Positions 1 through 64,000 of a stretch of DNA of 64,000 nt are shown here, in pieces. Under the pieces are notes generated by a model. The model was not told where the DNA came from and did not search any database. It was given only the letters and a program-made list of their open reading frames with translations. The stretch is from a candidate division WOR-3 bacterium (GTDB taxonomy: Bacteria > Hydrothermota > Tepidihabitantia > Tepidihabitantales > Tepidihabitantaceae): positions 4,411-68,410 of the forward strand of contig JBDRUN010000002.1 of NCBI GenBank assembly GCA_039801365.1, in the 5' to 3' direction. A program made the position numbers and the translations under genes. The first letter of the stretch is position 1. Each line of letters begins with the position of its first letter.

Positions 1-1331
1 GCGTCATCGGCGTTAGCCGCAAGCTCACGGAAGTTGGCCTCGCTCTCGCGCAAAGCGCGGGCGGCACGAATCCGCTCGGTTGCATCCCGCGCCAGTGCTA
101 GGACCAAGGTACGGCCTTCCAGTTCAACGAGTGAACAGGACACGTCCACCGGAACCTCAGTGCCGTCGCGGCGAACATTGACCGCCTCACCGTGGTACTC
201 CCCCCGCTGCAAGAGTGCATCCCGTACCAGCTCCAGTCCGGCCCGCGCTGGTGCTGGAATAATGTCTTCCACTCTCAGTCGCAAAAGTTCCTCTCGCGTG
301 TACCCCAGCATGCGGCAGGCGCTCTCGTTCACGTCAAGGATGCTGCCGTCCAGAGTTTCAAGATACATCGCATCCCGGAGAGCGGCAAATAAACGCCGGT
401 ACTTCTCCTCAGACTCCCGCATCAGACGCTCGGTCCGAACCCGCTCCGTGACGTCGCGGGCAATGGCAAAGAAAAACCGATTGCCATCGTTCATAACCGC
501 GGTCGCGCTGTACTCAACAATGGCTGCGCCACCCGAGGCGGTCAAAATGTCCAGCGTGCCGGAAAGCTGGGGTCGTGACAAGAGCTGGCGGAACTCAGCC
601 TCGGCCGCGCGACGGCCGGGCGGTGGTACAAGGTCGGCTACTGACTTTCCTATTAGCGCCTCCTGCGGAAAGCCGGTGATTTCTGACGCGGCCCGGTTCG
701 CTTCAATGATACGGCCCCGACGATTGACCAGAACCACGGCGTCCGAAGTAGCCTGCAACAGCAGGCCGTACTTTTCCTCGGACGCTCGGGCCGCCTGCTC
801 GGCCCGCCAGTTCTGAGTAACGTCCCGGGCAATGCATACGACTCCGGCAACCCGGCCGGTCTTATCCCGGCCGGCTGTGGCATACAGGTATATCGCAACT
901 TGCTTTCGGTTCCGATGCACGCACTGAAACCCGCCGGCAAAATCGCGGCCGGCCATTATCCGGCCGAGGTCGAAGTGCAGCCGGTCCGCTCCGACTCCGG
1001 ATGCGGGGAATATTACCTCAAACGGCCTGCCAGCAGCTTCGTGCTCGGCATAGCCGAATACCCGTTCTGCCTCGTCGTTCCAGAATATGATGCGACCATG
1101 CCGGTCAAGGTGGATAACGACGTCGCCAGCTTGGACCGCGACCGAGGAGTGAAGTGGACCTGGCCGATGGATGCCGGTGGACAACTGAGAGCCATGTGCC
1201 CGGAGTTCCGCGCTCACCCCTCCAGTCGTTGGCTGCCCAGAGTTCGGCCGGGGTTTCCGGGGTTGTTCCACATTCCGAGCGTGGAACACCCGGCGCTTTT
1301 CCTTCACGGGTTGACTCCTAGCGTGCGCATT
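1..1331 (-). CDS. Multi-PAS domain sensor protein (partial; continues beyond the window start)
   Basis: Minus-strand frame (codon first bases at positions congruent to 2 mod 3) translates to PAS-like sequence, e.g. 'DVVIHLDRHGRIIFWNDEAERVFGYAEHEAAGRPFEVIF...' and 'RESEEKYRRLFAALRDAMYLETLDGSILDVNESACRMLGYTREELL'. ATG at 1331-1329 is preceded by in-frame stops. The ORF track omits it because it runs off the edge. The long plus-strand ORF 34..816 is its Arg/Ser-rich antisense frame. Confidence 0.6.
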
Positions 1332-1685
1332 CTAAACCACCTCGTTACTGTGTCAAGCGGCGGCAGGAAAAACAAACCGCAGTCTTGTGCAGAGCCGCAC
1401 TGTGGCTACCCGAAAGAATTTTAGTGTCGAAGCTCCGACTCAATAAAGGCCACAGTGCCGCGTGTCGGCAATCATGCGCAAACTTCATCCTGGGCTTCGT
1501 CGCCCCACAATAATGCCAATTGTCGTTAACCCATCATACGCAAGAATTGTTCCAATTAAACCGACGGCGGACTGTGCGCTAAGTTCCAGCAACGGTTGAT
1601 GTTACATTGGGACATCTATCGCGATGCCGTTCCACCCCGTCAACATGCCGGAAAATACGGCGTTGAATATGGAGTTTATGAAGGC

Positions 1686-2411
1686 TCAGCGCTGCTCTAC
1701 GACAATCGCTTCAACGTCGCGGAGGTGCGACACCATGTAGTCGGGTCGGTACATGGCAAGAAGCGCAACCGGTCTAAATCCATGGGTTACCGCGCAACTG
1801 GTGATTCCGGCAGCCCGCGCCGCAATGATGTCCTGCTCGGTGTCGCCGACAACCAGCGCGTCTGCGCTCCTTCCGCCAAGGCGTTCGAGCGCCGAAAGGA
1901 ACGGCTCAGGATCGGGCTTATGTTTCCTGCCCTCTGCCCAGCCGTGGATGTAGTCAAAGTAGCAGTCAATGCCTGCTGCACTGGCCGATTCTTCAGCCTG
2001 AGTCTGGTGTTTCGTGGTCACGATCGCAAGCTTCGCACCAATTGTCTTGAGACAAGCAAGCAGTTCCCTTGCTCCGGGGTAGGGCCGTTGAACTTTGAGT
2101 CCGTGAGCCGCGTAGTGCTGGCGGAATGCATTGGCAAACGCCTTTGCCTGATTCGGTTCGGCCGGGTACCCGAGTTCAGCGAGAATCAGCTCCAGGGGCT
2201 TGCCGACCTGTATCAGGATTGTGTCCCGGTCTGGTGGCTCGCGTTGGTCAACCGTTGCGAGCGCGTACCGGACCGACGCCACAAGACTATCGGCCGAGTC
2301 AACCAGCGTGCCGTCGAGGTCAAAGAGAACAAATGGGTAGCGGAGCGAAACCGTCAGGGACTCCAGAGTTCTAAGTTCTTGACTCCGGGCGTTGCCCCGG
2401 ATTCCGGGCAT
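1686..2411 (-). CDS. HAD-superfamily hydrolase (phosphoglycolate phosphatase-like)
   Basis: Motif I '[12 protein letters not shown]' and a '[16 protein letters not shown]' motif. ATG at 2411 lies inside a repeat copy and overlaps the atpB 3' end. The start could instead be further downstream. Confidence 0.7.
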
Positions 2412-3861
2412 CGGACGCCCAGCCCGTCGAATCCTCGGCCTCTTGAGTTCTTTGCCGGTAGTACTTGTCCAGATTCGAGTCCCGAACCCGCTTGAGTTCG
2501 GTTCGCGGGAACATGGCAAGCAGTTCCCAGCCGAGCTCAAGGGTCTGCACGATGGTTCGGTTCTCGAATTCGCCCTGTGACACATACCGTTTCTCGAACT
2601 CGCGGGCGAAGCTGAGATAGACCCTATCCATCTCGGTCAAGGCTGCTTCGCCAAGAATGACCTCGAGTTCTTCGGCCTCCTTGCCCCGAGCATAGCAGGC
2701 GTAGAGCTGGTTGAACAGATCAGCGTGGTCTTCGCGGGTTTTGCCGGCGCCGATGCCCTTGTCTTTGAGCCGGGAGAGTGATGGCAACACGTCAATTGGT
2801 GGCGACACGCCCCGGCGATGCATCGGCCGCGAGAGGATAATCTGCCCTTCGGTAATGTAACCCGTGAGGTCCGGTATCGGATGGGTCTTGTCGTCTTCAG
2901 GCATTGTCAGAACCGGCATCATGGTGATTGAGCCTGGCTGGCCTTTGATGCGACCACAGCGCTCGTAAACCGAGGCGAGGTCGGTGTAAAGGTAACCCGG
3001 GAAGCCACGGCGCCCCGGGATTTCTTTGCGTGCGGCCGAGATTTCGCGTAGCGCTTCGCAGTAGTTGGTCATGTCGGTGAGCACGACGAGTACGTGCATG
3101 CCGAGCGTGAAGGCAAGATACTCAGCTGCGGTCAGGGCGGTGCGAGGTGCGGCAATCCGTTCAATCGCCGGTTCGTCCGCGAGGTTGAGAAAGAGCACCG
3201 TACGTTCAATCGCACCGGACTCGGTAAAGCTTTGAATGAAGAACTGCGCTTCTTCGAGTGTGATTCCCATCGCCGCGAAGACGACTGCAAATGTCGTACG
3301 GCTGGGAGTATCGGAGTCTGAGATTCCGAGTACGGTCGCTTGCCGGACAATCTGGGCCGCGAGCCGGTTGTGGGGGAGACCGGACCCAGAGAATATCGGC
3401 AGCTTTTGTCCGCGCACCAGAGTGTTCAAGCCGTCAATTGCTGAGATTCCGGTCTGGATGAATTCGTTAGGGTATTCGCGGGCGCATGGGTTGATGGGCG
3501 CACCGTTGATGTCGCGTTGTTCCTCCGGGATGATTTCCGGGCCGGAGTCGCGAGGTCGGCCCAGTCCGTCGAATACCCGGCCCATGATGTCCGGTGATAG
3601 TCCAACGGTGATGCCGCGTCCCAGAAATCGGACCCGGGTCCGCGGTACGCTGATGCCTGAGCTTCCTTCGAATACCTGCACGAGCGCACGGTCATGGTCC
3701 ACTTCGAGCACTTGCCCTCGACGCGTCAGTCCGGCAGACTCACGACCGTCCGGGTCGGCAGTACGAATTTCGACCAGCTCCTGATATTTGACCCCTTCAA
3801 CGCCTTCTACCAGCAGGAGTGGACCGGCAACCGATACGACCGTCTGATACTCTTTAATCAT
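2371..3861 (-). CDS. atpB: V-type ATP synthase subunit B
   Basis: Strong family resemblance over the full length ('[20 protein letters not shown]...[14 protein letters not shown]'). The C-terminal tail '[20 protein letters not shown]' is encoded by a repeat-element copy. Confidence 0.9.
2381..2420. repeat. Palindromic repeat family, partial copy 1 (atpB 3' end / HAD start)
   Basis: 'ctccgggcgttgccccggattccgggcatcggacgcc' matches the copy 3 core with 2-3 mismatches. It encodes the atpB tail '...[15 protein letters not shown]' and the ATG of the HAD gene ('MPGIRGNAR'). Confidence 0.7.
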
Positions 3862-5837
3862 TTTTCTGTATTTCCCGCGGTCGGCTCCCTGGCCGCTGCC
3901 TCCTGTGCGCCGGTTTCGGGGCTGACCTGGCCAGTAAGTTCGCGGACTAGTTGCTCGCGAACCGCAGCGATTGCGGTCTCGGCCTCATGTTCGGAGAGGA
4001 ATTTCATCCGTGCAATCCTGTCGCGCACCGGCAGGCGTTCAATTGTGGCAATGTCAACGCCCCGGGCCAGGACCGTCTGGGCAAGGCGGTAGAATTCCAG
4101 AATCACTGTCAGCATTCGGGCCTGCTTTGGCAGCGAAGTGTAGGTGTCCGTCTCGTGGAATGCGTTCTGATGCAGGAAGTCTTCACGCAGCGACCGGGCC
4201 GTTTCCATTACCAGCCGGTCGGCAGCGGAGAGTGCGTCTTTGCCCACCAGCCGGACAATTTCTTCAAGTTCGGCTTCCTTGGACAATAGCGCCATCGCCT
4301 GTTGTGCATCAGCAGTGAACTCTTCGGAGGCCATCTTGGCAAACGCCGGCGCAAGTGATTCGGCGTACAGTGAGTAAGAATTGAGCCATGAAATGGCGGG
4401 GAAATGCCGTCGGAATGCCAATTTATCTTCAAGCGACCAGAATACTTTGACCACGCGGAGCGTTGCCTGTACCACCGGGTCATTCAGGTCACCGCCTGGC
4501 GGCGAGACTGAGCCTACCACCGAAAGTGCCCCTTCGCGGCCCGCTCCACCGGACGTCGGACGCCCGGAGTCCGGAGCAACCCCGGAAGGCCCGACCTGAA
4601 CCGAAACAGACCCGGAATCGGGTTTCAAGGGCGGAGCCCCTGATTCCCCGCACAAGGCGCCGGGCTTGGCCGACTTGTCGAGCCCGTCTGATCCAAGACA
4701 CACAACCCGGCCCGCACGTTCGTAGAACTCGGCAATTCGCGAAGCAAGATAGGCTGGATAGCCTTCTTCCCCGGGCATTTCTTCGAGCCGACCGGAAATC
4801 TCCCGCATTGCCTCGGCCCAGCGCGATGTCGAGTCGGCCTGAAGCGCAACCGAATAGCCCATATCCCGGAAATACTCTCCGATTGTGATGCCGGTGTAGA
4901 CCGAAGCTTCGCGTGCTGCGACCGGCATATTTGACGTGTTCGCAACTAGCACGGTGCGTTTCATGAGCGGCTCGCCTGACTTCGGGTCTTTCAGTTCGGG
5001 GAACTCCATGAGTACGTCGGTCATCTCGTTTCCCCGCTCACCACAGCCAACGAAAACGATAATTTCAGCGTCCGACCACTTCGCAAACTGATGCTGGATT
5101 ACCGTCTTACCGGAGCCGAACGGTCCGGGTACGCAAGCGGTCCCACCCTTTGCCAGCGGAAAGAAGGTGTCAATGACCCGCTGCCCGGTTACCAGTGGCG
5201 CATCCGGCTGTAACCGCGCCTTCACCGGTCGTGGTCGCCGCACTGGCCAGCGCTGAACCATCGTCAACCGGATCTCTTCTCCGCCTTTTCCGCGCAGGAT
5301 ACAGATTGTCTCCTCGACCGTAAACTCGCCGGTCCTGATGTCAATAATCTCACCCGAGACTTCGGGCGGCACCATAATTCGGTGTTCGACGAGGACTGTT
5401 TCTTGGACCGTGCCGAGGATGTCGCCCGGGCCAACCTTATCCCCCTTGTGGCGCAGTGCCTGGAAGCCCCACTTCCGCTTCCGATCCAAGGCCGGGGCTT
5501 CGACGCCACGGGAAAGAAAGTCGCCGGACTTCAAGCGCAGTACGTCCAGGGGCCGCTGGATGCCGTCGTAGATTGACGATATGAGACCCGGGCCGAGTTC
5601 GACCGACAGGGGTTCGAAAGTCGGATAAACCGGGTCCCCGGGGCCGATACCGCCGGTTTCCTCATATACCTGCACAGATGCTCGGTCGCCAGTAAGGTCA
5701 ATGACTTCACCCAGAAGACGCACTGTCCCGACTCGCACGACGTCATACATCTTTGAACCGGACATGCCAGCAGCCACAACGAGCGGGCCGGAAACCTTGA
5801 CCACTCTGCCAACTGAAGCCGACTGCTCTTCCCTCAT
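3858..5837 (-). CDS. atpA: V-type ATP synthase catalytic subunit A, with an in-frame insertion of about 50 aa
   Basis: Walker A 'GPFGSGKT' and the conserved '[26 protein letters not shown]'. A G/S/P-rich segment '[51 protein letters not shown]' falls between the conserved 'CLGSDG' and '[14 protein letters not shown]' blocks. It coincides with repeat copy 4551-4673. Confidence 0.9.
4551..4673. repeat. Palindromic repeat family, copy 2 (in-frame within atpA)
   Basis: 'gacgtcggacgcccggagtccggagcaaccccggaaggcccgac...ccctgattccccgcacaaggcgccgggc' shares a core of about 75 bp with copies 3 and 4. Terminal inverted repeats GTCGGACGCCCGG / GCGCCGGGC. Multiple CCGGGG-loop-CCCCGG hairpins. Confidence 0.8.
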
Positions 5838-6256
5838 TTCGTCCTCGAAGCGTCGGGCGTCTGTCCAAACACATCTGCGCCCACTGCCATTCGAACTACG
5901 TTTTTGAGCCGTTCCACCGTCGGGTCGTCAATCCCTGAGGGAAGCGCGACGATACATGGCACCGCAGCCTTTCGGTATTTTTCCAGAACCTGACCGATCG
6001 AGTTGAACAGGTCGGCGGTGAAGAATATCACCCGGAAACCCCGGGCCACAAGGCGCTCAACCACAGCCGCCGCTCCCGGCCCGGGTTCGGCAGGGAATAC
6101 GGCAAGCCCGGCAGCCCGGAATGCTGCCACTGCGTTTTCCTCGCCGACAACAGCCACCGGCCCGATATCAGTATCAGCCGACCGGCTGCTGCCCAACTCA
6201 TCCTCTCCAGAAAGATCAGCAGGGAAGTGGCTAGCCTCAAAGTGGCTGGTCTTCAT
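5834..6256 (-). CDS. atpF: V-type ATP synthase subunit F
   Basis: 'VAVVGEENAVAAFRAAGLAVF' fits the subunit-F N-terminus. The true start may be an internal GTG at about 6157 (MAVVGEEN...). The 140-aa ATG form carries an N-terminal extension. Confidence 0.7.
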   Translation of the reverse strand: MKTSHFEASHFPADLSGEDELGSSRSADTDIGPVAVVGEENAVAAFRAAGLAVFPAEPGPGAAAVVERLVARGFRVIFFTADLFNSIGQVLEKYRKAAVPCIVALPSGIDDPTVERLKNVVRMAVGADVFGQTPDASRTK

Positions 6257-6267
6257 GTTTTTCCTAT

Positions 6268-7275
6268 TCAGTCAACATAGGCGATGAGCTCCCGGCATTC
6301 CTGTTCCGTAGCGCCGGCAGCTTTGGCAGCGAACAATTGTCTGAGGTTCGTGATCTCATTTTCGCGGAAGAGGTAGTAGCTGACCAGCGGCTCGTACCCG
6401 AAGGTGGCGTACCGGGCAAGCTTCAGCCAGTTGAGCAGTAGTTCCCGGCCTAGGCTTTCGGTGCGCCGAAAGGCCCGGTTGGTAGCTGAGCTGTGCCCTT
6501 GTTCGACCAGTTCGCGGTAGCGGGAGAAGCGGAACCGTGCCACCATGGTATCCAGATCCGCGCCAAGTAGTTCAGTCAGCATCGTGAGCGTCAATTCGCC
6601 GCCTGGCAGGAACACCTGTCTCAGGACGGCCCGGCCCCGACCAGTTAGCCGGATGCGCACCAGTGTACGCAGGTTCTCAACGTCGGCGTGAATTGCAAAC
6701 AACCTGCTAAGGAACAGACTCGGACGGACCAGTTCCAGCACAAGTTCTTGTTCCAGCCGGTCAAACACTGCATCTACGCTCCACGGTTCCGGTCCTTTCA
6801 GGGCTTCTACTACCGCATGCCGCACGCGGCTTGGCTCCGCACCTGGCTCGGCCGCGGCAAGCGCACGAACCTGGCTGGCGTGCCATGTGCCGTAGGGGAA
6901 CATCTGTGCTTCGACGGATTCGGTCCCGAGGAGCCGGTGTTTGACGGCGAGTTTGAGATTGTGAATATCGGCTCGCAGTCGGAATGCGTCCAGGACCCAA
7001 TGGTCGGTGCAGTAACGGGCAAGAAAGTCGAAGTTGTCGGCCGCGGCCTGGATAAGTATCCGGTTGAACGAAACCGAATACTTGGGCAGATGTGGCTCAG
7101 CGTCCTCGGCGATGTAGCGGCCATAACAGGTGTCGGTCAGGACAGACCGAAGCTCAGCGGCATTGGCCGCCCGTACAAGCCGTTCGTAACGGCTGCGGTC
7201 CAACAGCGTTGTTTCCTGTACTCTGATTCGGCCGACCGCAAAGCCGTAGGCGACGTTCTCGCTCATTACAATCAT
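6268..7275 (-). CDS. atpC: V-type ATP synthase subunit C (d-like)
   Basis: 335 aa, with the size and sequence character of V-ATPase C subunits. It sits directly upstream of F-A-B. Confidence 0.8.
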   Translation of the reverse strand: MIVMSENVAYGFAVGRIRVQETTLLDRSRYERLVRAANAAELRSVLTDTCYGRYIAEDAEPHLPKYSVSFNRILIQAAADNFDFLARYCTDHWVLDAFRLRADIHNLKLAVKHRLLGTESVEAQMFPYGTWHASQVRALAAAEPGAEPSRVRHAVVEALKGPEPWSVDAVFDRLEQELVLELVRPSLFLSRLFAIHADVENLRTLVRIRLTGRGRAVLRQVFLPGGELTLTMLTELLGADLDTMVARFRFSRYRELVEQGHSSATNRAFRRTESLGRELLLNWLKLARYATFGYEPLVSYYLFRENEITNLRQLFAAKAAGATEQECRELIAYVD

Positions 7276-7285
7276 GTGGTATTAC

Positions 7286-7322
7286 CGGTGAACTACCGTT
7301 TGTCCGCATTCGTAGTTCACCG
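7286..7322. promoter_or_regulatory. Perfect 11-bp inverted repeat (CGGTGAACTAC-N15-GTAGTTCACCG) about 10 nt upstream of the atpC start codon
   Basis: Read directly from the sequence. No U-tract follows on either strand, so it is not an intrinsic terminator. Candidate operator or 5'-UTR structure. Confidence 0.4.
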
Positions 7323-7457
7323 CGGGGCTAACTATACGTGGCCGAAGTGGCTGTGTCAATTTCACCGAATCTGGTGGATTGCGACAGCAGCAGATTGCGT
7401 TCGAAGACCCACGAGGAGGGTTTCGAAGTTTGCCCTGGACAGCTGTTTCCCTGTTGT

Positions 7458-7997
7458 TCAGTCAAATACGTCAACCATGGCCGATGAGTCAACTGGCTTT
7501 GACCGCGGTGCTTCCTTGTCTTGAATGTTCTCGACAGAGTTCGGTCTTGCGCCGCCGAGCAGCTCGCCCAAGGCCAAGAGTCGAACCGAGCCATTCGAAC
7601 GCTCAATAATACGAACCGCTGGGGGAAGGGCACTGAGTGCTGCAACCAGAACTACCCAGGCCACAACTGCCGCATTTGCCAGGCCAAGACAACCGCCAAG
7701 AAAGCGGTCAAGTTCATTGACATCAACCCAGCCAACCAATCGGGCAAGCAACCGGTGGACCAGCTTCAGCCCGAGCCAGATACACGCAAGAATCAGGAAG
7801 AAGCCACCGAGCCGACACAGCGTGTGGTCGGCCAGCAGGCAGTGGAGAACCCGTGCCGGGCCATCGCACAGGCGCAGCGCCAGCCAGACACCAAGTACAG
7901 GTGAAATACATGAGTTCAATCCTTTGATAAACCCCTGACCATAGCCGTGGAGTGCTGATACTATGAACAGCAGTAGTAGTGCCAGGTCTATGGCCAT
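7458..7997 (-). CDS. cvpA: CvpA-family membrane protein
   Basis: 'LLLLFIVSALHGYGQGFIKGLNS...' N-terminus followed by several hydrophobic helices, typical of colicin V production protein. Confidence 0.65.
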   Translation of the reverse strand: MAIDLALLLLFIVSALHGYGQGFIKGLNSCISPVLGVWLALRLCDGPARVLHCLLADHTLCRLGGFFLILACIWLGLKLVHRLLARLVGWVDVNELDRFLGGCLGLANAAVVAWVVLVAALSALPPAVRIIERSNGSVRLLALGELLGGARPNSVENIQDKEAPRSKPVDSSAMVDVFD

Positions 7998-8377
7998 ATG
8001 AACCCTTGGTCAGCCTGTCTGCATCTACCGTGCCTGAGACTTCGGCACACGTAGGTCTTGAAGTTGCGCAAAGTTGTCCCGTTTCTGCTGTGAACCAAGC
8101 CGTGGGCGCCCGGCTGCCCTCGGCCGCAGGCAGCAGACGATGCTGAACATAACACTTTAGGATATCGTGCGATGTACCGGATGACCGATTGGCGCCCGGA
8201 GTTTTCCGCTCTATACTACAATGCTGGATTCCTATTGACAGCGTAGTGCGCGATACGCATTGCGTGATGGCATAATGCCATCCTTGACAGCCGAGCGCAG
8301 GGACGGATACTTCACACGCCGAGCAAGGACCAGACTGCCCGACTACCGGCCCGGCGAGAATGAAAGGAGTCACGACA

Positions 8378-8617
8378 ATGGCAAATGAAGTAAGTCCCGC
8401 ACCGGCAGCTGAGCTGTCGCCGAAGAAAAAACTAACCGCCCTGCTCTTGTGCATATTTCTGGGTTCGTTGGGAATACACCGTTTTTACGTCGGTAAGACC
8501 GGCACCGGCATCGTCTGGTTGCTCACCCTCGGATGTTGCGGCATCGGCGCGATAATAGATATCATTCGAATCGCAACCGGGTCATTTACCGACAAGCAGG
8601 GTCGCAAGCTGTCCTGA
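8378..8617 (+). CDS. TM2 domain-containing membrane protein
   Basis: '[38 protein letters not shown]' is the TM2 signature. AAGGAG RBS lies 8 nt before the ATG at 8378. The track ORF begins at 8360. Confidence 0.8.
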
Positions 8618-8694
8618 CGCCAGCTCAGCCGCTCAGGTCGCGGCCGTCATGCCGTTTCGGGAAAGCTCGCTCTCTGCGAGACTAGGTCTGACGG

Positions 8695-9678
8695 TCAGTG
8701 GAGCACTGTCAGCCTGGTAACGCGTGTCCAGTTCTGGCCTGTGACCCGGACAAAGTATGTCCCAGTTAAGACGTCTCGCAGGTCCAGGACAGCCAAGTTG
8801 CCGGGTAACATGCGGAGTTCCCGGACTAATCGGCCGGTGTGGTCAAACAGCGTCACAGCAACCGGCCCGGACAAATTGGGTGGCAGTTGAAGGCGCACCT
8901 TTGTCCGGCACGGGTTCGGCCACAAAGTAACTGGCTGGCTTACACCTAGCGGCTCGGTCTTGATTCCGGTTAATGGCAGCATTCTGAATACTGCGCCACC
9001 TTCGGTCCCGGCCAGTAGCATCGGACTTGGATTACCGCGCGCCACCAGGCTCAATACCCTGTTGCAGGTCAGCCCCGCATTCAGCTCGGTCCAGGTTGCG
9101 CCGGCGTCAGTTGAGACCCAGACCCCGCTGCCGTACGTACCGGCATATATGACCCGTGCGTCAGATGGATCAATGGCCAGTGCCCGCGTGTCACGGGTAA
9201 AGCTGGTCGCAGTCCAACTGTCGCCCGAGTTTGTGCTCTTGAATACGCCCCGGTAAGTGCCACAGTAGAGTACGCCCGGATTATCCTTGTCGGCCTTGAT
9301 TGTCCACACTCGACCGGTCAGCCCTGTTCGGCTCGATGTCCAAGTTCGACCCAGGTCGGTCGAGACTAGCAGTGCCGGGTAGCTGTAGTTATAGGCGCTG
9401 TCGCCGCCGATATAGACCCGGTTCGCATCAGTCGGGTCAAATTCAATGGCAAACGCATTGCTGCCCAAGGCTAGCGTATCGTGTTCCCAGTTCGCGCCCC
9501 GGTTCGAAGTGTGCGAGACAGCAATGTTCCAGACACTGTTCGGGTACAGGTTGCCGACGCAGAATATCACGTCCGAGCTGTGCGGAGAAACTGCAATGTT
9601 ACCACCATCGTTCATCCAGCTTTCAACTGTTGTCCAAGCGGCGCCGCCGTTGGTGCTCGTAAAGAGCTCGGCGGTCCC
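8695..9678 (-). CDS. BNR/Asp-box repeat protein, C-terminal part with T9SS C-terminal domain (in-frame continuation of 9679..10902 after a TGA)
   Basis: Asp-box repeats (S-T-D/N-x-G-x-x-W-T) and a T9SS sorting domain at the end ('WPNPCRTKVRLQL...GTYFVRVTG'). The reading frame is contiguous with the upstream ORF across TGA 9679-9681. The annotated ATG form would be 8695..9615. Confidence 0.65.
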   Translation of the reverse strand, partial: GTAELFTSTNGGAAWTTVESWMNDGGNIAVSPHSSDVIFCVGNLYPNSVWNIAVSHTSNRGANWEHDTLALGSNAFAIEFDPTDANRVYIGGDSAYNYSYPALLVSTDLGRTWTSSRTGLTGRVWTIKADKDNPGVLYCGTYRGVFKSTNSGDSWTATSFTRDTRALAIDPSDARVIYAGTYGSGVWVSTDAGATWTELNAGLTCNRVLSLVARGNPSPMLLAGTEGGAVFRMLPLTGIKTEPLGVSQPVTLWPNPCRTKVRLQLPPNLSGPVAVTLFDHTGRLVRELRMLPGNLAVLDLRDVLTGTYFVRVTGQNWTRVTRLTVLH

Positions 9679-10902
9679 TCAACCAGAGCCTTCAAACATC
9701 CAGACACGCTGCGGGTCAGTCGGGTCAAAGGCGATGTTGCAGATATTGCCGCAGCTCAGGGGCGATGTTTGGCGGGTCCAGTTGTCGCCGTCGTCTGTGG
9801 TCTTGAAAATAGCGTTGTCCATGAACTCGGCCCAGGCCGAACCCGGTGTACCTGGGACAAAGGCGATGGCCGGAATCTTGCCAATAAGTATCCCAGAATT
9901 GACCGCGGTCCAGCTTGCGCCGTAGTCCGTAGATTTGAACATCCCGGCAGTCGAACCGGCGTAAACAGTCGAGTTCTCACCCGGTACGGTCAGCACAGCC
10001 CGGATTGTCGTCCCAACCAGGCCGGGCCCGACGTTTGCCCAGGTCGAGCCGGCGTCGGTTGACTTCTGGACCGTTGACAGGCACGAGGAGTACATCACGT
10101 TAGGCTCGCCAGGTACGGCGACGATCCGGTAGTTGTAGTTGCCGGTGCTCTGCTTTGCCCAAGTCAGGCCGGCATCGGTCGAACGCCAGACCCCGTAGAG
10201 CGTGCCGGCAAACAACGTGTTATTGTCCGTCGGGCTGACAAACAGCGAATATATGTAGTAGGCGTTCGAAGGAAACTCAATCCTGGTCCAGGTTGCGCCA
10301 CAATCGGTCGAGCGGAAGAAAGCGGTTCGGTTCCCTGAATACCCGCCGACATACACTCTGGTCGTGTCAACCGGATCAATCGCGCACGAATAGGCGTAAC
10401 CATTCGCGGTCGAGATGGTGTCAACAAACGTGGTGGTCCAGGTCGTGCCGGCATTGGTGCTCTTTGCCAGGCTAATCTGCCACACAGTGCCATTGGACTT
10501 GTAGCAGGCAACGTAGATGACCTGTGGATTCTTAGGATTCACTGCCAAGTCGTAGCCAACGGTGTTCGTGCCAAGCGAAACTTGGCTCCAGGTCGCGCCC
10601 GCGTTTGTCGTGCGATAGAAGACACCGCTCACCACGCCAAAAAGTGTGTTCGGGTCAGTGGGATGCGCGGCCATGTTCCACGGATAGGTGCTCAAGGCTG
10701 CACCGGCCAGGGTCCAGTTTGTTCCGCCGTTCGTAGTTCTTAGCAGTGGTGTACTTGAGAGGCTCGGCGCGACGTAAATCGCAGCGCCACCGGCTGCCAC
10801 TACACCACAATAAATCGGCCCGCCTTCAGGGCCAACGCTCTGCCATTCTCCAATTGCTAAGCCGGCGAGCATCACCAGCGCTGAAATAATCAATGTTCTC
10901 AT
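9679..10902 (-). CDS. BNR/Asp-box repeat protein, N-terminal part with signal peptide
   Basis: Signal peptide 'MRTLIISALVMLAGLAIG' with ATG at 10902. Repeated 'F[KR][ST]TDxGxxWT' Asp-boxes. Ends at an in-frame TGA 9679-9681. Confidence 0.7.
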   Translation of the reverse strand: MRTLIISALVMLAGLAIGEWQSVGPEGGPIYCGVVAAGGAAIYVAPSLSSTPLLRTTNGGTNWTLAGAALSTYPWNMAAHPTDPNTLFGVVSGVFYRTTNAGATWSQVSLGTNTVGYDLAVNPKNPQVIYVACYKSNGTVWQISLAKSTNAGTTWTTTFVDTISTANGYAYSCAIDPVDTTRVYVGGYSGNRTAFFRSTDCGATWTRIEFPSNAYYIYSLFVSPTDNNTLFAGTLYGVWRSTDAGLTWAKQSTGNYNYRIVAVPGEPNVMYSSCLSTVQKSTDAGSTWANVGPGLVGTTIRAVLTVPGENSTVYAGSTAGMFKSTDYGASWTAVNSGILIGKIPAIAFVPGTPGSAWAEFMDNAIFKTTDDGDNWTRQTSPLSCGNICNIAFDPTDPQRVWMFEGSG

Positions 10903-10994
10903 ACTGCCTCGCTTTCCGGTTCGTGTCTGTGGTTCATGACTTCTGCCGCTGCATCGGTCCACGGCAGAACAGACACGCGTGCTGTCGCTTTGAA

Positions 10995-11022
10995 ATTTTA
11001 GACCGGGCTCGAGCCCTGTCAA
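10995..11022 (-). promoter_or_regulatory. Sigma70-like promoter for the BNR gene (TTGACA-16-TAAAAT) with a 12-bp palindrome GGGCTCGAGCCC in the spacer
   Basis: Minus strand reads ttgacaGGGCTCGAGCCCggtcTAAAAT. The -35 is the complement of 11017-11022 and the -10 the complement of 10995-11000. Confidence 0.5.
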
Positions 11023-11249
11023 TGGCCAGCCCGGCCCCGAAAAACTGGCATGGAATCACAGCGATACGGAGACAGACGGATGGCTGTGGCAGATCAACGG
11101 ACAGCAACCGAAAGTTTGTAATCCAGACCTTTGTATCCCCTTGACGCCGGGTCTTCTGTGAGTCGCTGTGCTTTTTCGATTTCGGCGGTTCGGACTGCCC
11201 TGAGACCGAGACTAGCGTAGTCGGTCTTGATTCCAGTCGGGGGGGGCTG

Positions 11250-14200
11250 TTAGTACTGGACTAGGAGTCTGTCGCGCCTGGCCGCGCGGGTCTGGACCAC
11301 TCCGGGCTCGCTGACTCGAGCATCAATCTTGTACAGGTAAACCCCGTTGGCCAGGGTCCGTCCTTCCTCATCCCTTCCGTCCCACTCGACCTGGTTGTAG
11401 CCGTACGAGCAAGGCTGCTCGAGCAGGCACCGGACCAGACGGCCTGAAATCGTGTACACCTTAATGCTTACGGACGCGGCGCGGGACAGCTCGAACGTGA
11501 AGGTGGCCGGACCAGATACTGGATTTGGATAGACAAGCACGTTCTCGATGCGCAGTTCGTCCGACATCTCGGCTCGGACGTACGCGGTCGCAACAAGCCG
11601 ATTGCGCAGGTTGTCCGACGCGACGACCGTGAGCGAATCCAGTTCCTTGCTGATTTCCACCGGGTAGGAGAACCGGCCGGTTGTGGTTGAGTTCTGGTCG
11701 TAGCCGAACACGGGCAGAAGGTCAATACGGCCTGATGTGCGGGCGCCAATGTAGAGCGAGAGGCTGTAGTCCGGCACCGCGGCAAGGAGAATACCGGACG
11801 GGTCTGAGATGATGCCTTCAAGCGTGAATCTTCTCGGTACGTCTGTTGTATCGCGCACTGCCAAGGGCCGGCGGTCAGCAAAGAGCATAAGTTCGGGTGC
11901 AGCGCGGTCCGTGACCGTGACCGTGTCGCCGAGCGCGAGGGTCTTTTTTCTTGCCGAGTACCCGGTCTGGTTGTCCCAAGCGAGCAAGCTGACCGAGGCA
12001 GTGTTCGGTTGGCGGATATACTTGCCATTGGGAACGATGAGAGTGTCCGGGTAGTCAAGCCTCGGCACCAGAAAAGAGCATTCCACCTGTCCCGAGTCGA
12101 ACGTGCCGAGCGCCTCCTGTAGTCGGTAGCCGGGAAGCACATAGCTGACGGCGCCGGCCTCAGAGCTGTAGGTTCGATACCAGTCAAGCTCACGTACCGA
12201 GATGCCATACCGTCCTTTTTGCACCGGTACAGAGTCGCTTACGGTGTTGGTGCCGCCCGGATACAGGGTGTCGGGTGTGACAATCGGCGGTATGCCCGGT
12301 TTTGGCAACCTCAGCATCATGCCCGGGTCCCCGAACATGTGGTATATCGTGTAGGTCAGCCAGGCGGGAAAGAAACTGGCACCGACTGGCAGGCTGTCGT
12401 TCTCCGCAAGTCGGCCAAACAGCGTGCGGGCAAACAGTTCGTTCGAGCCCGGGGTCGTTGCCTTGGAAGCACCGTACGTGGCAATGCAACCCGATTCCTT
12501 TCTGACCAGTTCCTCAGCAATCGCTTCGTAGCGAGTGTCTTCGAATCGACCGACACCGCACGAACCAAAGAACGCTAGTGGGTTACGACCGCCATTCGTG
12601 ACTTGAGGCACGCCGTCAATCGAGAGTGTCCGCTCATGGCAGAGCTGAAATCCGGCGCCGTGCCCGAAGAAACACCAGAACAAGGCGCCCTGGTTCAACT
12701 GATTCAAGAGATCGGTCCGCGCACCGGCCTTGTCGTTCACGCCGGTGTAGGGATACTCGGTCAGATAGATTTTCACCGGGTCCAAGAGATTGCGGGTGAA
12801 AAGCACAATGTTTTCGCATCCGACGATATGTGAGAACCCAATCGGGTCGCGCTTGCCCGGCTGGCCCAGCCACTCATCGTCCGCTAGCAGCACGAAGCGT
12901 TTTGCCCAGAACCCGAGCGGTTGTGTCTCGTAGGTTTTGACCTTATCTAGGAACCTGCGCAATTCGACTGCGCTGCGACAGGTGATGCGGGCCAGAACCA
13001 TGTCCGGCGCACCGCCCTGTCCCTGGAAATCGGCATACCAGGCGTCGTATGCCTTTGCGGTCATGCCATACACTTCAGGATCAATGTCATAGCCCATCTC
13101 GTAGGCCGGAACCGAGGGCATGTGCCCGAGCCCGAGCCGGTTCCGGTAATCATAAGTCGCATCGCCGGCCAAAAGCCCATACACCGGCTGCTTGTCCGCC
13201 AAGAAACGCTGGATTGCCGCCGGTTCCTCCATGCCGAAAGTGTAGTCGTCGTAGATGTCGGAAAGCCGGACCGCCCGGACCCGAGCTGATGGAATGCCGC
13301 GGACGTTACCTTCGCGATACCGGGCAAACATCCTGGCCGCGGCATGAAACTCGTCCGGACAGATGATATAATAGTCAGCCTGCTCGGCTTGGTCGAGCAG
13401 GCTACCGGGTCTGCGCGGTTCGAGTGTAAGCACCGGCCGAAGGTTGGCGACCAGGGCGCAACAGAACTCGCCCATGCCCCGGACTTCGACCTTTGCTTTG
13501 CGTGTGCTGCCTGACACCTCGGTGTCCACGATCCGCTTGGGCGCGCGCCAGTCGGTTACGTCCAGCAGCAGGACCTCGCCGGCCCCGCCCTCGACCGCAA
13601 ACTCAACCGGGCCGGAGTCGGCAAAGAAGAACCGCAAGAACGGCCGGGCCGATGACAGTTTGAGTTCCTGGGTGTAACGCACCTGGAGGAAATCAAGGTA
13701 ATCAACCATCTCTGGATCGCCATAGATCTCAATGGTCAGGGTGTCCGGCTGGCCGACCGGCCGCCGGGTCTCGGGTGGGATGCTGTCGAGCACAAAGTCG
13801 GCTGGCGGCGGACACGAGTGACTAGGCCGCATCCAAAGAGATTCTAGCAGCACGCCGTTCAAGTACAGTCGACAGAAGTGTTTGGATACGGTATCGCCCT
13901 CGGCCCTGGCCGCGTACATCCGGCCGGATATTTCTTCGATACTGGTGCGGCCGGGTAGTGGGATTTCGACTCGGTTCGCAACGCTGTCAACCCCGGCCTG
14001 CTTAAAGTACTTCTGCCAGAGCCACAAGAGTCCCGACCGCGCCGGACAGAGCAAGTCCTCCTCAACTCGAACATGAGCCGGTGCGGTCGTCGTCGGTCTT
14101 GTGGCACCGGCACCGGAGACACTTGCCATCCTTCGGCCCGGTTCGCCGCCCCAAGTCAGCCAAAAATACCGGTAATCGGTAAACAGATTCTCCTGCCACT

Positions 14201-15200
14201 GATTGTGGACCGAGTCCCAGCCGGACGTTTTCTCGGCATAAAAGGCGAGAAAGTCCGCCTTGTCGAATCGGCCGTCTTCCTCACCCTTCACATACACCGG
14301 AACTTCGACCATCGTGTCCGGATAGGATTCGTTGATTCTGTAGGGTCCCAGAGTGTACAGCTTGAACGTTGTCGGGTTGATGACAGTGGCGCTGAAGCCG
14401 GCTTTCTCAATGTCGGCCGGTGTTATCCGGTACACGCCGGTGGTCTCGGTCTTCACTTTGCACCATATCTCAGACCGTGCATAAAATCCGGCGCGTGATA
14501 TGGCCGAATTGCCCGAAGACTCTTTTCGTATGCTAGGTCCGCTCGGCTTCCAGTTTTTCGCCATCACACCGTTGACGAGGGCGGTTTCCAGTATGGGGTC
14601 GAACCGGTCCGTGCTGGGTACGTCGATTCCCGGTCGGGTGAATAAAATCGAAACCTTCAGCCTTCGCGCGGCGCGGACTGTCTTCTTCTCAGAGTCATAC
14701 TGCACCGGGTTCAGCCGGACAAAAGCCACCCGTACGCCACGCACGATGTCAATTTTCTCCACTTCAGCCCAATCGCGCCTCTGGCTCTTGGCCCTCGGCT
14801 TTTGGCTTCCCTCCGTGAAGCCCGGTGCCGGTCTGACCGTCACGCCCTCGAACGTCTCCACGTCCGACGCCTCGGCGCTCAACCTGATTTCACCCTGCTG
14901 CGGGATTCCGACAAGCGCGATTCTTCCCGGCAGGTCAGGTTCGCCCGGCTGGGCTAACTGGTACAGCCCAGGCGCCGACGCCACGACACCTTCAGTAGTC
15001 ACAGCCAGATTGAAGGTGTCAAGGGCGAGCTCCAACACAAGTCCGCGCTCGCCCGAGGAGAGAACGCTCAGTACGTCCCGGGTCGGCTCCGGCGCGAGGT
15101 TCAGCGCACCCGGCGTCGCGGCCACGTCCCCGGCCGCAAGTGTTATGGCAGTTGCAGAGAAAAAAAGAACCGGCAAGGCCCCTCGGAAGCAACGATTCAT
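11250..15200 (-). CDS. Peptidase C25 (gingipain-like) family protein with T9SS C-terminal sorting domain
   Basis: 'ADYYIICPDEFHAAARMFARYREG...LLAGDATYDYRNRLGLGHMPSVPAYEMGYD', C25-like. C-terminal 'YPNPVSGPATFTFELSRAASVSIKVYTISGRLV...WDGRDEEGRTLANGVYLYKI' is a T9SS CTD. Signal peptide at 'MNRCFRGALPVLFFSATAITLAAG'. Confidence 0.8.
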   Translation of the reverse strand: MNRCFRGALPVLFFSATAITLAAGDVAATPGALNLAPEPTRDVLSVLSSGERGLVLELALDTFNLAVTTEGVVASAPGLYQLAQPGEPDLPGRIALVGIPQQGEIRLSAEASDVETFEGVTVRPAPGFTEGSQKPRAKSQRRDWAEVEKIDIVRGVRVAFVRLNPVQYDSEKKTVRAARRLKVSILFTRPGIDVPSTDRFDPILETALVNGVMAKNWKPSGPSIRKESSGNSAISRAGFYARSEIWCKVKTETTGVYRITPADIEKAGFSATVINPTTFKLYTLGPYRINESYPDTMVEVPVYVKGEEDGRFDKADFLAFYAEKTSGWDSVHNQWQENLFTDYRYFWLTWGGEPGRRMASVSGAGATRPTTTAPAHVRVEEDLLCPARSGLLWLWQKYFKQAGVDSVANRVEIPLPGRTSIEEISGRMYAARAEGDTVSKHFCRLYLNGVLLESLWMRPSHSCPPPADFVLDSIPPETRRPVGQPDTLTIEIYGDPEMVDYLDFLQVRYTQELKLSSARPFLRFFFADSGPVEFAVEGGAGEVLLLDVTDWRAPKRIVDTEVSGSTRKAKVEVRGMGEFCCALVANLRPVLTLEPRRPGSLLDQAEQADYYIICPDEFHAAARMFARYREGNVRGIPSARVRAVRLSDIYDDYTFGMEEPAAIQRFLADKQPVYGLLAGDATYDYRNRLGLGHMPSVPAYEMGYDIDPEVYGMTAKAYDAWYADFQGQGGAPDMVLARITCRSAVELRRFLDKVKTYETQPLGFWAKRFVLLADDEWLGQPGKRDPIGFSHIVGCENIVLFTRNLLDPVKIYLTEYPYTGVNDKAGARTDLLNQLNQGALFWCFFGHGAGFQLCHERTLSIDGVPQVTNGGRNPLAFFGSCGVGRFEDTRYEAIAEELVRKESGCIATYGASKATTPGSNELFARTLFGRLAENDSLPVGASFFPAWLTYTIYHMFGDPGMMLRLPKPGIPPIVTPDTLYPGGTNTVSDSVPVQKGRYGISVRELDWYRTYSSEAGAVSYVLPGYRLQEALGTFDSGQVECSFLVPRLDYPDTLIVPNGKYIRQPNTASVSLLAWDNQTGYSARKKTLALGDTVTVTDRAAPELMLFADRRPLAVRDTTDVPRRFTLEGIISDPSGILLAAVPDYSLSLYIGARTSGRIDLLPVFGYDQNSTTTGRFSYPVEISKELDSLTVVASDNLRNRLVATAYVRAEMSDELRIENVLVYPNPVSGPATFTFELSRAASVSIKVYTISGRLVRCLLEQPCSYGYNQVEWDGRDEEGRTLANGVYLYKIDARVSEPGVVQTRAARRDRLLVQY

Positions 15201-15367
15201 ACATGAAATCATAAACCAGCCGCGCTCAGTGTCAATCCTGACGACAGCAAAGCCACTACTGCCGCGCAAGGTCGGTGCTGCGGTAACTCAGACTGAGAAG
15301 ACAAACCGCGTAGAAGGAGACGGCTTCTCGCAGACAGGCCGGTACTTTTCGGAAGACAGTCTGGTGC

Positions 15368-16909
15368 TCACCTGACAAGAACGAGCCTTGCCTCAGTTGA
15401 GGCTTGTCTCCGGTTGGCTGCTCTCACGAGATAGACTCCGGTCGGGACCGGTCTGCCAGCCCCATCAGTGCAGTCCCAGACCGCCATCCTGATGCCGTTC
15501 GACTGACAGGTCGCGGTGAGAGTCCGGACCAGCCGTCCAGCCGCGTCGTGAACCTCCAGACTGAATGACTCAGTCTCGCGGCCAAGCACAACGATGTTTG
15601 CTTTGCCGACGCACGGATTCGGGCTCACCTGAATGCCCCGCGTGGCCGGGGCGCTGCCGGGTTCCTCGGCCAGGCCGACCTCCACCATGCCCAGCGAGTC
15701 GGTCTTGACCAGGTACACGTACCAGTAGTCAACGTCACCGGTCAGCACGTAACCGCGGTCTGCGGTCTGCTCCACCCAGAAGGCGGAGACGGTCCCTAGG
15801 GTGAACGGGGGCCTGAAACTCCTGGTCCAGAGCGTATCGCCGAGCGAGTCGGTCCTGATAAGGCATGCCGCACGGCGAGGACCGCCAGGACCGGCGATGA
15901 CATACCCCTTGTCCCACGTTTGCCGGACGCAGTGGGCCCAGATGCCGTTCCCGCCGCATACGCGGAGCCATTGTATTTCGCCCAGGTAATCGGTCTTCAT
16001 CAGCATCGGGCCGCCATCCTGCTGCGCCGTGTCTTGGGTCGAACCGGTGATGATGTACCCGCCGTCGTCGGTCTGCCTGATGCTCATACCGTCGGCAAAC
16101 TGGTAGCGGTTCCACCGGTTCCGCACCTTGGTCCACAGGGTCTCGCCCAGCGAATCGGTCTTGACCAGATACATGTAGAGAGTGTCCGTCGTGTCGCGCA
16201 AGAGTCCGCTGACGATGTACCCGCCGTCGCTGGTCTGAACGACCGACTTTCCCACGCTGGCCTCTTCGCCGGGCACGGGGTAAGTTCTGAACCAGCTCAG
16301 CTCGCCGCGCGAGTCCACCTTCTCCAAGCCTAGATGAGTTCCGCAGGCGTCCTCGAATATCCCGGTGACGATGACTCCGCCGTCAGCAGTCGATGCAGCC
16401 GCGCCGGTGCTGACCGAAGCAGAAATGAAGAACTTGTTTCTCCACAACTCCTTGCCCGTTGAATCCACCTTTGCCGCAACCACGACATGACCGTTGTCGT
16501 TGTCAAACGTGTCACCGACGATGATGCAGCCCCCATCGGCCATCAGGCATTCGTAGCCCATTCGCCAGTCTTGGTACAGGGCTTTCCACAGCGTATCACC
16601 CAGCGAGTCGGTGCGCAAGAGAATCATGTTGTACGTGCAGTGCAGGCTATCGCCGGTTTGAACATGCCCGCCGACAATGTACCCGCCATCCGCGGTCTGC
16701 TCCACTGTGTACCCGCAGGCATTTCCCGGCACGCGCCAGCACCATGTCCGCTCAAACGTCACGACCGCCCCGGACCACGCGGGGAACACCAGAATTGCAA
16801 GAGGCAGCCTTGACAAAAGAATCCGGACCGCGGACGCCGCCGGATGGCTGGCTCGGTTCCTTCCGGCGCATGTCGCCGAGGAATTGCAGGTCAAGTGCCG
16901 GGCAGGCAC
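15368..16909 (-). CDS. Beta-propeller repeat protein with T9SS C-terminal domain
   Basis: About 7 tandem repeats of 'V[EQ]QT.DGGYI..G........Y.V.L[VI]KTDSLG.TLW'. CTD 'PNPCVGKANIVVLGRETESFSLEVHDAAGRLVRTL...GVYLVRA'. N-terminal start uncertain. Confidence 0.7.
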   Translation of the reverse strand: MPARHLTCNSSATCAGRNRASHPAASAVRILLSRLPLAILVFPAWSGAVVTFERTWCWRVPGNACGYTVEQTADGGYIVGGHVQTGDSLHCTYNMILLRTDSLGDTLWKALYQDWRMGYECLMADGGCIIVGDTFDNDNGHVVVAAKVDSTGKELWRNKFFISASVSTGAAASTADGGVIVTGIFEDACGTHLGLEKVDSRGELSWFRTYPVPGEEASVGKSVVQTSDGGYIVSGLLRDTTDTLYMYLVKTDSLGETLWTKVRNRWNRYQFADGMSIRQTDDGGYIITGSTQDTAQQDGGPMLMKTDYLGEIQWLRVCGGNGIWAHCVRQTWDKGYVIAGPGGPRRAACLIRTDSLGDTLWTRSFRPPFTLGTVSAFWVEQTADRGYVLTGDVDYWYVYLVKTDSLGMVEVGLAEEPGSAPATRGIQVSPNPCVGKANIVVLGRETESFSLEVHDAAGRLVRTLTATCQSNGIRMAVWDCTDGAGRPVPTGVYLVRAANRRQASTEARLVLVR

Positions 16910-16912
16910 GGT

Positions 16913-18233
16913 TTACCTCGCAACCACTATCTTGCCCGCGGCGCGGGCCGCGGCTGCTTCTATCGCGTAGAAGTACACGCCCGGAGCAACGCCATCGTGG
17001 TTCCAGACCAATTCGGTCGCGCCCGATGTTGCCGTGCTCCTGACAGAAGCTCTCACGCGGCCAGTCGCGTCGCGTACGCTCAGCGTGACCGGGCCGGAGA
17101 ATGGTGCTCCAATCCGGAACCGGTGCGTGCTAGGACCGGCAGACACAAAGACCGATACTTGGGGCCCACCTGTGCCGCTCTGTCCTCCGTCGCCTTGCTC
17201 CTCAGCGCCGCTGAGCGAGAACCGCTTGAAAATCTGGCCACTGCTGTGGCCGATTTCGGCGTACACGAACGAGCCGTCATGGCACAGCGCCGCGCCCTTG
17301 TACTGGTAGCTCCACCAAGTCCTTTCGGCGTCACTGGTGAAGTATCGGATGCCGCCGCCTCGCGCATCATAGACCCACCACTGCCTCCCGCCGCTTCCTC
17401 GGAAGCACCAAACTGAGTCGCCGCCCGGCTTGGTTGTCATTGCGCCGCCGTCGCTGATGTCATAAGCCACGCTCGCCGCCACTTCCGAGCGGTCCAAGAC
17501 CGGGTCGTACTTGTAGAGAATATACGTGTTGTCCCCGCGCTGCGCAAAGACCAGCCCCTTCGAGTAGCCCATGCCAGTCATCGGGCACCATGCCAACGCA
17601 CCACCGCCCTTGACCGGGTTGCCCATAACGGCGGAGGACAGCTCCTTCCATGCGCTTGGCTGAGGCGCACGGGTCGGGACCACCGGGAAACGGTAGCGGA
17701 AGAACCTTGAACTGCCACCGCCGACCAGCGCGTAGATATAGGCGTAGCTCAAGCCCGACTCCATGTGATAGCCTCCGAAACAGAGTGCGCCGCCGTCATA
17801 CACCGGAGCCGGTATGTCCTCAAGCCGCTGCCATGAGTTATACCCGGGACGGTAGATGTAGAACTCCTGCGTACGATTCCCCTTGAGCGCGAAGAGCCAG
17901 CCGTTTTCAGGGTAGGCGTAAGGGTCTGCCACGTACGCCATCGCCCCGCCCCAGTCAACCCTGGTCGTGGGGGTCTGCGGCATTGACTCCAGTGCCGGTC
18001 GCCGTCGTGATGTTGTAGCGGTGCAGTTGGCCGTGATATGGTGGTCTGGGCGCTGCATTCCGGCCGTGCAACAGCCACACATACGGAGTCCCGTTGCACC
18101 TGCCGAACGCCATTGCCGTTCCTTCGTACAGCGGGTACCCCGGGATATTCTCAAGGTCATACCATTGACCCGCCAGAAGGACCATCGGGCACAACACGAG
18201 CCCAATGATGCTCCACTGCTTCAGACTGCTCAT
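16913..18233 (-). CDS. Kelch-repeat protein with signal peptide and T9SS CTD, frameshifted within a G5/C5 run near 17968-17972
   Basis: ORF 17955..18314 supplies the signal peptide 'MSSLKQWSIIGLVLCPMVLLAGQ' (ATG 18233). ORF 16913..18205 supplies the Kelch-like body and CTD. Deleting one C/G in the homopolymer joins 'TGTGVNAADP' to 'TTRVDWGGAMAYVADPY' in one frame. Confidence 0.65.
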
Positions 18234-18240
18234 ACTTTTG

Positions 18241-18268
18241 AGGGGGCATCTGCCCCCCCTTTTTTTTG
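18241..18268 (+). terminator. GC hairpin (GGGGGGCATCTGCCCCCCC) followed by T8; terminator-like only in the + orientation
   Basis: Read directly. It lies between the chrA stop (18381) and the Kelch gene start (18233), both minus-strand, so it is not oriented to terminate either gene. Confidence 0.3.
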
Positions 18269-18380
18269 TGCCTGCCCGGCACTCGACCCTGTGTGCTGCG
18301 TCCCCACAGCACATCTTTCCTGAATCATGATAAGCCAGACCAGCGGCCTGTCAATACACCGGAAGGCACGAAGCCGAGAC

Positions 18381-19544
18381 TCAAGGCAGCAGGAGTCCGA
18401 CCAGCGCGCCGCCGAGGACCAGCCAGATAGGTTCGAGCCGGAACCGCAGGAGCAGAACAAGGCTCAAGAGCGCGACGAGCGCTGTCGCCGGGCCAGTCAG
18501 GGCAGTGCGGCCGATGAATACCGTGGCCGAAAGGAGCATGCCGGTGACCGCGGGCAGGACTCCGGACAGAAAACCGGCCACGAGCGGATGGTCCTTGACC
18601 CGGCGGTAGACGTGAATCAGGCCCCACAGCATGAAGAAAGACGGCAGGAATACCGCAAGCGTTGCGACCACGGCACCGACCAGGCCTGAAACTTTGTATC
18701 CGATGAAGGTCGCGGTAATCGCGACCGGACCGGGCGTCATCTGACCTAAGGCCACGCCGTCAATAAACTCGCGCGCGGTCAGCCAGTGCCGCGTGTTCAC
18801 CACCTCGTGCTGGAGGAATGGGATGAGTGCGAACCCGCCGCCGAAAATCAGCGCACCAACCTTGAGAAAAAGGCCGGCGAGTTCGAGCATCCGCTTCCAT
18901 CCGGTCGCAGGGATTGCTGTCGCAAGTATCAGCCAGGGTGCAAGTGCCATGGTCCGGCGCGCAAGGACCCGACCCAACGCGCCGGACAGGATGATGCCCA
19001 AGATGCCTGAGGCGAGCACGACGATAACCACGTCCACCTTGAGCAGGAGCGCAGCAAACGCGAGTGCGGCGATGATTCCAGTGCGCCAGTTCCTCACATG
19101 CGCGCGGCCGATGTGCCACGTGGCCCAGACAAGGATGCCGGCAACGACCGGCTGCACGCCAGCGAACAGCCGTGAGACTAAGGGCACGGACCCAAAGCGG
19201 AAGTAGAGGAAGCTGAGCACGCACATCAAGACAAAGCACGGCGCGAGTATGCTTGTGACCGCGACAATCATCCCACGTATGCCGTGCAGTTCATACCCGA
19301 CGTACTCGGCGTAGTTAGAAATGAATGGGCCGGGTAGCATCTGGCCCATCGCTACCGCGACGCCGAGCTGCCGGTCGTCAATCCAGTGCCTGCGCAGCAC
19401 TACTTCTTGACGAAGAAGCGCCAGCATACCGACCCCGCCGCCGAACCCGATGGTCCCGACCTTGGCAAATGCGAGTGCGAGCCGCCAGAGCGAAACCCGA
19501 CCAGCCGGCGCGGGCGCAGGTTTGTTGCCGGGCACTGCTGCCAC
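18381..19544 (-). CDS. chrA: Chromate transporter ChrA (CHR family)
   Basis: Duplicated CHR halves with 'GFGGGVGMLALLRQEVV' and 'ALIFGGGFALIPFLQHEVV' motifs. Confidence 0.85.
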   Translation of the reverse strand: MAAVPGNKPAPAPAGRVSLWRLALAFAKVGTIGFGGGVGMLALLRQEVVLRRHWIDDRQLGVAVAMGQMLPGPFISNYAEYVGYELHGIRGMIVAVTSILAPCFVLMCVLSFLYFRFGSVPLVSRLFAGVQPVVAGILVWATWHIGRAHVRNWRTGIIAALAFAALLLKVDVVIVVLASGILGIILSGALGRVLARRTMALAPWLILATAIPATGWKRMLELAGLFLKVGALIFGGGFALIPFLQHEVVNTRHWLTAREFIDGVALGQMTPGPVAITATFIGYKVSGLVGAVVATLAVFLPSFFMLWGLIHVYRRVKDHPLVAGFLSGVLPAVTGMLLSATVFIGRTALTGPATALVALLSLVLLLRFRLEPIWLVLGGALVGLLLP

Positions 19545-19615
19545 GCGCCAATTCTAACGGAAATCAGAGTGTCCGCAAAAGGCTTGAACCGCTGATGAAC
19601 TCCTGTGACGCCCGG

Positions 19616-20137
19616 CTAATGAGGTCTGACCCCGGTTGCCCCACGACCGGATGAGCGCATCAGGCTGCGCATCGCGTCGAACAGAGCAAGAATCTTCACG
19701 TCTTGCGAAGCAAGCCGTTTCTCCAGTTCGGTCAGTTTGAGTGCGATTTCCCGGTAGGAATGCGCCGCCTGTTGCAACCGCACAAACGCTCGCACCACGA
19801 ACACACTGACTTCAACCGCGCGCTTGGAATTCAATACCGACGCCGCCATAACTGCGCCGTGCTCGGTGAACGCATACGGCCGGACTGGCGAGAACCGCAG
19901 CCGAGAAAGGTGGTCGCATTTTGCGACCACCTCGGCTTTCTCGTCTGCGGTGAGTTGGAACACGAAGTCGGCTGGAAACCGCTCGCGGTTGCGTCGCACC
20001 TGCTCGTTCAGGCGCCGGGTCGGGACACCGTAGAGGGCGGCAAGGTCGGCATCGAGCATAACGCGCCGGCCGCGCAGAAACAGAATCGCGCGGTCAATGC
20101 TACGCGACGGAACTAGGTAATTGTCAGGTTTCTTCAT
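19616..20137 (-). CDS. ORF6N domain-containing protein
   Basis: 'ILFLRGRRVMLDADLAALYGVPTRRLNEQVRRNRERFPADFVFQLTADE' matches the ORF6N/KilA-N-like motif. ATG at 20137 (MKKPDNY). Confidence 0.7.
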   Translation of the reverse strand: MKKPDNYLVPSRSIDRAILFLRGRRVMLDADLAALYGVPTRRLNEQVRRNRERFPADFVFQLTADEKAEVVAKCDHLSRLRFSPVRPYAFTEHGAVMAASVLNSKRAVEVSVFVVRAFVRLQQAAHSYREIALKLTELEKRLASQDVKILALFDAMRSLMRSSGRGATGVRPH

Positions 20138-20206
20138 CCGGGGCCAGCATAGCGTTCTGTCTGCATGTGTCAACGTTCTTCCGTTAGAGAATCGGAAACG
20201 GCTTGC

Positions 20207-20252
20207 TTCACCAATCCTTGACATCGGTCTGAAACTTCTATATTTTTAGAAA
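20207..20252 (+). promoter_or_regulatory. arsR promoter (TTGACA 20218-20223; -10 TATTTT/TATATT) overlapped by the inverted repeat TTCTA-N6-TAGAA, a putative ArsR operator
   Basis: Read directly. The -10 ends 8-10 nt before the arsR ATG at 20254, so the transcript is nearly leaderless. Confidence 0.45.
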
Positions 20253-20253
20253 T

Positions 20254-20595
20254 ATGGAAATAACAGACAGAGAACTTACCTCGGCCCTCTTTGCCGCACT
20301 GGGCAGTGAGTACCGACTGCGCATCATTGAACTGCTGGATACACAGGAACGCTGCGTATGCGAAATAGCGCCCCACTTCCCCACTTCGTTCTCAGTCGTG
20401 TCTCACCACTTGTCCGTACTGGAGCAGGCCGGGCTCATCGAGTCTCGACGAGACGGCCGTTGGATGCGCTACCGGGTTTCGAGTCCAGCAGTACTCAGGC
20501 TGGTAGCTGAGGCACGGCAACTGGCGAGACGAGCCAAGTCAAGACGACACTCTGCACGCCGGCCCAGGGCGTCGGAGCGCGCTGTCGCGCGCTGA
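20254..20595 (+). CDS. arsR: ArsR/SmtB-family transcriptional regulator
   Basis: HTH '[52 protein letters not shown]', including the metal-binding CVC motif. Confidence 0.85.
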
Positions 20596-20612
20596 ACCGC
20601 AAGGGAGCGCAA

Positions 20613-21458
20613 GTGCCCGGCAGCCCCGAAGACATCCGGAAATCCGTGAGGGAAGGTTACGCAAGGGTCGCACGAAACGCCGGTTCGTGCTGTGGTCCAG
20701 GCGCAAGCTGTTGCGACGGCGCAGTAACAGCCGCAGAAGTCAGCCGGAGTATCGGCTACAGCCCCGAAGAAATATCGTCGGTCCCGGACGGAGCAAGTCT
20801 CGGGTTGGGGTGCGGCAATCCGACGGCACTCGTCTCACTCAGGCCCGGCGAGACGGTGCTCGACCTCGGGTCCGGCGCCGGATTCGACTGTTTCCTTGCC
20901 GCACAGAAAGTCGGCCCTGCCGGAAAGGTAATCGGCGTGGATATGACACCGGAGATGGTTGACAGGGCGCGGGCCAGTGCCAGGAAAGGCGGTTACGACA
21001 ACGTCGAGTTCCGTCTTGGTGAAATCGAGCACTTGCCCGTCGGAGACAATTCGGTAGACGTTGTCATCTCCAACTGCGTCATCAACCTGTCACCTGACAA
21101 ACAGCAGGTGTTTCGCGAGGCGCTCCGCGTTCTGCGGCCCGGCGGCCGCCTCATGGTTTCAGACATCGTGCTCGCCGCGCCGCTTCCAAAACCCTTGCTC
21201 GACTCGGTCGCCGCCTATGTCGGCTGCATATCGGGTGCAAGTCTGAAGACGGATTACCTGGCGATGATCGTCGAGGCCGGTTTCGCTGGGGTAACGGTTC
21301 TGTCTGAGGGCCGGTTCCCGGTGGAACTGCCGGCCAGCGACCCAACACTGCAGGCAATGGTGCGCGAGTCAGGAATGCCGCCGGACCAGTTGCGCCAGGC
21401 CGCAGCCGCACTTCGGAGCATCGCGGTCACCGGCACTAAGCCCCGACCAGAGGCATAA
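20613..21458 (+). CDS. arsM: Arsenite S-adenosylmethionine methyltransferase
   Basis: SAM-MTase motifs '[13 protein letters not shown]', '[10 protein letters not shown]', '[15 protein letters not shown]' and '[11 protein letters not shown]'. Conserved Cys pairs in the N-terminal region. Confidence 0.85.
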
Positions 21459-22159
21459 TGCTCAATTCGATTCTCGCTGATGCGGAGCGGATAATCACCG
21501 GTCAACCGCTTCTTGCGGCACCGGTCGTATTCCTGGGTGGGCTCGTCACCGCTCTCAACCCATGCGTCCTGGCCTCAATACCGCTTGCCATCGGATTTGT
21601 CGGTGGGTATGCAACGGGCCGGAGCAAGGGCTATGCTCTCCTACTCGCTCTCTTTCTATTCATCGGCATCGCCGCATCATTCACCGCGCTGGGGATGATT
21701 GCCGGCCTGGCCGGCACGCTCTTCGGCACCACCTCGGAGTTCTGGCCCATACTCATCATCATCGTCTGCGTCGTGATGGGCGGACAGATTCTGTTCTTTC
21801 CCAACTTCGAAATCCCAATGCCGCGCGGCTTCACCCCAAAGGCCGGCGGCATCATCGGCGCGTTCCTCTTGGGCGCTCTGACCGGAGTCATCGCCACGCC
21901 CTGCGCGATGCCGATTCTTGCGGTCATTCTGTCCTACGTCGCGTCCAAGGGCAACGTCGTCTATGGCGGGCTTCTGCTCTTCACTTATGCGCTCGGACAC
22001 TCGGTGCTGGTGCTCCTTGCCGGTAGTTCGATGGGCATTGCCGAGGCGATGGTGAACTCCAAGGGTCTGAAGAGAACTTCGGTCATTCTCAAGAAGGCCT
22101 CGGGCGTCCTGCTCCTGCTCGTGGCCGCTTATTTCGTCTATGAACTGTTCCAACGCTAG
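21458..22159 (+). CDS. ccdA: Cytochrome c-type biogenesis / thiol-disulfide transporter CcdA (DsbD core)
   Basis: 'LNPCVLASIPLAIGFVGGY' and 'ATPCAMPIL' motifs, the two conserved Cys; 6 TM helices. Confidence 0.85.
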   Translation: MLNSILADAERIITGQPLLAAPVVFLGGLVTALNPCVLASIPLAIGFVGGYATGRSKGYALLLALFLFIGIAASFTALGMIAGLAGTLFGTTSEFWPILIIIVCVVMGGQILFFPNFEIPMPRGFTPKAGGIIGAFLLGALTGVIATPCAMPILAVILSYVASKGNVVYGGLLLFTYALGHSVLVLLAGSSMGIAEAMVNSKGLKRTSVILKKASGVLLLLVAAYFVYELFQR

Positions 22160-22175
22160 TCTCGGAGGTCAGTCA

Positions 22176-22709
22176 ATGAAGCACGTTGCTCTCACCCTTT
22201 TTTCGGCTGGTTTGCTGCTTGCGCTGCTACCCGGATGTCCCAATACCCCCAAACCCACCAGTAAGGCGTCCGCGGCCGACACAACTCTTGCCGCGCAGAA
22301 TGAGATCTGCGAGACACTTCCTGCAACTGACTCTACTACGGTCGCGGCCATGCCGGATACAAACCCGGCCAAGCCCGAGCCAAAGCCTGAGCCCAAGCCG
22401 GAACCAAGACCCGAGCCCCCGCCCGAACCCAAGGCCCTGCCTCGGCTGTGGGACTACGGCTCGGAGAAATGCATTCCCTGTCAGGAAATGACCCGGATTC
22501 TCACACCGATGATGCAGGAGTACGCGGGCAAGGTGGATGTCCGTATCATCAACGTATACGAGGAACAGACGCTGACACAGCAAGCCCGCATTCAGGTCAT
22601 TCCGACCCAGATATTCTACGACCCGGACGGCAAGGAGCTGTTCCGTCACATCGGCGTATATCCCCGCGATTCTATCATCGCAAAGTTTCGGGAATTCGGC
22701 TGGGAGTGA
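22176..22709 (+). CDS. Thioredoxin-fold lipoprotein with Pro/Glu/Lys-rich linker
   Basis: Lipoprotein signal 'MKHVALTLFSAGLLLALLPGC'. (KPEP)n linker. CxxC 'CIPC' in a thioredoxin fold. GGAGG RBS before the ATG at 22176. Confidence 0.7.
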   Translation: MKHVALTLFSAGLLLALLPGCPNTPKPTSKASAADTTLAAQNEICETLPATDSTTVAAMPDTNPAKPEPKPEPKPEPRPEPPPEPKALPRLWDYGSEKCIPCQEMTRILTPMMQEYAGKVDVRIINVYEEQTLTQQARIQVIPTQIFYDPDGKELFRHIGVYPRDSIIAKFREFGWE

Positions 22710-22712
22710 TGT

Positions 22713-23885
22713 GTGAAGGAACGCACCAAGTTTCTCATAATCCTCGCCGCGTTCCTGCTGTTGTATTTCCTGCCGGTCGAGCGTGCACGGGTACAGGGAG
22801 CCTTGCTCGAAGGTTTCTTGATGCTGCAGGACTATGCCCGGCTCCACGTGCTTCTCTGCCTGGTGCCAGCTTTTTTCATCGCTGGTGCAATCCAGAACTT
22901 CATCTCCAAGGAAGCGGTGCTCAAGTACTTCGGCCCGAAGTCAAACAAGGTGTTGGCGTACTCCGTCGCGTCGGTATCGGGCGCGATTCTCGCGGTCTGC
23001 TCCTGCACCGTGCTCCCGATGTTCATGGGCATCTACTACGCAGGCGCGGGTCTGGGCGTCGCCTCGACGTTCCTCTATTCCGGCCCGGCCATCAACGCCC
23101 TCGCCATTCTGATGACCGGCCGCGTGCTGGGCCTGGAGCTTGGGGCGGCACGCGCCGTCGGCGCAGTTGTCTTCTCGGTAGTCATCGGACTGGGTATGGC
23201 GCTCATCTTCTTCAAGTCGGAACGCCAGCGGGCCGAAGGCGCCGGTATCGCCGGACTCTCTTCGGAAGCGGCCCGGCGCAACCTCGGCCAGAACATCCTC
23301 TACTTCGCTGCGATGATTGCCTTCCTTGTCTTCGCCAACTGGGGCAAACCCAGGGAGCCAATCGGCTTCTTCAGTGCCGTCTATTCTGTGAAATGGTTCC
23401 TCGCCGGCGCATTCCTGCTTGCCACGCTCCTGATGGTCTGGCGCTGGTTCAACTCAGACGAACGCAAGGCGTGGGTTCAGTCAACCTGGACCTTTGCCAA
23501 GCAGATTCTGCCTCTATTGCTCGGTGGCGTCTTTGTTGCCGGGTTTCTCTTGGGCCGGCCCGGACTGAACGCGGGCGTGATTCCTGATTCCATCATCGCC
23601 GGGCTCGTCGGCGGCAATTCGCTCTGGAGCAACCTGTTTGCCTCGGTCTCCGGTGCGCTGATGTACTTCGCCACCCTGACTGAGATACCGATATTGCAGG
23701 GGCTGCTCGGCTCCGGAATGGGCAAAGGCCCGGCGCTCGCCTTGCTCCTCTCCGGCCCGGCGCTATCTCTGCCCTCAATGATAGTCATCACCCGCACCAT
23801 CGGCTTCAAGAAGGCCCTTGCATACATCCTGCTTGTAGTCATACTATCAACCATCGTTGGCCTGCTCTATGGCCTGCTGTTCTAA
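22713..23885 (+). CDS. Permease of the ArsP/DUF318 family (putative organoarsenical efflux)
   Basis: Multi-TM protein with a 'VCSCTVLPMF' motif resembling the ArsP CxC motif. Lies within the ars cluster next to a small thioredoxin. Confidence 0.75.
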   Translation: MKERTKFLIILAAFLLLYFLPVERARVQGALLEGFLMLQDYARLHVLLCLVPAFFIAGAIQNFISKEAVLKYFGPKSNKVLAYSVASVSGAILAVCSCTVLPMFMGIYYAGAGLGVASTFLYSGPAINALAILMTGRVLGLELGAARAVGAVVFSVVIGLGMALIFFKSERQRAEGAGIAGLSSEAARRNLGQNILYFAAMIAFLVFANWGKPREPIGFFSAVYSVKWFLAGAFLLATLLMVWRWFNSDERKAWVQSTWTFAKQILPLLLGGVFVAGFLLGRPGLNAGVIPDSIIAGLVGGNSLWSNLFASVSGALMYFATLTEIPILQGLLGSGMGKGPALALLLSGPALSLPSMIVITRTIGFKKALAYILLVVILSTIVGLLYGLLF

Positions 23886-23900
23886 GAAAGGAGTTTTCCG

Positions 23901-24140
23901 ATGAAAGTTCAGGTACTCGGAATCGGTTGTGCCCGGTGTCAGGAACTCGAGAAGCGTGTGCGCGACACGCTCGCCGAGATGAACATCGCGGCGGACGTGG
24001 AACACGTCAAAGACCTCAAGCTGTTCGCCTCGATGGGCGTCTTCATGACGCCCGGACTGGTGATTGACGGCAAGGTCGTCTCGCAGGGCAAGGTTCCGTC
24101 CAAGGACGAACTGAAGAAGCTGCTCGCCGCGAGTAAGTAG
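23901..24140 (+). CDS. Small thioredoxin-family protein (redox-active disulfide protein 2-like)
   Basis: 79 aa with 'GCARCQ' CxxC. This is the typical partner of DUF318 permeases. Confidence 0.8.
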   Translation: MKVQVLGIGCARCQELEKRVRDTLAEMNIAADVEHVKDLKLFASMGVFMTPGLVIDGKVVSQGKVPSKDELKKLLAASK

Positions 24141-24145
24141 CCATC

Positions 24146-24544
24146 ATGTCCGATTGCTGCGTAACCAGCGAACAGACCCGCGCCTGCGGGTCAGAGGGCG
24201 TCCTGCTGCTGGCCTGCTCCGGCGGCTCGAACGTCGGACAGATTGCCAACGATGCGGCCAAGGCGCTCGACGGCTACGGCCAAGGCTCGATGTACTGCGC
24301 CATCGGCGTCGGCGCGCAACTAGAGAGTTTCGTCAAGAACGTCCGAGAGAAACCGTGCGTCGCGATTGACGGCTGTCCGGTAGCCTGCGTGCGCAAGTCA
24401 TTGGAGAACGTCGGGGTGAGACCGGCGGTGCATGTGGTCGTCACCGAACTGGGCATCAAGAAGCACGGCCAGTTCGACCACACCAACGACGACATGGCCA
24501 AGGTCGTCGGCGCAGTCGTGGACGCCCTGGCGCAGAAGCCATGA
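24146..24544 (+). CDS. DGC-domain (putative metal-binding) protein
   Basis: Conserved 'VAIDGCPVAC' and N-terminal Cys cluster typical of the DGC domain. Confidence 0.7.
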   Translation: MSDCCVTSEQTRACGSEGVLLLACSGGSNVGQIANDAAKALDGYGQGSMYCAIGVGAQLESFVKNVREKPCVAIDGCPVACVRKSLENVGVRPAVHVVVTELGIKKHGQFDHTNDDMAKVVGAVVDALAQKP

Positions 24545-24792
24545 ACGCCCAACCTGACTCGCTTGTCTGCTACTGCGGCAAGGTTACTTGTGGCGGGATT
24601 CTGGCGGCTATCCGCGCCGGGGCTACGACGTTGAAGCAGATTCAGAGGAAAGCTGGCGTTGGCGACCGATGCAAGGAACTGAACCCAAAGGGCGTCTACT
24701 GTGTCCCGGACATGCTCGCTATCCTCAAAGAGGAAGCCGGCACAAAGGAGGCCGGCGGTTGCACGTGTCCACACTGCGGCCCGAAGCGGTAG
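24541..24792 (+). CDS. BFD-like [2Fe-2S]-binding domain protein
   Basis: 'CYCGKVTCG...CKELNPKGVYCVPDM' spacing of four Cys is BFD-like. Confidence 0.65.
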   Translation: MNAQPDSLVCYCGKVTCGGILAAIRAGATTLKQIQRKAGVGDRCKELNPKGVYCVPDMLAILKEEAGTKEAGGCTCPHCGPKR

Positions 24793-24856
24793 CTGTGCCT
24801 GCACTGGCCTGTTCCGCTTGTTCCGATTTGGCTGAAGCCTGAAGACAGGCTAGAAT

Positions 24857-25006
24857 ATGACAATGAGAGTGAAACAACTGGTGTCCTTACTAATAATGCT
24901 GGCCTTCTTTCTGCTGGCTGCGTGCGGCGAGAAGAAACCCGCAACAAGCGGCAATCCGACCGACAGTACTCCGAAACCGGTGAACCCGTGCCCTACTGGT
25001 CGTTGA
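24857..25006 (+). CDS. Small lipoprotein (49 aa), not in the ORF track
   Basis: ATG 24857 to TGA 25004-25006: 'MTMRVKQLVSLLIMLAFFLLAACGEKKPATSGNPTDSTPKPVNPCPTGR'. Lipobox LAAC. TTGGCT-17-TAGAAT promoter abuts the ATG. Confidence 0.4.
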   Translation: MTMRVKQLVSLLIMLAFFLLAACGEKKPATSGNPTDSTPKPVNPCPTGR

Positions 25007-25024
25007 GGATACTAGTCCCGGCGC

Positions 25025-26278
25025 GTGTCGCCGGGTATTGAGAGAATCCCAGCAGTGTCGCCGGTAACCACGGCCTGTATCGAGAAGAAGCCCAAGGGTC
25101 TGAACGTCTTTGAGAAGTATCTGACCGTCTGGGTGCTTGCCTGCATCGGCGTGGGCATCGCGCTGGGCAAGCTCGCGCCCGGACTGGCCAGGACGCTGGA
25201 CGGACTTGCCATCTACTCCGGCGGCGCGCCGGTAATCTCTATCCCCATCGCGGTCTGCCTGTTCTTTATGATGTACCCCATTATGGTGAAGATAGATTTC
25301 GCCGAGGTAGTGAAGACAGGCAGGAGCGCGAAGCCGGTCGGACTGACCCTGTTCGTGAACTGGGCCATCAAGCCTTTCGCGATGTACGCCATCGCCATTT
25401 TCTTCCTCGGCGTGCTCTTCCGCGGCCTTATCGGGCCGGATGCAACCGACTTGGTCAAGCTGCCCCTGGGTGTGAACCTCGAACCGGGCGTCGTCTACGG
25501 TATCGGCAAGGTCGTGCTAGCGAACGGCGTGAAGATGCTTGAGGTTCCGCTGTGGAGGAGCTACCTTGCTGGCTGCATCCTCTTAGGGATAGCGCCCTGC
25601 ACCGCGATGGTTCTGGTCTGGGGCTATCTTGCCAGAGGAAACGACGGCCATACACTGGTGATGGTCGCCATCAATTCGCTGACGATGCTCCTGCTCTATG
25701 GTCCCCTAGGTGGATTTCTGCTCGGTGTCGGCAGACTGCCGGTTCCGTGGCAGGCGCTCGTGCTCTCCATAACTATCTACGTCGCCTTGCCGCTCGCGGC
25801 CGGGTATCTGAGCCGCAAGCTCATTATCCGCGCCAGGGGTGAAGCGTGGTTTCAGAACAGGTTCCTTCCCGTGCTGACACCAGTTACAATCATTGCCCTG
25901 CTCGTCACTCTCATCCTGCTTTTTTCCTTCAAAGGCGACGTGATTCTCGCCAATCCGCTGACGATTCTCTGGATTGCCATCCCGCTGTTTATCCAGACCA
26001 ACCTTATCTTCTGGCTTGGCTACGGTCTGGCGAAGCTGCTCAAGTTGCGCTACGAAGACGCCGCGCCGTCGGCGATGATCGGCGCATCCAACCACTTCGA
26101 GGTCGCCATCGCTACCGCGACGATGCTGTTCGGCCTCTCCTCCGGTGCGGCGCTTGCCACGGTCGTCGGCGTGCTCATCGAAGTTCCGGTGATGCTCCTG
26201 CTCGTGCGCATCTGTCTGCGCACCCGCCACTGGTTTCCGGCCAAGGCCGGACCAGCTTCCGCGGTAGCACTCGGCTAG
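25025..26278 (+). CDS. acr3: Arsenite efflux transporter ACR3
   Basis: '[23 protein letters not shown]' and the downstream TM pattern are ACR3-family. GTG starts are possible at 25025 or 25058, both inside a duplicated 'gtgtcgccggt'. Confidence 0.85.
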
Positions 26279-26835
26279 TCGCGGCCGCTTCGGTTCAGTT
26301 CGTCCAGCCGCGCCTGCACCCGGTCCAACCGCTCGTCGAGAAACCGCTCTACATCGCTGACCGCTTCTGAATCGGAAACAACCGCGAACGCCGCAGCCAT
26401 TTTTCTGGTTTCCTCAAGTTGCACCTCGGCCCAGTCCAGTACTGCGACGGACGAACCGGTCCGTCGCATGTGCGCGACCTCGCGCAGCATCGCGCTTGCC
26501 CTGTGTTCGTACTGGTACTGCAGACGACGGTTTCCAGCGACTATGGCGGATTGGTCGGTGGTTCTTGGTCTCATTGAAGGTGCTGGCGGGCAGCCAGTCA
26601 ACGCTTGGCTAACGAGTTCACTCCAGGACCTGCGTGTAATGACTGGCATTGCTACAATCGTCAGAGTCAGCAACCAGGTAACGGCCAACCCGACAAGCAC
26701 AGTCCACCTGACTCGCACTCCAGAATGCGGAGCGTATTCGTCCGGCCGGGCGCCGCAGGCAAAACAGAACACCTGTCCGGCCGTCATCTTTTCTCCGCAG
26801 AACGGACAGCGGCCAGGTTTCCGGCGCTTGCTCAA
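26275..26835 (-). CDS. Zinc-ribbon membrane protein (hypothetical)
   Basis: N-terminal 'CPFCG...CFACG' double CxxC, one TM helix and a charged C-terminal domain. Confidence 0.5.
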
Positions 26836-26836
26836 G

Positions 26837-27535
26837 TTACGCCTTCTTCGGGGGCAGTCTGAAACGGCCGCGGCCGGCCTTGCCCGAGCCGTGCCGCGGC
26901 TGGATTCCAGGCAGGCCGCACAGCTTCGCTATCGCGCGGTCCCAGGCATCCCGTTCCTTGCCCGACTTCTGGTTGGAGCGCCAGTCCTGGCGTTGTTTTA
27001 GTTCCCCCAAGTCCTGAACCAGTTCAGTCACCTTGTTCTGTTCCGCCCTGAGCAAATCAGCGCGTAGCATTGCATCGTCTGTCTCCTCCAGAATGCACGC
27101 AAGGTGTGGCAGGCACAGTCCGGGCGACCCCCGGTAACGAACCTGCAGGGCGTCATCCCGGAAATGCGCGATAAACTCCTTCACACCCTGCCGCTCTGTT
27201 TCCGCTTCTTCTGCGCACAGCGCGCAGTCCTTTCCGGAAACGGGCTGTCGGCCTGCCTCCAGCAGGATGCGGACCGTTTTCATCAGGTCTTCGTAGATGA
27301 TGGTCTGCCCCACTACGTCGCCGGCAGAGCGCACTAGCCAGGCGTGCCGGTTGCAGAAACCAAGAGACTCGCGCAGTTGGTCACGGGTGCCAGGGTCATT
27401 TACCCGTTCATAGAGCAGCGTGTCAATCCAGCGTGTAGTATGCCGGCTGACCAGATGGCAGATTGGACAGCCTTTAACCAGAGCGTCCAATATTTCCTGT
27501 AATGCTGCACTGGCCGGTTCGCTATGTGCTTTCAT
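26837..27535 (-). CDS. Cys-rich hypothetical protein (four CxxC/H pairs)
   Basis: 'GCPICH', 'FCNRHAW', 'CALCAEE' and 'CLPHLAC'. No family recognised. Confidence 0.5.
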   Translation of the reverse strand: MKAHSEPASAALQEILDALVKGCPICHLVSRHTTRWIDTLLYERVNDPGTRDQLRESLGFCNRHAWLVRSAGDVVGQTIIYEDLMKTVRILLEAGRQPVSGKDCALCAEEAETERQGVKEFIAHFRDDALQVRYRGSPGLCLPHLACILEETDDAMLRADLLRAEQNKVTELVQDLGELKQRQDWRSNQKSGKERDAWDRAIAKLCGLPGIQPRHGSGKAGRGRFRLPPKKA

Positions 27536-27774
27536 CGCGTGAGACGACCAACAAGCAGGCCGACGACCACACTCAGGCCAAGGAGCGCAACAAAAGCCAC
27601 CATTCCGGCCCTCAGCGCTTCGCCGATAACCTGCCCTCGGCCGAGTTTGTGCCGTTGATACTCCATGTAGACAATGGCAAACGCTGCTCCACCGCCCAGG
27701 AGACTGAACACCCCGTTCACCGCGAGCAAAGTGGTCAGCATCGGACTTGTCCTACTGTGACTGCGAAGCTCCAT
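27532..27774 (-). CDS. Small two-helix membrane protein (hypothetical)
   Basis: 'MELRSHSRTSPMLTTLLAVNGVFSLLGGGAAFAIVYM...MVAFVALLGLSVVVGLLVGRL'. Overlaps the antiporter 3' end. Weak call. Confidence 0.35.
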   Translation of the reverse strand: MELRSHSRTSPMLTTLLAVNGVFSLLGGGAAFAIVYMEYQRHKLGRGQVIGEALRAGMVAFVALLGLSVVVGLLVGRLTR

Positions 27775-29071
27775 TCTCCGGTTCCTCTTCCTCGGCGTCC
27801 GGGATGAGGCGGACGTCACCGCGCACGCCCTCGGGCTGGCCCATTGCGTCCACGTCCGGCAAGAGGTGCCGCGGTAGGAAGGCAAGCGTGGCGATGACCG
27901 TTGGCACCACCGCACTGGCGATAACCGCAGCGACCAGGAACGAATACTGCGCCTCGTTGACGATGCCGTGCGAGAATCCGTACAGGGCTGAGATTGTACC
28001 GAAAGTCAGCCCGGTTGACATCATCAGAGTATAATACCAGCGTTCAGTGCGTTCCTTCCGGTAGTGAGAAATCACCGGGAACAGTCCCAATGTTTTTGTC
28101 AGCACCTTGCCCCCGAGCAACGCGAGGAACACGAGCGGAGCGCTGATGAGCGCCGAAAGGGAAACAAGCGAACCGGCCCGGATGAAGTAAAACGGCGTGA
28201 GAAATCCTACCGTCAGGGTGCGCAGACGTCGAACAAAGTCGTGGTCCATCGCCGAAGACCCGGCCAGCACCATGCCGATGAGATAGGCGGGCAGTACCGC
28301 TTCGCTGTCCGACCAGAGCGCAAGCGCACCAAGGACAAACAGTACCAATACTACCCACTTGGTCCTCACCGCTGCGGTGCGGTAAGCATAGCGCCGGGCG
28401 ATGCGGCGAGTAAGGAATGGCAGAACAGCCAGGCCCGCGGCCGTGGCCACGGCAAAGACCGCGGTCTTGTACGTGAAAGGTGCAAAGATGAAACCCAGCG
28501 CCAGCACCGTGCCCAGGTCGTTCACGAAACACGCGCCCAGTATCCCTTTGCCAAACTCGGTCTTGTTGAAGCCGGTCTCCAGCATTACTGCGTACACTAC
28601 CGCCATGGAAGTGGTCGAAAGCGCTACTCCGGCGAGCAGACTTGCCTTCACACTCCAGTGAAGCAGAAAGTGCGCTAATACTGTACAGCCCAGAAATGGT
28701 GCGAAGAATCCGACCAGGCCGATTACCGTCACCTCGCCCAGTTTGCTCCGCAGCACTGAAGGTTCAAGCTCTGCTCCGGCCAGAAAGGTGAGCATCACCG
28801 CGCCGGTCGCGGCCAGAAACCGCAACCATTCGGCGTTAGAACCCAAAGAGCCCGGCCCGAAAAAGCGCGTTGCCAAGGAACCCGCGGCCACGCCAAGACA
28901 TATCTCCACCAAGGCGATGGAAATCCGCAGATGATTGGCGATGATGGTGGCGAAAACCGCCAAGGCAAGCCAGACCGCGGCCAGAACAAACGTCTCCTGC
29001 AAAGAATCCTCCGGTTCACTGCTTATCGGACAAATCCGGGCAATAGAAATACCCGGCCTTGCAGGAGTCAT
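27752..29071 (-). CDS. Cation:proton antiporter (CPA2/Kef-type Na+/H+ exchanger)
   Basis: 12-13 TM helices with 'LAAVWLALAV...EICLGVAAG', CPA family. Start probably 'MTPARPG' at 29071. The track ORF extends to 29200. Confidence 0.8.
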   Translation of the reverse strand: MTPARPGISIARICPISSEPEDSLQETFVLAAVWLALAVFATIIANHLRISIALVEICLGVAAGSLATRFFGPGSLGSNAEWLRFLAATGAVMLTFLAGAELEPSVLRSKLGEVTVIGLVGFFAPFLGCTVLAHFLLHWSVKASLLAGVALSTTSMAVVYAVMLETGFNKTEFGKGILGACFVNDLGTVLALGFIFAPFTYKTAVFAVATAAGLAVLPFLTRRIARRYAYRTAAVRTKWVVLVLFVLGALALWSDSEAVLPAYLIGMVLAGSSAMDHDFVRRLRTLTVGFLTPFYFIRAGSLVSLSALISAPLVFLALLGGKVLTKTLGLFPVISHYRKERTERWYYTLMMSTGLTFGTISALYGFSHGIVNEAQYSFLVAAVIASAVVPTVIATLAFLPRHLLPDVDAMGQPEGVRGDVRLIPDAEEEEPENGASQSQ

Positions 29072-29793
29072 CAGCCCGCAGGCGATTCTATGGGGGACTC
29101 CATCCCCGCGGATGTGATTATAGCGCGAAGGAACCGGCCTGCAAGCCTGCCAGAACCCGATAGAGATATGCTCCGGGAACTCGTGTTTGCGGTCGGCCAT
29201 CCGCCTGTTAGAAGAACTACCCGCGCTGGTGGCGGCAGCATTGCGTAGGCTCGTCGTCTCTCATCTGCCGTCATGGTTGGCGAAACTCATGGCGACACAG
29301 GTGCGGCTGGCGCTGCCGACCATACTGCAATGCTGCTTGGCCGCACTTTTTTCGGCCTGACTGGCCGTGCATCTGGCCGGACAACAGCGGCCAGAAGTTG
29401 CGGCGCGCGTGGCCGCCCAACTGAGTGGGGGAGTCACTTCCCCCTCCACAGACAGGGCAAGGCCGTCAACCAGCCTTTGGAAGCTAACTCGCGGTAAGAG
29501 AAACCTTTGGCGCAGTTTGAGACAAGGGCGCAGGCTTCGCCCGGTATTCTCTGCCAAGTCAAGCGGTTGAATAATCGCAACGGGAAAACGGCAGGAATCC
29601 GGCAGGTTGGGCGTTCAAGAAGGTTGGTGATGGCACTGGCAAGACGACAGCTGGACGGCTGTGAGCGTTGGCGCGAGAGCCAAGAGAGCCGCTCTGGAAG
29701 TGGCTGCTGGCCGGGCAGGACATCCGCCGCTGACCTCTGATACTTGACTTCCAGCTTCTGGCTTCTGGCATCTGCCCTCGCCCGCTCCTCCTG

Positions 29794-29822
29794 TTGACTT
29801 CCACCCGCTTCTGACCTAGCAT
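29794..29822 (+). promoter_or_regulatory. Sigma70-like promoter TTGACT-17-TAGCAT ending 8 nt before the ATG at 29830, giving a leaderless transcript
   Basis: Read directly. A degenerate duplicate of the -35/spacer motif sits 50 bp upstream at 29744-29772. Confidence 0.45.
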
Positions 29823-29829
29823 CCTGGCG

Positions 29830-30327
29830 ATGATGGGCAAGACCCGCTGTCTGTTTCTGGCCACCTGCCTCGCACTGCTCTTCGCCGGCTGCGACGAGCT
29901 GTTCTACGCCGGGTTGAGCGAGACCGAATCCACCCCGGACAGGCCGGTGTTCCTCCTCGGCAAGGACGACAGCATCTATCATGGTATGGCCAAGGTGTAC
30001 GGGTTCCGTCTCAGCGGCCGGCCCAGGAAACTGCCGCTCCGCCCGGACACCGCGAATCCCTGGGTTGAGTTCTGGTCGGCTCAAGCCGACTCCGGCCTGC
30101 GCTACATCGCGGTACACAAGATTGCCTATGGCGAACTTCCCGGACGCACGTTCCTCGTCTTCGGCCCTGATACTCTGCGTGCCGGGTTCATCTACAGCTT
30201 CAATCCCTGGTATCACGGCATCGGCACCGCCGCCTATTTCGAAATCACGCAGGACAGCTCGGGAGCCAGGGCGATCCACGCCCTGACTGAAGAGGAGTTC
30301 CTGGCAATAATCCACGATACGCTCTGA
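29830..30327 (+). CDS. Lipoprotein (hypothetical)
   Basis: 'MMGKTRCLFLATCLALLFAGC' lipoprotein signal. Confidence 0.6.
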   Translation: MMGKTRCLFLATCLALLFAGCDELFYAGLSETESTPDRPVFLLGKDDSIYHGMAKVYGFRLSGRPRKLPLRPDTANPWVEFWSAQADSGLRYIAVHKIAYGELPGRTFLVFGPDTLRAGFIYSFNPWYHGIGTAAYFEITQDSSGARAIHALTEEEFLAIIHDTL

Positions 30328-30770
30328 TGCATCGCTGAAACGTCCTGGTGGTGCTGACCCTTCTTCTCTCCTGCCGTGGCAGAGGGCCGGGCACGGTTGA
30401 CTGGCAGAGCGTGAACGACTAAGCCTACCAACTGCAGAACGTTGATCTGTAAGCAATGGGCAACACGAAGTTCGATTCTTGCGTGCTTGAGCATTCGCTG
30501 GACGGTAACGAGGAACAGAGGCTCACCGCGGACCAGGTCGGTGCCTTGAAAGCCAGCCTGGGCCGGCAGAAACTGGTTCCGGCGTACCTGAGCATCGTGA
30601 AAGCTGAGGACTATCGCCGGTACTGGCAGGCGCGCCCGCAAGCTCGCCCTGGCCCGGTAGCCCGGAGCCCAACCTGCGTACCTACGCGCAGAGCACTTCC
30701 TAGTATTGTGGCTTCTCTTCGGCACTGGGATCGGCCCTTGACTACGCTTCAGGACAAACTAGACTAAAAT

Positions 30771-30995
30771 ATGCTGTGGGAAGCCAGAATCATATCTGAC
30801 CCGCTCATTTGCAGCGGCAAACCTTGTCTGAAAGGCACGCGGATTCCGGTTCACATTATTCTTGACCTGCTTGCGGCCAACGAGACCTATGCCGGCATCA
30901 AGAAGGCCTACCCGGACATCTCCGAGGAAGACATCCAGGCCTGCATCGGCTATGCCGCGATGCTGGCCGAGGAAGAAGCCGGCATTACGGCGTGA
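30771..30995 (+). CDS. DUF433-family protein (antitoxin-like)
   Basis: 'DPLICSGKPCLKGTRIPVHIILDLLAANETYAGIKKAYPDISEEDIQACIGYAA' is the DUF433 signature. Confidence 0.75.
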   Translation: MLWEARIISDPLICSGKPCLKGTRIPVHIILDLLAANETYAGIKKAYPDISEEDIQACIGYAAMLAEEEAGITA

Positions 30996-31360
30996 GGATA
31001 CTGGCCAAAGAGAATCTCTACGACCCAATCGTAGAATACCTGCGGAACGCCGGTCACGAAGTCTTCGACACCAAACGCACCGGGTTAGCCGGAGCACGGG
31101 ACGAGGCAGTCTACGAGCGGGCGGTCAAAGAGCAGCTCGTCATCGTAACGATGGACAAGGATTTCACCCGGTCACTCCGTTTCCCGCCCGCGAAGTGCGG
31201 CGGTATCATCGTGGTCAAGCTCTACAGAATGACCGTTGACCAGGCGACTGCCGCGTTCCGTCGCCACTTTGAGGCATTGTCCGAGGAACAGGTTCGCGGT
31301 CGGCTGGTCATCGTCACCCGCGATGGCATCCGAATCAGACCTGCAGCAACCACTCGCTAG
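30992..31360 (+). CDS. DUF5615-family PIN-like protein (toxin-like partner of DUF433)
   Basis: 'MRILAKENLYDPIVEYLRNAGHEVFD...DEAVYERAVKEQLVIVTMDKDF'. 4-nt overlap with the upstream DUF433 gene. Confidence 0.7.
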   Translation: MRILAKENLYDPIVEYLRNAGHEVFDTKRTGLAGARDEAVYERAVKEQLVIVTMDKDFTRSLRFPPAKCGGIIVVKLYRMTVDQATAAFRRHFEALSEEQVRGRLVIVTRDGIRIRPAATTR

Positions 31361-31521
31361 CGCCTTAACTCAACCCCGCACGCGGCGCCCTGCGCTGTCA
31401 CGGTCTCTGGTGTTCTCGCCGTGTGCAGAACGAAAGAAACCGGTTTGCACGTCGAGTACGGCCGCCATTTCTTCCCTTCTAATGGCCTTCGCAGAAGCCG
31501 CCCGTCACATCTTGACTTCGC

Positions 31522-31776
31522 TTGCCCAGCTTCTATCCTCACGCGATGGAAGACAGGCATCTGAACCTCTTCTACTCGTACAACCAGAGCAGGGAAGCTG
31601 AGCTCATCGAGAACAACCTCACCCGCGCGTTCATCCAGGCGTTGCGGATGCAGGGCGCCCCTCCTCGCGACAGGCGACGTGGGCGCATTCAGACGTACGT
31701 CCGCCGTGTGCTCAAGCGAGGTGACTACGAATGGCAGACAGTTCGGCTGGAACAGAACGGAAGGGTGGTGACATGA
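31522..31776 (+). CDS. Hypothetical protein (possible N-terminal partner or fragment of the downstream PLD-like gene)
   Basis: Track ORF only. Overlaps the next ORF by about 45 nt in another frame. Confidence 0.3.
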   Translation: MPSFYPHAMEDRHLNLFYSYNQSREAELIENNLTRAFIQALRMQGAPPRDRRRGRIQTYVRRVLKRGDYEWQTVRLEQNGRVVT

Positions 31777-32207
31777 CACGCGAGACACCGCAAGGCGTCT
31801 CGCACGTGCGCGTACTCTACGCATTCCGAGAACTGGCGGCCGCCGTAAAGCAAGTATTGTCAACGAAGCAACGCCGCTTAGTTATCAGCGCGTTTGTGGG
31901 AGAGGGTGCTCTCAATTTTCTGCCACGGCCGAGAAACACCACCTTGGTCTGTTGGCCACAACCGCCAGGGACCAATCCAGCGGCAGTCAGCTCACTCGTG
32001 AAAGCCGGTGTCAAGGTGTTTTTCGCCGACAACCTGCATATCAAGCTCTACTACGGCAAAGGACGGGGCGTGGTGCTGTCTTCTGCCAATTTGTCGCGCA
32101 ACGGCCTCGGCGGCGGACTTAGAGAAATCGGCGTTCTATTGCCACCGGATGCCGTGGATCCCGACCGAGTCCTTTCCTCGCGCCGCTTGAGGGCGGCGCT
32201 CTCTTGA
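31773..32207 (+). CDS. Phospholipase D-like (HKD) nuclease-domain protein
   Basis: 'HIKLYYGKGRGVVLSSANLSRNGL' resembles the HxK(x)4D(x)6GSxN motif of PLD-family nucleases such as NgoFVII and BfiI. Confidence 0.5.
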   Translation: MTRETPQGVSHVRVLYAFRELAAAVKQVLSTKQRRLVISAFVGEGALNFLPRPRNTTLVCWPQPPGTNPAAVSSLVKAGVKVFFADNLHIKLYYGKGRGVVLSSANLSRNGLGGGLREIGVLLPPDAVDPDRVLSSRRLRAALS

Positions 32208-32219
32208 GCAATTCCGAAC

Positions 32220-34346
32220 CTACCAGCCGCTGTACTTGCCGGTGTGTCTCGGGTCATGACGGAACATCGGCCACGGCGAGTTTGCGAGCGTTCCGGTCGG
32301 CCGGCCAGCAATCGCAAACAGGCCGTCGAATCCGCAGGCAACATAGATGATGCCATACTGGTCAACGACCGGCGATGGCAAGAGGTCATCAACGCCAAGC
32401 CGTCTGGGCGAACGGGGTTTGTGCGGCTTGTCAGTGAGATACAGGCCAATGGACCAGCGGATGGTGCCGTCTGAGTTGACCGCGTAGAGTGAGTCGTTGT
32501 CGGCGGTGACGTAGATGACCGAGTCCGCACAGATGAGCGGGGTTGATGCCACGTCGGACAGACACAGCGCTACCGGCCAGCCCGGTACCGGCTGGCCCGA
32601 ACTCGTCAGTCGATATAGATAGCCGTTGTCTGCGCCAAAGTAGATCGAGCCGTCCGGACCGATTACCGGCGAGGAAGATACGCTTGTCGGCGGCTGCACA
32701 AGGTAGGGCGGCCAGGCCCGGGTACCGGACGAGGTGATCGCAAACACGTAGCCCTGTTCGGTACCGAAGTAGATTGTACCATCCGCACCGATTGCCGGCG
32801 ACGAGGTGATATTGTTGAACGTTGCATAGGGGAAGCCTGGATTCATAGCGTGGCTGGGTGAGAAGGAGTACACGTATCCAGAGTCGTCGCAGAGTATCAG
32901 GTTGCCGTTCGGGTCCATTGCCGGCGACGTGTTGAGTTCTTCGGCCAAGCGGTAGTTCCACAGCTTTGTGACCGAACTACCATCGTCCCGGAGCCGGGTG
33001 ATGTAACGGTCCTCGCCACCAACGTAGATGGTGTTGCCGTCAACCAGCGGAGAGGCATACATGTCGTCGCCGGAAATCGTGTCCGGAAATCCCCATTTTA
33101 GCGAGCCTGAGCGGTCGTAGGCGAATATCTTGCCGTTGCCATTACCGATATAAACCGTGCCGTCTGAACCCACAGCCGGCGAGCTCAGATAGGGTTCGTT
33201 GCCAGTTACGAACGATTCATATAGCAACTCGCCTTGATAGGCGTCGTAGGCGTAAAGCGAGCCGTTGGTAACACCGATGACGACCGCTTTGCGGGTCTGC
33301 CCCCGACTGTTCAGGGCATCGGTGAGCGCCGGCGAGGATACAACCTCATCACCGAAGAGGACACCCCACAGGATGTTCCCCTCGCCGACAACCTCAAACT
33401 TCTTCGGGTCGGACGTGTCGGAAACCGCACCATATTGATCCCGGGCGATTGCCTTGATGTAATAGGTACCCAGGGCAGCGTAGCGGCAGGAATCCATCGC
33501 AATAACACCTGATGGGCTGAACGGAGTCCACCTTGGGCTACTGCCGTCACCCCAGAAGAACTGGTACTGAATGTTGTCCTGCTGCGGGTCGGTGGAGTAG
33601 GCGTAAAACCGGTAGTAGGGACCGTTCGGAATGCCGCGATTCGGGCCGGTCAGGACTGGCTTAGAAGGCGGTGTGTTGACCTGGTTGGCATAGAATATCT
33701 TGGCCGGTGACGTGTCGGAGACCGCCGAGTCCGGGTCCATCGCCACAGCTCGAATGTACTTGACGCCCTTGACAAAATACACTACCGAATCAGATACCCT
33801 GGTGCCTGAGGGCACTGGTGCACTCCAGTATGAGACCCGGTTGTCCTCGCCCCAGATGAATCGAATCTGTACCGGGTCACCGTCCGGGTCTGTGGCCGCG
33901 GTTGAGAACTTCTGGTACTGGCCGACCCAGCCGGTATCCGGCCCGGATGGCATTTCAGGTGCATTGGGCCGGTGGTTCGGAGTGCTGACGTAAACCCGTA
34001 CGTTGAGCGTATCCGACCAGTCGCGGGAAAACAGACCGCGCGCGTCCTTGGCTTTTACTCGCACCGAGTAGAGACCGGTGTCGGCCCAAGCGTGGGTCCT
34101 CGAGACGGTATCACCGGACCGGAAGTAACTGGTCGTATCGGTTTTTGAGTCATCCCAGTCGAAGATGTAGAGTACCTTATCCCGGTTCGGGTCGGTTGTA
34201 ACCGAGTAGTAGCGGGCGACTGAATCCTTAGGCACGGAGTTTGGGCCAATCGGCTTGCCCGGCGTCAGTGGTGGCTTGTTGCGGCAGCCGACCGCGAACG
34301 CCAAGACAACGAGTAGTACGGACAGGAAAACTAGGTTCTTACGCAC
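32220..34346 (-). CDS. Lipoprotein with PKD-like domains and a PQQ-like beta-propeller (BamB-like repeats)
   Basis: Lipoprotein signal 'LAFAVGC'. Repeated 'SSPA.G.DGTIY.G...GY.YA' blades. Confidence 0.75.
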   Translation of the reverse strand: MRKNLVFLSVLLVVLAFAVGCRNKPPLTPGKPIGPNSVPKDSVARYYSVTTDPNRDKVLYIFDWDDSKTDTTSYFRSGDTVSRTHAWADTGLYSVRVKAKDARGLFSRDWSDTLNVRVYVSTPNHRPNAPEMPSGPDTGWVGQYQKFSTAATDPDGDPVQIRFIWGEDNRVSYWSAPVPSGTRVSDSVVYFVKGVKYIRAVAMDPDSAVSDTSPAKIFYANQVNTPPSKPVLTGPNRGIPNGPYYRFYAYSTDPQQDNIQYQFFWGDGSSPRWTPFSPSGVIAMDSCRYAALGTYYIKAIARDQYGAVSDTSDPKKFEVVGEGNILWGVLFGDEVVSSPALTDALNSRGQTRKAVVIGVTNGSLYAYDAYQGELLYESFVTGNEPYLSSPAVGSDGTVYIGNGNGKIFAYDRSGSLKWGFPDTISGDDMYASPLVDGNTIYVGGEDRYITRLRDDGSSVTKLWNYRLAEELNTSPAMDPNGNLILCDDSGYVYSFSPSHAMNPGFPYATFNNITSSPAIGADGTIYFGTEQGYVFAITSSGTRAWPPYLVQPPTSVSSSPVIGPDGSIYFGADNGYLYRLTSSGQPVPGWPVALCLSDVASTPLICADSVIYVTADNDSLYAVNSDGTIRWSIGLYLTDKPHKPRSPRRLGVDDLLPSPVVDQYGIIYVACGFDGLFAIAGRPTGTLANSPWPMFRHDPRHTGKYSGW

Positions 34347-34605
34347 GCTTCCTCCCTATATGAAAGCGACGGAGCCTTTTTGTCCAGCAAACCATAATCA
34401 GCATAGCGTAAACACAGACGCCAGTCAATAGTTCGCACTGCATGGACTCGCAATACCGTCTGTCAAGTAAAGAATGACTGCTCTTCTGTGCCGAAGCCGC
34501 GTCCCTGCTGCCCGATACCGGTTCCGGCTGCGTCCCAGTCTGGACAAGCAGGGGAATTCGGCTACCATTACCGGGCGAAAGGTTCTGCTCAGAAAAAAGT
34601 ATCCG

Positions 34606-36246
34606 ATGCGGCAAAGACTTATCCTTTCCCTAATACTAGCCTTGATCAGCACCGGCTTTGCGTTTGACGGAGCCAGGTATCTCGTAATCTGCCGCGACGA
34701 GTTTGTACCAGCTGTCACGCCGTTGGTCGAATGGCGCTACGCAAGTGGCTTTTCGTGCCGGCTTGTCCGACTGTCCGAGACCGGCACCGACACGGCCGCA
34801 GTCCGCAACTACATTGTCAACGCCTACCGTAACTGGCCGGTGAAGCCGGAGTACGTCCTTCTTGTCGCCGACCCGGCGTTTCTGCGCGCCAAGATTTACG
34901 GCTCTGGTCCAACCAGGTACTACTCCGACAATTACTACGGTGACGTGACGGGAGACTTCCGCGCTGAGCTGGCAGTCGGCCGGCTACCGGCTAAGACTAT
35001 TGAACAGTGTGAGCGCCTTGTAAACAAAGTCCTGGCCTACGAAGTCAGGCCGGATACAACCGGCTGCTGGATGCAGAGGTTGACAACAATTGTCCGCGAA
35101 GATGGCGACACCGACGATTCAATCTACTGGGCCAATGTCCGCTATGCCGCGGCCCTGGCTGGCTCAGCCGGGTTTCTCGGCTGCGACTCCCTGTCCTATT
35201 TCCGCGGCCACAATGCGCAGGACGTTGTCAACTCGGTGAATGCCGGTACCGGCTTTGTTCTGTATCGGGGCCGGGGTTCGGGCAACTGGTATTCGCCCTT
35301 CGCCGTTGACCCGGGGCAGTGCAACAACGGTACGCGCCTGCCCATCGTCCTCTCAATCACCTGCGAGACGATGGCGCTTGACCCTTACGACTCGATGGCA
35401 GGCCAGGCCTGGATGCTCGCCGCGGCGCCTGCCATTCTCCGGGGCGCAGCGGCATTCTTTGGCAATACCCATTCGGACAATGACGTCGCGGCTAAGCGCA
35501 GCCCGGTCGCACGCGGGTTCTTTTCCGGACTGTTCGGAGCAGGACGATACCGGCTCGGCGATGCCGCACTACAAGCCAAGGCTCAACTCTATCAAGAGTA
35601 CCCGGACACCTTGTGCCGTGAGGACTACCGCGGCTTCAATATCTTCGGTGACCCGGCGATGGCACTCTGGACCGCTACCCCCAAGCGGATTGACGTAACA
35701 CATCCGGCCGAGGTCCTAGTCGGACCGCACGACATTGTTGTAACCGTGACAAGCCGTGGCAGCCCTGTTCCCGGTGCAACAGCGTGTGCCTCGATGGACA
35801 CTACGGTGCACGTATTCGGACCGACCGACCATCTGGGCCGCGTAACGCTCCGTGTCAACCCGGCCGACACCGGACAGATGCGGCTTGTTGTAAGTGGTCA
35901 GAATCTCTACCCGTATAACGGCGTAATCCACGTCGTCACTGAAGTCGGCGTTGGCGAACAGACAAGAGCACCGGTTACACCGGTACTCGCTTGCCAGCCA
36001 AACCCGTTCCGAACAAGGACTGCAGTCCGCTCGCCGGCCGCAGCCGACATGTCGGGTCGCATCGGAATCTACGATGCTTCCGGCCGGTGTGTCAAAGTTC
36101 TGGCAATATCCCATGCCTCAGCCGTGACCGTCTGGGATGGACGCGACGCATCGGGCAGAACGGTTCAGCCGGGCGTGTACATCGTCCAGCTCGAGGTTAG
36201 CCCAGGCCGAGTTCTCGCCCGAAGCAGCGTGACTAGACTCCGGTAG
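34606..36246 (+). CDS. Peptidase C25 (gingipain-like) family protein with T9SS CTD
   Basis: 'YLVICRDEFVPAVTPLVEWR...VLLVADP...YSDNYYGDVTGDFRAELAVGRLPAKT'. CTD 'CQPNPFRTRTAVRS...GVYIVQL'. ATG at 34606 with signal peptide. Confidence 0.8.
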   Translation: MRQRLILSLILALISTGFAFDGARYLVICRDEFVPAVTPLVEWRYASGFSCRLVRLSETGTDTAAVRNYIVNAYRNWPVKPEYVLLVADPAFLRAKIYGSGPTRYYSDNYYGDVTGDFRAELAVGRLPAKTIEQCERLVNKVLAYEVRPDTTGCWMQRLTTIVREDGDTDDSIYWANVRYAAALAGSAGFLGCDSLSYFRGHNAQDVVNSVNAGTGFVLYRGRGSGNWYSPFAVDPGQCNNGTRLPIVLSITCETMALDPYDSMAGQAWMLAAAPAILRGAAAFFGNTHSDNDVAAKRSPVARGFFSGLFGAGRYRLGDAALQAKAQLYQEYPDTLCREDYRGFNIFGDPAMALWTATPKRIDVTHPAEVLVGPHDIVVTVTSRGSPVPGATACASMDTTVHVFGPTDHLGRVTLRVNPADTGQMRLVVSGQNLYPYNGVIHVVTEVGVGEQTRAPVTPVLACQPNPFRTRTAVRSPAAADMSGRIGIYDASGRCVKVLAISHASAVTVWDGRDASGRTVQPGVYIVQLEVSPGRVLARSSVTRLR

Positions 36247-36258
36247 GCTCTTTTTTCG

Positions 36259-37548
36259 CTAATCCTTTACGAACCGGGCTGCCCTGCCAGCGGTGCGCGC
36301 AACATAAACTCCGGGCTGCAGGGCGACAAGGTTGAGCTTGTAGCCACTGACCGCGACCCTGCGGCCGCGCACATCGTACAGCTCGACTTTCTCACCAGAT
36401 GAAAGACCGCGCACCAGACACACCGACCGGCACGGATTCGGCCACACTTCAAGACGGCCGCGCAAATCGGACCGCGGCGCACCGGCTTCAAGCGCGACCC
36501 AGCCCAAAGGTACACCAAGCTCGACCTTGCGCAGAAACGGCCGCGCACCCGAGTACCCGGTTATGACGTAGAGCGAGCAGTTGCCAATGACTGCACCGGC
36601 ATGCGAACGCTTCACCTGCTGCATCGGCGTTTCGGTAACCCAGGTATTGCTTGCAACCCGATAGCGCTGTACCGCATTCGTTGCCGTGCCGCTGTTCTCA
36701 CCGCCGCACACGTAAATGAATGCGCCCGAGTCCGGATGCATGATAACGTGGGCGGTTGCCCAGCCGGTTGCCTGCGGCATCGGTGCCAGAGTGCGCCAAG
36801 TGTTAGCAACGGTGTTGTAGGCATAACAGGTATTAGTCGCGGTTGTGCCGGATGAAAATCCGCCGAACAGATAGATTGTGTCGCCGACCACGGCTGCGGC
36901 TGGGTCGCGTCTGGCTGCCGGCATGCTGGCAATCGTCGTCCAGGTCTTTGTGCTTGGGTCGAACTTGCGCGCCGTGGCAATTGGCGTACCGCCCGCCGGC
37001 GCGCCACCAAAGCAGTACAGCATCCGGTTGCACACGGCGAACTCATAGTAAAGAAGTTGAGACTGCGGCGACGGACCGACCACACTCCAAGTGTAGCCGA
37101 CAAGGTCAATCATTGTCAGATTGTCGTAGTACCCGCTCTTGAGACTGCCCCAGCCGACATAGATGGTGTCGCCGATAATCTCGACATCGTGATTGTGCAC
37201 CCCGCCGCCCGGGTGGCTGATTGCCATGTCTTCAAACCAGGCATTGTTCGCCGGGTCGAATAGCTGCTGGTACTTGTAGCTCGTGTCCGAAAGCATGGTG
37301 TTACCACAGATGACGCGGATCCAACCGTCCGGGTCAACCACGCCCGCAGTCCGGGTCAGGCCCACGGGAATGCTCTCACGGAACGACCAGAACACCGAAT
37401 CGGTTGGAAACAGCGGCGGTAGTTCGGGCAGTGCGACCAACGGGTCAAACTTAGGGTCACCGTTGTCGCAGCTGCGCACCTCGTCAGCCAGCGCTGGCAA
37501 CAGTACAACAACCAGCGCTAAGCCGGCAAGAAGAACCCTTTTGTACAT
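36259..37548 (-). CDS. Kelch-repeat protein with T9SS CTD
   Basis: Kelch-type blades ('YAYNTVANTWRTLAPMP', 'VQRYRVASNTWVTETPM'). CTD 'WPNPCRSVCLVRGLSSGEKVELYDVRGRRV'. Confidence 0.8.
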   Translation of the reverse strand: MYKRVLLAGLALVVVLLPALADEVRSCDNGDPKFDPLVALPELPPLFPTDSVFWSFRESIPVGLTRTAGVVDPDGWIRVICGNTMLSDTSYKYQQLFDPANNAWFEDMAISHPGGGVHNHDVEIIGDTIYVGWGSLKSGYYDNLTMIDLVGYTWSVVGPSPQSQLLYYEFAVCNRMLYCFGGAPAGGTPIATARKFDPSTKTWTTIASMPAARRDPAAAVVGDTIYLFGGFSSGTTATNTCYAYNTVANTWRTLAPMPQATGWATAHVIMHPDSGAFIYVCGGENSGTATNAVQRYRVASNTWVTETPMQQVKRSHAGAVIGNCSLYVITGYSGARPFLRKVELGVPLGWVALEAGAPRSDLRGRLEVWPNPCRSVCLVRGLSSGEKVELYDVRGRRVAVSGYKLNLVALQPGVYVARTAGRAARFVKD

Positions 37549-38023
37549 CCTGCCCTCCTTTCGGGCTTACCGCACCAGGCCGGCAGGTACGGTCTTTCCT
37601 CTGCGTTGCGCGGGTCGGCACAGTGGAAACAAAGGGTCTTGCCCCTGACGCGCTGCGCAGCTCGCCCACGCTTCACGGGCAATGCGCCGTGCACCGCACA
37701 TCCGGGTCCGGCCAAGCCCATGATAGGCCATGAGGCCGAAGCTGTCAACCAGCCAATAGCAGCCCGAAAACCGAAGTGGCGACAAGACGCCGATGGCCTG
37801 AAAGTCGTAAAGCCAGAGAGTCGGAGAGCCGGAACTCTCGGACTACTCCCTGTCCGGCCAGCCTATTGTGTTTGGCCGCATCGCCGCATGCGGAGAAGAC
37901 GTGCACGTCGCGGTTCCCCATGCTGGACACTTTGGGCCAGCTCCGCACGAATCTCTGTCAACCAGCGTGGCGCCGGTTGAATACCGCTTGACTTTGGGAT
38001 TGTGTCGTCAAGAATATCTTGTA

Positions 38024-39286
38024 ATGGACCGGTTTGTGATTTGCGGCGGCCGGCCCCTGGCCGGTACGGTCACGGCTGCCCGCGCCAAGAACTCGGTGCT
38101 GCCGATTCTGGCAGCGTGTATCTTGACCGATGAGCCGTGCGCAGTCGAGGACGTTCCAGAACTTGAGGACGTTTCGACCATGACCCGGCTGCTGCGTTCC
38201 ATGGGCGTCACAGTAACAAGAAGCGGTCGTTCCATCACAGTCGAGGCTTCACGACCGGTCAAGACCGAGGCGCCGTATGACATCGTGCGGAAAATGCGCG
38301 CAAGTTACTACGTGCTTGGACCGCTCGTTTCCCGCTTCGGCATGGCCAGAGTCTCCCTACCGGGTGGCTGCGCAATCGGCGCGCGGCCGGTTGACCTGCA
38401 TCTGAAGGGCATCAGTGCGCTGGGTGCCCGCGTCAGCCTCGAACACGGTTACATTGACGCCCGGGCGAAGCGGCTTGCCGGAACTACGGTCGTGCTGGCT
38501 GGAACAAAGGGACCGAGCGTGGGCGCAACCATCAACACGATGCTGGCCGCAGTTCTGGCCCGTGGTCGGACAATTATCAAGTGTGCGGCGGCCGAGCCCG
38601 AGGTTGCCGATGTCGCCCGGTTCTTGCGGCGGATGGGCGCGGAAATTGACGGTGCCGGTACACCGGAAATCAGCATCTCCGGCGTAGCTAAGCTGCGCGG
38701 CGTGCGATACCGTCCGATTCCTGATAGAATTGAAGTTGGCACCCTGGCAGCGGCAGCAGTAGTCACCGGTGGCTGCGTAACAATCAGCAACTGCCGGCCA
38801 GGCCATCTGGCAGCACCGCTTGAGGTGCTGCGGCAGACAGGCGCCAGGGTCGAAACAAGCCGCACTTCAATAACTGTTGCCGCTCCGCGTCGGCCCAAGC
38901 CGTTCAATATTGCGACTGCACCGTATCCCGGTTTTCCGACCGACCTGCAGGCTCAATTCATGACACTGGCAAGCGTGGCCAGCGGGACAAGCGTTATCAC
39001 CGAGAACATATTCGAGGCCCGGTTCATGCACGCAATGGAGCTGGAAAGGATGGGTGCGCAGATTTCGCTCAAGGGCAACACTGCCGTAGTCACTGGTGTC
39101 GAACGGTTGTCCGCGGCCCAGGTGATGGCATCGGACCTGCGCGCCTCGGCCGCACTGGTACTAGCCGGACTCGCGTGTCGGGGTCAAACCGAGATTCTAA
39201 GAATCTATCACCTCGACCGCGGGTACGAACGCCTGGAGACGAAACTGAACCGGCTGGGAGCAAAAATTGAACGAGTCCGAACGTAG
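38024..39286 (+). CDS. murA: UDP-N-acetylglucosamine 1-carboxyvinyltransferase
   Basis: Full-length MurA-like sequence: 'VICGGRPLAGTVTAARAKNSVLPILAA' and the active-site Cys region 'LPGGCAIGARPVDLH'. ATG at 38024. Confidence 0.9.
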   Translation: MDRFVICGGRPLAGTVTAARAKNSVLPILAACILTDEPCAVEDVPELEDVSTMTRLLRSMGVTVTRSGRSITVEASRPVKTEAPYDIVRKMRASYYVLGPLVSRFGMARVSLPGGCAIGARPVDLHLKGISALGARVSLEHGYIDARAKRLAGTTVVLAGTKGPSVGATINTMLAAVLARGRTIIKCAAAEPEVADVARFLRRMGAEIDGAGTPEISISGVAKLRGVRYRPIPDRIEVGTLAAAAVVTGGCVTISNCRPGHLAAPLEVLRQTGARVETSRTSITVAAPRRPKPFNIATAPYPGFPTDLQAQFMTLASVASGTSVITENIFEARFMHAMELERMGAQISLKGNTAVVTGVERLSAAQVMASDLRASAALVLAGLACRGQTEILRIYHLDRGYERLETKLNRLGAKIERVRT

Positions 39287-40349
39287 GTATAGGCCGTATT
39301 CCGTAAGACTTCGTGGTATTGTCATTGGCGGCGGTGCGCCGGTCGTGGTTCAGTCAATGACCAAGACTAGGACCGACGATGTGGTACGAACTGTCCGGCA
39401 GATACGTCGGCTCGAACGCGCAGGATGTGAGCTTGTGCGGGTTGCGGTACCGGATGGACGCGCGGCCAGCGTTCTGCCCGACATCCGGGTGCGGACGCGG
39501 CTGCCCTTGTGTGCTGATGTCCACTTTGACCACCGGCTGGCGCTGGCTGCCCTTCGTGCAGGTTTTGACAAGGTGCGCATCAACCCAGGCAACATCGGGA
39601 GCCGCCGAAAGGTAGAGGAGATAATCCGCGCCGCGGCCGATTCAGGAGCAGCAATCCGCGTCGGGGTCAATGCGGGGTCAGTTGAAAAATCAGTTCTTGC
39701 CCGGCACCGACACCCGACCGCTGTAGCGCTGGTCGAAAGTATTGAAAAAAGCCTGGAGCCGTTCCAGCAGCTCGGATTCACATCGGTGGTGCTTTCCGCC
39801 AAGACAACGAGCGTAGCGGATACCGTTGAAGTTTACCGCCGATTGGCCCGTATCTTCCGCTATCCACTTCACCTCGGATTGACCGAAGCCGGGCTACCAT
39901 TTGCGGGCGCGATCCGCACCGCCGCCGCACTTGCTCCGCTCTTGCTCGACGGTATCGGCGATACCATTCGGGTGTCGCTGACCGGTGACCCGGTACTCGA
40001 AGTTGAGGCGGCGTACGAACTACTCGCTGCCCTCAGGTTACGGCATCGTGGGCCGGTTGTTTACTCCTGTCCGACCTGCGGTCGGACCCGGGCCGATGTG
40101 GCCGGCATGGCACGGCGTGTGCACAGGGCGCTTGCCGGAGTGAGGCGACCACTCAAGGTCGCGGTTATGGGATGTGTGGTCAACGGACCGGGCGAGGCGC
40201 GCGAGGCGGACTTCGGCATCGCCTGCGGCCGGTCCAAGGGCGCAGTGTTCGCGCACGGTAGGGTTGTGAAAACCTGTTCTGAGGACAAGCTGGTAGGCGA
40301 GCTGATTCGGTGCATCGCCGATGATGGCGACGAGGCAGTGCCGAAATGA
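39267..40349 (+). CDS. ispG: 4-hydroxy-3-methylbut-2-en-1-yl diphosphate synthase
   Basis: 'IGGGAPVVVQSMTKT' and the C-terminal Cys triad 'CPTCGRT...GCVVNGPGEA'. Confidence 0.9.
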   Translation: MNESERRYRPYSVRLRGIVIGGGAPVVVQSMTKTRTDDVVRTVRQIRRLERAGCELVRVAVPDGRAASVLPDIRVRTRLPLCADVHFDHRLALAALRAGFDKVRINPGNIGSRRKVEEIIRAAADSGAAIRVGVNAGSVEKSVLARHRHPTAVALVESIEKSLEPFQQLGFTSVVLSAKTTSVADTVEVYRRLARIFRYPLHLGLTEAGLPFAGAIRTAAALAPLLLDGIGDTIRVSLTGDPVLEVEAAYELLAALRLRHRGPVVYSCPTCGRTRADVAGMARRVHRALAGVRRPLKVAVMGCVVNGPGEAREADFGIACGRSKGAVFAHGRVVKTCSEDKLVGELIRCIADDGDEAVPK

Positions 40350-41815
40350 GTATCCGTCGGTGCTGTAACCTGATTCTCACATTTAGCATTGTGATTTCTG
40401 GTGCAGCCGCATACAGTTGCACCATTGGTGCATTCGGGCCCAGCGCGACTGCGGACGGGCGACCAATCTTGTGGAAAAACCGCGATGTGAAGAATCCAGA
40501 TCAGGAAATGCGGTATTTTGACCGCGGCCGATACCGATTTATTGCCAATGTCTATGCCGGTGAGACGCTTGATGTGTGGGCCGGGATAAACGAGGCCGGC
40601 TTTGCGATCATGAACTCGAACTCGTACAACATCGGCGGCAGGGCTGCGACCGGCCACAAGCCGAGGAAACAAGACATTGATGCTGACGACGGAAACATCA
40701 TGCATCTGGCGCTAGCAAACTGCTCAACTGTTGACGAGTTCGCCTCGCTTTTGGATTCGCTCAACAGGGTCGGCCGGGAAACACCGGTGAACTTCGGGGT
40801 GTTCGACGCCTCAGGCAGGACGGCAATATTCGAGGCGGCAAACACCTACTACCGACGCTATGATGCGGACCAGGAATCCCTTGGTATCCTGGTGCGAGCT
40901 AACTATTCGTACCATGGTGACACGATACGGCAGACCGGCCGCGGCCGCCACGACCGCGCCTGGCAGCTAGTTGCACCAGTCGCACGCCGACGTCAGATTA
41001 CACCGGAGTTTGTCATGCGAGTACTTGCTCGGGACATGGGCTCGGTGGGCTTCGACCCATATCCGCTACCTTTCTATGGCTGCGTCGGAGAGCTGCCGTT
41101 CGGACATGTGCCGGCAGGAAGTACAATCTGCCGCACGACAACCCGTTCGGCTGAAATCATGGTTGGACCGAAACCAGGGGTAAGTCCTGCAAGCGGTATG
41201 ATGTACGTCATGCTTGGCCCGCCTGAAACTTCAGTGCCAATACCGCTCTGGGTAAACGGCGGGCCTGTTCCAGAGCATCTGGACGGGCCGGAGCGGGCGC
41301 GCCTGTGCGATGAGGCGATTGCGCTTCGCGCCTACACGCGTTCGGAACCACAGTATCCAGACGCGGTCAACACGTTTAGCCTTTGCCGGGTGCTGTCGGC
41401 CGTAGCTTCGGCCGAGTCAATAATATTCAGCCGCGTGCGCCAGCTTGAGGCCGAAAGGCCGGAAGGGCCCGGTGCGGATGAGGCTGCCGCGCTTACTGTG
41501 CTTTCCTGCCGGCTCGCAATAGAGTCGGTTGAGAACTTCTGGGAACACTTCTACTCACCCAAATCAGACAGTGCCCCTGCTGGCAGACCAAACATCGTAC
41601 CTGCGGTAAGCCGGGGGAGTGTCGTTATCAGCCTGCCCGAAGGAATGCACCGGGTAAGAGTCTGCGATGCTGCTGGTCGTACCGTTGCTGAGCTCGTGGG
41701 CCGGTCCGGAGACACGCAATTGGTATGGAAACCGGACGGACTTGGAGCTGGCCGTTACTTTGTGCGATTCCCAGGCGCGGCCAGGCGTGCGGTCAGTTTT
41801 GTCTATATTCCATAG
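40346..41815 (+). CDS. Ntn-hydrolase family protein (C69/choloylglycine-hydrolase-like) with T9SS-like CTD
   Basis: Signal peptide followed by the putative nucleophile 'AAAYS-CTIGAF'. C-terminal 'VRVCDAAGRTVAELVG...GAGRYFVRF'. Confidence 0.6.
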   Translation: MSIRRCCNLILTFSIVISGAAAYSCTIGAFGPSATADGRPILWKNRDVKNPDQEMRYFDRGRYRFIANVYAGETLDVWAGINEAGFAIMNSNSYNIGGRAATGHKPRKQDIDADDGNIMHLALANCSTVDEFASLLDSLNRVGRETPVNFGVFDASGRTAIFEAANTYYRRYDADQESLGILVRANYSYHGDTIRQTGRGRHDRAWQLVAPVARRRQITPEFVMRVLARDMGSVGFDPYPLPFYGCVGELPFGHVPAGSTICRTTTRSAEIMVGPKPGVSPASGMMYVMLGPPETSVPIPLWVNGGPVPEHLDGPERARLCDEAIALRAYTRSEPQYPDAVNTFSLCRVLSAVASAESIIFSRVRQLEAERPEGPGADEAAALTVLSCRLAIESVENFWEHFYSPKSDSAPAGRPNIVPAVSRGSVVISLPEGMHRVRVCDAAGRTVAELVGRSGDTQLVWKPDGLGAGRYFVRFPGAARRAVSFVYIP

Positions 41816-41884
41816 GTCCGTGCTGGCTGTCTAGAAGTGCGAGGCCCGGCTGTAGGCCGGGCCTCAGTATACAATCGTCGGGTA

Positions 41885-44800
41885 TCAGCGGACGGACAGT
41901 ACTTTGGCCTGAAGTGCGCCCGAGCGCAGGAAGTAAACACCAGGGCTAACATCCGGTCGCCACACAATCTGGCCTTCGCCTGCGGGGAACGTCCGGGACG
42001 CAACAACCCTGCCCAGAGCGTCAGTCAACGTCGCACGGAATGCACCAGTATGTGGCCGGCTGAACCGGAGTTCGCCGGCAAACAGCTGTGGATAGACGCC
42101 AAACTTCGAAGGCCCAACCTCGTGCTCCGGACTACTGACGCCGACCGGCGGTGAGTACCACAGCGCCGCGGTATCGGATACGGCAAGCAGTTGGGTCACG
42201 GTCCGAGAGCCGCAGAGTACCCAGGCAAGGATTATGCTGTCTCCCGCCGGGATTCTGTGCGGCCCAGACGATGACATCGCGTCCCAGTTTGCCCGAGTCG
42301 TACCGGTAGTCGAGCGCAGAGTGCCGTTCATGAACTGAATCTTTTCAGCCTTGGTGAACCCGTTCGCAACGTAGGTCCACTCATTGATACAGTTGGCAAA
42401 CCCGGGCCAGGTCGGTGGGTAAATATGGCGGATGCCCATTGCCAAGGTTTCACCCGAAGCCGCAGAGCGAACATAGGCAAGGTTTCGCAGCGAGTCCGTG
42501 CCGGCGAAATCAAACGAATCATTCACGTTCCAGCCCGGGGTCCGAAAGTCGCAGCAGACCGCGGTGTACAGGCTTTCGAGCGGGACCGAGTCGGTGTTGA
42601 AGATTCGGTATTCGAGAATGACAAAGTCTTTGTGTGTAGGCCGGGCGCTGCCGTACGCTCGGTGCACGATGCGCACGTTTCTTGGCTGCGGATGATTTGC
42701 ATCAGTAAAGGTAGTGATGAGTTCTTTGTCGCCGAGTTCGGGCGGGTACACCGGTCGGACCGAGTCAACCATCACAAAGTCCTGAGGACACACGTGCCAG
42801 CCTGGGGTACCGTAAAAGTTGTCTGCGACCCAGGTTGAGTCAGTACCGAGCATGAAACTGCCGTGCATCATCGAAGCAGCCGACCACATACGGCTCTTGG
42901 GATAGATGAACCCGTATCCCTCACCACGCCACCGAGTCGTGCCGATGCCGCCGTTGCCGCACACGCTCAGGCAGTAGTCGCCGGTATCAAGCGTTGCCCA
43001 GATACCACCGCGGGAATGTGGCAGGCCAACCACAAGCTCGAAGTCGGAGGTCCAGTTGCTTGTGCCGGCTGCGGTCGTAAGCTGAAAAGCAGCCCGGTGT
43101 CCGTGCGGACAGTTGCGGTCAACTGCTACCCGGTATGCAGTGCCCGCCGCAGTGTCACCAGCGGCGATCGTGCCATAACTTGAAGTCGCATTGATCACCG
43201 TCACCCATGGCGATGTTGTCGTCAGAGTGCCGGAAACCGAGTCGGCCGGCATTGCGCCCCGATTGGCAACAACGCAGTACAAATCTGATTCTTCGTACGG
43301 GTCAAGCCGGCCGTTCGGATCAGCCACCCGGCTGCGCGCAATAACGACAAGCGGCGCATTCGAGCCGGTCTTGGTTCTGATGACCGACTGGTAAATCCGC
43401 GCGTCCTGGGCCGTGACCGTAATGCCAAGAGTCCAGGTGTCTTCGATCGTAGCAAGGGGAACATGAGCTGTGCCGAGCGGGTTGGTAACAGCCCGGCCGA
43501 CCAGTTCGCCAAGATGCGTGACCGCCACGCGCGCACCCAAGACTGGTTCGTCACCGCAGTCCACTGAAACCTCAAGCACCTGCGGCATTGCCGGAATCGT
43601 GTCTGGATGAGTAACCGCAAGTTGTTCAGGCGCGCTGCGCCACATTATCATCGTCGGGTCACCCTGGAGCGTGTTCGTGTACATTGCCCAGCGTGCGGTC
43701 ATCTGGCTAAAAGACTCATTGCGCAGGAAATCCTTTGCCAAGCCGTGCGCCCGGCCCTGGGTCATGCCTGCAAGGTAGTTGTGAAAGAATGCACAGTTCA
43801 TATTCTCGTTCGGACCCTGGCAGGGCGGCGCGCCCCAGCCGTAACGGGCGTTGAACATCGTCGAAACCGCGCCACCGTTGGTGATATTTATGAACTGCTC
43901 GCCCAGGCAGTCGGTGGACTGATCAAACCAGCCGCAGTCGCACGCCATCGTGTTGACGATGCACGGTTTGGCGACGTTCGTGAGCGAGGCAAGATTTGAG
44001 GTCGAGAAGGTCGAGCCGAATGCGGTCGCTGAACCGTGGCCGGCAAAATGGAAAAGATGCCGTCCCGCATTGACTCCGCTGATGACCCTGGAGGAGCCAA
44101 TGTTTAGACCGGAGTCAACTTCCCAAGGCCAGGCGGCATTTAGCATCCTGGCGATGTTCTGGTTCACGATGCTGCCGTGGTAGTCAATATTGGACCACAG
44201 TACCTCGCCGGGTAGTATCACATTGTTGAGATATGCGGTATCCGGACAGATTTCATAGGTCGTATCCTTGCGGAGAAAGTTGGCCGCATTCGTGGCGTCG
44301 TCCAAGGGCAGCCTTCCGACGTACACGTCATGGAACAGATCAACTGAATCGCCGGTCATCTCGCCGAAGTTGTTATTGTTGTTCGCATCCCAGGTGCCGT
44401 CCAGGTCCCCGAAGTACATGTCCGCGGGTACGTTGTAGGTGGAGTAGGGTAGGTAGCCATAACGCAGCTTGCAGTGCTGGGTATCGCCGGCAAGGATGAC
44501 GTACTTCAGCCCCTCATCTTGAAACTTCCGCTTCACCAGATTGCGCATCTTCTCCGGTACGTCACGACCCGGAAGAGAAATCGTATCGGTCCGCACGATT
44601 TCGGTGAAGTATCCTTTACGCATGAGCCAAGACCGGATGCCGGCAAGTGCTGGAGCCAATGTTGAGCTGGTGAACATCAGAACGTCGGTTTCCTTTGCGT
44701 CTTTCTCAACGGCCGGTGGTGCAAAATGGGCCAAGTCCTTAGGGTTTGCGACCAGCCGAGCCACATCCTCGGCCGCGAAATCGAGCTGGCTTGGAGTCAG

Positions 44801-45445
44801 AACCGTTACCGGCAGCGAATTCTCATGATAGCTCACTATCACCCTTGCCCGGCTGATGAGTACGAGTCGGCCTGATGCTGGAAAATACTCGAACGGACAG
44901 TAGAGAAAACCGGCAATCCGGAAACCGGCCTTGGACCCGGCTGGCACTGCGGTCAGCGCTTCAGCCGGGTACTTCGCCTCACTCGAGTAGGTCAACTTGT
45001 CTGGCTCCACGAATGGTACATCATTGAACTGGGACAATGGCCGCATCGGTTGCACCGGATAGACACTCACGCCCTGGGCCAGCTCCACTCGCTCAAGTGG
45101 CAAGACTTCGATACGTTCGACATCGGCTCCAGCCGGAATCAGCACGTTGCCGGAAAGCACCGGCAAGAGCGGCTTGCCCGGTTCAGTTGTCCACGTGGCA
45201 ACTACGCCTGGCTGGTCTGTTGTCAGACTCACCATTGCAAACCTGTCCAGTTGCTTCAAACCAACGTCAGCCGGTGATAGCGAAACCGTGACCGCTACAA
45301 CACCGGCGAACGCCTGACATGTGGCTAGAACCAGCACTGCTACTGCTTTCACACTACCTCCTATTCTAGACGCTTCGTGGTCCAGAAACGGCGCCCCTCT
45401 GCGAGCGACGGGTCTTTGCCGGTCACTGACGTCTTCTCCGGACAC
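41885..45445 (-). CDS. Large peptidase C25 (gingipain-like) family protein with T9SS CTD
   Basis: 'KYVILAGDTQHCKLRYGYLPYS...YFGDLDGTWDANNNNNFGEMTGDSVDLFHDVYVGRLP'. CTD 'GVYPQLFAGELRFSRP...GVYFLRS'. Confidence 0.8.
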   Translation of the reverse strand: MSGEDVSDRQRPVARRGAPFLDHEASRIGGSVKAVAVLVLATCQAFAGVVAVTVSLSPADVGLKQLDRFAMVSLTTDQPGVVATWTTEPGKPLLPVLSGNVLIPAGADVERIEVLPLERVELAQGVSVYPVQPMRPLSQFNDVPFVEPDKLTYSSEAKYPAEALTAVPAGSKAGFRIAGFLYCPFEYFPASGRLVLISRARVIVSYHENSLPVTVLTPSQLDFAAEDVARLVANPKDLAHFAPPAVEKDAKETDVLMFTSSTLAPALAGIRSWLMRKGYFTEIVRTDTISLPGRDVPEKMRNLVKRKFQDEGLKYVILAGDTQHCKLRYGYLPYSTYNVPADMYFGDLDGTWDANNNNNFGEMTGDSVDLFHDVYVGRLPLDDATNAANFLRKDTTYEICPDTAYLNNVILPGEVLWSNIDYHGSIVNQNIARMLNAAWPWEVDSGLNIGSSRVISGVNAGRHLFHFAGHGSATAFGSTFSTSNLASLTNVAKPCIVNTMACDCGWFDQSTDCLGEQFINITNGGAVSTMFNARYGWGAPPCQGPNENMNCAFFHNYLAGMTQGRAHGLAKDFLRNESFSQMTARWAMYTNTLQGDPTMIMWRSAPEQLAVTHPDTIPAMPQVLEVSVDCGDEPVLGARVAVTHLGELVGRAVTNPLGTAHVPLATIEDTWTLGITVTAQDARIYQSVIRTKTGSNAPLVVIARSRVADPNGRLDPYEESDLYCVVANRGAMPADSVSGTLTTTSPWVTVINATSSYGTIAAGDTAAGTAYRVAVDRNCPHGHRAAFQLTTAAGTSNWTSDFELVVGLPHSRGGIWATLDTGDYCLSVCGNGGIGTTRWRGEGYGFIYPKSRMWSAASMMHGSFMLGTDSTWVADNFYGTPGWHVCPQDFVMVDSVRPVYPPELGDKELITTFTDANHPQPRNVRIVHRAYGSARPTHKDFVILEYRIFNTDSVPLESLYTAVCCDFRTPGWNVNDSFDFAGTDSLRNLAYVRSAASGETLAMGIRHIYPPTWPGFANCINEWTYVANGFTKAEKIQFMNGTLRSTTGTTRANWDAMSSSGPHRIPAGDSIILAWVLCGSRTVTQLLAVSDTAALWYSPPVGVSSPEHEVGPSKFGVYPQLFAGELRFSRPHTGAFRATLTDALGRVVASRTFPAGEGQIVWRPDVSPGVYFLRSGALQAKVLSVR

Positions 45446-45833
45446 ACTGGATACAGCCTACGCTCATTTTCTCCGCCGTCAAGCAGTCGTTCCCTGATGG
45501 TACCATATCCCCGGTGGACATCGGACACCCGGTACCCTAAGCTGGAAACTCCAGGATGCAGGAAACAGTGGTAATTGCTGCGTGTCTGCTTCCATGTCAG
45601 AGCGGCCCGAAAGCTGATGTAAATTGGCAGCGAAACTACGAATGTCACGAGACGAAGAGGTAGGAACCACTGGCCAAACCTTGACGGACGGGCGCGCCTC
45701 AAACATGACAGTGTAGTCACGTAACGCCTCGGTGGTAGAAGTTGTTGCACTTTTCATGTACGTTGCGGCCACTTTGGCCCTGGCGAGCGATCGCTGGCTT
45801 GACTACGGGGGCGATTATGCTACCCTTTGGCTG

Positions 45834-45907
45834 GGGCCCGTAGCTCAGTTGGTCAGAGCAGCTGACTCATAATCAGCCGGTCGTCCGTTCGACCCGGACC
45901 GGTCCCA
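45834..45907 (+). tRNA. tRNA-Met (anticodon CAT); could alternatively be a lysidine tRNA-Ile2
   Basis: Cloverleaf: acceptor GGGCCCG, D-arm GCTC-AGTTGGTCA-GAGC, anticodon arm GCTGA-CTCATAA-TCAGC, T-arm GTCCG-TTCGACC-CGGAC, discriminator A. One C:U mismatch at 4:69. No encoded CCA. Confidence 0.7.
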
Positions 45908-46379
45908 TTCCCTGCCCCAAAGGTAAGTCCCCCAAGATAAGGTTGATAGCTCGGCACGCTTGTGTGCCGTTCGCGCGGAGAACGCTCTGAACGGACGGCA
46001 CACGCCCAAGACGAGGCGCGCAGTCGAATCGGCTGCGAGCAGCTAGTTCGTTCGCGTCAGACAATCACGGCTAGGGTGGAGTCGTTCAGAGAGAAGACCG
46101 ACAGCGTTTGGAAGGAGTTCAACTATGGATAGTAGAGTGTAGATACGTTGCTAGTTGGTCGGCAGGCCTACCACGCAAGCGCCGGTCGAACTTCTACTGG
46201 CAGCCCGCGACCGGATACCACCCACGGCAGTCATCCCACAAGAACGGCCGTTCGATGGAGCCTTTGTCTGAGGCGCACAGTGGCCAGACGGAGTTGTGGA
46301 GCGAGGCGACGCCGGGCAGGGAGGTGCCGTCCGACGCCTTGGGGCGGCTCCCCAAGGCACAGCTGAGAAGGCGACCCGC

Positions 46380-46708
46380 GTGACCTTCGGGCTGTATGAA
46401 GACCAGAAGAGGACGGTGGCCGAGGCCATCGAGATTGCCAAGGAGAAAGGGCACACGTCTGTCGATTCCCACGCTCTGTCGCTGATTGCGCTTGACTATA
46501 TGGCCAACCACCTGACCCGCGAGACATCACGAAGGACGTTGTTGGCTACTTCAGGCGGGTCGAGAAGCTCTGCGGGTTTCAGTTTCTGGCGGTCAACCCG
46601 AGCACGAATGAGATTGTCTACGAGTCGGAGGGACTCAGAGGGCCTGAGAAGACGCCGGACACCGGGGAGACCTTTAAGTCGACCGGTCTGAGCAGTTCTG
46701 ATGGATAG
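46380..46708 (+). pseudogene. Frameshifted hypothetical gene
   Basis: GTG 46380 to 'ALDYMANHLTRE' in one frame. The +2 frame from about 46527 reads 'DITKDVVGYFRRVEKLCGFQFLAVNPSTNEIVYESEGLRGPEKTPDTGETFKSTGLSSSDG*', with stop at 46706-46708. Confidence 0.4.
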
Positions 46709-47171
46709 GCACGAATCATCCCGGCATGAGCAGTTCGTTCGGGCGTGGGCCGCATACCTTGATGGCTTCATATTCGACCTATGGCTAACGCTGACATTCG
46801 CCAGACCACTCAGTCACGCGGAAGCCGAGGCAGCTTGGATTGAACTCAATCATCTTCTAAGACGTGAGCTTGGTCATCGAGTCGAGTGGTTTCTGGTCTC
46901 GGAGTTGCAGCCGAACCGGGGTGTAGTTTACTTCCACTCCCTGATGGGCCACTGCCAGTATCACGATGGCAGCAAGTTGCTACCGTCAGTTGTCAAGGCG
47001 TGGTGGGAGAGCCGCTACGGCAGAGCCAACATCGACGTCTACGACCCGGAGCGCGGCACACGATACTACCTCGCCCAGAAGCTCGCGTGGGACGACGAGC
47101 ACCGAGTCTCTGACGTGCTCTCGTCCCGAGGTTTCCGCAAGCTGGCGCTTGCACATGGGAAGGACTCCTAA
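46701..47171 (+). CDS. Hypothetical protein with HUH-like replication-initiator motifs (Rep-like)
   Basis: 'FDLWLTLTF' (motif I-like), 'VVYFHSLMGH' (degenerate motif II) and 'YYLAQKLAW' (Y...K motif III-like). Weak family assignment. Confidence 0.4.
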   Translation: MDRHESSRHEQFVRAWAAYLDGFIFDLWLTLTFARPLSHAEAEAAWIELNHLLRRELGHRVEWFLVSELQPNRGVVYFHSLMGHCQYHDGSKLLPSVVKAWWESRYGRANIDVYDPERGTRYYLAQKLAWDDEHRVSDVLSSRGFRKLALAHGKDS

Positions 47172-47846
47172 GCAGCTACCGCTGATGTATTACCTCTGAG
47201 GCATTACCTTTGAGGCATAACCTTCTCAACACGACCCGCAGGTAGAGGCTTGGCGGGCCGGTCGACGTTCGTGAATAGATGGGTATGCAGTGCAACCCTT
47301 GTAGGATACTGCTGCCAAAACGCAAGGAGACCGCACATCACGAGGACCATAGACGTAAGGACCTCGCTCAACACCTGCTGCCTCAAGAAAGGGAAGACCC
47401 GGCTAGGACCGGAACGCCCCAGACAGCAGTTGGTCACACGGGTGCGGTTCAACACGTTGCCGAGGAGGACGTCGGATATTCCCGTGGATAATAGTGTCCC
47501 ACCGCAATTGAACCGGGACATGCCCTCGGTCTGACAACCAAAGTCTCAGGACGACGTGTGGTGGCAGATGTGGACCTGCCGTGAGCACGGCCTGCCGGGC
47601 GCGGCGTCATCCTACCTCCATACCCTAGCTAGCGTGAAAGCAAAAGCTGCGCCCCCATAGAGACCGTAGAGCAAGGGGATGACCCCGAGCATCTCAATGA
47701 GAACGGCGACCCACCGCTTCGTGTGCTTCAGCGACAAGGCCTAGACGCCGAGCGCGATGAACAGGACGCTCCAGCCAACCGCAGCAACGGCTGGGAGCCA
47801 AGACATCTACGTGAGACGTAGCCGCTACGGACGATGTGCTGCGCCC

Positions 47847-48863
47847 CTACTTGGCTCTAATCGTGTCAACAGCACTCAGACTTTCGCAGAGGAAAGACTT
47901 GACGAATAGCAGTTGTCTCTCCTTTGAGCGCGAGAGAAAGTGTGTATCCTCTCCCTCCAAGTCCGCACTGATAGTCCACCGAATGCGTCGTCTCGCCCCT
48001 CGGCCTATCTCCCTGACATCGCCGCGACCCAAGGTTCTGGTGGTCTGTTCGTCGAGTTTGACTCTATCTGTGGTTTCAAACACCAATGTCGACGGCTTGT
48101 CCCAATACACGCCTAGCCAGAACTGTTTGTTATGCAGCCACCAGCCAGCGTGTTGCTGGCCAACGGTCGGCTCGGGGTCAGCATTTAGCTCACGGGCGGC
48201 CTCCCCCAGCATCGTGTGCAGATACCACAGCGCATTCACACCTTGCCTGAGTTCCCAGCCTACTCTCTCCTCTCTAAGAGAACCCAAGAACTGCTTCATC
48301 AAGAAGTCGGATGACGGCTTCCGAAGCGAGAGCTGTTCAAGCACGGCGGCAGGGTCAGCCCACGCCAGCCAAGCGTCCGGCTTGTGATGCAACGATTCCT
48401 TGTCGCCGCTCTTCGTGAGCAGCGTCAGCAATTTGGTCGCGGACCCACTCCGGTCTAGCAATTCCCGGTAGCGCCGCAGTTGGTCTTTATCCACAATCCA
48501 CGAAACCTTGACCTCGACGAGAACAAGCGCATCGGGACACCTAATGGCAATGTCAGGCGTTCCTTCTTCCTTCGAGACTTGCGTGGTAACACCCATCCAG
48601 GGGACTTGGGCGTCGTCTAGCGACACGACGCCGTCAGTGAGAGCCCTAATGACGCGCCGTGCGGAGTCGTGCTCATACCTAAGCAAGTGGCGGAGAACAA
48701 ACGCGAAGTCATCAGACACGAGGTTTTCGTCCTGACGCCACGCCCACCGGTGCAAGCAGGTGAGGACATTGTCTGGTGTGCCCACTGGCTCGTCTGCCTC
48801 TGGGTCGGCCGGCTTCTCGACCATCTGCCAGTCAAACGACGCTTGATGGGTGGGTGTCTTCAT
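47847..48863 (-). CDS. PD-(D/E)XK nuclease-superfamily protein (restriction-endonuclease-like)
   Basis: 'PDIAIRCPDALVLVEVKVSW' D...E.K core. No close family recognised. Confidence 0.45.
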   Translation of the reverse strand: MKTPTHQASFDWQMVEKPADPEADEPVGTPDNVLTCLHRWAWRQDENLVSDDFAFVLRHLLRYEHDSARRVIRALTDGVVSLDDAQVPWMGVTTQVSKEEGTPDIAIRCPDALVLVEVKVSWIVDKDQLRRYRELLDRSGSATKLLTLLTKSGDKESLHHKPDAWLAWADPAAVLEQLSLRKPSSDFLMKQFLGSLREERVGWELRQGVNALWYLHTMLGEAARELNADPEPTVGQQHAGWWLHNKQFWLGVYWDKPSTLVFETTDRVKLDEQTTRTLGRGDVREIGRGARRRIRWTISADLEGEDTHFLSRSKERQLLFVKSFLCESLSAVDTIRAK

Positions 48864-49322
48864 CGCTTTGCCACGGTCAACAAGCTAACACCTCCGGCTC
48901 TTGGTGCTTCCTGAACGGCACCGGCTTCAGGAAGTTCCTGGTCGTTGAACGGTCAGTCGGGTCCACGGATTCTTGATTGACTTGACAGTCGATGGCCGGG
49001 CTTCAGCCTCCGGGCCGAAGAGGTCGCTGCACATGAGTGACCGCGAGGGACCACACGCAACCCCGGTGCTACTGCGAGGCGCTCTCGTCTCACAGCGACG
49101 CATAGTCGTGGGCAACACCAACGAGGCAAGGCGAATGCCACCCTAACTCGCTTCTCCCCTAGTCCCGACATTGGAATCCTATTGTGGGCGAAAAGAAGCG
49201 GCTGCTTCTCTTCAGTCACCTGCGTCTAGTGGATATGCACAAACATCCCCCACAAGGCGAAGAGAGGAGCAGCCTTCTTTGTTGTAGTTCTATATCGGCG
49301 CTAGGGGGACGTGTATACAGGT

Positions 49323-49350
49323 TTGACACGCCTTTGTTGTGCCCTATCAT
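49323..49350 (+). promoter_or_regulatory. Sigma70-like promoter TTGACA-16-TATCAT upstream of the M28 peptidase gene
   Basis: Read directly. AAGGAG RBS at about 49388 before the ATG at 49403. Confidence 0.45.
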
Positions 49351-49402
49351 AGTTCTATGGTCGAAAGTCTCTTGCCTAGATGAAGAAGATAAGGAGTAAC
49401 CG

Positions 49403-51013
49403 ATGCGGACAGCTTTTTTTATAGCTATTTTCCTGAGTCTCGCCTGGGCCGGGCCGAACTATCTTACCAAGGTGGACCTTCTTGAGGGCCAAGGCGGACG
49501 GGACATCGCCAATGCTGGTCTGTCGGTTGTGAAAGAACTCGATGGCTGCTGCCTCGTGGTTGCCACACGCGAGGAGCTCAGCCGAAGCACCTTCACTTAT
49601 CAGATACTGGCCGAGCAAGCCTGTGACAAGATGTTTGTCTTCGTGACGCCCACCCGCGGAGCCGACTTGCCCGAACTCTCGAACGCCGGCCGCGTGCTCA
49701 TGCACCACCCTTCCGGTGTCCTGCTCGAGACCGACGAAATGCAGGCGCTCGAACTGGAGCGGCACCGGGTTCACTACTCGTGGGTCGGAACCGAGCCGTG
49801 GGTTTACCGAGAGGATGAACCACCGCCTGTACCGCAGGCGGTGCCGGACAGCCTCGTCTGGGAGCTTGTAAACCGCGTGAACGACGACTCGATGCTCGCG
49901 CATATCCGGCGTCTGCAGAACTTTCGCACTCGCTACTCAACCCGCGACTCATGCCGACGCGCAGTTGAGTGGGTGCAGGCCAAGTTTGTGGCCTACAACT
50001 GCGACTCGACCGCACTCGAAACCTGGCGGTCCGGCTACGCGCCCAATGTTATTGGCGCCAAGTTCGGCCGCACGAACCGCCGGCCGATCTACGTCATCTG
50101 TGCGCACGTTGACGCCACAGTCCAGACTGGTCAGTACGATTTCTGCCCGGGCTCTGATGATAACGGTTCGGGAACAGCCGCGGTTGTCGAAGCCGCCCGG
50201 GTATTCGCCGACGTCGAGTTCGCAAATACCGTGTACTTCATCGGGTTCACCGGCGAAGAACAAGGACTCTGGGGCTCAGACAGCTTCTGCTCCCGCGCGT
50301 ACCGTCGTGGCGACTCAATCAAGGCCGCGCTGAACTTCGACATGATTTCCTATGGCCGCCAGGGTCGGGATTCGCTCGAGGTGCTGGGCAAGACGTCGAA
50401 CCCGGCCTGCGCATGGCTGGTTGATGCCTACATCGCGAACGGCGACACTTTTGCCGGCCTCAGAACTCACCGGGTGCTCGAAAGCAACCCTTCAGCCAAC
50501 TCCGACCACTACTCGTTCCTGAAACGCGGCTACCCGGCGCTGATGGGTATCGAATGCGACTTCACGCCTGCATACCACACCACCGGCGACACCATCGGTC
50601 CGCTGTACTACCGGTACTGTGGCACGAACAACTGGCCTCTGGCCGCACGAACAACCCGTGCCGCAGTCGCGACAATCGCAAAGCTCGCCGGCGCCTACAT
50701 ACCGACCAGCGTAGCGGAGCCGGGGCGGACCCGACCGGTACGTGTGACCGGTTTGGTTCCAAGCATCGGTGCCGGCCCGTTCACGTTGCAGCTCTCGAAT
50801 CAACCAGCAGATAAGCATGCGGCAGTGTCCGTATTCGACGCTGCCGGCCGGTGCGTACGGGCACTCCTGGTATCCAGCACCGAGCGTGGTGCGCCAAACG
50901 CAATCTGGGACGGCCGTGACGCCACTGGTGCCAAAGTTCCGGCCGGAGTGTATCTCCTCAGACTGGCTGATGGAAAACAGGCCTCGACCGCCCGGTGTGT
51001 TTTGGTTGAGTAG
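49403..51013 (+). CDS. M28-family zinc peptidase with T9SS CTD
   Basis: 'ICAHVDAT', 'GSDDNGSGTAAVVEAARV' and 'FIGFTGEEQGLWGS' metal-ligand motifs. CTD 'SVFDAAGRCVRALLV...GVYLLRLADGK'. Confidence 0.85.
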   Translation: MRTAFFIAIFLSLAWAGPNYLTKVDLLEGQGGRDIANAGLSVVKELDGCCLVVATREELSRSTFTYQILAEQACDKMFVFVTPTRGADLPELSNAGRVLMHHPSGVLLETDEMQALELERHRVHYSWVGTEPWVYREDEPPPVPQAVPDSLVWELVNRVNDDSMLAHIRRLQNFRTRYSTRDSCRRAVEWVQAKFVAYNCDSTALETWRSGYAPNVIGAKFGRTNRRPIYVICAHVDATVQTGQYDFCPGSDDNGSGTAAVVEAARVFADVEFANTVYFIGFTGEEQGLWGSDSFCSRAYRRGDSIKAALNFDMISYGRQGRDSLEVLGKTSNPACAWLVDAYIANGDTFAGLRTHRVLESNPSANSDHYSFLKRGYPALMGIECDFTPAYHTTGDTIGPLYYRYCGTNNWPLAARTTRAAVATIAKLAGAYIPTSVAEPGRTRPVRVTGLVPSIGAGPFTLQLSNQPADKHAAVSVFDAAGRCVRALLVSSTERGAPNAIWDGRDATGAKVPAGVYLLRLADGKQASTARCVLVE

Positions 51014-51093
51014 AGCCTCGCCTATCTCTAGCTAGTCTTCGCTTGACGGTCGTACGCGGTGTAGTTACGCTCTTGTGCCTAGCGATACGGGTT

Positions 51094-53292
51094 ATGAAAG
51101 ACACTATGCCACGTCTGCCGATTCTTGTTATACTTGCCCTGTCTGGCCTCGCTTTCGCGCTTTCGCCGCTCGAGCGCGATTGTGTGCTTTACGATGGCTC
51201 GGTCCGGACAACTGATGGCGTGGCCCGGTTGAACGTGCAGGTTCCAGCCGGACGTCAGCTAGTTGGTTTCTTTCTAGGAATCGAGGGCATCGAACAATTT
51301 ACAATATCGCTCAACGGTACGATCTTGAGAACGGTCATGCCCGGACCAACCCCCCGTACCATCATCCGCACCTTGGATTTGAGTGACTTCGCATCCCTAC
51401 TGAAGCCCGGGGTCAACCAGTTGGATATCTTTCCAGCTGATGGCGGCAGCGAATTTAGGCTACGCACCTGGGTCAGCGACCGGGCCTGGTACGTCTCATC
51501 GTTCCATGCGCACACGACCTACTCAGACGGCGTTCTGTCAGTGCACGACCTGCTTCAGGCAGCGCTGGCCGACGGTGGCCGGGCATACGCCGTGACTGAC
51601 CATGAAACCCTCGGCCAGTGCTACGATACCGCCTTCCACGACGTCGGCAATATGACTGTCATCCGCGGGTACGAGTGGACAACTGATTCAGGTCATGCCT
51701 GCTTGGTCGGTATCCAGGGAGCGAATACACTTCCCCACGGTTCGATCCACGACATGATTGACGAAGCTACTTGGCGCGGCGCAATGATACAGGTAAATCA
51801 CCCTACTGATCCGACAATGGAGTGGCTGCGCCGGCCGGCCCTTGACCCTGGGCTGGACTGGCTTGAGGTTTTCAACTCACTCACTTACTTCCCACCTTGC
51901 GCTTTGCGCCGGGAATCAGAGGCTGCTCCGCTTCTAGTCGGGGCTTCCGGGGTTGCCCCGGATTCCGGGCGTCGGAGGTCAGGGGGGCTAGACTCGGATG
52001 CACAGGCGGTCGCTTGGTGGCAGGAACTACTGTCGGGAGGTGCAACCATTGCCGCTGCAGGCTGCTCGGACTACCACGGCATTTATCCGGGCGAAGCACC
52101 ACTCAAGTCGTGCTCATTTGTATGGGCGCCATCCAATCATCCTGACACCATTCTCAAATATACCAAACTCGGTACGGTAATGGTCTTTGACACTCCGGAC
52201 AACTCCCGGCTCTGGCTTTACGCCGACACGAACAACAATGGTTCCTGGGACATTGTCATGGGCGAACACGTCCGGGTGAGCACGGGTTCGAAGACAGTCC
52301 GGTTCCGGCTTGAGGTCGAGGATGCGGACTGGACTGACGTGGTCTATGTATTCGACAAGTCTGGCGAGATATACTCCAAGACGCTCTGGACCGGCGGTGA
52401 CTTTGAATACGAATGGTCTCGTACTTTCTCGTCTGCTGACCGGAACTTCTTCCGGGTCGAGTTGTGCGCTGAGCTTGGGGCTGATTACGAGGGCGTAACC
52501 AACCCGATCTACGTCAACCACCGCGACTACGAACTTGGCCCAACCGAGCTTCTGACCGCCGCGGTTTCCTGGCCGGACACGCTCTACGTCGGTCGGGCCG
52601 ACACCCTGCATTTCCTAATTCGTAATACCGCCGGCTACAGCCCCTACCGAACCGGGCTCGCCGTGGCTCTTGACACAGGCCTCTTCGATGTGGTGCACTG
52701 GCAGACGTCAGGTCCAGGTGTCGGCCGCGTAGTGGAGCGTTCGAGTCAAGGCCACCGAATAATCGAGTGGCAGGCGGGCTACGAGTGGCAGAACCGGCTG
52801 CCAGTCGGAACCAACTTTCAGTACTGGCTCCTGGTCAGACCCAAGGCTGCCGGAAGCAACCCGGTGCTGTTCCGCTCCTGGGCCGACGACCGGTTGTTCA
52901 TCGTGGATGAGGACCCTGGCAGAGGGTTCCTCGGACCAGAGGCCAAGTACTGGTACCGCCGGTCAGTCCCGGTCGGTCAGCTTGTTGGCACTGCCGAGCC
53001 GGTGATGGCAAGACTGGTATCAGATTGGTCGGTCAGTCCCAACCCCGCACCGGACTTCATCGCTTTACAAATTAACTATTCGCCTGATGACCCTCTGCAA
53101 AGCGCCGTGCTTTACGACCTCACCGGACGTGCGCTCGGCGAACTGCCGATTCCCAGACTCGCTCCTGGACCAAACAATATCAAGTGGCAGCTCGGCAATG
53201 TCGCGGGCACGGGTCTTGCCGAGGGCATATATTTCCTGCGGGTATCCACGCACCTCCGGCAGCGGACCGAGCGCATCGTGCTCGCTCGTTAA
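51094..53292 (+). CDS. PHP-domain metal-dependent phosphoesterase with T9SS CTD, carrying an in-frame repeat-element insertion
   Basis: 'SSFHAHTTYSDGVLSVHDLL...AVTDHETL...INHPTDP' PHP motifs. Insertion '[33 protein letters not shown]' encoded by repeat copy 51901-51980. CTD 'LYDLTGRALGELPI...GIYFLRVST'. Confidence 0.8.
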   Translation: MKDTMPRLPILVILALSGLAFALSPLERDCVLYDGSVRTTDGVARLNVQVPAGRQLVGFFLGIEGIEQFTISLNGTILRTVMPGPTPRTIIRTLDLSDFASLLKPGVNQLDIFPADGGSEFRLRTWVSDRAWYVSSFHAHTTYSDGVLSVHDLLQAALADGGRAYAVTDHETLGQCYDTAFHDVGNMTVIRGYEWTTDSGHACLVGIQGANTLPHGSIHDMIDEATWRGAMIQVNHPTDPTMEWLRRPALDPGLDWLEVFNSLTYFPPCALRRESEAAPLLVGASGVAPDSGRRRSGGLDSDAQAVAWWQELLSGGATIAAAGCSDYHGIYPGEAPLKSCSFVWAPSNHPDTILKYTKLGTVMVFDTPDNSRLWLYADTNNNGSWDIVMGEHVRVSTGSKTVRFRLEVEDADWTDVVYVFDKSGEIYSKTLWTGGDFEYEWSRTFSSADRNFFRVELCAELGADYEGVTNPIYVNHRDYELGPTELLTAAVSWPDTLYVGRADTLHFLIRNTAGYSPYRTGLAVALDTGLFDVVHWQTSGPGVGRVVERSSQGHRIIEWQAGYEWQNRLPVGTNFQYWLLVRPKAAGSNPVLFRSWADDRLFIVDEDPGRGFLGPEAKYWYRRSVPVGQLVGTAEPVMARLVSDWSVSPNPAPDFIALQINYSPDDPLQSAVLYDLTGRALGELPIPRLAPGPNNIKWQLGNVAGTGLAEGIYFLRVSTHLRQRTERIVLAR
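51901..51980. repeat. Palindromic repeat family, copy 3 (inverted; in-frame within the PHP gene)
   Basis: Its reverse complement 'gacgcccggaatccggggcaaccccggaagccccgactagaagcggagcagcctctgattcccggcgcaaagc' is near-identical to copy 4 over about 70 bp. Confidence 0.85.
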
Positions 53293-53452
53293 CCCAAACC
53301 CGCCATGAAACAGCCAAAAATGGAACAACAGACTTAAGGGTACCCGCTAGCCGACCCAGCGCCGGGAGTTGGATAGCCTGAGGCGTATAACGCTTGGATT
53401 CGCGTGGCTCGTGGATTTCGCGGCCCACTCCGGTTCGGGGGTAGTCAGCTAT

Positions 53453-53479
53453 TGACAAACCCGGGACGACCGTTAGCAT
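53453..53479 (+). promoter_or_regulatory. Putative promoter TTGACA-15-TAGCAT upstream of repeat copy 4 and the membrane-protein gene
   Basis: Read directly. The spacer is slightly short. Uses the same TAGCAT -10 as the promoter at 29817. Confidence 0.3.
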
Positions 53480-53513
53480 AACTTTGGTGTCCGCACGCGG
53501 ACGAGACGGCGCA

Positions 53514-53617
53514 GAGCGCCGGGCGCCAAATGCCCGGAATCCGGGGCAACCCCGGAAGCCCCGACTAGAAGCGGAACAGTCCCTGATTCCCGAAGCAAAG
53601 CGCCGGGCGTCGGACGT
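53514..53617. repeat. Palindromic repeat family, copy 4 (intergenic / 5' UTR), flanked by the 11-bp direct repeat AGCGCCGGGCG
   Basis: 'gcgccgggcgccaaatgcccggaatccggggcaaccccggaagccccgactagaagcggaacagtccctgattcccgaagcaaagcgccgggcgtcggacgtc'. Lies between a TTGACA...TAGCAT promoter and the RBS of the 53791 gene. Confidence 0.85.
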
Positions 53618-53790
53618 CATAAGCTTCGAGGATGTCTAAATGGTCCGGTTTGAGCGGCGGTTTTTCCCGCCTCGCCGATATCAATTTCCGCTGCGCTGGG
53701 TCTTCTACGTCCTTGCGGGCGGACTCGCCGGGTTGATGCTCTGGATCGCGAGACAACTACCGCATATGATTGCTGGCTAAAGGAGAATGC

Positions 53791-55002
53791 ATGACAAAGC
53801 TCCATTTCAACTATAAAGACGTTTTCCGCAGCCTCAGGCTCGGGTTCTCGGCTAAGAAGATATGGATGATGTTCATTGGACTGCTGGTAGGATTTGCTGG
53901 TTATGGTTTACTCACCTATCTGGCCTACCTGGCTGCCGGCTGCGACTTGGTGACGGTTTGGGAAGCGTACCGCCTTCTACCATTCCCTGAACCCTTCTTT
54001 GCGACCTTCCCATGGTACTCCTGGACCCTGTACGGCATCGGCGTCCTACTCTTCATCGCGAGCGTGCTCCTGAGCGGAACTGCGGTGTCTAAAGTTACGT
54101 TCGAACAGCTTCGGGGGGATGAATTCTATGAATCCCGCGAGGCGTTTCGGTTCGCATTCCGGCAATGGTCCTCGGTGCTTGGCAGTCCCGCGCTCGTTCT
54201 CGCGTTCATTCTCATTATCGCCGTGTTCGGCCTCATCCTGAGCGCGCTTGGCGCCATCCCGTATTTCGGCGAGATGTTCGTTGCTCTCTTGGCCGTCCCC
54301 GCTCTTGCCGCTTCCTTCTTCATCCTCTATCTGGGTATCGTACTGGCCTTTGGCCTACTTATCGGCCCCTCAATCGTCGGCGCCACCAAGAATGATACCT
54401 TCGATACCATCTTTGAAGTGTTCTCCTGCGCCAACGAGCAGCCCGCTCGACTATGCCTGTATCTCGGCACCGCGGCCGGACTTGCGAAAGTCGGCACGCT
54501 CGCATTCGGCGTAGCAACCAGCTTGGCTGTCCGTATCGGACATTTCATACTCGCACTTTTCATGGGCGGCAAACTCAGCGAGGCAATGTCAAATGCCGCT
54601 TACTACTTCAAGGTGGCGCTGCCGAGCTGGACACCTGGTGCTGTTCGATCTGCTTTCGAGTCCTTCGCCAACATCATCGGTGTTCCCCAGTTGTACCTCC
54701 CCGGCGAGTACGTCTCGGTCAACTGGGCCGGTGACGTCGCCGCACTCCTTATTGGCGTTGCCCTGTACTGTGTTGCCGTAACCGTACTCGCTTACGGCTG
54801 TTCGGTTTGGTACAGCGCCAACACGCTCACTTACGTAGTTCTTGCAAGAAAGAAAGATGAGAAGAACCTGCTCGAGTCGCCGGAGGAAGAAGAACTCATC
54901 GAGCCCGCAAACAGGACGGGCGCGCCCCACCACACAAACTCCGCAGCCAAAGCAACCGAAACTCCGCACCCAGACAGCACAGGGGACAAAGGGCCGGAAT
55001 AA
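53791..55002 (+). CDS. Polytopic membrane protein (hypothetical)
   Basis: AAGGAG RBS then ATG 53791. About 8 hydrophobic helices and an acidic C-terminal tail. No family recognised. Confidence 0.65.
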   Translation: MTKLHFNYKDVFRSLRLGFSAKKIWMMFIGLLVGFAGYGLLTYLAYLAAGCDLVTVWEAYRLLPFPEPFFATFPWYSWTLYGIGVLLFIASVLLSGTAVSKVTFEQLRGDEFYESREAFRFAFRQWSSVLGSPALVLAFILIIAVFGLILSALGAIPYFGEMFVALLAVPALAASFFILYLGIVLAFGLLIGPSIVGATKNDTFDTIFEVFSCANEQPARLCLYLGTAAGLAKVGTLAFGVATSLAVRIGHFILALFMGGKLSEAMSNAAYYFKVALPSWTPGAVRSAFESFANIIGVPQLYLPGEYVSVNWAGDVAALLIGVALYCVAVTVLAYGCSVWYSANTLTYVVLARKKDEKNLLESPEEEELIEPANRTGAPHHTNSAAKATETPHPDSTGDKGPE

Positions 55003-55057
55003 AGCCCAGCACCCTGGGCGCACCTGAGCACGTCTGCAAGTAAGTGACGTATTTACA

Positions 55058-57448
55058 ATGTGTTATACCAAACAAGCTCCTTCTTGCCGGATTCTAATCA
55101 ACGGCCGTGTCCAAGGTCTTGGCTTCCGTCCTTACGTCTATCGCCTTGCTGTTTCTATGGGCATTACGGGCACGGTCTCGAACACCGACCGTGGCGTGCA
55201 GATCCTCGCACAAGGTAAGAGGGTCGCAGAGTTCGTCGAAAGGCTAAAACAAAACCCGCCCCGTCTTGCACTCGTTGCCGAGTTCTCTGTCCGCCGCATT
55301 TGGGCACCCAAATTCCCCGATTTCTCGATTAGACCTAGCACCGGCCAGCGACCAACGGGGATTGACGTACTGCCTGACTTGGCCACCTGTCCCGACTGCG
55401 CAGATGAAATCCTCGATCCCAAGAACCGCAGGTTCTCATACGCATTCACAAACTGTACCCAGTGTGGACCACGCTACACAATTATCGAATCGCTGCCATA
55501 CGACCGCACCAATACCACCATGCGCTCGTTCCGCATGTGTCCAGACTGCAACCGCGAATACCAATCTCCTGCTGACCGCAGATTCCATGCTCAACCAAAT
55601 GCGTGCCCGATATGCGGCCCGCAGCTTCGTCTGTTGCACCCAGACGGTAAACCTTACAACAATACGCAAGACCCGCTAACCGCAACCGCGCGTGCAATCG
55701 CGCTCGGCAAGGTCGTCGCAATCAAGAGCTTAGGAGGGTTCCAGCTCGCATGCGACGCGGAAAACACACGAGCCGTTCGGTTACTACGAAAACGTAAGGC
55801 GCGGCCAGCAAAACCGTTCGCCGTGATGTGCGAAGACCTTGCTGTTGCGCGGCTTGTCTGCCGCGTTAACCCAACTGAGGCGAAACTACTTACCTCTCCC
55901 GCTGCACCCATTGTCCTGTTAGCGAAGTCGCGCCGAGCAGGCAGGGCAAAAATTTCCCCCTCAATCGCACCCGGCAATAGCCGGCTTGGCATTATGCTCG
56001 CCTGTACGCCACTGCATATACTCCTGTTTCGCGCCCTACGAAAGGTCCGCAGGAAACCAGTCATTCTCGTAATGACCAGCGCTAACCCGAAGGGTTCGCC
56101 CATAGCCTCAACTGAGCAAGAATTGGTTGCAGACCTTGGCGACGTTGTGGACCTTATTCTAACCCACGACCGGCCGATTGCGAACCGCTGCGATGATTCG
56201 GTGGTAATGACTGGTACCCACATGGAGGCCGGGCACACCGATTCAGTTCTGCCGGTCCGGCTCGCACGCGGCTACGTGCCACTGACCGTGGAACTCAGTC
56301 CGATGTTTCACGTGAAACATCCAACCCTCGCTGTTGGTGCGGACTCAAAGAACGCGTTCTGCCTGGCGTCGGGCAACCGCGCATATGTTAGCCAACATAT
56401 CGGCGATATGGGCTCGGAAGGTACCGAGCGCTTCTTTCTCGAGGCGCTTGACCGGCTTATGAAATTGACGGGCATAAAGCCGGCGTTCGTTGTCTGCGAC
56501 CTGCATCCGGACTATTTTTCAACTCGCCTCGCGCAGCGGCTATCGGCAAAATGGGGGGCCAAGCTCATTCGTGTCCAGCACCACTATGCCCATATTCTTT
56601 CGGTTGCCGCCGAATACGGGCTGCATAGCCGGACGCTTGGAATCGCCCTGGACGGAACTGGTTACGGAACCGACGGCGCGGTCTGGGGCTGCGAGATTAT
56701 TCTCGTCGAACCCGACCTTGCTTGGCGCAGGGTTGGACACTTATCGTACATGAACCTCCCTTTATCAGGAGAGCTCGTACCTGACCCCACCAAAATTGCT
56801 CGCGCGTACCGAGTTCAGATAGGGCAGGGCCATAGGCCATTGCCCGGCCAGTTCGTGCCGTGCTCATCGATTGGTCGGCTGTTTGACGCCGTCGCAGCCA
56901 TCACGGGTATCTGCCGACACGCCAGCTTCGAGGGCCAGGCCGCAATAGCGCTCGAAGCCGCCGCAGCAGCAACGTTAGCAAACACACATGACCACCCGCT
57001 CTGGTATAACGACTTGCGTACGGAGTTTCGGTCAAGTTGGTCCCAGCCAGGCCCTCGAGCTCCCGACACCTGCCTGCCAACGTCTGGCGCTCGCCTAGGA
57101 CCGCCCAACATCCCGCTCACCATTGACGCAAGGGCGCTCCTCCGGCGCGTCCTTGAAGACATCAGAATCGGACTGCCACCAGATGCTGTTGCGGCCCGCT
57201 TTCACTGCCGGGTGAACCATGCGCTGACAGCCGCAGCAACGAGATTGGCTCGTGCTTTTCACGTACGCACCGTCATCCTGAGCGGCGGTGCCCTGCAAAA
57301 CAGCGTGTTGCGGGCACAGCTGCGTCGCGGGTTTGCCCGTGCCAAACTGCGGATACTGTTCAATCGGCTCGTGCCGGCGAATGACGGCGGCATCTGCCTG
57401 GGCCAGGTTGCTGCTGCCCACACAGGCGCAACCCGGCCGAAAGACTAG
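55058..57448 (+). CDS. hypF: [NiFe]-hydrogenase maturation carbamoyltransferase HypF
   Basis: Acylphosphatase domain 'INGRVQGLGFRPYVYRLA'. Two CxxC(x)18CxxC zinc fingers ('CPDCADEI...CTQCGPRY', 'CPDCNREY...CPICGP'). YrdC-like and Kae1-like C-terminal domains. Confidence 0.9.
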   Translation: MCYTKQAPSCRILINGRVQGLGFRPYVYRLAVSMGITGTVSNTDRGVQILAQGKRVAEFVERLKQNPPRLALVAEFSVRRIWAPKFPDFSIRPSTGQRPTGIDVLPDLATCPDCADEILDPKNRRFSYAFTNCTQCGPRYTIIESLPYDRTNTTMRSFRMCPDCNREYQSPADRRFHAQPNACPICGPQLRLLHPDGKPYNNTQDPLTATARAIALGKVVAIKSLGGFQLACDAENTRAVRLLRKRKARPAKPFAVMCEDLAVARLVCRVNPTEAKLLTSPAAPIVLLAKSRRAGRAKISPSIAPGNSRLGIMLACTPLHILLFRALRKVRRKPVILVMTSANPKGSPIASTEQELVADLGDVVDLILTHDRPIANRCDDSVVMTGTHMEAGHTDSVLPVRLARGYVPLTVELSPMFHVKHPTLAVGADSKNAFCLASGNRAYVSQHIGDMGSEGTERFFLEALDRLMKLTGIKPAFVVCDLHPDYFSTRLAQRLSAKWGAKLIRVQHHYAHILSVAAEYGLHSRTLGIALDGTGYGTDGAVWGCEIILVEPDLAWRRVGHLSYMNLPLSGELVPDPTKIARAYRVQIGQGHRPLPGQFVPCSSIGRLFDAVAAITGICRHASFEGQAAIALEAAAAATLANTHDHPLWYNDLRTEFRSSWSQPGPRAPDTCLPTSGARLGPPNIPLTIDARALLRRVLEDIRIGLPPDAVAARFHCRVNHALTAAATRLARAFHVRTVILSGGALQNSVLRAQLRRGFARAKLRILFNRLVPANDGGICLGQVAAAHTGATRPKD

Positions 57449-57627
57449 CCGCCGGAACACACAATTTTCACAAACTTGCGCACCGTGCAGTGTCGCTCGA
57501 TGATGCGCACTATACGCTACGGGCCAACAGCGAGTTGGTACACGAGTAACTTCTAATGCCGCCGTCTCCGTAACCACATGGCGCAATATCTGACCGGCAT
57601 TGCAGCCGCCCACATGTCCTTTTTCTC

Positions 57628-57655
57628 TTGACACGCTACTCCGCCTGTCTATTAT
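57628..57655 (+). promoter_or_regulatory. dnaA promoter TTGACA-16-TATTAT
   Basis: Read directly at 57628-57633 and 57650-57655. Confidence 0.5.
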
Positions 57656-57682
57656 GCCCCAGGCAACCACAACTAGGAATTC

Positions 57683-57766
57683 TGTGGATAAAGTACGGCC
57701 AACGGCCTAACTTATTTGTTAGTCGTAAGTTGCCTGTCTTAGTAATGTGGATAAATCTGTGGATAC
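57683..57766 (+). promoter_or_regulatory. DnaA-box cluster: TGTGGATAA at 57683-57691 and 57746-57754; TGTGGATAC at 57758-57766
   Basis: Two perfect matches to the TTATCCACA complement and one single-mismatch box. They lie just upstream of and overlapping the dnaA start. Confidence 0.6.
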
Positions 57767-59195
57767 TGTGAGCAAAGATCTGGTTTCGTCGGGGTCTTCT
57801 CGACTCGCGGGCCAAGGACTGCCTGCCCAAGGCACCGGTTCAAACGCCGCCGCTGAAACGTGGGCTCAGGCACTCGACTGTCTCAAGCTGCGGGTGAGCC
57901 GGGAGGCGTTTGACACCTGGCTAGCCCCAACCAGAGGAGTTGAACTCAACCAGGATTCAATTACGGTTGAGGTGCCCAATTCGTTCTTTGCCGAATGGAT
58001 CGGCCAGCACTACTCTGCCGAGATAGCGACAGCGCTCCGCGCCGTAGCCCGTAACCGCCTTGCGGTCTCATACCGCGCCAGGGATGTAGCGGATGCGGCC
58101 CGGCTCAGAGTGCGGTCATATTCCTCAGCTTCCGGTTCCTCCAGGTCCGGCCACGACCCCCGCAACCCGAAGCCCGAGAACGGTCGCTTGCAAGCGCGCT
58201 ACACCTTTGCTAACTTCGTAGTCGGCGAGTCCAGCCGGCTCGCATACGCCGCGGCTAGAAACGTGGCTGAAAGGCCGGGCTCCGCATACAACCCCCTATT
58301 CCTCTACGGAGGTGCGGGCTTAGGCAAGACACACCTGCTCCAAGCAATTGGCAACCATGCGATTCAGACGCACCGCAACCTTAAAGTCTACTACGCCGCG
58401 GCCGAGACACTGTTTCTTGAGCTCATCCACGCAATCCAGAAAGGCACGCGCCTTGAGTTCAAGAGCAAGTATCGGAGTTTAGACCTGCTCCTGCTTGACG
58501 ACATACACTACCTTGTCGGCAAAGAAAGGCTTCAGGAAGAGATCTTCCACATGTTCAATCACCTGCACGACGCCGGCAGCCAAGTTGCATTTACGAGCGA
58601 CAGGCCTCCAAGGGATATTCCGACCTTGCAGGAAAGGCTTGCCTCACGGCTCGGTTCCGGGCTTGTAGTGGACATCCAGCCCCCTGACCTTGAGACTAGA
58701 ATTGCAATCCTCCAGCAGAAGGCTGCTCAACAGGAGCGCGAGCTGCCGCACGAAGTTGCTCACTACGTAGCAGCACGGGTTAGGACCAGCGTCCGTGACC
58801 TCGAGGGTTGCCTGACGCGGATTCTTGCGATGGCATCACTCAGCGCCAGTCCGGTAACATTAGCCCTCGCCGAGGCAGCGCTCAGGGACCTCGTTGCCCA
58901 ACAGCAGCCGATAACTCAAGATGCCATCGTGGAAGCTGTGGCTAGCACCTACGGTGTTAGTGTCGCAGACATCAAGGGGCGCAGCCGTACTAAACAACTC
59001 GCATTGGCCCGGCAGGTTACGATGTATCTTCTCCGTGCTAATACTACGCTGTCGCTTAAGGAAATCGGCCGCTGTCTTGGCAACAAAGATCACACTACGG
59101 TCATGCATGCTATCGATAAAGTCGAGCAGTTGAGGGCGTTGGATCCAGCCTTTGCCCATCAGCTAGATCAGCTTACCTCTAGAATAGCTCGATGA
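57747..59195 (+). CDS. dnaA: Chromosomal replication initiator protein DnaA
   Basis: AAA+ 'GGAGLGKTHLLQAIGN', 'LLLLDDIHYL' and the C-terminal DnaA-box-binding domain 'LSLKEIGRCLGNKDHTTVMHAIDKV'. Track start is GTG 57747. An internal TTG near 57818 (MPAQGTG...) is an alternative. Confidence 0.9.
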   Translation: MDKSVDTVSKDLVSSGSSRLAGQGLPAQGTGSNAAAETWAQALDCLKLRVSREAFDTWLAPTRGVELNQDSITVEVPNSFFAEWIGQHYSAEIATALRAVARNRLAVSYRARDVADAARLRVRSYSSASGSSRSGHDPRNPKPENGRLQARYTFANFVVGESSRLAYAAARNVAERPGSAYNPLFLYGGAGLGKTHLLQAIGNHAIQTHRNLKVYYAAAETLFLELIHAIQKGTRLEFKSKYRSLDLLLLDDIHYLVGKERLQEEIFHMFNHLHDAGSQVAFTSDRPPRDIPTLQERLASRLGSGLVVDIQPPDLETRIAILQQKAAQQERELPHEVAHYVAARVRTSVRDLEGCLTRILAMASLSASPVTLALAEAALRDLVAQQQPITQDAIVEAVASTYGVSVADIKGRSRTKQLALARQVTMYLLRANTTLSLKEIGRCLGNKDHTTVMHAIDKVEQLRALDPAFAHQLDQLTSRIAR

Positions 59196-59370
59196 CAGTG
59201 GATAACACAGTGGCACAAGTGGCGATTACGTTCTCTGGTGTACTGCTCCATCAAACTATCCACTCTTTATCCCCATCTACTTGGAGCCTCACGTATACAG
59301 CATTACCCAGTATCCACACCCTTCAACAGCATCAACAGCAGCACATTGCTAAATTACTGTTTCTGTTCTC
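59196..59370 (+). promoter_or_regulatory. Candidate oriC: DnaA-box-like motifs (AGTGGATAA 59196; TATCCAC 59258; TTATCCCCA 59267; GTATCCACA 59310) followed by an AT-rich stretch
   Basis: Read directly. Sits immediately downstream of the dnaA stop. Confidence 0.5.
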
Positions 59371-59966
59371 AGGCAGAACGCGCCTGATGTTCAGAACCGA
59401 GCGCTTCCAGTTTAGAAGCATAGCCCGCACTGTAGGAATCGCACCGCACGGAATAATCGGTGGACGCCCTTGACAGCACACCAAGCTGGGCAAACGGATA
59501 CAGACTAAGGCGTTGTAAGCGAATACCCTTTATAACAAGTTATACGCGTCATCTTTTTTGCTGCGAACGGAGGTTCCCAAAGATACAAGGGTAAGGGAGA
59601 GCGATGGTAGAAAAGGCGTAAGGGCGTGTCCCTACACTAGTGGCGGGACCGCTTAGGAATAATCAACGCAGCTGTTGTGAGAGCGACCGGATACAGGCAA
59701 GGAAGCGAAGCTGGAATCGGCCCAGCCCACTTGAGGGACTTCATCGTCGCAGTCGCTATTGGCGACAAGAAAAGGCCGTATCCGCTTGGCGCAGACATCA
59801 CGAAGCACTTGCATTCGGTACACGTGCGGCTATACTGCCTCCACAGTAAAGGCAGACCCCAGCAGCCGATGGTCCGAAGCAGTATGCACCAAGCAATTCC
59901 CGGCCGACACCCGACGGCAGAGCAGCTAACGAACCCCGGACACGGGGATTATCAAAGGAGGATGGT

Positions 59967-60617
59967 ATGAAAATCTTCATAGATTCGGCCGACATAAATG
60001 AAATCAAGGAGGTGGCAAGTTGGGGAATCTTGCAGGGATGTACAACTAATCCTTCGCTGATCCAGAAGACGGGGCGCCCACTTAAGGAATGCGTGAAGGA
60101 TATTCTGAGGGTGGTCGAAGGCCCAGTTTCAGTCGAAGTGGTCTCCCAAGACGCCGCCGGGATGGTTATAGAAGGCGAGGAGTGGGCCAAGCTCGATCCG
60201 AGAAAAGTTGCCATCAAGATACCTATGTGCATGGAGGGACTGAAAGCAATCAGGGGTTTGGCTCAGAGAGAAATAATGACGAACTGCACCTTGGTATTCT
60301 CCGTCAATCAAGCGCTACTCGCTGCCCGGGCCGGAGCAACATTCATCTCACCCTTTGTCGGCCGGCTGGATGACATCTCCCACGATGGCATATCGCTAGT
60401 TGGGGACATTGTGGAGCTTGTTGATTCCTACAGCCTCAACTGTGAGATTATTGCCGCAAGCGTCCGCCACCCGCTCCACGTCGTCGAAGCTGCTCGACAG
60501 GGCGCCCACATCGCCACGGTGCCCTACAGTGTGCTGGTCCAGATGATCAAGCACCCGTTGACCGATGCTGGCATCAAGAAGTTCTATGAGGACTATCAGA
60601 AGATACCTAAGCAATGA
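59967..60617 (+). CDS. tal: Transaldolase (short type) / fructose-6-phosphate aldolase family
   Basis: 'MKIFIDSADINEIKEV...GCTTNPSL...KIPMCMEGL...ISPFVGRLDD'. GGAGG RBS. Confidence 0.9.
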   Translation: MKIFIDSADINEIKEVASWGILQGCTTNPSLIQKTGRPLKECVKDILRVVEGPVSVEVVSQDAAGMVIEGEEWAKLDPRKVAIKIPMCMEGLKAIRGLAQREIMTNCTLVFSVNQALLAARAGATFISPFVGRLDDISHDGISLVGDIVELVDSYSLNCEIIAASVRHPLHVVEAARQGAHIATVPYSVLVQMIKHPLTDAGIKKFYEDYQKIPKQ

Positions 60618-60632
60618 GCAGGGGGTGAACCG

Positions 60633-62747
60633 ATGCCTATAGTTGATTCCAAGACCGGTCAAGTGAGAAAGGAATACTCTCCGGCGTCGCTCGTACAGGC
60701 CGCAAACCTCATGCGCGGGTACAGCCTTGTTGCTCTGTGTGCAGCCGGTTCCGGCCACGCCGGAGGCACGTTGTCAATTATGGACATCACTGCGGCGCTA
60801 TATCTGCACGTCGCTCGCCATGACCCGGAACGGCCGGACTGGGAAGACCGAGACCGAATTATCTGGTCCACCGGCCACAAGGCACCCGCTCTTTACCTGG
60901 GACTTGGCATGGCAGGGTACTTCCCGGTAGAAGATGTTGTTCGGCTGAGGAAACTGTACTCGCCGTACCAAGGTCACCCGCACCGGCTAAAGCTGCCCGG
61001 GGTCGAGATCTCTTCTGGCTCCTTGGGGCAGGGCCTGTCGGTGGCGGTCGGCATTGCCTACGCCCTGAAGTACTTGGACCACCGTGACTGCCGGGTTTAC
61101 TGTCTGACCGGCGACGGTGAGCACCAGGAGGGGCAAATCTGGGAAGCGGCAATGGAGGCGGGGAATTTCAGGTTGGATAATTTGTGCTGCATCTTGGACA
61201 AAAACCGGCTCCAGATAGACGGCTGGGTCAAGGACGTACAGAATATTGAGCCGATAGCCGAAAAGTACCGGTCTTTCGGCTGGAACACCGTCGAGATTGA
61301 CGGGCACAACATGCACCAGATACTTGCAGCCTTCGATCGGGCCGCCAAGGTCAAGGATAAGCCGACCGTCATCATTGCGAACACGACCAAGGGTAAAGGC
61401 GTGTCCTTCATGGAAAACGTCGCAGGCTGGCACGGCAAGGCGCCCAATCACGAGCAGATGGTTCAGGGTCTGAAGGAGCTCAATTTGGAGTTTCGTCTGG
61501 ACTACAAGAAACTGCTTGGAGCAGCAGAAACCTATCAGGCCGAGGCGACGAAGATACTGACCGCCAAGGTGCCGAAGTTCTCCCGTGACTACTTCTGGAA
61601 CCGGCAGGAAGACATGAAGGTCGAGATGAAGGCCACCCGGCTTGGGTTCGGCGCAGCGCTTGAGAAGTGCGGCTCAGACCGCCGGGTTGTTGCAATCGGC
61701 GCGGACATTTCGGGCTCGATTGCAATCTCACGCTTCTTTGAGTGTGACGAGAGCAGGTGCGACCGGTGGATTTCGGTTGGTATCGCCGAGCAGTCCGGAA
61801 CGAATGTTGCCGCCGGTTTGGCTAAGGAAGGCAAACTCCCGGTGTTTGGGACCTACGGCGTTTTTGCAGCGGGCAGAAACTTGGACCAGCTCCGTACCAC
61901 TGTGTGCTACGGCAACTTCAATGTGTTCATCGCCGGCGCCCACGGCGGGGTATCGGTCGGCCCGGACGGAGCGACCCATCAGGCACTTGAAGACCTTTTT
62001 CAGATCTGTGGCCTGCCGAACATGCATGTGTCGGTGCCGTGTGATGCGGTTGAGACCCAGCGGGCTGCCGAATATCTGCTTCTGGAGGTCAAGGGGCCGA
62101 AATACCTCCGGTTTGCCCGCGAGGCAACACCGGTGGTTACGAGCCCGGAGACACCGTTTGTCTGGGGTGTGCCAAACGTGTACCGATTCCGGGCTGAGAA
62201 ACCGCGATTCGCCGATGCGTTCGACGTGACCCTGGCCGACAGGTACAAGGATGAGCACGAGGACCTGACAGTTGTGGCTTGCGGCCCGATGGTGCCTGAG
62301 GCAATGCGCGCTGCCTGGATTCTAAAGCAGGAGTACGGACTCGAGACTAGGGTTTTGAACGTTCACACCCTGAAGCCGTTGGACCCGGCTCCGCTTGTGC
62401 GGGCTGCGCTTGAGACCGGCGTTGTTGTTACTGCGGAGGAGCACCAAGTGGGTGGTCTGGCGAACCTGGTGGCTCGGGCGTTACTCACTGCACCCGAGCT
62501 ATACGGTAAGCCGCTCGCGTTCGGGTGTGTCGGGGTCCATGACCGGTTTGGCGAGTCAGGTCAACCGTGGGAGCTGATGTGGGAATTCGAGGTCTCGGCG
62601 GAACATATCGCGGCCAAGGCACGGGAGCTGTGCGAACTTGCTGGGACAGCTAAACCGGCGAGAAAACCGGTTACAAAGAAACCAGCCGCAGGCAGGGCTC
62701 CGACCAGGGGGAAGGTGAAGAAAGGGTCGTCCGGAGGAGCAAAATGA
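60633..62747 (+). CDS. tkt: Transketolase (fused N- and C-terminal halves) with a Lys/Ala/Pro-rich C-terminal tail
   Basis: 'GSGHAGGTLSIMDITAALY' and TPP motif 'CLTGDGEHQEG'. C-half 'GIAEQSGTNVAAGLA...GPDGATHQALEDL'. Tail 'AKPARKPVTKKPAAGRAPTRGKVKKGSSGGAK'. Confidence 0.9.
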   Translation: MPIVDSKTGQVRKEYSPASLVQAANLMRGYSLVALCAAGSGHAGGTLSIMDITAALYLHVARHDPERPDWEDRDRIIWSTGHKAPALYLGLGMAGYFPVEDVVRLRKLYSPYQGHPHRLKLPGVEISSGSLGQGLSVAVGIAYALKYLDHRDCRVYCLTGDGEHQEGQIWEAAMEAGNFRLDNLCCILDKNRLQIDGWVKDVQNIEPIAEKYRSFGWNTVEIDGHNMHQILAAFDRAAKVKDKPTVIIANTTKGKGVSFMENVAGWHGKAPNHEQMVQGLKELNLEFRLDYKKLLGAAETYQAEATKILTAKVPKFSRDYFWNRQEDMKVEMKATRLGFGAALEKCGSDRRVVAIGADISGSIAISRFFECDESRCDRWISVGIAEQSGTNVAAGLAKEGKLPVFGTYGVFAAGRNLDQLRTTVCYGNFNVFIAGAHGGVSVGPDGATHQALEDLFQICGLPNMHVSVPCDAVETQRAAEYLLLEVKGPKYLRFAREATPVVTSPETPFVWGVPNVYRFRAEKPRFADAFDVTLADRYKDEHEDLTVVACGPMVPEAMRAAWILKQEYGLETRVLNVHTLKPLDPAPLVRAALETGVVVTAEEHQVGGLANLVARALLTAPELYGKPLAFGCVGVHDRFGESGQPWELMWEFEVSAEHIAAKARELCELAGTAKPARKPVTKKPAAGRAPTRGKVKKGSSGGAK

Positions 62748-63907
62748 AACGCCTCGCCGAACGGATGAATCGCCTCGGGACCGAGACCGCATTCGACTGC
62801 CTGTGCCGGGCCAAAGCACTTGAGTGCAGGATGGACGTTGTCCACCTAGAAATCGGCGAGCCTGACTTCGGCACACCACGCCATATTGTTGAGTCCGCAA
62901 AACGTGCATTGGACGAGGGCTGGACCCATTATGGTCCGTCCGCGGGCCTGCCGGAACTGCGCGAGGCGATTGCCCGCTATGCCGGCAAACTGCGCGGGGT
63001 CAAGTTTGACCCTGACCAAGTGGTGGTTACACCGGGGGCCAAGCCGGTGATGGCATTCGCCATCATGGCCCTAGTTGAGGAATCGGACGAAGTCATTTAT
63101 CCCAACCCGGGATTTCCGATATACGAGTCAATGATTCAGTACATGGGTGGCCGCGCTGTGCCGATAAGGCTGCGTGAAGAGCGAGACTTCCGACTCGACG
63201 CCGAGGAACTCGCTGCACTTGTGAATCACCGCACCAAGCTCATTATTCTGAATTCTCCACAGAACCCAACCGGTGGAGTGCTTACGGCCGAGGACCTGCG
63301 TCTTATCGCTGACACTGCGCTAGAACACGACTGCTGGGTGCTATCCGATGAAATCTACTCCGAGATACTCTACGAGGGCGAGTTTGCGAGCATCAGCCGT
63401 TTTCCGGAAATCCATCGCCACCTCATCATTCTCGACGGCTTCTCCAAGACATTTGCGATGACCGGCTGGCGGGTCGGCTACGGCATCATGCCGCGCGAAA
63501 TGGCCGAGAAGCTGGCCCGGATTCAGACCAATACCAACTCCTGCACCGCCAGCTTCTCCCAAAGGGCCTGTATAGACGCTCTGACCGGTCCCCGGGACGA
63601 GGTTGATGCGATGATTTCGGAGTTCAGGCGCCGGCGGGACGTTATCGTTGACGGCCTGAACCGCCTGCCGGGATTTCGGTGCAAGAAGCCGCTGGGGGCA
63701 TTCTACGCGTTCCCGAACATTGAGGGCACAGGAGTAGATTGCGAGGTCCTTGCCAGCCGCTTGCTTGAGGAAAAGGGCGTTGCGTGCCTGGCCGGCACCT
63801 GCTTCGGCAAGTTCGGAGATGGATTCCTGCGGTTTTCGTACGCAAACTCGATTGAGAATATCCAAAAGGCGCTCGTAAGGATCGAAGAACTCCTTACGGG
63901 CAGGTGA
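62744..63907 (+). CDS. Pyridoxal-phosphate-dependent aminotransferase, class I (aspartate aminotransferase-like)
   Basis: 'LNSPQNPTGGV', 'ILDGFSKTFAMTGWRVGY' (PLP-lysine) and 'SYANS'. Confidence 0.9.
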   Translation: MKRLAERMNRLGTETAFDCLCRAKALECRMDVVHLEIGEPDFGTPRHIVESAKRALDEGWTHYGPSAGLPELREAIARYAGKLRGVKFDPDQVVVTPGAKPVMAFAIMALVEESDEVIYPNPGFPIYESMIQYMGGRAVPIRLREERDFRLDAEELAALVNHRTKLIILNSPQNPTGGVLTAEDLRLIADTALEHDCWVLSDEIYSEILYEGEFASISRFPEIHRHLIILDGFSKTFAMTGWRVGYGIMPREMAEKLARIQTNTNSCTASFSQRACIDALTGPRDEVDAMISEFRRRRDVIVDGLNRLPGFRCKKPLGAFYAFPNIEGTGVDCEVLASRLLEEKGVACLAGTCFGKFGDGFLRFSYANSIENIQKALVRIEELLTGR

Positions 63908-64000
63908 AATAGCGACCGCGACCTGAACTCCGAGCCAGGCCGGGTTCGGTGCCGTGCGTCAGGACCTAGGTTGGAATGACGTCTGCGGCGTCTCCTGTAG

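Follow-up and report, generated by a model that had tools for sequence, protein, structure and literature searches.

A GC-rich palindromic repeat lies in frame within the V/A-ATPase catalytic subunit gene and a PHP metallohydrolase gene of a candidate division WOR-3 bacterium

The 64-kb stretch of candidate division WOR-3 DNA analysed here (the window) carries five copies of a GC-rich repeat of about 100 bases that is built from palindromes. They were located with an nhmmer profile made from the three long copies, B, C and D, and are listed below with the surrounding genes and promoters.

1231-1296, plus strand: copy E, partial and diverged (nhmmer 20.9 bits, E 8.8e-6; profile positions 41-106)
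1329-1356, minus strand: sigma-70-like promoter TTGACA-16-TAGAAT of a PAS sensor gene, directly upstream of copy E
2354-2421, plus strand: copy A, partial (22.7 bits, E 2.5e-6; profile positions 36-102)
2371-3861, minus strand: atpB, V/A-ATPase subunit B, C-terminus extended through copy A
3858-5837, minus strand: atpA, V/A-ATPase catalytic subunit A, 659 aa, ORF intact
4546-4679, minus strand: copy B (86 bits), sense inside atpA
51043-53292, plus strand: PHP-domain CehA/McbA-family metallohydrolase, 749 aa, host of copy C
51893-51989, plus strand: copy C (92 bits), sense inside the PHP gene
53452-53479, plus strand: sigma-70-like promoter TTGACA-16-TAGCAT, 34 nt upstream of copy D
53513-53621, minus strand: copy D (99 bits), intergenic, the most complete copy

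The sequence-only reading of this DNA had listed four copies, all of which were recovered in the window sequence and by nhmmer at or near the positions it gave; copy E is a fifth, absent from its list. Orientation is mixed, with three copies (A, C and E) on the plus strand and two (B and D) on the minus strand. B, C and D share about 100 nt at unrelated loci with unrelated flanks. Over 72 nt, C and D are complementary at 93% of positions; B matches each of them at 78-79% identity over 71-74 nt, and in copy A conservation is best over 2383-2423. A 32-nt core was matched three times in the window with at most three mismatches, against an expectation of zero from 100 shuffles. The profile E-values of the long copies (1e-26 to 1e-30), together with the agreement between C and D, rule out a similarity limited to short low-complexity GC strings. 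No Rfam family matched any copy.

The repeat ranges from about 85 to 135 bp. Read in the translated orientation, the left palindrome, CCCGGCGC-TTT-GCGCCGGG, is followed by some 26 nt of core sequence, then by a small hairpin (CCGGGG-TTG-CCCCGG) and finally by the right palindrome, CCGGGCGTC-N-GACGCCCGG, with a central CGTC/GACG. The unit comprises two related 19-nt palindromes with about 50 nt between them, plus the inner hairpin; the palindrome stems are all G/C and their centres 1-3 nt. The terminal inverted repeats proposed earlier were present (13 nt; GTCSGACGCCCGG and CCGGGCGTCSGAC at opposite ends), albeit without a perfect pair in any copy; in copy C, host codons overlap the left end. 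The description of the element as hairpin-rich found moderate support, with DNA folds at z = -1.3 to -2.1 relative to shuffles. The three local palindromes retain 6-8 of 9 pairs in most copies. Comparison of the copies revealed that palindrome substitutions break pairs, with no compensatory changes seen, which fits a decaying element and not a selected structure.

Translation showed that copies B and C are in frame and in sense orientation, that both encode SGVAPDSGR and that the atpA and PHP frames are unbroken, as had been proposed. Copy B is full-length and has 33 additional nt in its interior, which represent a partial duplication and encode KPDSGSV. Its insert of about 48 aa (roughly residues 385-433; nt 4539-4685) lies in an AtpA of 659 aa, compared to about 590 aa in most WOR-3 orthologs, and the ortholog alignment placed it after CLGSDG and before the next conserved block, the position originally assigned to it. 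The comparison covered 25 orthologs, namely a 98.5%-identical sister strain and 24 more distant proteins; the segment was present in the sister strain only (0/24 among the others). An alignment to the solved A subunit of Pyrococcus horikoshii (1VDZ) breaks exactly at B, between query residues 384 and 434 and chain residues 380 and 382, where the chain forms a tight one-residue beta-turn. AF2 modelled the insert as coil with a pLDDT below 50, within a model that is poor as a whole (pLDDT 59). The loop hosting B varies in length: P0004, P0063 and P0120 carry other, unrelated insertions, and the P0004 loop (L208 9102-9237) was expanded via a run of CCCCGGA heptanucleotides that does not recur elsewhere. 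Between the two strains, 4 of 134 nt differ in the atpA insert (2 non-synonymous) and 24 of 1846 nt outside it (4 non-synonymous), which suggests that the insert is under relaxed constraint.

The insert of copy C comprises 28 aa (residues 286-313; nt 51898-51981, 84 nt). None of the 16 aligned PHP orthologs has this segment, and the host loop again varies in length, P0128 carrying another, unrelated insertion. The reading frame is preserved by three independent length events, namely insert B, the 84 nt of insert C and the 33-nt duplication inside B. Since the segments are missing from 24 AtpA and 16 PHP orthologs, sequence comparison confirms B and C as lineage-specific in-frame insertions of an interspersed palindromic repeat. 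The frame shared by B and C is in itself weak evidence, because there are two coding copies only and four of the six reading frames of the repeat consensus are open.

The remaining copies lie antisense to neighbouring genes. Copy A, antisense to atpB and a HAD gene, encodes the last ~21 aa of atpB, the stop codon of which (TAG, 2371-2373) is inside the profile match. The HAD gene has no canonical start codon other than an ATG within copy A (2409-2411, minus strand). Because of this overlap with the atpB 3' end and the predicted HAD start, copy A is not simply intergenic. AtpB has 496 aa here versus 469 and 458 aa in L208 and L210, in which a spacer of 40-61 nt separates atpB from the 229-aa HAD gene. 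Copy D is antisense to its downstream gene, within the probable 5' leader of that gene, and has the same 10 nt (GCCCGGCGCT) on both sides as a perfect direct repeat; the promoter at 53452-53479 probably drives the downstream membrane-protein gene (53770-55002). Copy E is antisense to the minus-strand PAS sensor gene and lies about 30 nt downstream of the -10 box, so that it belongs either to the 5' leader or to an N-terminal extension; if it is translated, the PAS protein has about 40 extra residues relative to the N-termini in L208 and L210. The promoter at 1329-1356 is host sequence outside the repeat, and L208 and L210, without the repeat, show a matching TTGACA-N17-TACAAT arrangement. In syntenic relatives, the atpB, HAD and PAS genes have shorter termini and normal spacers.

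The closest orthologs revealed GCCCGGC exactly at the left junction in the empty sites of both B and C. In L002 atpA (1866 nt) this is the only sense-strand occurrence of the motif; in the L212 PHP gene (2121 nt), where the empty site reads TAC TTC CCG CCC GGC CGG AAC CTG GAC, it is one of five. A clean target-site duplication was not found: GCCCGG(CGCT) is perfect around D, retained at 6 of 8 positions around B and at about 4 of 8 around C, and a flank duplication is indistinguishable from element sequence because the terminal palindrome includes these bases. All five copies are present in the sister strain (the counterpart of copy E at L001 11214-11279 by nhmmer), and no insertion polymorphism was found between the two strains. 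Two DNA patterns returned no true copy from 596 Gb of GTDB genomes plus JGI metagenome contigs, in which the host genome is evidently not included. None of the 40 window ORFs was identified as a transposase or RAYT/Y1 gene in a Pfam scan, and the precomputed Pfam annotations for the loci of the sister strain likewise contained no Y1 transposase. Neither the window nor 47 kb of the sister strain yielded a parent insertion sequence whose ends match the repeat. An IS481-like gene that lies just outside the window in the sister strain (L001 16987-18084) has inverted repeats unrelated to the ends of the repeat.

The likeness to Rickettsia palindromic elements (RPE-1 to RPE-10; Ogata et al. 2000, summarised in PMC10969869 and PMC3733652) that the sequence-only reading had put forward is borne out, as a likeness of behaviour, by the in-frame, lineage-specific and interspersed nature of the repeat. 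Both are short (~100-150 bp), palindromic, interspersed and without a transposase of their own; both are found in frame in unrelated housekeeping genes, at positions that are, for the WOR-3 repeat, probably compatible with the fold and with a peptide conserved in one frame, and both have further copies that are intergenic or at gene termini. Unlike the case of the RPEs, the WOR-3 host is free-living, uncultured and of 59% GC, and the repeat is G/C-rich, with two internal coding copies seen in the window and a possible target motif, GCCCGGC. Judged from base composition, homology to RPE-1 to RPE-10 is implausible, because the stems here are all G/C whereas Rickettsia genomes are AT-rich. The rarity attributed to such insertions outside Rickettsia was overstated: in-frame intragenic REP-type repeats also occur in Opitutus terrae, Thauera, Xanthomonas, Stenotrophomonas and others, and intragenic palindromic repeats are documented in several phyla (PMC3733652).

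Similarities extend to the GTAG- and CGTC-tagged REPs (Di Nocera et al. 2013, PMC3733652), which are likewise small, often paired palindromes that can extend across gene ends, contribute stop codons or be translated in ORFs (20-80 extra residues for REPs); the CGTC class has no known dedicated transposase (PMC3733652). In contrast to these, the WOR-3 unit is a fixed composite of ~100 nt and not a free REP or a simple dimer, and its palindromes are of 19 nt with all-G/C stems, 1-3 nt centres, a central CGTC and no CCA tail. A terminal tag was not found, GTAG being absent and CGTC located at the centre of the right palindrome, and stem composition, loop length and tail differ from all four CGTC families in PMC3733652. 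Bacterial MITEs (Correia/NEMIS, ERIC, Nezha, BOX and others; PMC10969869) share with the repeat the size, the imperfect terminal inverted repeats, the absence of transposase coding capacity and the occasional in-frame fusion to host ORFs. The WOR-3 repeat differs from them in that no parent insertion sequence with corresponding ends came to light in the window and 47 kb of the sister strain, and its copies show no unambiguous target-site duplication. Finally, copy A recalls mycobacterial interspersed repetitive units (MIRUs): it lies between two genes of one operon and contains the upstream stop and the downstream start, so that the reading frames overlap. MIRUs form intergenic tandem arrays and are not known to be palindromic, and only one of the five WOR-3 copies behaves in this way.

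In summary, we think it likely that the five copies represent a non-autonomous, REP/MITE-like repeat that is old and probably no longer active, resembles the Rickettsia palindromic elements in its behaviour and gave rise to tolerated loop insertions. It would have spread at the DNA level in the past, most plausibly by means of a transposase acting in trans or by microhomology-mediated insertion beside GCCCGGC, and survival would have been limited to harmless copies. The sense orientation would offer one open frame encoding a Gly/Ser/Pro/Ala-rich peptide, through which copies in the length-tolerant loops of AtpA and PHP would become extra loop residues. Antisense copies would persist in 5' leaders (D and E) and in an intercistronic spacer (A), where the repeat now gives atpB its tail and stop and probably the next gene its start codon. 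The copies present today appear inactive and old.

A different route, unlikely in our view but deserving of some weight, is that of a REP/REPIN-type element moved by a RAYT (IS200/IS605-like Y1 transposase) and not a DDE-moved MITE; the 19-nt palindromes would then be REP units and integration would occur beside GCCCGGC. IS200/IS605-like Y1 transposases typically insert beside a fixed short motif without clear duplication. The presence of GCCCGGC at both empty sites and the two spaced palindromes with their inner hairpin are consistent with such a mechanism, but a Y1 transposase gene was not found in the window and the copies are of mixed orientation. The CGTC/GACG of the right palindrome is reminiscent of the CGTC-tagged REPs, including RPE-4 and RPE-6 (PMC3733652), yet it occupies the palindrome centre and not an end, and CGTC REPs begin their stems with two A/T positions and have loops of 4-5 nt and a CCA tail (PMC3733652), whereas the stems here are all G/C.

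We see only a slight chance that the element is, or recently was, a sequence-targeted mobile repeat integrating beside GCCCGGC, with its fate set by orientation. Sense copies would then be tolerated loops in essential enzymes, including the V/A-ATPase catalytic subunit, and antisense copies would be kept in 5' leaders and intercistronic junctions, where they would provide start and stop codons and perhaps an RNA structure with an influence on expression. If true, this would be a partly domesticated element in a phylum without genetic tools.

It is still less probable that the antisense copies A, D and E function in cis, as RNA or as DNA, in mRNA stability, translation or protein binding, and that the coding copies are accidental by-products. 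The three share one orientation relative to transcription, opposite to that of B and C; D and E begin 30-34 nt downstream of a -10 box, A is directly at a gene start, and effects of REPs on mRNA stability and translation are known (PMC3733652). Against this, there are only three such copies, two of them partial and diverged, their palindromes decay without compensatory changes, no Rfam match was found, the three downstream genes are functionally unrelated, and relatives keep the same promoters and gene order without the element. Local slippage or ectopic gene conversion of GC- or CCGG-rich loop-coding DNA, with no discrete mobile element, is scarcely credible, for although the P0004 AtpA loop grew through a CCCCGGA run and C and D, the most similar pair, lie 1.56 kb apart, so that gene conversion between these two is possible, a complex non-tandem sequence of ~100 nt is common to loci 47-50 kb apart with unrelated flanks, it occurs in coding and non-coding settings and in both orientations, and its core is expected zero times by chance.

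The repeat itself is new, and its kind is already known from Rickettsia and several other bacteria. As a probable old palindromic repeat with tolerated coding copies, it would add the free-living, uncultured candidate division WOR-3 to the organisms that tolerate selfish palindromic repeats inside essential proteins. GCCCGGC at both empty sites provides a lead on the insertion-site choice of such elements, and repeats of this type affect annotation through longer ORFs, spurious gene overlaps and shifted start-codon predictions. The comparison also points to a permissive site in the nucleotide-binding domain of V/A-ATPase subunit A, which accommodates about 48 additional residues in this bacterium and as many as about 25 in other lineages of WOR-3.

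The four stretches that the sequence-only reading had singled out as a palindromic repeat family exist and share sequence. A 32-nt core, CCGGAATCCGGGGCAACCCCGGAAGCCCCGAC, occurs three times in the window with at most three mismatches and was absent from 100 shuffles. Across 72 nt, copy C is 93% complementary to copy D; copy B is 78-79% identical to both across 71-74 nt. An nhmmer profile of these three copies, run over the window, returned five copies:

1231-1296, + strand, copy E, partial and diverged, overlooked by the sequence-only reading (profile E 8.8e-6)
2354-2421, + strand, copy A, partial (profile E 2.5e-6)
4546-4679, - strand, copy B, in atpA (profile 86 bits)
51893-51989, + strand, copy C, in the PHP gene (profile 92 bits)
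53513-53621, - strand, copy D (profile 99 bits)

Beyond these five, no profile match in the window bettered E = 0.78, and no Rfam family matched at any copy.

Read in the direction in which it is translated within atpA and PHP, the unit has four parts. First comes a left palindrome, CCCGGCGC-TTT-GCGCCGGG; copy C of the sister strain (GCA_965649195.1) is the only copy with a perfect one. This palindrome is followed by a core of ~26 nt, AATCAGRGRCTGYTCCGCTTCTAGTC, a hairpin, CCGGGG-TTG-CCCCGG, and a right palindrome, CCGGGCGTC-N-GACGCCCGG, seen in all five copies. The terminal inverted repeat GTCSGACGCCCGG proposed earlier is present, but imperfect in every copy. Copy B contains an additional 33 nt in its interior, a partial duplication, and copies A and E keep just the right-hand ~65 nt. 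Whole-element DNA folds showed a modest gain over shuffles (z -1.3 to -2.1). Differences between copies break palindrome pairs without compensation, which fits a decaying element rather than a selected structure. The left palindromes also differ between strains. At 51898-51903 in copy C the window reads CCTTGCGC and the sister strain (locus L211) reads CCCGGCGC, a difference of two adjacent bases (Cys to Gly), with the sister strain's version forming a perfect 8-bp palindrome; in copy B (4652-4659) two positions differ. Taken together these are 4 changes in 38 nt, compared with a background of ~1.5%, and they look like quasi-palindrome template-switch mutation.

Judged from aligned orthologs, copies B and C are insertions into their host genes. 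Every AtpA and PHP homolog found came from candidate division WOR-3; the window's own contig carries MEO0080777.1 and MEO0080820.1. Of 26 aligned AtpA proteins, just two contain the inserted segment: that of the window and a relative 99% identical to it. Typical orthologs have 7-8 residues in this interval, which is bounded by CLGSDG and [17 protein letters not shown]. When HMMER aligns the window's AtpA with the solved A subunit of Pyrococcus horikoshii (1VDZ), the alignment is split exactly at query 384|434 and chain 380|382, so that ~48 residues stand in place of a one-residue turn joining two strands. An AF2 model of AtpA had a mean pLDDT of 59, too poor for fold search or exposure analysis. 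The insert of the PHP protein (CehA/McbA family), [28 protein letters not shown], is flanked by FNSLTYFPP and GGLDSDAQ; none of 16 orthologs has these 28 residues. This absence from orthologs, with the one close AtpA relative excepted, supports the interpretation of an in-frame palindromic repeat. The lengths of both inserts and of B's 33-nt duplication are divisible by three, and both inserts are read in one shared open frame; the sharing is weak evidence, as four of the six consensus frames are open and n = 2. An intein or intron was rejected, the inserts being too short, motif-free and open in frame. Between the two strains, 4 of 134 nt differ in the atpA insert (2 non-synonymous) versus 24 of 1846 nt outside it (4 non-synonymous), a difference that is not significant; the pattern would fit an insert under relaxed constraint within an atpA otherwise under purifying selection.

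The AtpA loop has changed length repeatedly, with other expansions, none of them a copy of the palindromic repeat, in the orthologs P0004, P0063, P0120 and P0002. In P0004, from another WOR-3 lineage, ~25 aa were gained via a CCCCGGA heptanucleotide run (locus L208, 9102-9237). At the loop occupied by copy C, the PHP ortholog P0128 carries an unrelated 27-aa Ala/Pro-rich insertion (locus L004, 3784-3898) with no DNA similarity to the repeat and no second copy within 8 kb. Neither the P0004 nor the P0128 segment is a related copy, since their DNA is dissimilar and that of P0004 is the CCCCGGA run. By these alignments, both host loops accept length changes in other lineages.

The remaining copies lie at gene boundaries or near promoters. 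The gene order atpC-F-A-B-HAD-PAS is kept in relatives, where atpB encodes 458-469 aa, terminates soon after LDKYH and is followed by a 40-61 nt spacer and a HAD gene of 229 aa. The window's atpB encodes 496 aa: it continues through antisense copy A, ends in [21 protein letters not shown] and stops at a TAG on the edge of that copy. The sole canonical start codon of the HAD gene is an ATG within copy A, resulting in a 41-nt overlap. A TTGACA-16-TAGAAT promoter, shared by relatives, lies 30 nt upstream of copy E and so places this copy in the leader or an N-terminal extension of the PAS gene. Copy D, 34 nt downstream of TTGACA-16-TAGCAT, is probably within the leader of the gene at 53770. Relative to transcription, A, D and E are antisense and B and C sense, in a sample of five copies only.

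The GC content is 59%, and T9SS sorting tails are present on several of the neighbouring proteins. Near copies C and D, the interval 55058-59195 holds hypF and then dnaA (57747-59195, assigned by synteny with L211 and the relative's locus L208), a location that probably puts the chromosomal replication origin nearby. A tRNA-Met (45834-45907) is followed by small ORFs without a Pfam match, one of which (46701-47171) has a sub-threshold match of 25 bits to the replication-associated protein family REP_ORF2-G2P; this region (45834-48863), which the sister strain shares, may represent a small integrated element. A fluoride riboswitch (crcB motif, RF01734, 45.9 bits; 29055-29116, - strand) lies upstream of a Na+/H+-exchanger-family gene (27752-29200). 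Direct repeats with a period of ~153 nt at 15689-16699, within the gene of a FlgD_ig-tailed protein (15368-16909), are repeated protein modules unconnected to the palindromic repeat.

Over 22 kb the sister strain shows 98.5% identity to the window, with all five copies at matching places, so no presence/absence polymorphism was seen. Divergence between the strains reaches ~6% at ~9070-10860, across two T9SS-sorted Sortilin/BNR-repeat proteins (8695-9615 and 9679-11022), versus ~1.3% in the atp operon, and past ~10.9 kb the ungapped register is gone. A Pfam scan of 40 window ORFs detected no transposase, and none is listed in the annotations precomputed for the sister loci. An IS481-like transposase (HTH ORF plus 257-aa ORF) lies at 16987-18084 of the sister locus L001, ~4.5-5.6 kb beyond window position 1. 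Its perfect 14-nt inverted repeats, at 16809 and 18041, are unrelated to the ends of the palindromic element, whose terminal repeat was matched by no insertion-sequence ends.

Empty sites were available for both coding copies. The junction reads GGT GGG CCC GGC GAG in the closest insert-free AtpA ortholog (L002) and CCG CCC GGC CGG in the PHP ortholog (L212). Both contain GCCCGGC exactly at the start of the element's left end; on the sense strand this heptamer occurs once in the L002 atpA (1866 nt) and five times in the L212 PHP gene (2121 nt). Copy D has a perfect GCCCGGCGCT on each side, with degraded versions at B and C. This suggests that insertion either favours a target that is then duplicated or is mediated by microhomology, two possibilities that are inseparable with five copies because the flanking bases are also part of the terminal palindrome. 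The mobility, abundance and translation of the repeat are inferred.

Relatives were sought in wider collections. The degenerate core CCGGARTCCGGRGCAACSCCSGRAG had no exact match in GTDB species genomes or JGI metagenome contigs. The looser 19-mer GTTGCNCCGGAYTCCGGGC gave 101 and 102 single matches there, respectively, in unrelated taxa; none extended past the seed under the nhmmer profile, and all were rejected as chance matches, which left no true copy from either collection. Copy D's four open frames, concatenated and compared with 5.8 billion proteins, returned nothing at E <= 10 in an insensitive, uninformative search that also missed known positives. A profile made from the three sense-frame peptides was uninformative: its two matches among 1.84 billion representative proteins were low-complexity and multi-stretch, and no true copy was found.

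We found no literature report of such repeats in WOR-3. The rarity outside Rickettsia claimed by the sequence-only reading was overstated, as Di Nocera et al. (PMC3733652) catalogued GTAG-/CGTC-tagged REPs within ORFs of Opitutus terrae, Thauera, Xanthomonas, Stenotrophomonas and others; these copies contribute 20-82 residues, supply stop codons and occur at N-termini. Unlike those REPs, the WOR-3 repeat has a central CGTC, all-G/C stems and no CCA tail. It shares inverted repeats and size with MITEs, but has an ambiguous target duplication and no parent insertion sequence that could be detected. As it falls outside the REP definition and agrees with MITEs in part, we file it as a new family within a known kind of element, outside any named family. 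Rickettsia palindromic elements are non-autonomous, palindromic and translated in-frame within housekeeping proteins (PMC10969869), and the WOR-3 repeat behaves as they do.

Follow-up and report, generated by a model that had tools for sequence, protein, structure and literature searches.

A GC-rich dispersed repeat within the catalytic subunit gene of a V/A-type ATPase in a candidate division WOR-3 bacterium

In this candidate division WOR-3 bacterium, the gene for the catalytic subunit A of the V/A-type ATPase contains an extra segment that belongs to a GC-rich dispersed repeat (~90-135 nt, 58-69% GC), five copies of which lie in the window, the 64-kb stretch of DNA that was analysed. We consider it likely that this species-specific repeat was copied into atpA, where it encodes an in-frame, disordered loop that the enzyme tolerates as a passenger. 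The element is best read as new and lineage-restricted, behaving like a Rickettsia palindromic element (RPE) or an intragenic MITE lodged in a permissive loop. Because the same repeat lies in frame within other genes, the finding shifts from an odd loop in one ATPase to a coding-compatible repeat family.

The extra segment of AtpA

AtpA carries Pfam domains PF02874, PF16886, PF00006, and PF22919, all above their cut-offs, and thus has the four-domain architecture of N-terminal barrel, A-specific barrel-sandwich insert, alpha/beta nucleotide-binding domain, and V/A C-terminal domain. It is ~70-80% identical to other WOR-3 AtpA proteins and matches A subunits in the PDB with phmmer E values down to 1e-233. 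The features of the host gene are as follows.

3858..5837 (-): atpA, V/A-type ATPase catalytic subunit A, 659 aa, GenBank MEO0080777.1 (translation, Pfam)
4539..4685 (-): extra AtpA segment, aa 385-433 (phmmer split, loop-length census, AF2 pLDDT)
5103..5126 (-): Walker A/P-loop GPFGSGKT, aa 238-245, intact (invariant columns G238-T245)

The initial annotation had described a G/S/P-rich insertion of about 50 aa beside the 'CLGSDG' block, and the translation contains exactly this peptide, 51 letters corresponding to aa 385-435 and lying between that block and a second conserved one. The interval assigned to it, 4551-4673, falls within the feature, but the full extra segment is larger (4539-4685, minus strand). 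Relative to the Pyrococcus horikoshii subunit (1VDZ), where phmmer splits the alignment at 384/434, 49 residues of AtpA (385-433) stand against a single residue, and the Pfam match of the nucleotide-binding domain is cut in two by the insert. Among 119 homologues, the loop between G382 and G436 most often has 9 aa (71 proteins), followed by 8 aa (25 proteins) and 5 aa (16 proteins); outlying lengths are 16, 16, 19, and 28 aa, and this AtpA measures 53. No solved A subunit has the segment, nor do 117 of the 118 other homologues, P0004 having an unrelated 19-aa expansion at that loop. The closest relative, P0002, is without the repeat insert and shares with this AtpA a longer host loop, ~7 aa above the usual length when the repeat part is set aside; this loop makes up the rest of the segment, so that the net insertion amounts to ~38 aa (114 nt). 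Other WOR-3 lineages have 16-28 aa at this position.

In an AlphaFold2 model built from 119 sequences (a 23-sequence run gave a pLDDT of only 50.6), residues 387-431 have pLDDT values of 26-33 and no secondary structure, and lie between strands at 376-379 and 435-444. The remainder of the model superimposes on Enterococcus hirae V1 subunit A (3VR4 chain A) with Foldseek TM scores of 0.84-0.86; outside the insert, the scores against the E. hirae and Thermus thermophilus A subunits are 0.83-0.86. The insert is therefore predicted to be a disordered loop at the tip of a beta-hairpin, and it would presumably be solvent-exposed in the A3B3 hexamer. Such an extra loop had been anticipated from the sequence, and it accords both with the predicted disorder and with the variable length of the loop among relatives.

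The flanking motifs had likewise been thought intact, and this holds: Walker A, the GERGNEM region, and the SPPGGD motif are preserved and occupy invariant columns common to 118 homologues. A second assembly of the same species, GCA_965649195.1, drawn from another data set and 98% identical in nucleotide sequence, allows the codons of atpA to be compared. They differ by 22 synonymous and 6 non-synonymous changes, with 20 and 4 of them in the 610 codons that surround the insert, and 2 and 2, tiny counts, inside it. The gene is under purifying selection. The intact catalytic columns, the few non-synonymous changes, the intact atpC-F-A-B gene order, and the fact that the ATPase of WOR-3 is usually of the V type (PMC12285271) all support the earlier view that the gene is probably functional, and AtpA is most likely, as far as sequence and model can tell, a working subunit with a floppy extra loop.

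A dispersed repeat in coding and intergenic DNA

The insert had also been ascribed to a repeat, correctly so, since positions 4546-4680 match other copies in the window by both blastn and nhmmer. The copies and their further hosts are listed below; each copy was identified by repeat search, blastn, and nhmmer.

4546..4680 (+): copy A, read by atpA on the opposite strand (nhmmer E 6e-26)
51043..53292 (+): second host, a PHP-domain protein annotated as a CehA/McbA-family metallohydrolase, 749 aa, MEO0080820.1 (Pfam PHP, homologues P0121-P0130)
51887..51990 (-): copy B, a ~29-aa in-frame insertion in the PHP protein
53513..53621 (+): copy C, intergenic, conserved in GCA_965649195.1
2354..2422 (-): copy D, partial
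2371..3861 (-): atpB, subunit B of the V/A-type ATPase, 496 aa, its C-terminal tail derived from the repeat
1189..1296 (-): copy E, the first ~40 codons of a called PAS sensor ORF (called start 1307, putative)

Copy A is 78-79% identical over 71-74 nt to copies B and C (blastn E 4e-14 and 1e-13), which nhmmer recovers with E values of 1e-26 to 1e-31, and it carries an extra internal 27 nt, a partial duplication, relative to both. Copies B and C are themselves 93% identical over 72 nt, and copy C bears the end motif CCGGGCGTCGGACGTC. Copy B is read in the orientation and frame that AtpA uses for its insert; it is missing from every aligned PHP homologue and present in GCA_965649195.1. Copies D and E are partial matches to the AtpA repeat. 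Copy D supplies the last ~17 codons and the stop of atpB, whose product is 496 aa long here as against 469 aa in the relative L003, and also the ATG that is called as the start of the downstream HAD hydrolase.

The inserts in AtpA, the PHP protein, and a GT2 glycosyltransferase are all present in GCA_965649195.1 at 98.1-98.5% nucleotide identity, and the insert in AtpA is in frame and stop-free in both strains. The contigs flanking this region in GCA_965649195.1 contain four further, diverged copies, three of them in frame within other proteins. An iterated profile search brings the total for the species to nine copies in 95.4 kb, a census that spans those 95 kb only and includes four diverged members, with E values of 5e-5 to 6e-3 in the first nhmmer pass. 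In the GT2 glycosyltransferase, the repeat forms a 40-aa in-frame insert between residues 57/57 of PDB 9omj and splits the Pfam match (PF00535). In a three-domain GFO/Hexapep/DegT protein, both linkers are enlarged by the repeat, giving 1094 aa as against ~915 aa in homologues. The repeats did not create this fusion, a possibility that was considered and rejected: proteins of ~915 aa with these three domains are common elsewhere, and the extra length here lies in the linkers alone. Eight of the nine copies overlap ORFs, and the sites that they occupy include a hairpin tip of low pLDDT in AtpA, an indel-variable site in the PHP protein, and the inter-domain linkers of the three-domain protein. 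The hosts differ in the strand and frame of the repeat that they read, and one copy is intergenic; the element is thus a repeat at the DNA level and not a protein module.

Collectively, these observations suggest a model in which the repeat was copied into atpA at the tip of the beta-hairpin that joins the 'RVVCLG' strand to a second strand of the nucleotide-binding domain, perhaps by transposition in trans or by recombination. Since the ~114-nt insertion is a multiple of three and has no stop in frame, the ribosome would read through it, adding ~38 G/S/P-rich residues to an already longer host loop and leaving the catalytic fold intact. The insert would be selfish or neutral DNA, and probably neutral in AtpA, of a kind that could persist in coding sequence only where the reading frame continues without a stop and the site is a permissive loop or linker. 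The repeat would have inserted likewise into at least three other proteins and given AtpB its terminal residues. Selection on the repeat to stay stop-free is not supported, as its open frames match those of shuffled controls and are what composition predicts.

Mobility and alternative origins of the insert

The motif GACGTCSGACGCCCGG is enriched, with 12 occurrences against 3.1 expected; copies A, B, and D have it at their left end, and copy C has it inverted at its right end. No single copy has it at both ends, and the nine-copy alignment fits direct repeats equally well; nor does any copy have two good terminal repeats, the end motif GCGCCGGGCGTCSGAC being direct as often as inverted. At copy A, comparison with the empty site of P0002/L002 reveals no target-site duplication, only 'CCCGGC' microhomology at the junction, the left junction coinciding with the 'CCCGGC' of the host. 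The repeat is only weakly palindromic, with z-scores of -1.7 to -2.0 for DNA folding and 6-12 of 200 shuffles folding equally well, and only a local hairpin of 6-7 bp recurs across copies. No transposase, RAYT, or reverse transcriptase was found in the 64-kb window that might mobilize it, the ends of a nearby IS481-like gene have no match to the repeat, and no cognate autonomous IS or transposase occurs in 95 kb of this species. All copies occupy identical positions in both strains and therefore offer no evidence of recent mobility. Two other candidate arrangements were rejected. Copies B and C, inverted and 1.56 kb apart, are not the ends of an IS, the interval between them being the C-terminal half of the PHP gene. 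Nor do the copies represent the template and variable repeats of a DGR: they are inverted, there are more than two of them in different genes, their mismatches extend beyond adenines, and no reverse transcriptase was found in the window.

The repeat core, used as an exact pattern, had no match in GTDB representative genomes or JGI metagenomes, collections to which the species itself does not belong. A profile scan of 85 AtpA-related loci (1.49 Mb, among the matches listed and mostly from distant Firmicutes) detected no copy outside the species; apparent intein-like matches of 2.6 kb among these loci proved to be merely A and B subunit joins. A protein search with the repeat peptides in four frames gave no match, in an index that misses embedded segments of 30 residues (the PHP control was due at E 5e-7), and no Rfam family was found at any copy.

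A broader proposal, that the copies belong to a family of selfish, coding-compatible repeats, active and spread genome-wide, that routinely remodels proteins in this WOR-3 lineage, is tentative, and we regard it as possible rather than likely. If it is true, ~1 copy per 10 kb extrapolates to a couple of hundred in a genome of ~2 Mb, and the family adds loops to core enzymes, the ATP synthase catalytic subunit included, stretches linkers, and donates start and stop codons. It would also constitute a second, independent, GC-rich RPE-like case, in a free-living uncultured phylum.

Several alternatives to a tolerated passenger can be weighed. The insert could have been co-opted, its G/S/P-rich loop having acquired a selected function in the ATPase, for example as a regulatory or phosphorylatable tether or as a contact with a peripheral stalk or a partner protein. 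The retention of an open frame in two strains, the host's role as catalytic subunit of what is probably the main cellular ATPase, and two PDSG motifs within the insert fit such a role. Against it, non-synonymous changes are more frequent relative to synonymous ones in the insert (2:2) than in the rest of the gene (4:20), albeit on tiny counts, and the substitutions relative to other copies fall at all three codon positions (10/4/7 between copies A and C). The predicted disorder of the segment, its absence from the closest relative, P0002, and the occurrence of the same sequence both in unrelated enzymes and between genes also speak against a dedicated function, and co-option is, on balance, unlikely.

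Still less probable are removal of the segment, either as a mini-intein or as an intervening sequence at the RNA level, and decay of atpA into a pseudogene. Inteins are classically found in V-ATPase A subunits, and the insert does lie inside the nucleotide-binding domain. At 38-49 aa, however, it is far below the size of any intein, and it lacks the signature of a terminal Cys/Ser and a His-Asn plus Cys/Ser/Thr, starting instead with 'LDK/AL' and ending with 'GGAG|RE'. No Rfam RNA family marks the insert as an intervening RNA, and the internal copies in other genes are all in frame and stop-free, as expected of sequence that is translated. The low non-synonymous rate and the intact motifs are at odds with a pseudogene.

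Growth of the loop in place, by slippage or low-complexity expansion, would make the resemblance to other loci merely compositional. P0004 does have a (CCCCGGA)n-like expansion of 19 aa at the same loop, which is single-copy in its loci and is not supported as a relative of the repeat, and copy A has its 27-nt partial duplication. The homology statistics nevertheless refute this reading, with matches in two distant loci that reach 78-79% identity over 71-74 nt (E 1e-13 to 4e-14) and an nhmmer E of 6e-26, and we give it very little weight; Tandem Repeats Finder reports no repeat at 4539-4685, and copies B and C are 93% identical. Least probable of all is a repeat-induced chimera within atpA, a concern raised by the initial annotation and by the tendency of repeats to make metagenome-assembled genomes collapse or misjoin, because GCA_965649195.1, from a different data set, has the insert at an identical site, distinguished by four substitutions of its own and set in 12.5 kb of collinear sequence, and reproduces the PHP and GT2 inserts as well. 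The junctions also preserve the reading frame.

Comparison with known selfish elements

Read as a tolerated passenger, the insert in AtpA invites comparison with several classes of selfish DNA. It shares with the VMA1-type inteins a selfish, in-frame character, a place in the nucleotide-binding domain, and even the host protein family. Those inteins, however, are at least ~130 aa long, sit at conserved catalytic-site positions, and are excised by means of splicing motifs, whereas the WOR-3 segment has 38-49 aa, occupies a variable loop, has no splicing motifs, and is presumably retained. The RAYT-mobilized, CGTC-tagged REP and BIME elements (PMC3733652) resemble the repeat in being GC-rich, and its end motif GACGTCSGACG contains CGTC and accompanies a small stem-loop, CCGGGGCAACCCCGG. 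REPs, in contrast, are 20-40 nt long and extragenic, whereas the WOR-3 unit is ~100 nt long and largely intragenic, with no RAYT in 95 kb.

Closer parallels are provided by the bacterial MITEs found in genes, such as ERIC, Correia/CREE, and the Anabaena MITEs (PMC10969869, PMC3184786), which are likewise small, non-autonomous, and multi-copy, have GC-rich end motifs, form in-frame fusions, and donate start and stop codons to their neighbours, as copy D does here. The WOR-3 repeat differs in that neither clean terminal inverted repeats nor target-site duplications could be discerned and no parent IS was found in 95 kb, and its copies mostly overlap ORFs (8/9), whereas MITEs are usually mostly intergenic.

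RPEs, in the account that a review gives of the original work (Ogata et al. 2000 Science, 2002 Genome Res, via PMC10969869), are short dispersed repeats that lie in frame within unrelated functional genes, and the same review describes both RPEs and intragenic MITEs as making in-frame fusions with host ORFs. The WOR-3 element is like them in its size (~100-150 bp), its repeated presence in unrelated functional genes, always in frame and with an added peptide that would fit the protein fold, its additional copies in non-coding DNA, its lack of an encoded transposase, and its restriction to one lineage. It is unlike them in composition and host, since RPEs are AT-rich elements of an obligate intracellular alphaproteobacterium and the WOR-3 element has 58-69% GC in a host of free-living type. 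It is also only weakly palindromic, with a copy number known for 95 kb only, and it yields no single conserved peptide, as its hosts read various frames and strands. Homology to RPEs is implausible, and the element is set beside them by description, as an analogue and not a member.

In-frame selfish DNA in protein genes is, to our knowledge, textbook for Rickettsia and only anecdotal elsewhere. The copies lengthen ORFs, provide them with apparent starts and stops, and inflate protein lengths in MAG annotations, and so carry a warning for annotators, while the insert in AtpA constitutes a natural experiment on the size of insertion that the A-subunit hairpin tolerates. Furthermore, a second clear case, GC-rich, in an unrelated uncultured phylum, and in a conserved V/A-ATPase subunit, would suggest that the composition of the element and the tolerance of loops are what matter, rather than a peculiarity of Rickettsia.

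The AtpA loop and its repeat origin

The V/A-type ATPase A subunit AtpA of this candidate division WOR-3 organism (GenBank MEO0080777.1, on an 80.9-kb MAG contig) contains all four A-subunit domains, and its Pfam nucleotide-binding domain match is broken at residue 378. The initial annotation described a G/S/P-rich insert of about 50 aa, encoded by a repeat, in a probably functional gene, and both the observation and its interpretation are supported. The quoted peptide is present as aa 385–435 of the ORF translation, and the insert does lie where it was placed, although the real extra segment is wider, at nt 4539–4685.

Extra AtpA segment and window copies (A–E) of the dispersed repeat
3858–5837, minus strand: atpA, V/A-type ATPase A subunit, 659 aa (ORF translation, Pfam)
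4539–4685, minus strand: extra AtpA segment, aa 385–433 (comparison with solved structures and homologues)
4546–4680: copy A, in atpA (repeat finding, blastn, profile)
51887–51990: copy B, within a PHP-domain protein of 749 aa (annotation: CehA/McbA-family metallohydrolase)
53513–53621: copy C, intergenic
2354–2422: copy D, 3′ end of atpB and start of a called HAD hydrolase
1189–1296: copy E, first ~40 codons of a called PAS sensor ORF (ORF start uncertain)

In comparison with solved structures, residues 385–433 stand where the Pyrococcus horikoshii A subunit has a single residue. Over 119 aligned homologues, the stretch from G382 to G436 forms a loop of 9 aa in 71 sequences, 8 aa in another 25, and 5 aa in a further 16, with 16–28 aa in four lineages and 53 aa in the window AtpA; the same alignment bears out the claim that Walker A is intact, as is every other invariant column. 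The hairpin tip that carries the segment appears to have changed in length repeatedly. In the lineage of P0004, another WOR-3 AtpA, the same loop has an unrelated 19-aa expansion of (CCCCGGA)n-like simple sequence (L003:9102–9251).

Window-wide repeat finding and blastn match copy A to copies B (in reverse orientation) and C, at 78–79% over 71–74 nt (E ~1e-13 to 4e-14), and also recover the partial copies D and E; B and C are mutually 93% identical. Searching the window with a profile of the three long copies returns exactly these five and no others, confirming that the insert is repeat-encoded. Relative to B and C, copy A has 27 nt extra inside, a partial duplication. Tandem Repeats Finder reports no tandem repeat at the AtpA insert site, and Rfam no family at any copy.

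Copy B is translated in the strand and frame of the element that AtpA also uses. Its block of ~29 aa is missing from all PHP homologues (38–50% identity) found in an exhaustive HMMER search, and its site is an indel-variable position of that family. Copy D supplies the last 17 residues and stop codon of AtpB, which has 496 aa versus 469 aa in a syntenic relative, and holds the ATG chosen by gene callers for the downstream HAD hydrolase, whose true start may lie further downstream. The called atpB and HAD genes overlap by 41 nt in copy D (2371–2423, 2330–2420). Unrelated to the repeat, the N-terminal barrel loop of AtpB (aa 33–46, 3750–3790) is ~7 aa longer than the LPSGEN of a relative. Elsewhere in the window, Rfam RF01734 identifies a fluoride riboswitch (29055–29116, minus strand; 45.9 bits) at the 5′ end of an ORF of the Na+/H+-exchanger family (27752–29200), the call for which is probably over-extended across it.

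Integrity, fold, and age of the insertion

GCA_965649195.1, a second, independent assembly of the same species, is collinear with the window at 98.1–98.5% nucleotide identity, with copies A–E at the same positions. Its atpA has the same insert with substitutions of its own, and an assembly chimera, a worry raised at the outset, is therefore very unlikely. Across the whole of atpA the two strains differ at 22 synonymous and 6 nonsynonymous codons, divided 20 and 4 over the 610 codons outside the insert and 2 and 2 over its 49. Small as they are, these counts indicate that the enzyme is under purifying selection and that the insert is less constrained. Copies A and C differ 10/4/7 times by codon position.

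V-type ATPases are reported to be common in WOR-3 (PMC12285271). An AlphaFold2 model of AtpA (119 sequences, pTM 0.78) superposes on the Enterococcus hirae and Thermus thermophilus A subunits with target-normalized TM scores of 0.83–0.86, and places residues 387–431, with pLDDT 26–33 and without secondary structure, between strands 376–379 and 435–444. The hairpin tip would be solvent-exposed in the hexamer, a reading supported by the independent variation of loop length in four other lineages. For ATPase biology, the insert most likely amounts to a floppy loop that does no harm.

The closest sequenced relative of AtpA, P0002 (~80% amino acid identity), has a 16-aa loop whose flanks (...PG|..A RE) are recognizably homologous and which holds no repeat; a net insertion of ~114 nt, younger than the split from P0002 and older than the split of the two strains, therefore follows. 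On the P0002 contig, atpB turns into unrelated sequence after ~34 codons (L002:2482–3411, JGI Ga0172364_10040573); this metagenome contig is probably chimeric or rearranged.

Further copies, distribution, and spread

Contig walking in GCA_965649195.1 added 31 kb beyond the window coverage, and an iterated profile search of the total 95.4 kb converged at nine copies, of which five are in-frame internal insertions distributed over four proteins. The four outside the window are more diverged than those within it.

Repeat copies outside the window
L089:11456–11577 (CBFGKA010000015.1): in a GT2 glycosyltransferase gene (L089:11264–12490), 40-aa in-frame insert, aa 67–106
L089:2457–2574 and 3146–3240: two linker copies in the gene (L089:1220–4504) of a 1094-aa GFO_IDH_MocA-Hexapep-DegT enzyme
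L088:15611–15696: weaker copy, contributing to the C-terminal tail of another GT2 (window MAG protein MEO0080830.1)

The GT2 insert splits the Pfam domain, is without counterpart in the GT2 structure 9omj, and is identical in the orthologue from the window's MAG, MEO0081669.1. Homologues of the three-domain enzyme with the same architecture have ~915 aa, and both of its interdomain linkers are lengthened, to ~120 and ~70 aa versus ~15–25 aa. In linker 1 the repeat copy does not account for the first 80 aa. The L088 copy rose from an nhmmer E of 0.003 in the first pass to 3e-9 after iteration. Across hosts at least four distinct strand/frame combinations are translated; the repeat is accordingly an element at the level of DNA, as opposed to a protein module spread by shuffling.

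Exact matching of the repeat core yields nothing among JGI metagenome contigs or across 185,579 GTDB representative genomes, and among the matches listed the profile finds nothing in 1.49 Mb of atp-linked loci of other bacteria, four WOR-3 MAGs included. Within this sampling, the family is confined to this species. Word-indexed protein search missed a database protein with an identical 30-residue query segment, making its negatives for short embedded peptides unreliable.

The window has no transposase, RAYT, or reverse transcriptase, and the ends of a neighboring IS481-like gene do not match the repeat. That IS481-like gene belongs to an HTH/transposase pair, which in the sister assembly (L001:16772–18084) is located 4.3 kb past the start of the window; its homologues sit on separate short contigs in the window's MAG, the assembly of which it probably breaks. 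At 12 matches versus 3.1 expected, the end motif GACGTCSGACGCCCGG is overrepresented, although no copy has two good ends, and a GCGCCGGGCGTCSGAC-like sequence, readable as direct or inverted, stands at both ends in the nine-copy alignment. The atpA junctions show no target-site duplication, only CCCGGC microhomology, and the repeat folds mildly better than shuffles. Its stop-free frames equal the chance number for 58–69% GC sequence and, taken with these findings on mechanism, make filtering the best explanation of its persistence in genes: the survivors would be only those copies that landed in frame, stop-free, in tolerant loops.

Comparison with known systems

Rickettsia palindromic elements (RPEs) and intragenic MITEs are short repeats of noncoding origin that came to be translated, in frame, as parts of functional proteins unrelated to one another (PMC10969869), and the window repeat behaves in the same way as that summary describes. 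Set against the hallmarks of a MITE, it has no target-site duplication at atpA, ends that may be inverted or direct repeats with no copy showing two good ones, and no parent IS in the 95 kb covered. Membership of the RPE families is rejected on the different host, GC-rich composition, and weak palindromic potential, and an intein on the AtpA insert's shortness and lack of splicing motifs. The AtpA loop is a single example from a lineage-specific family of coding-compatible repeats, an RPE-like case in WOR-3, possibly the first, and of moderate interest for mobile-element biology.
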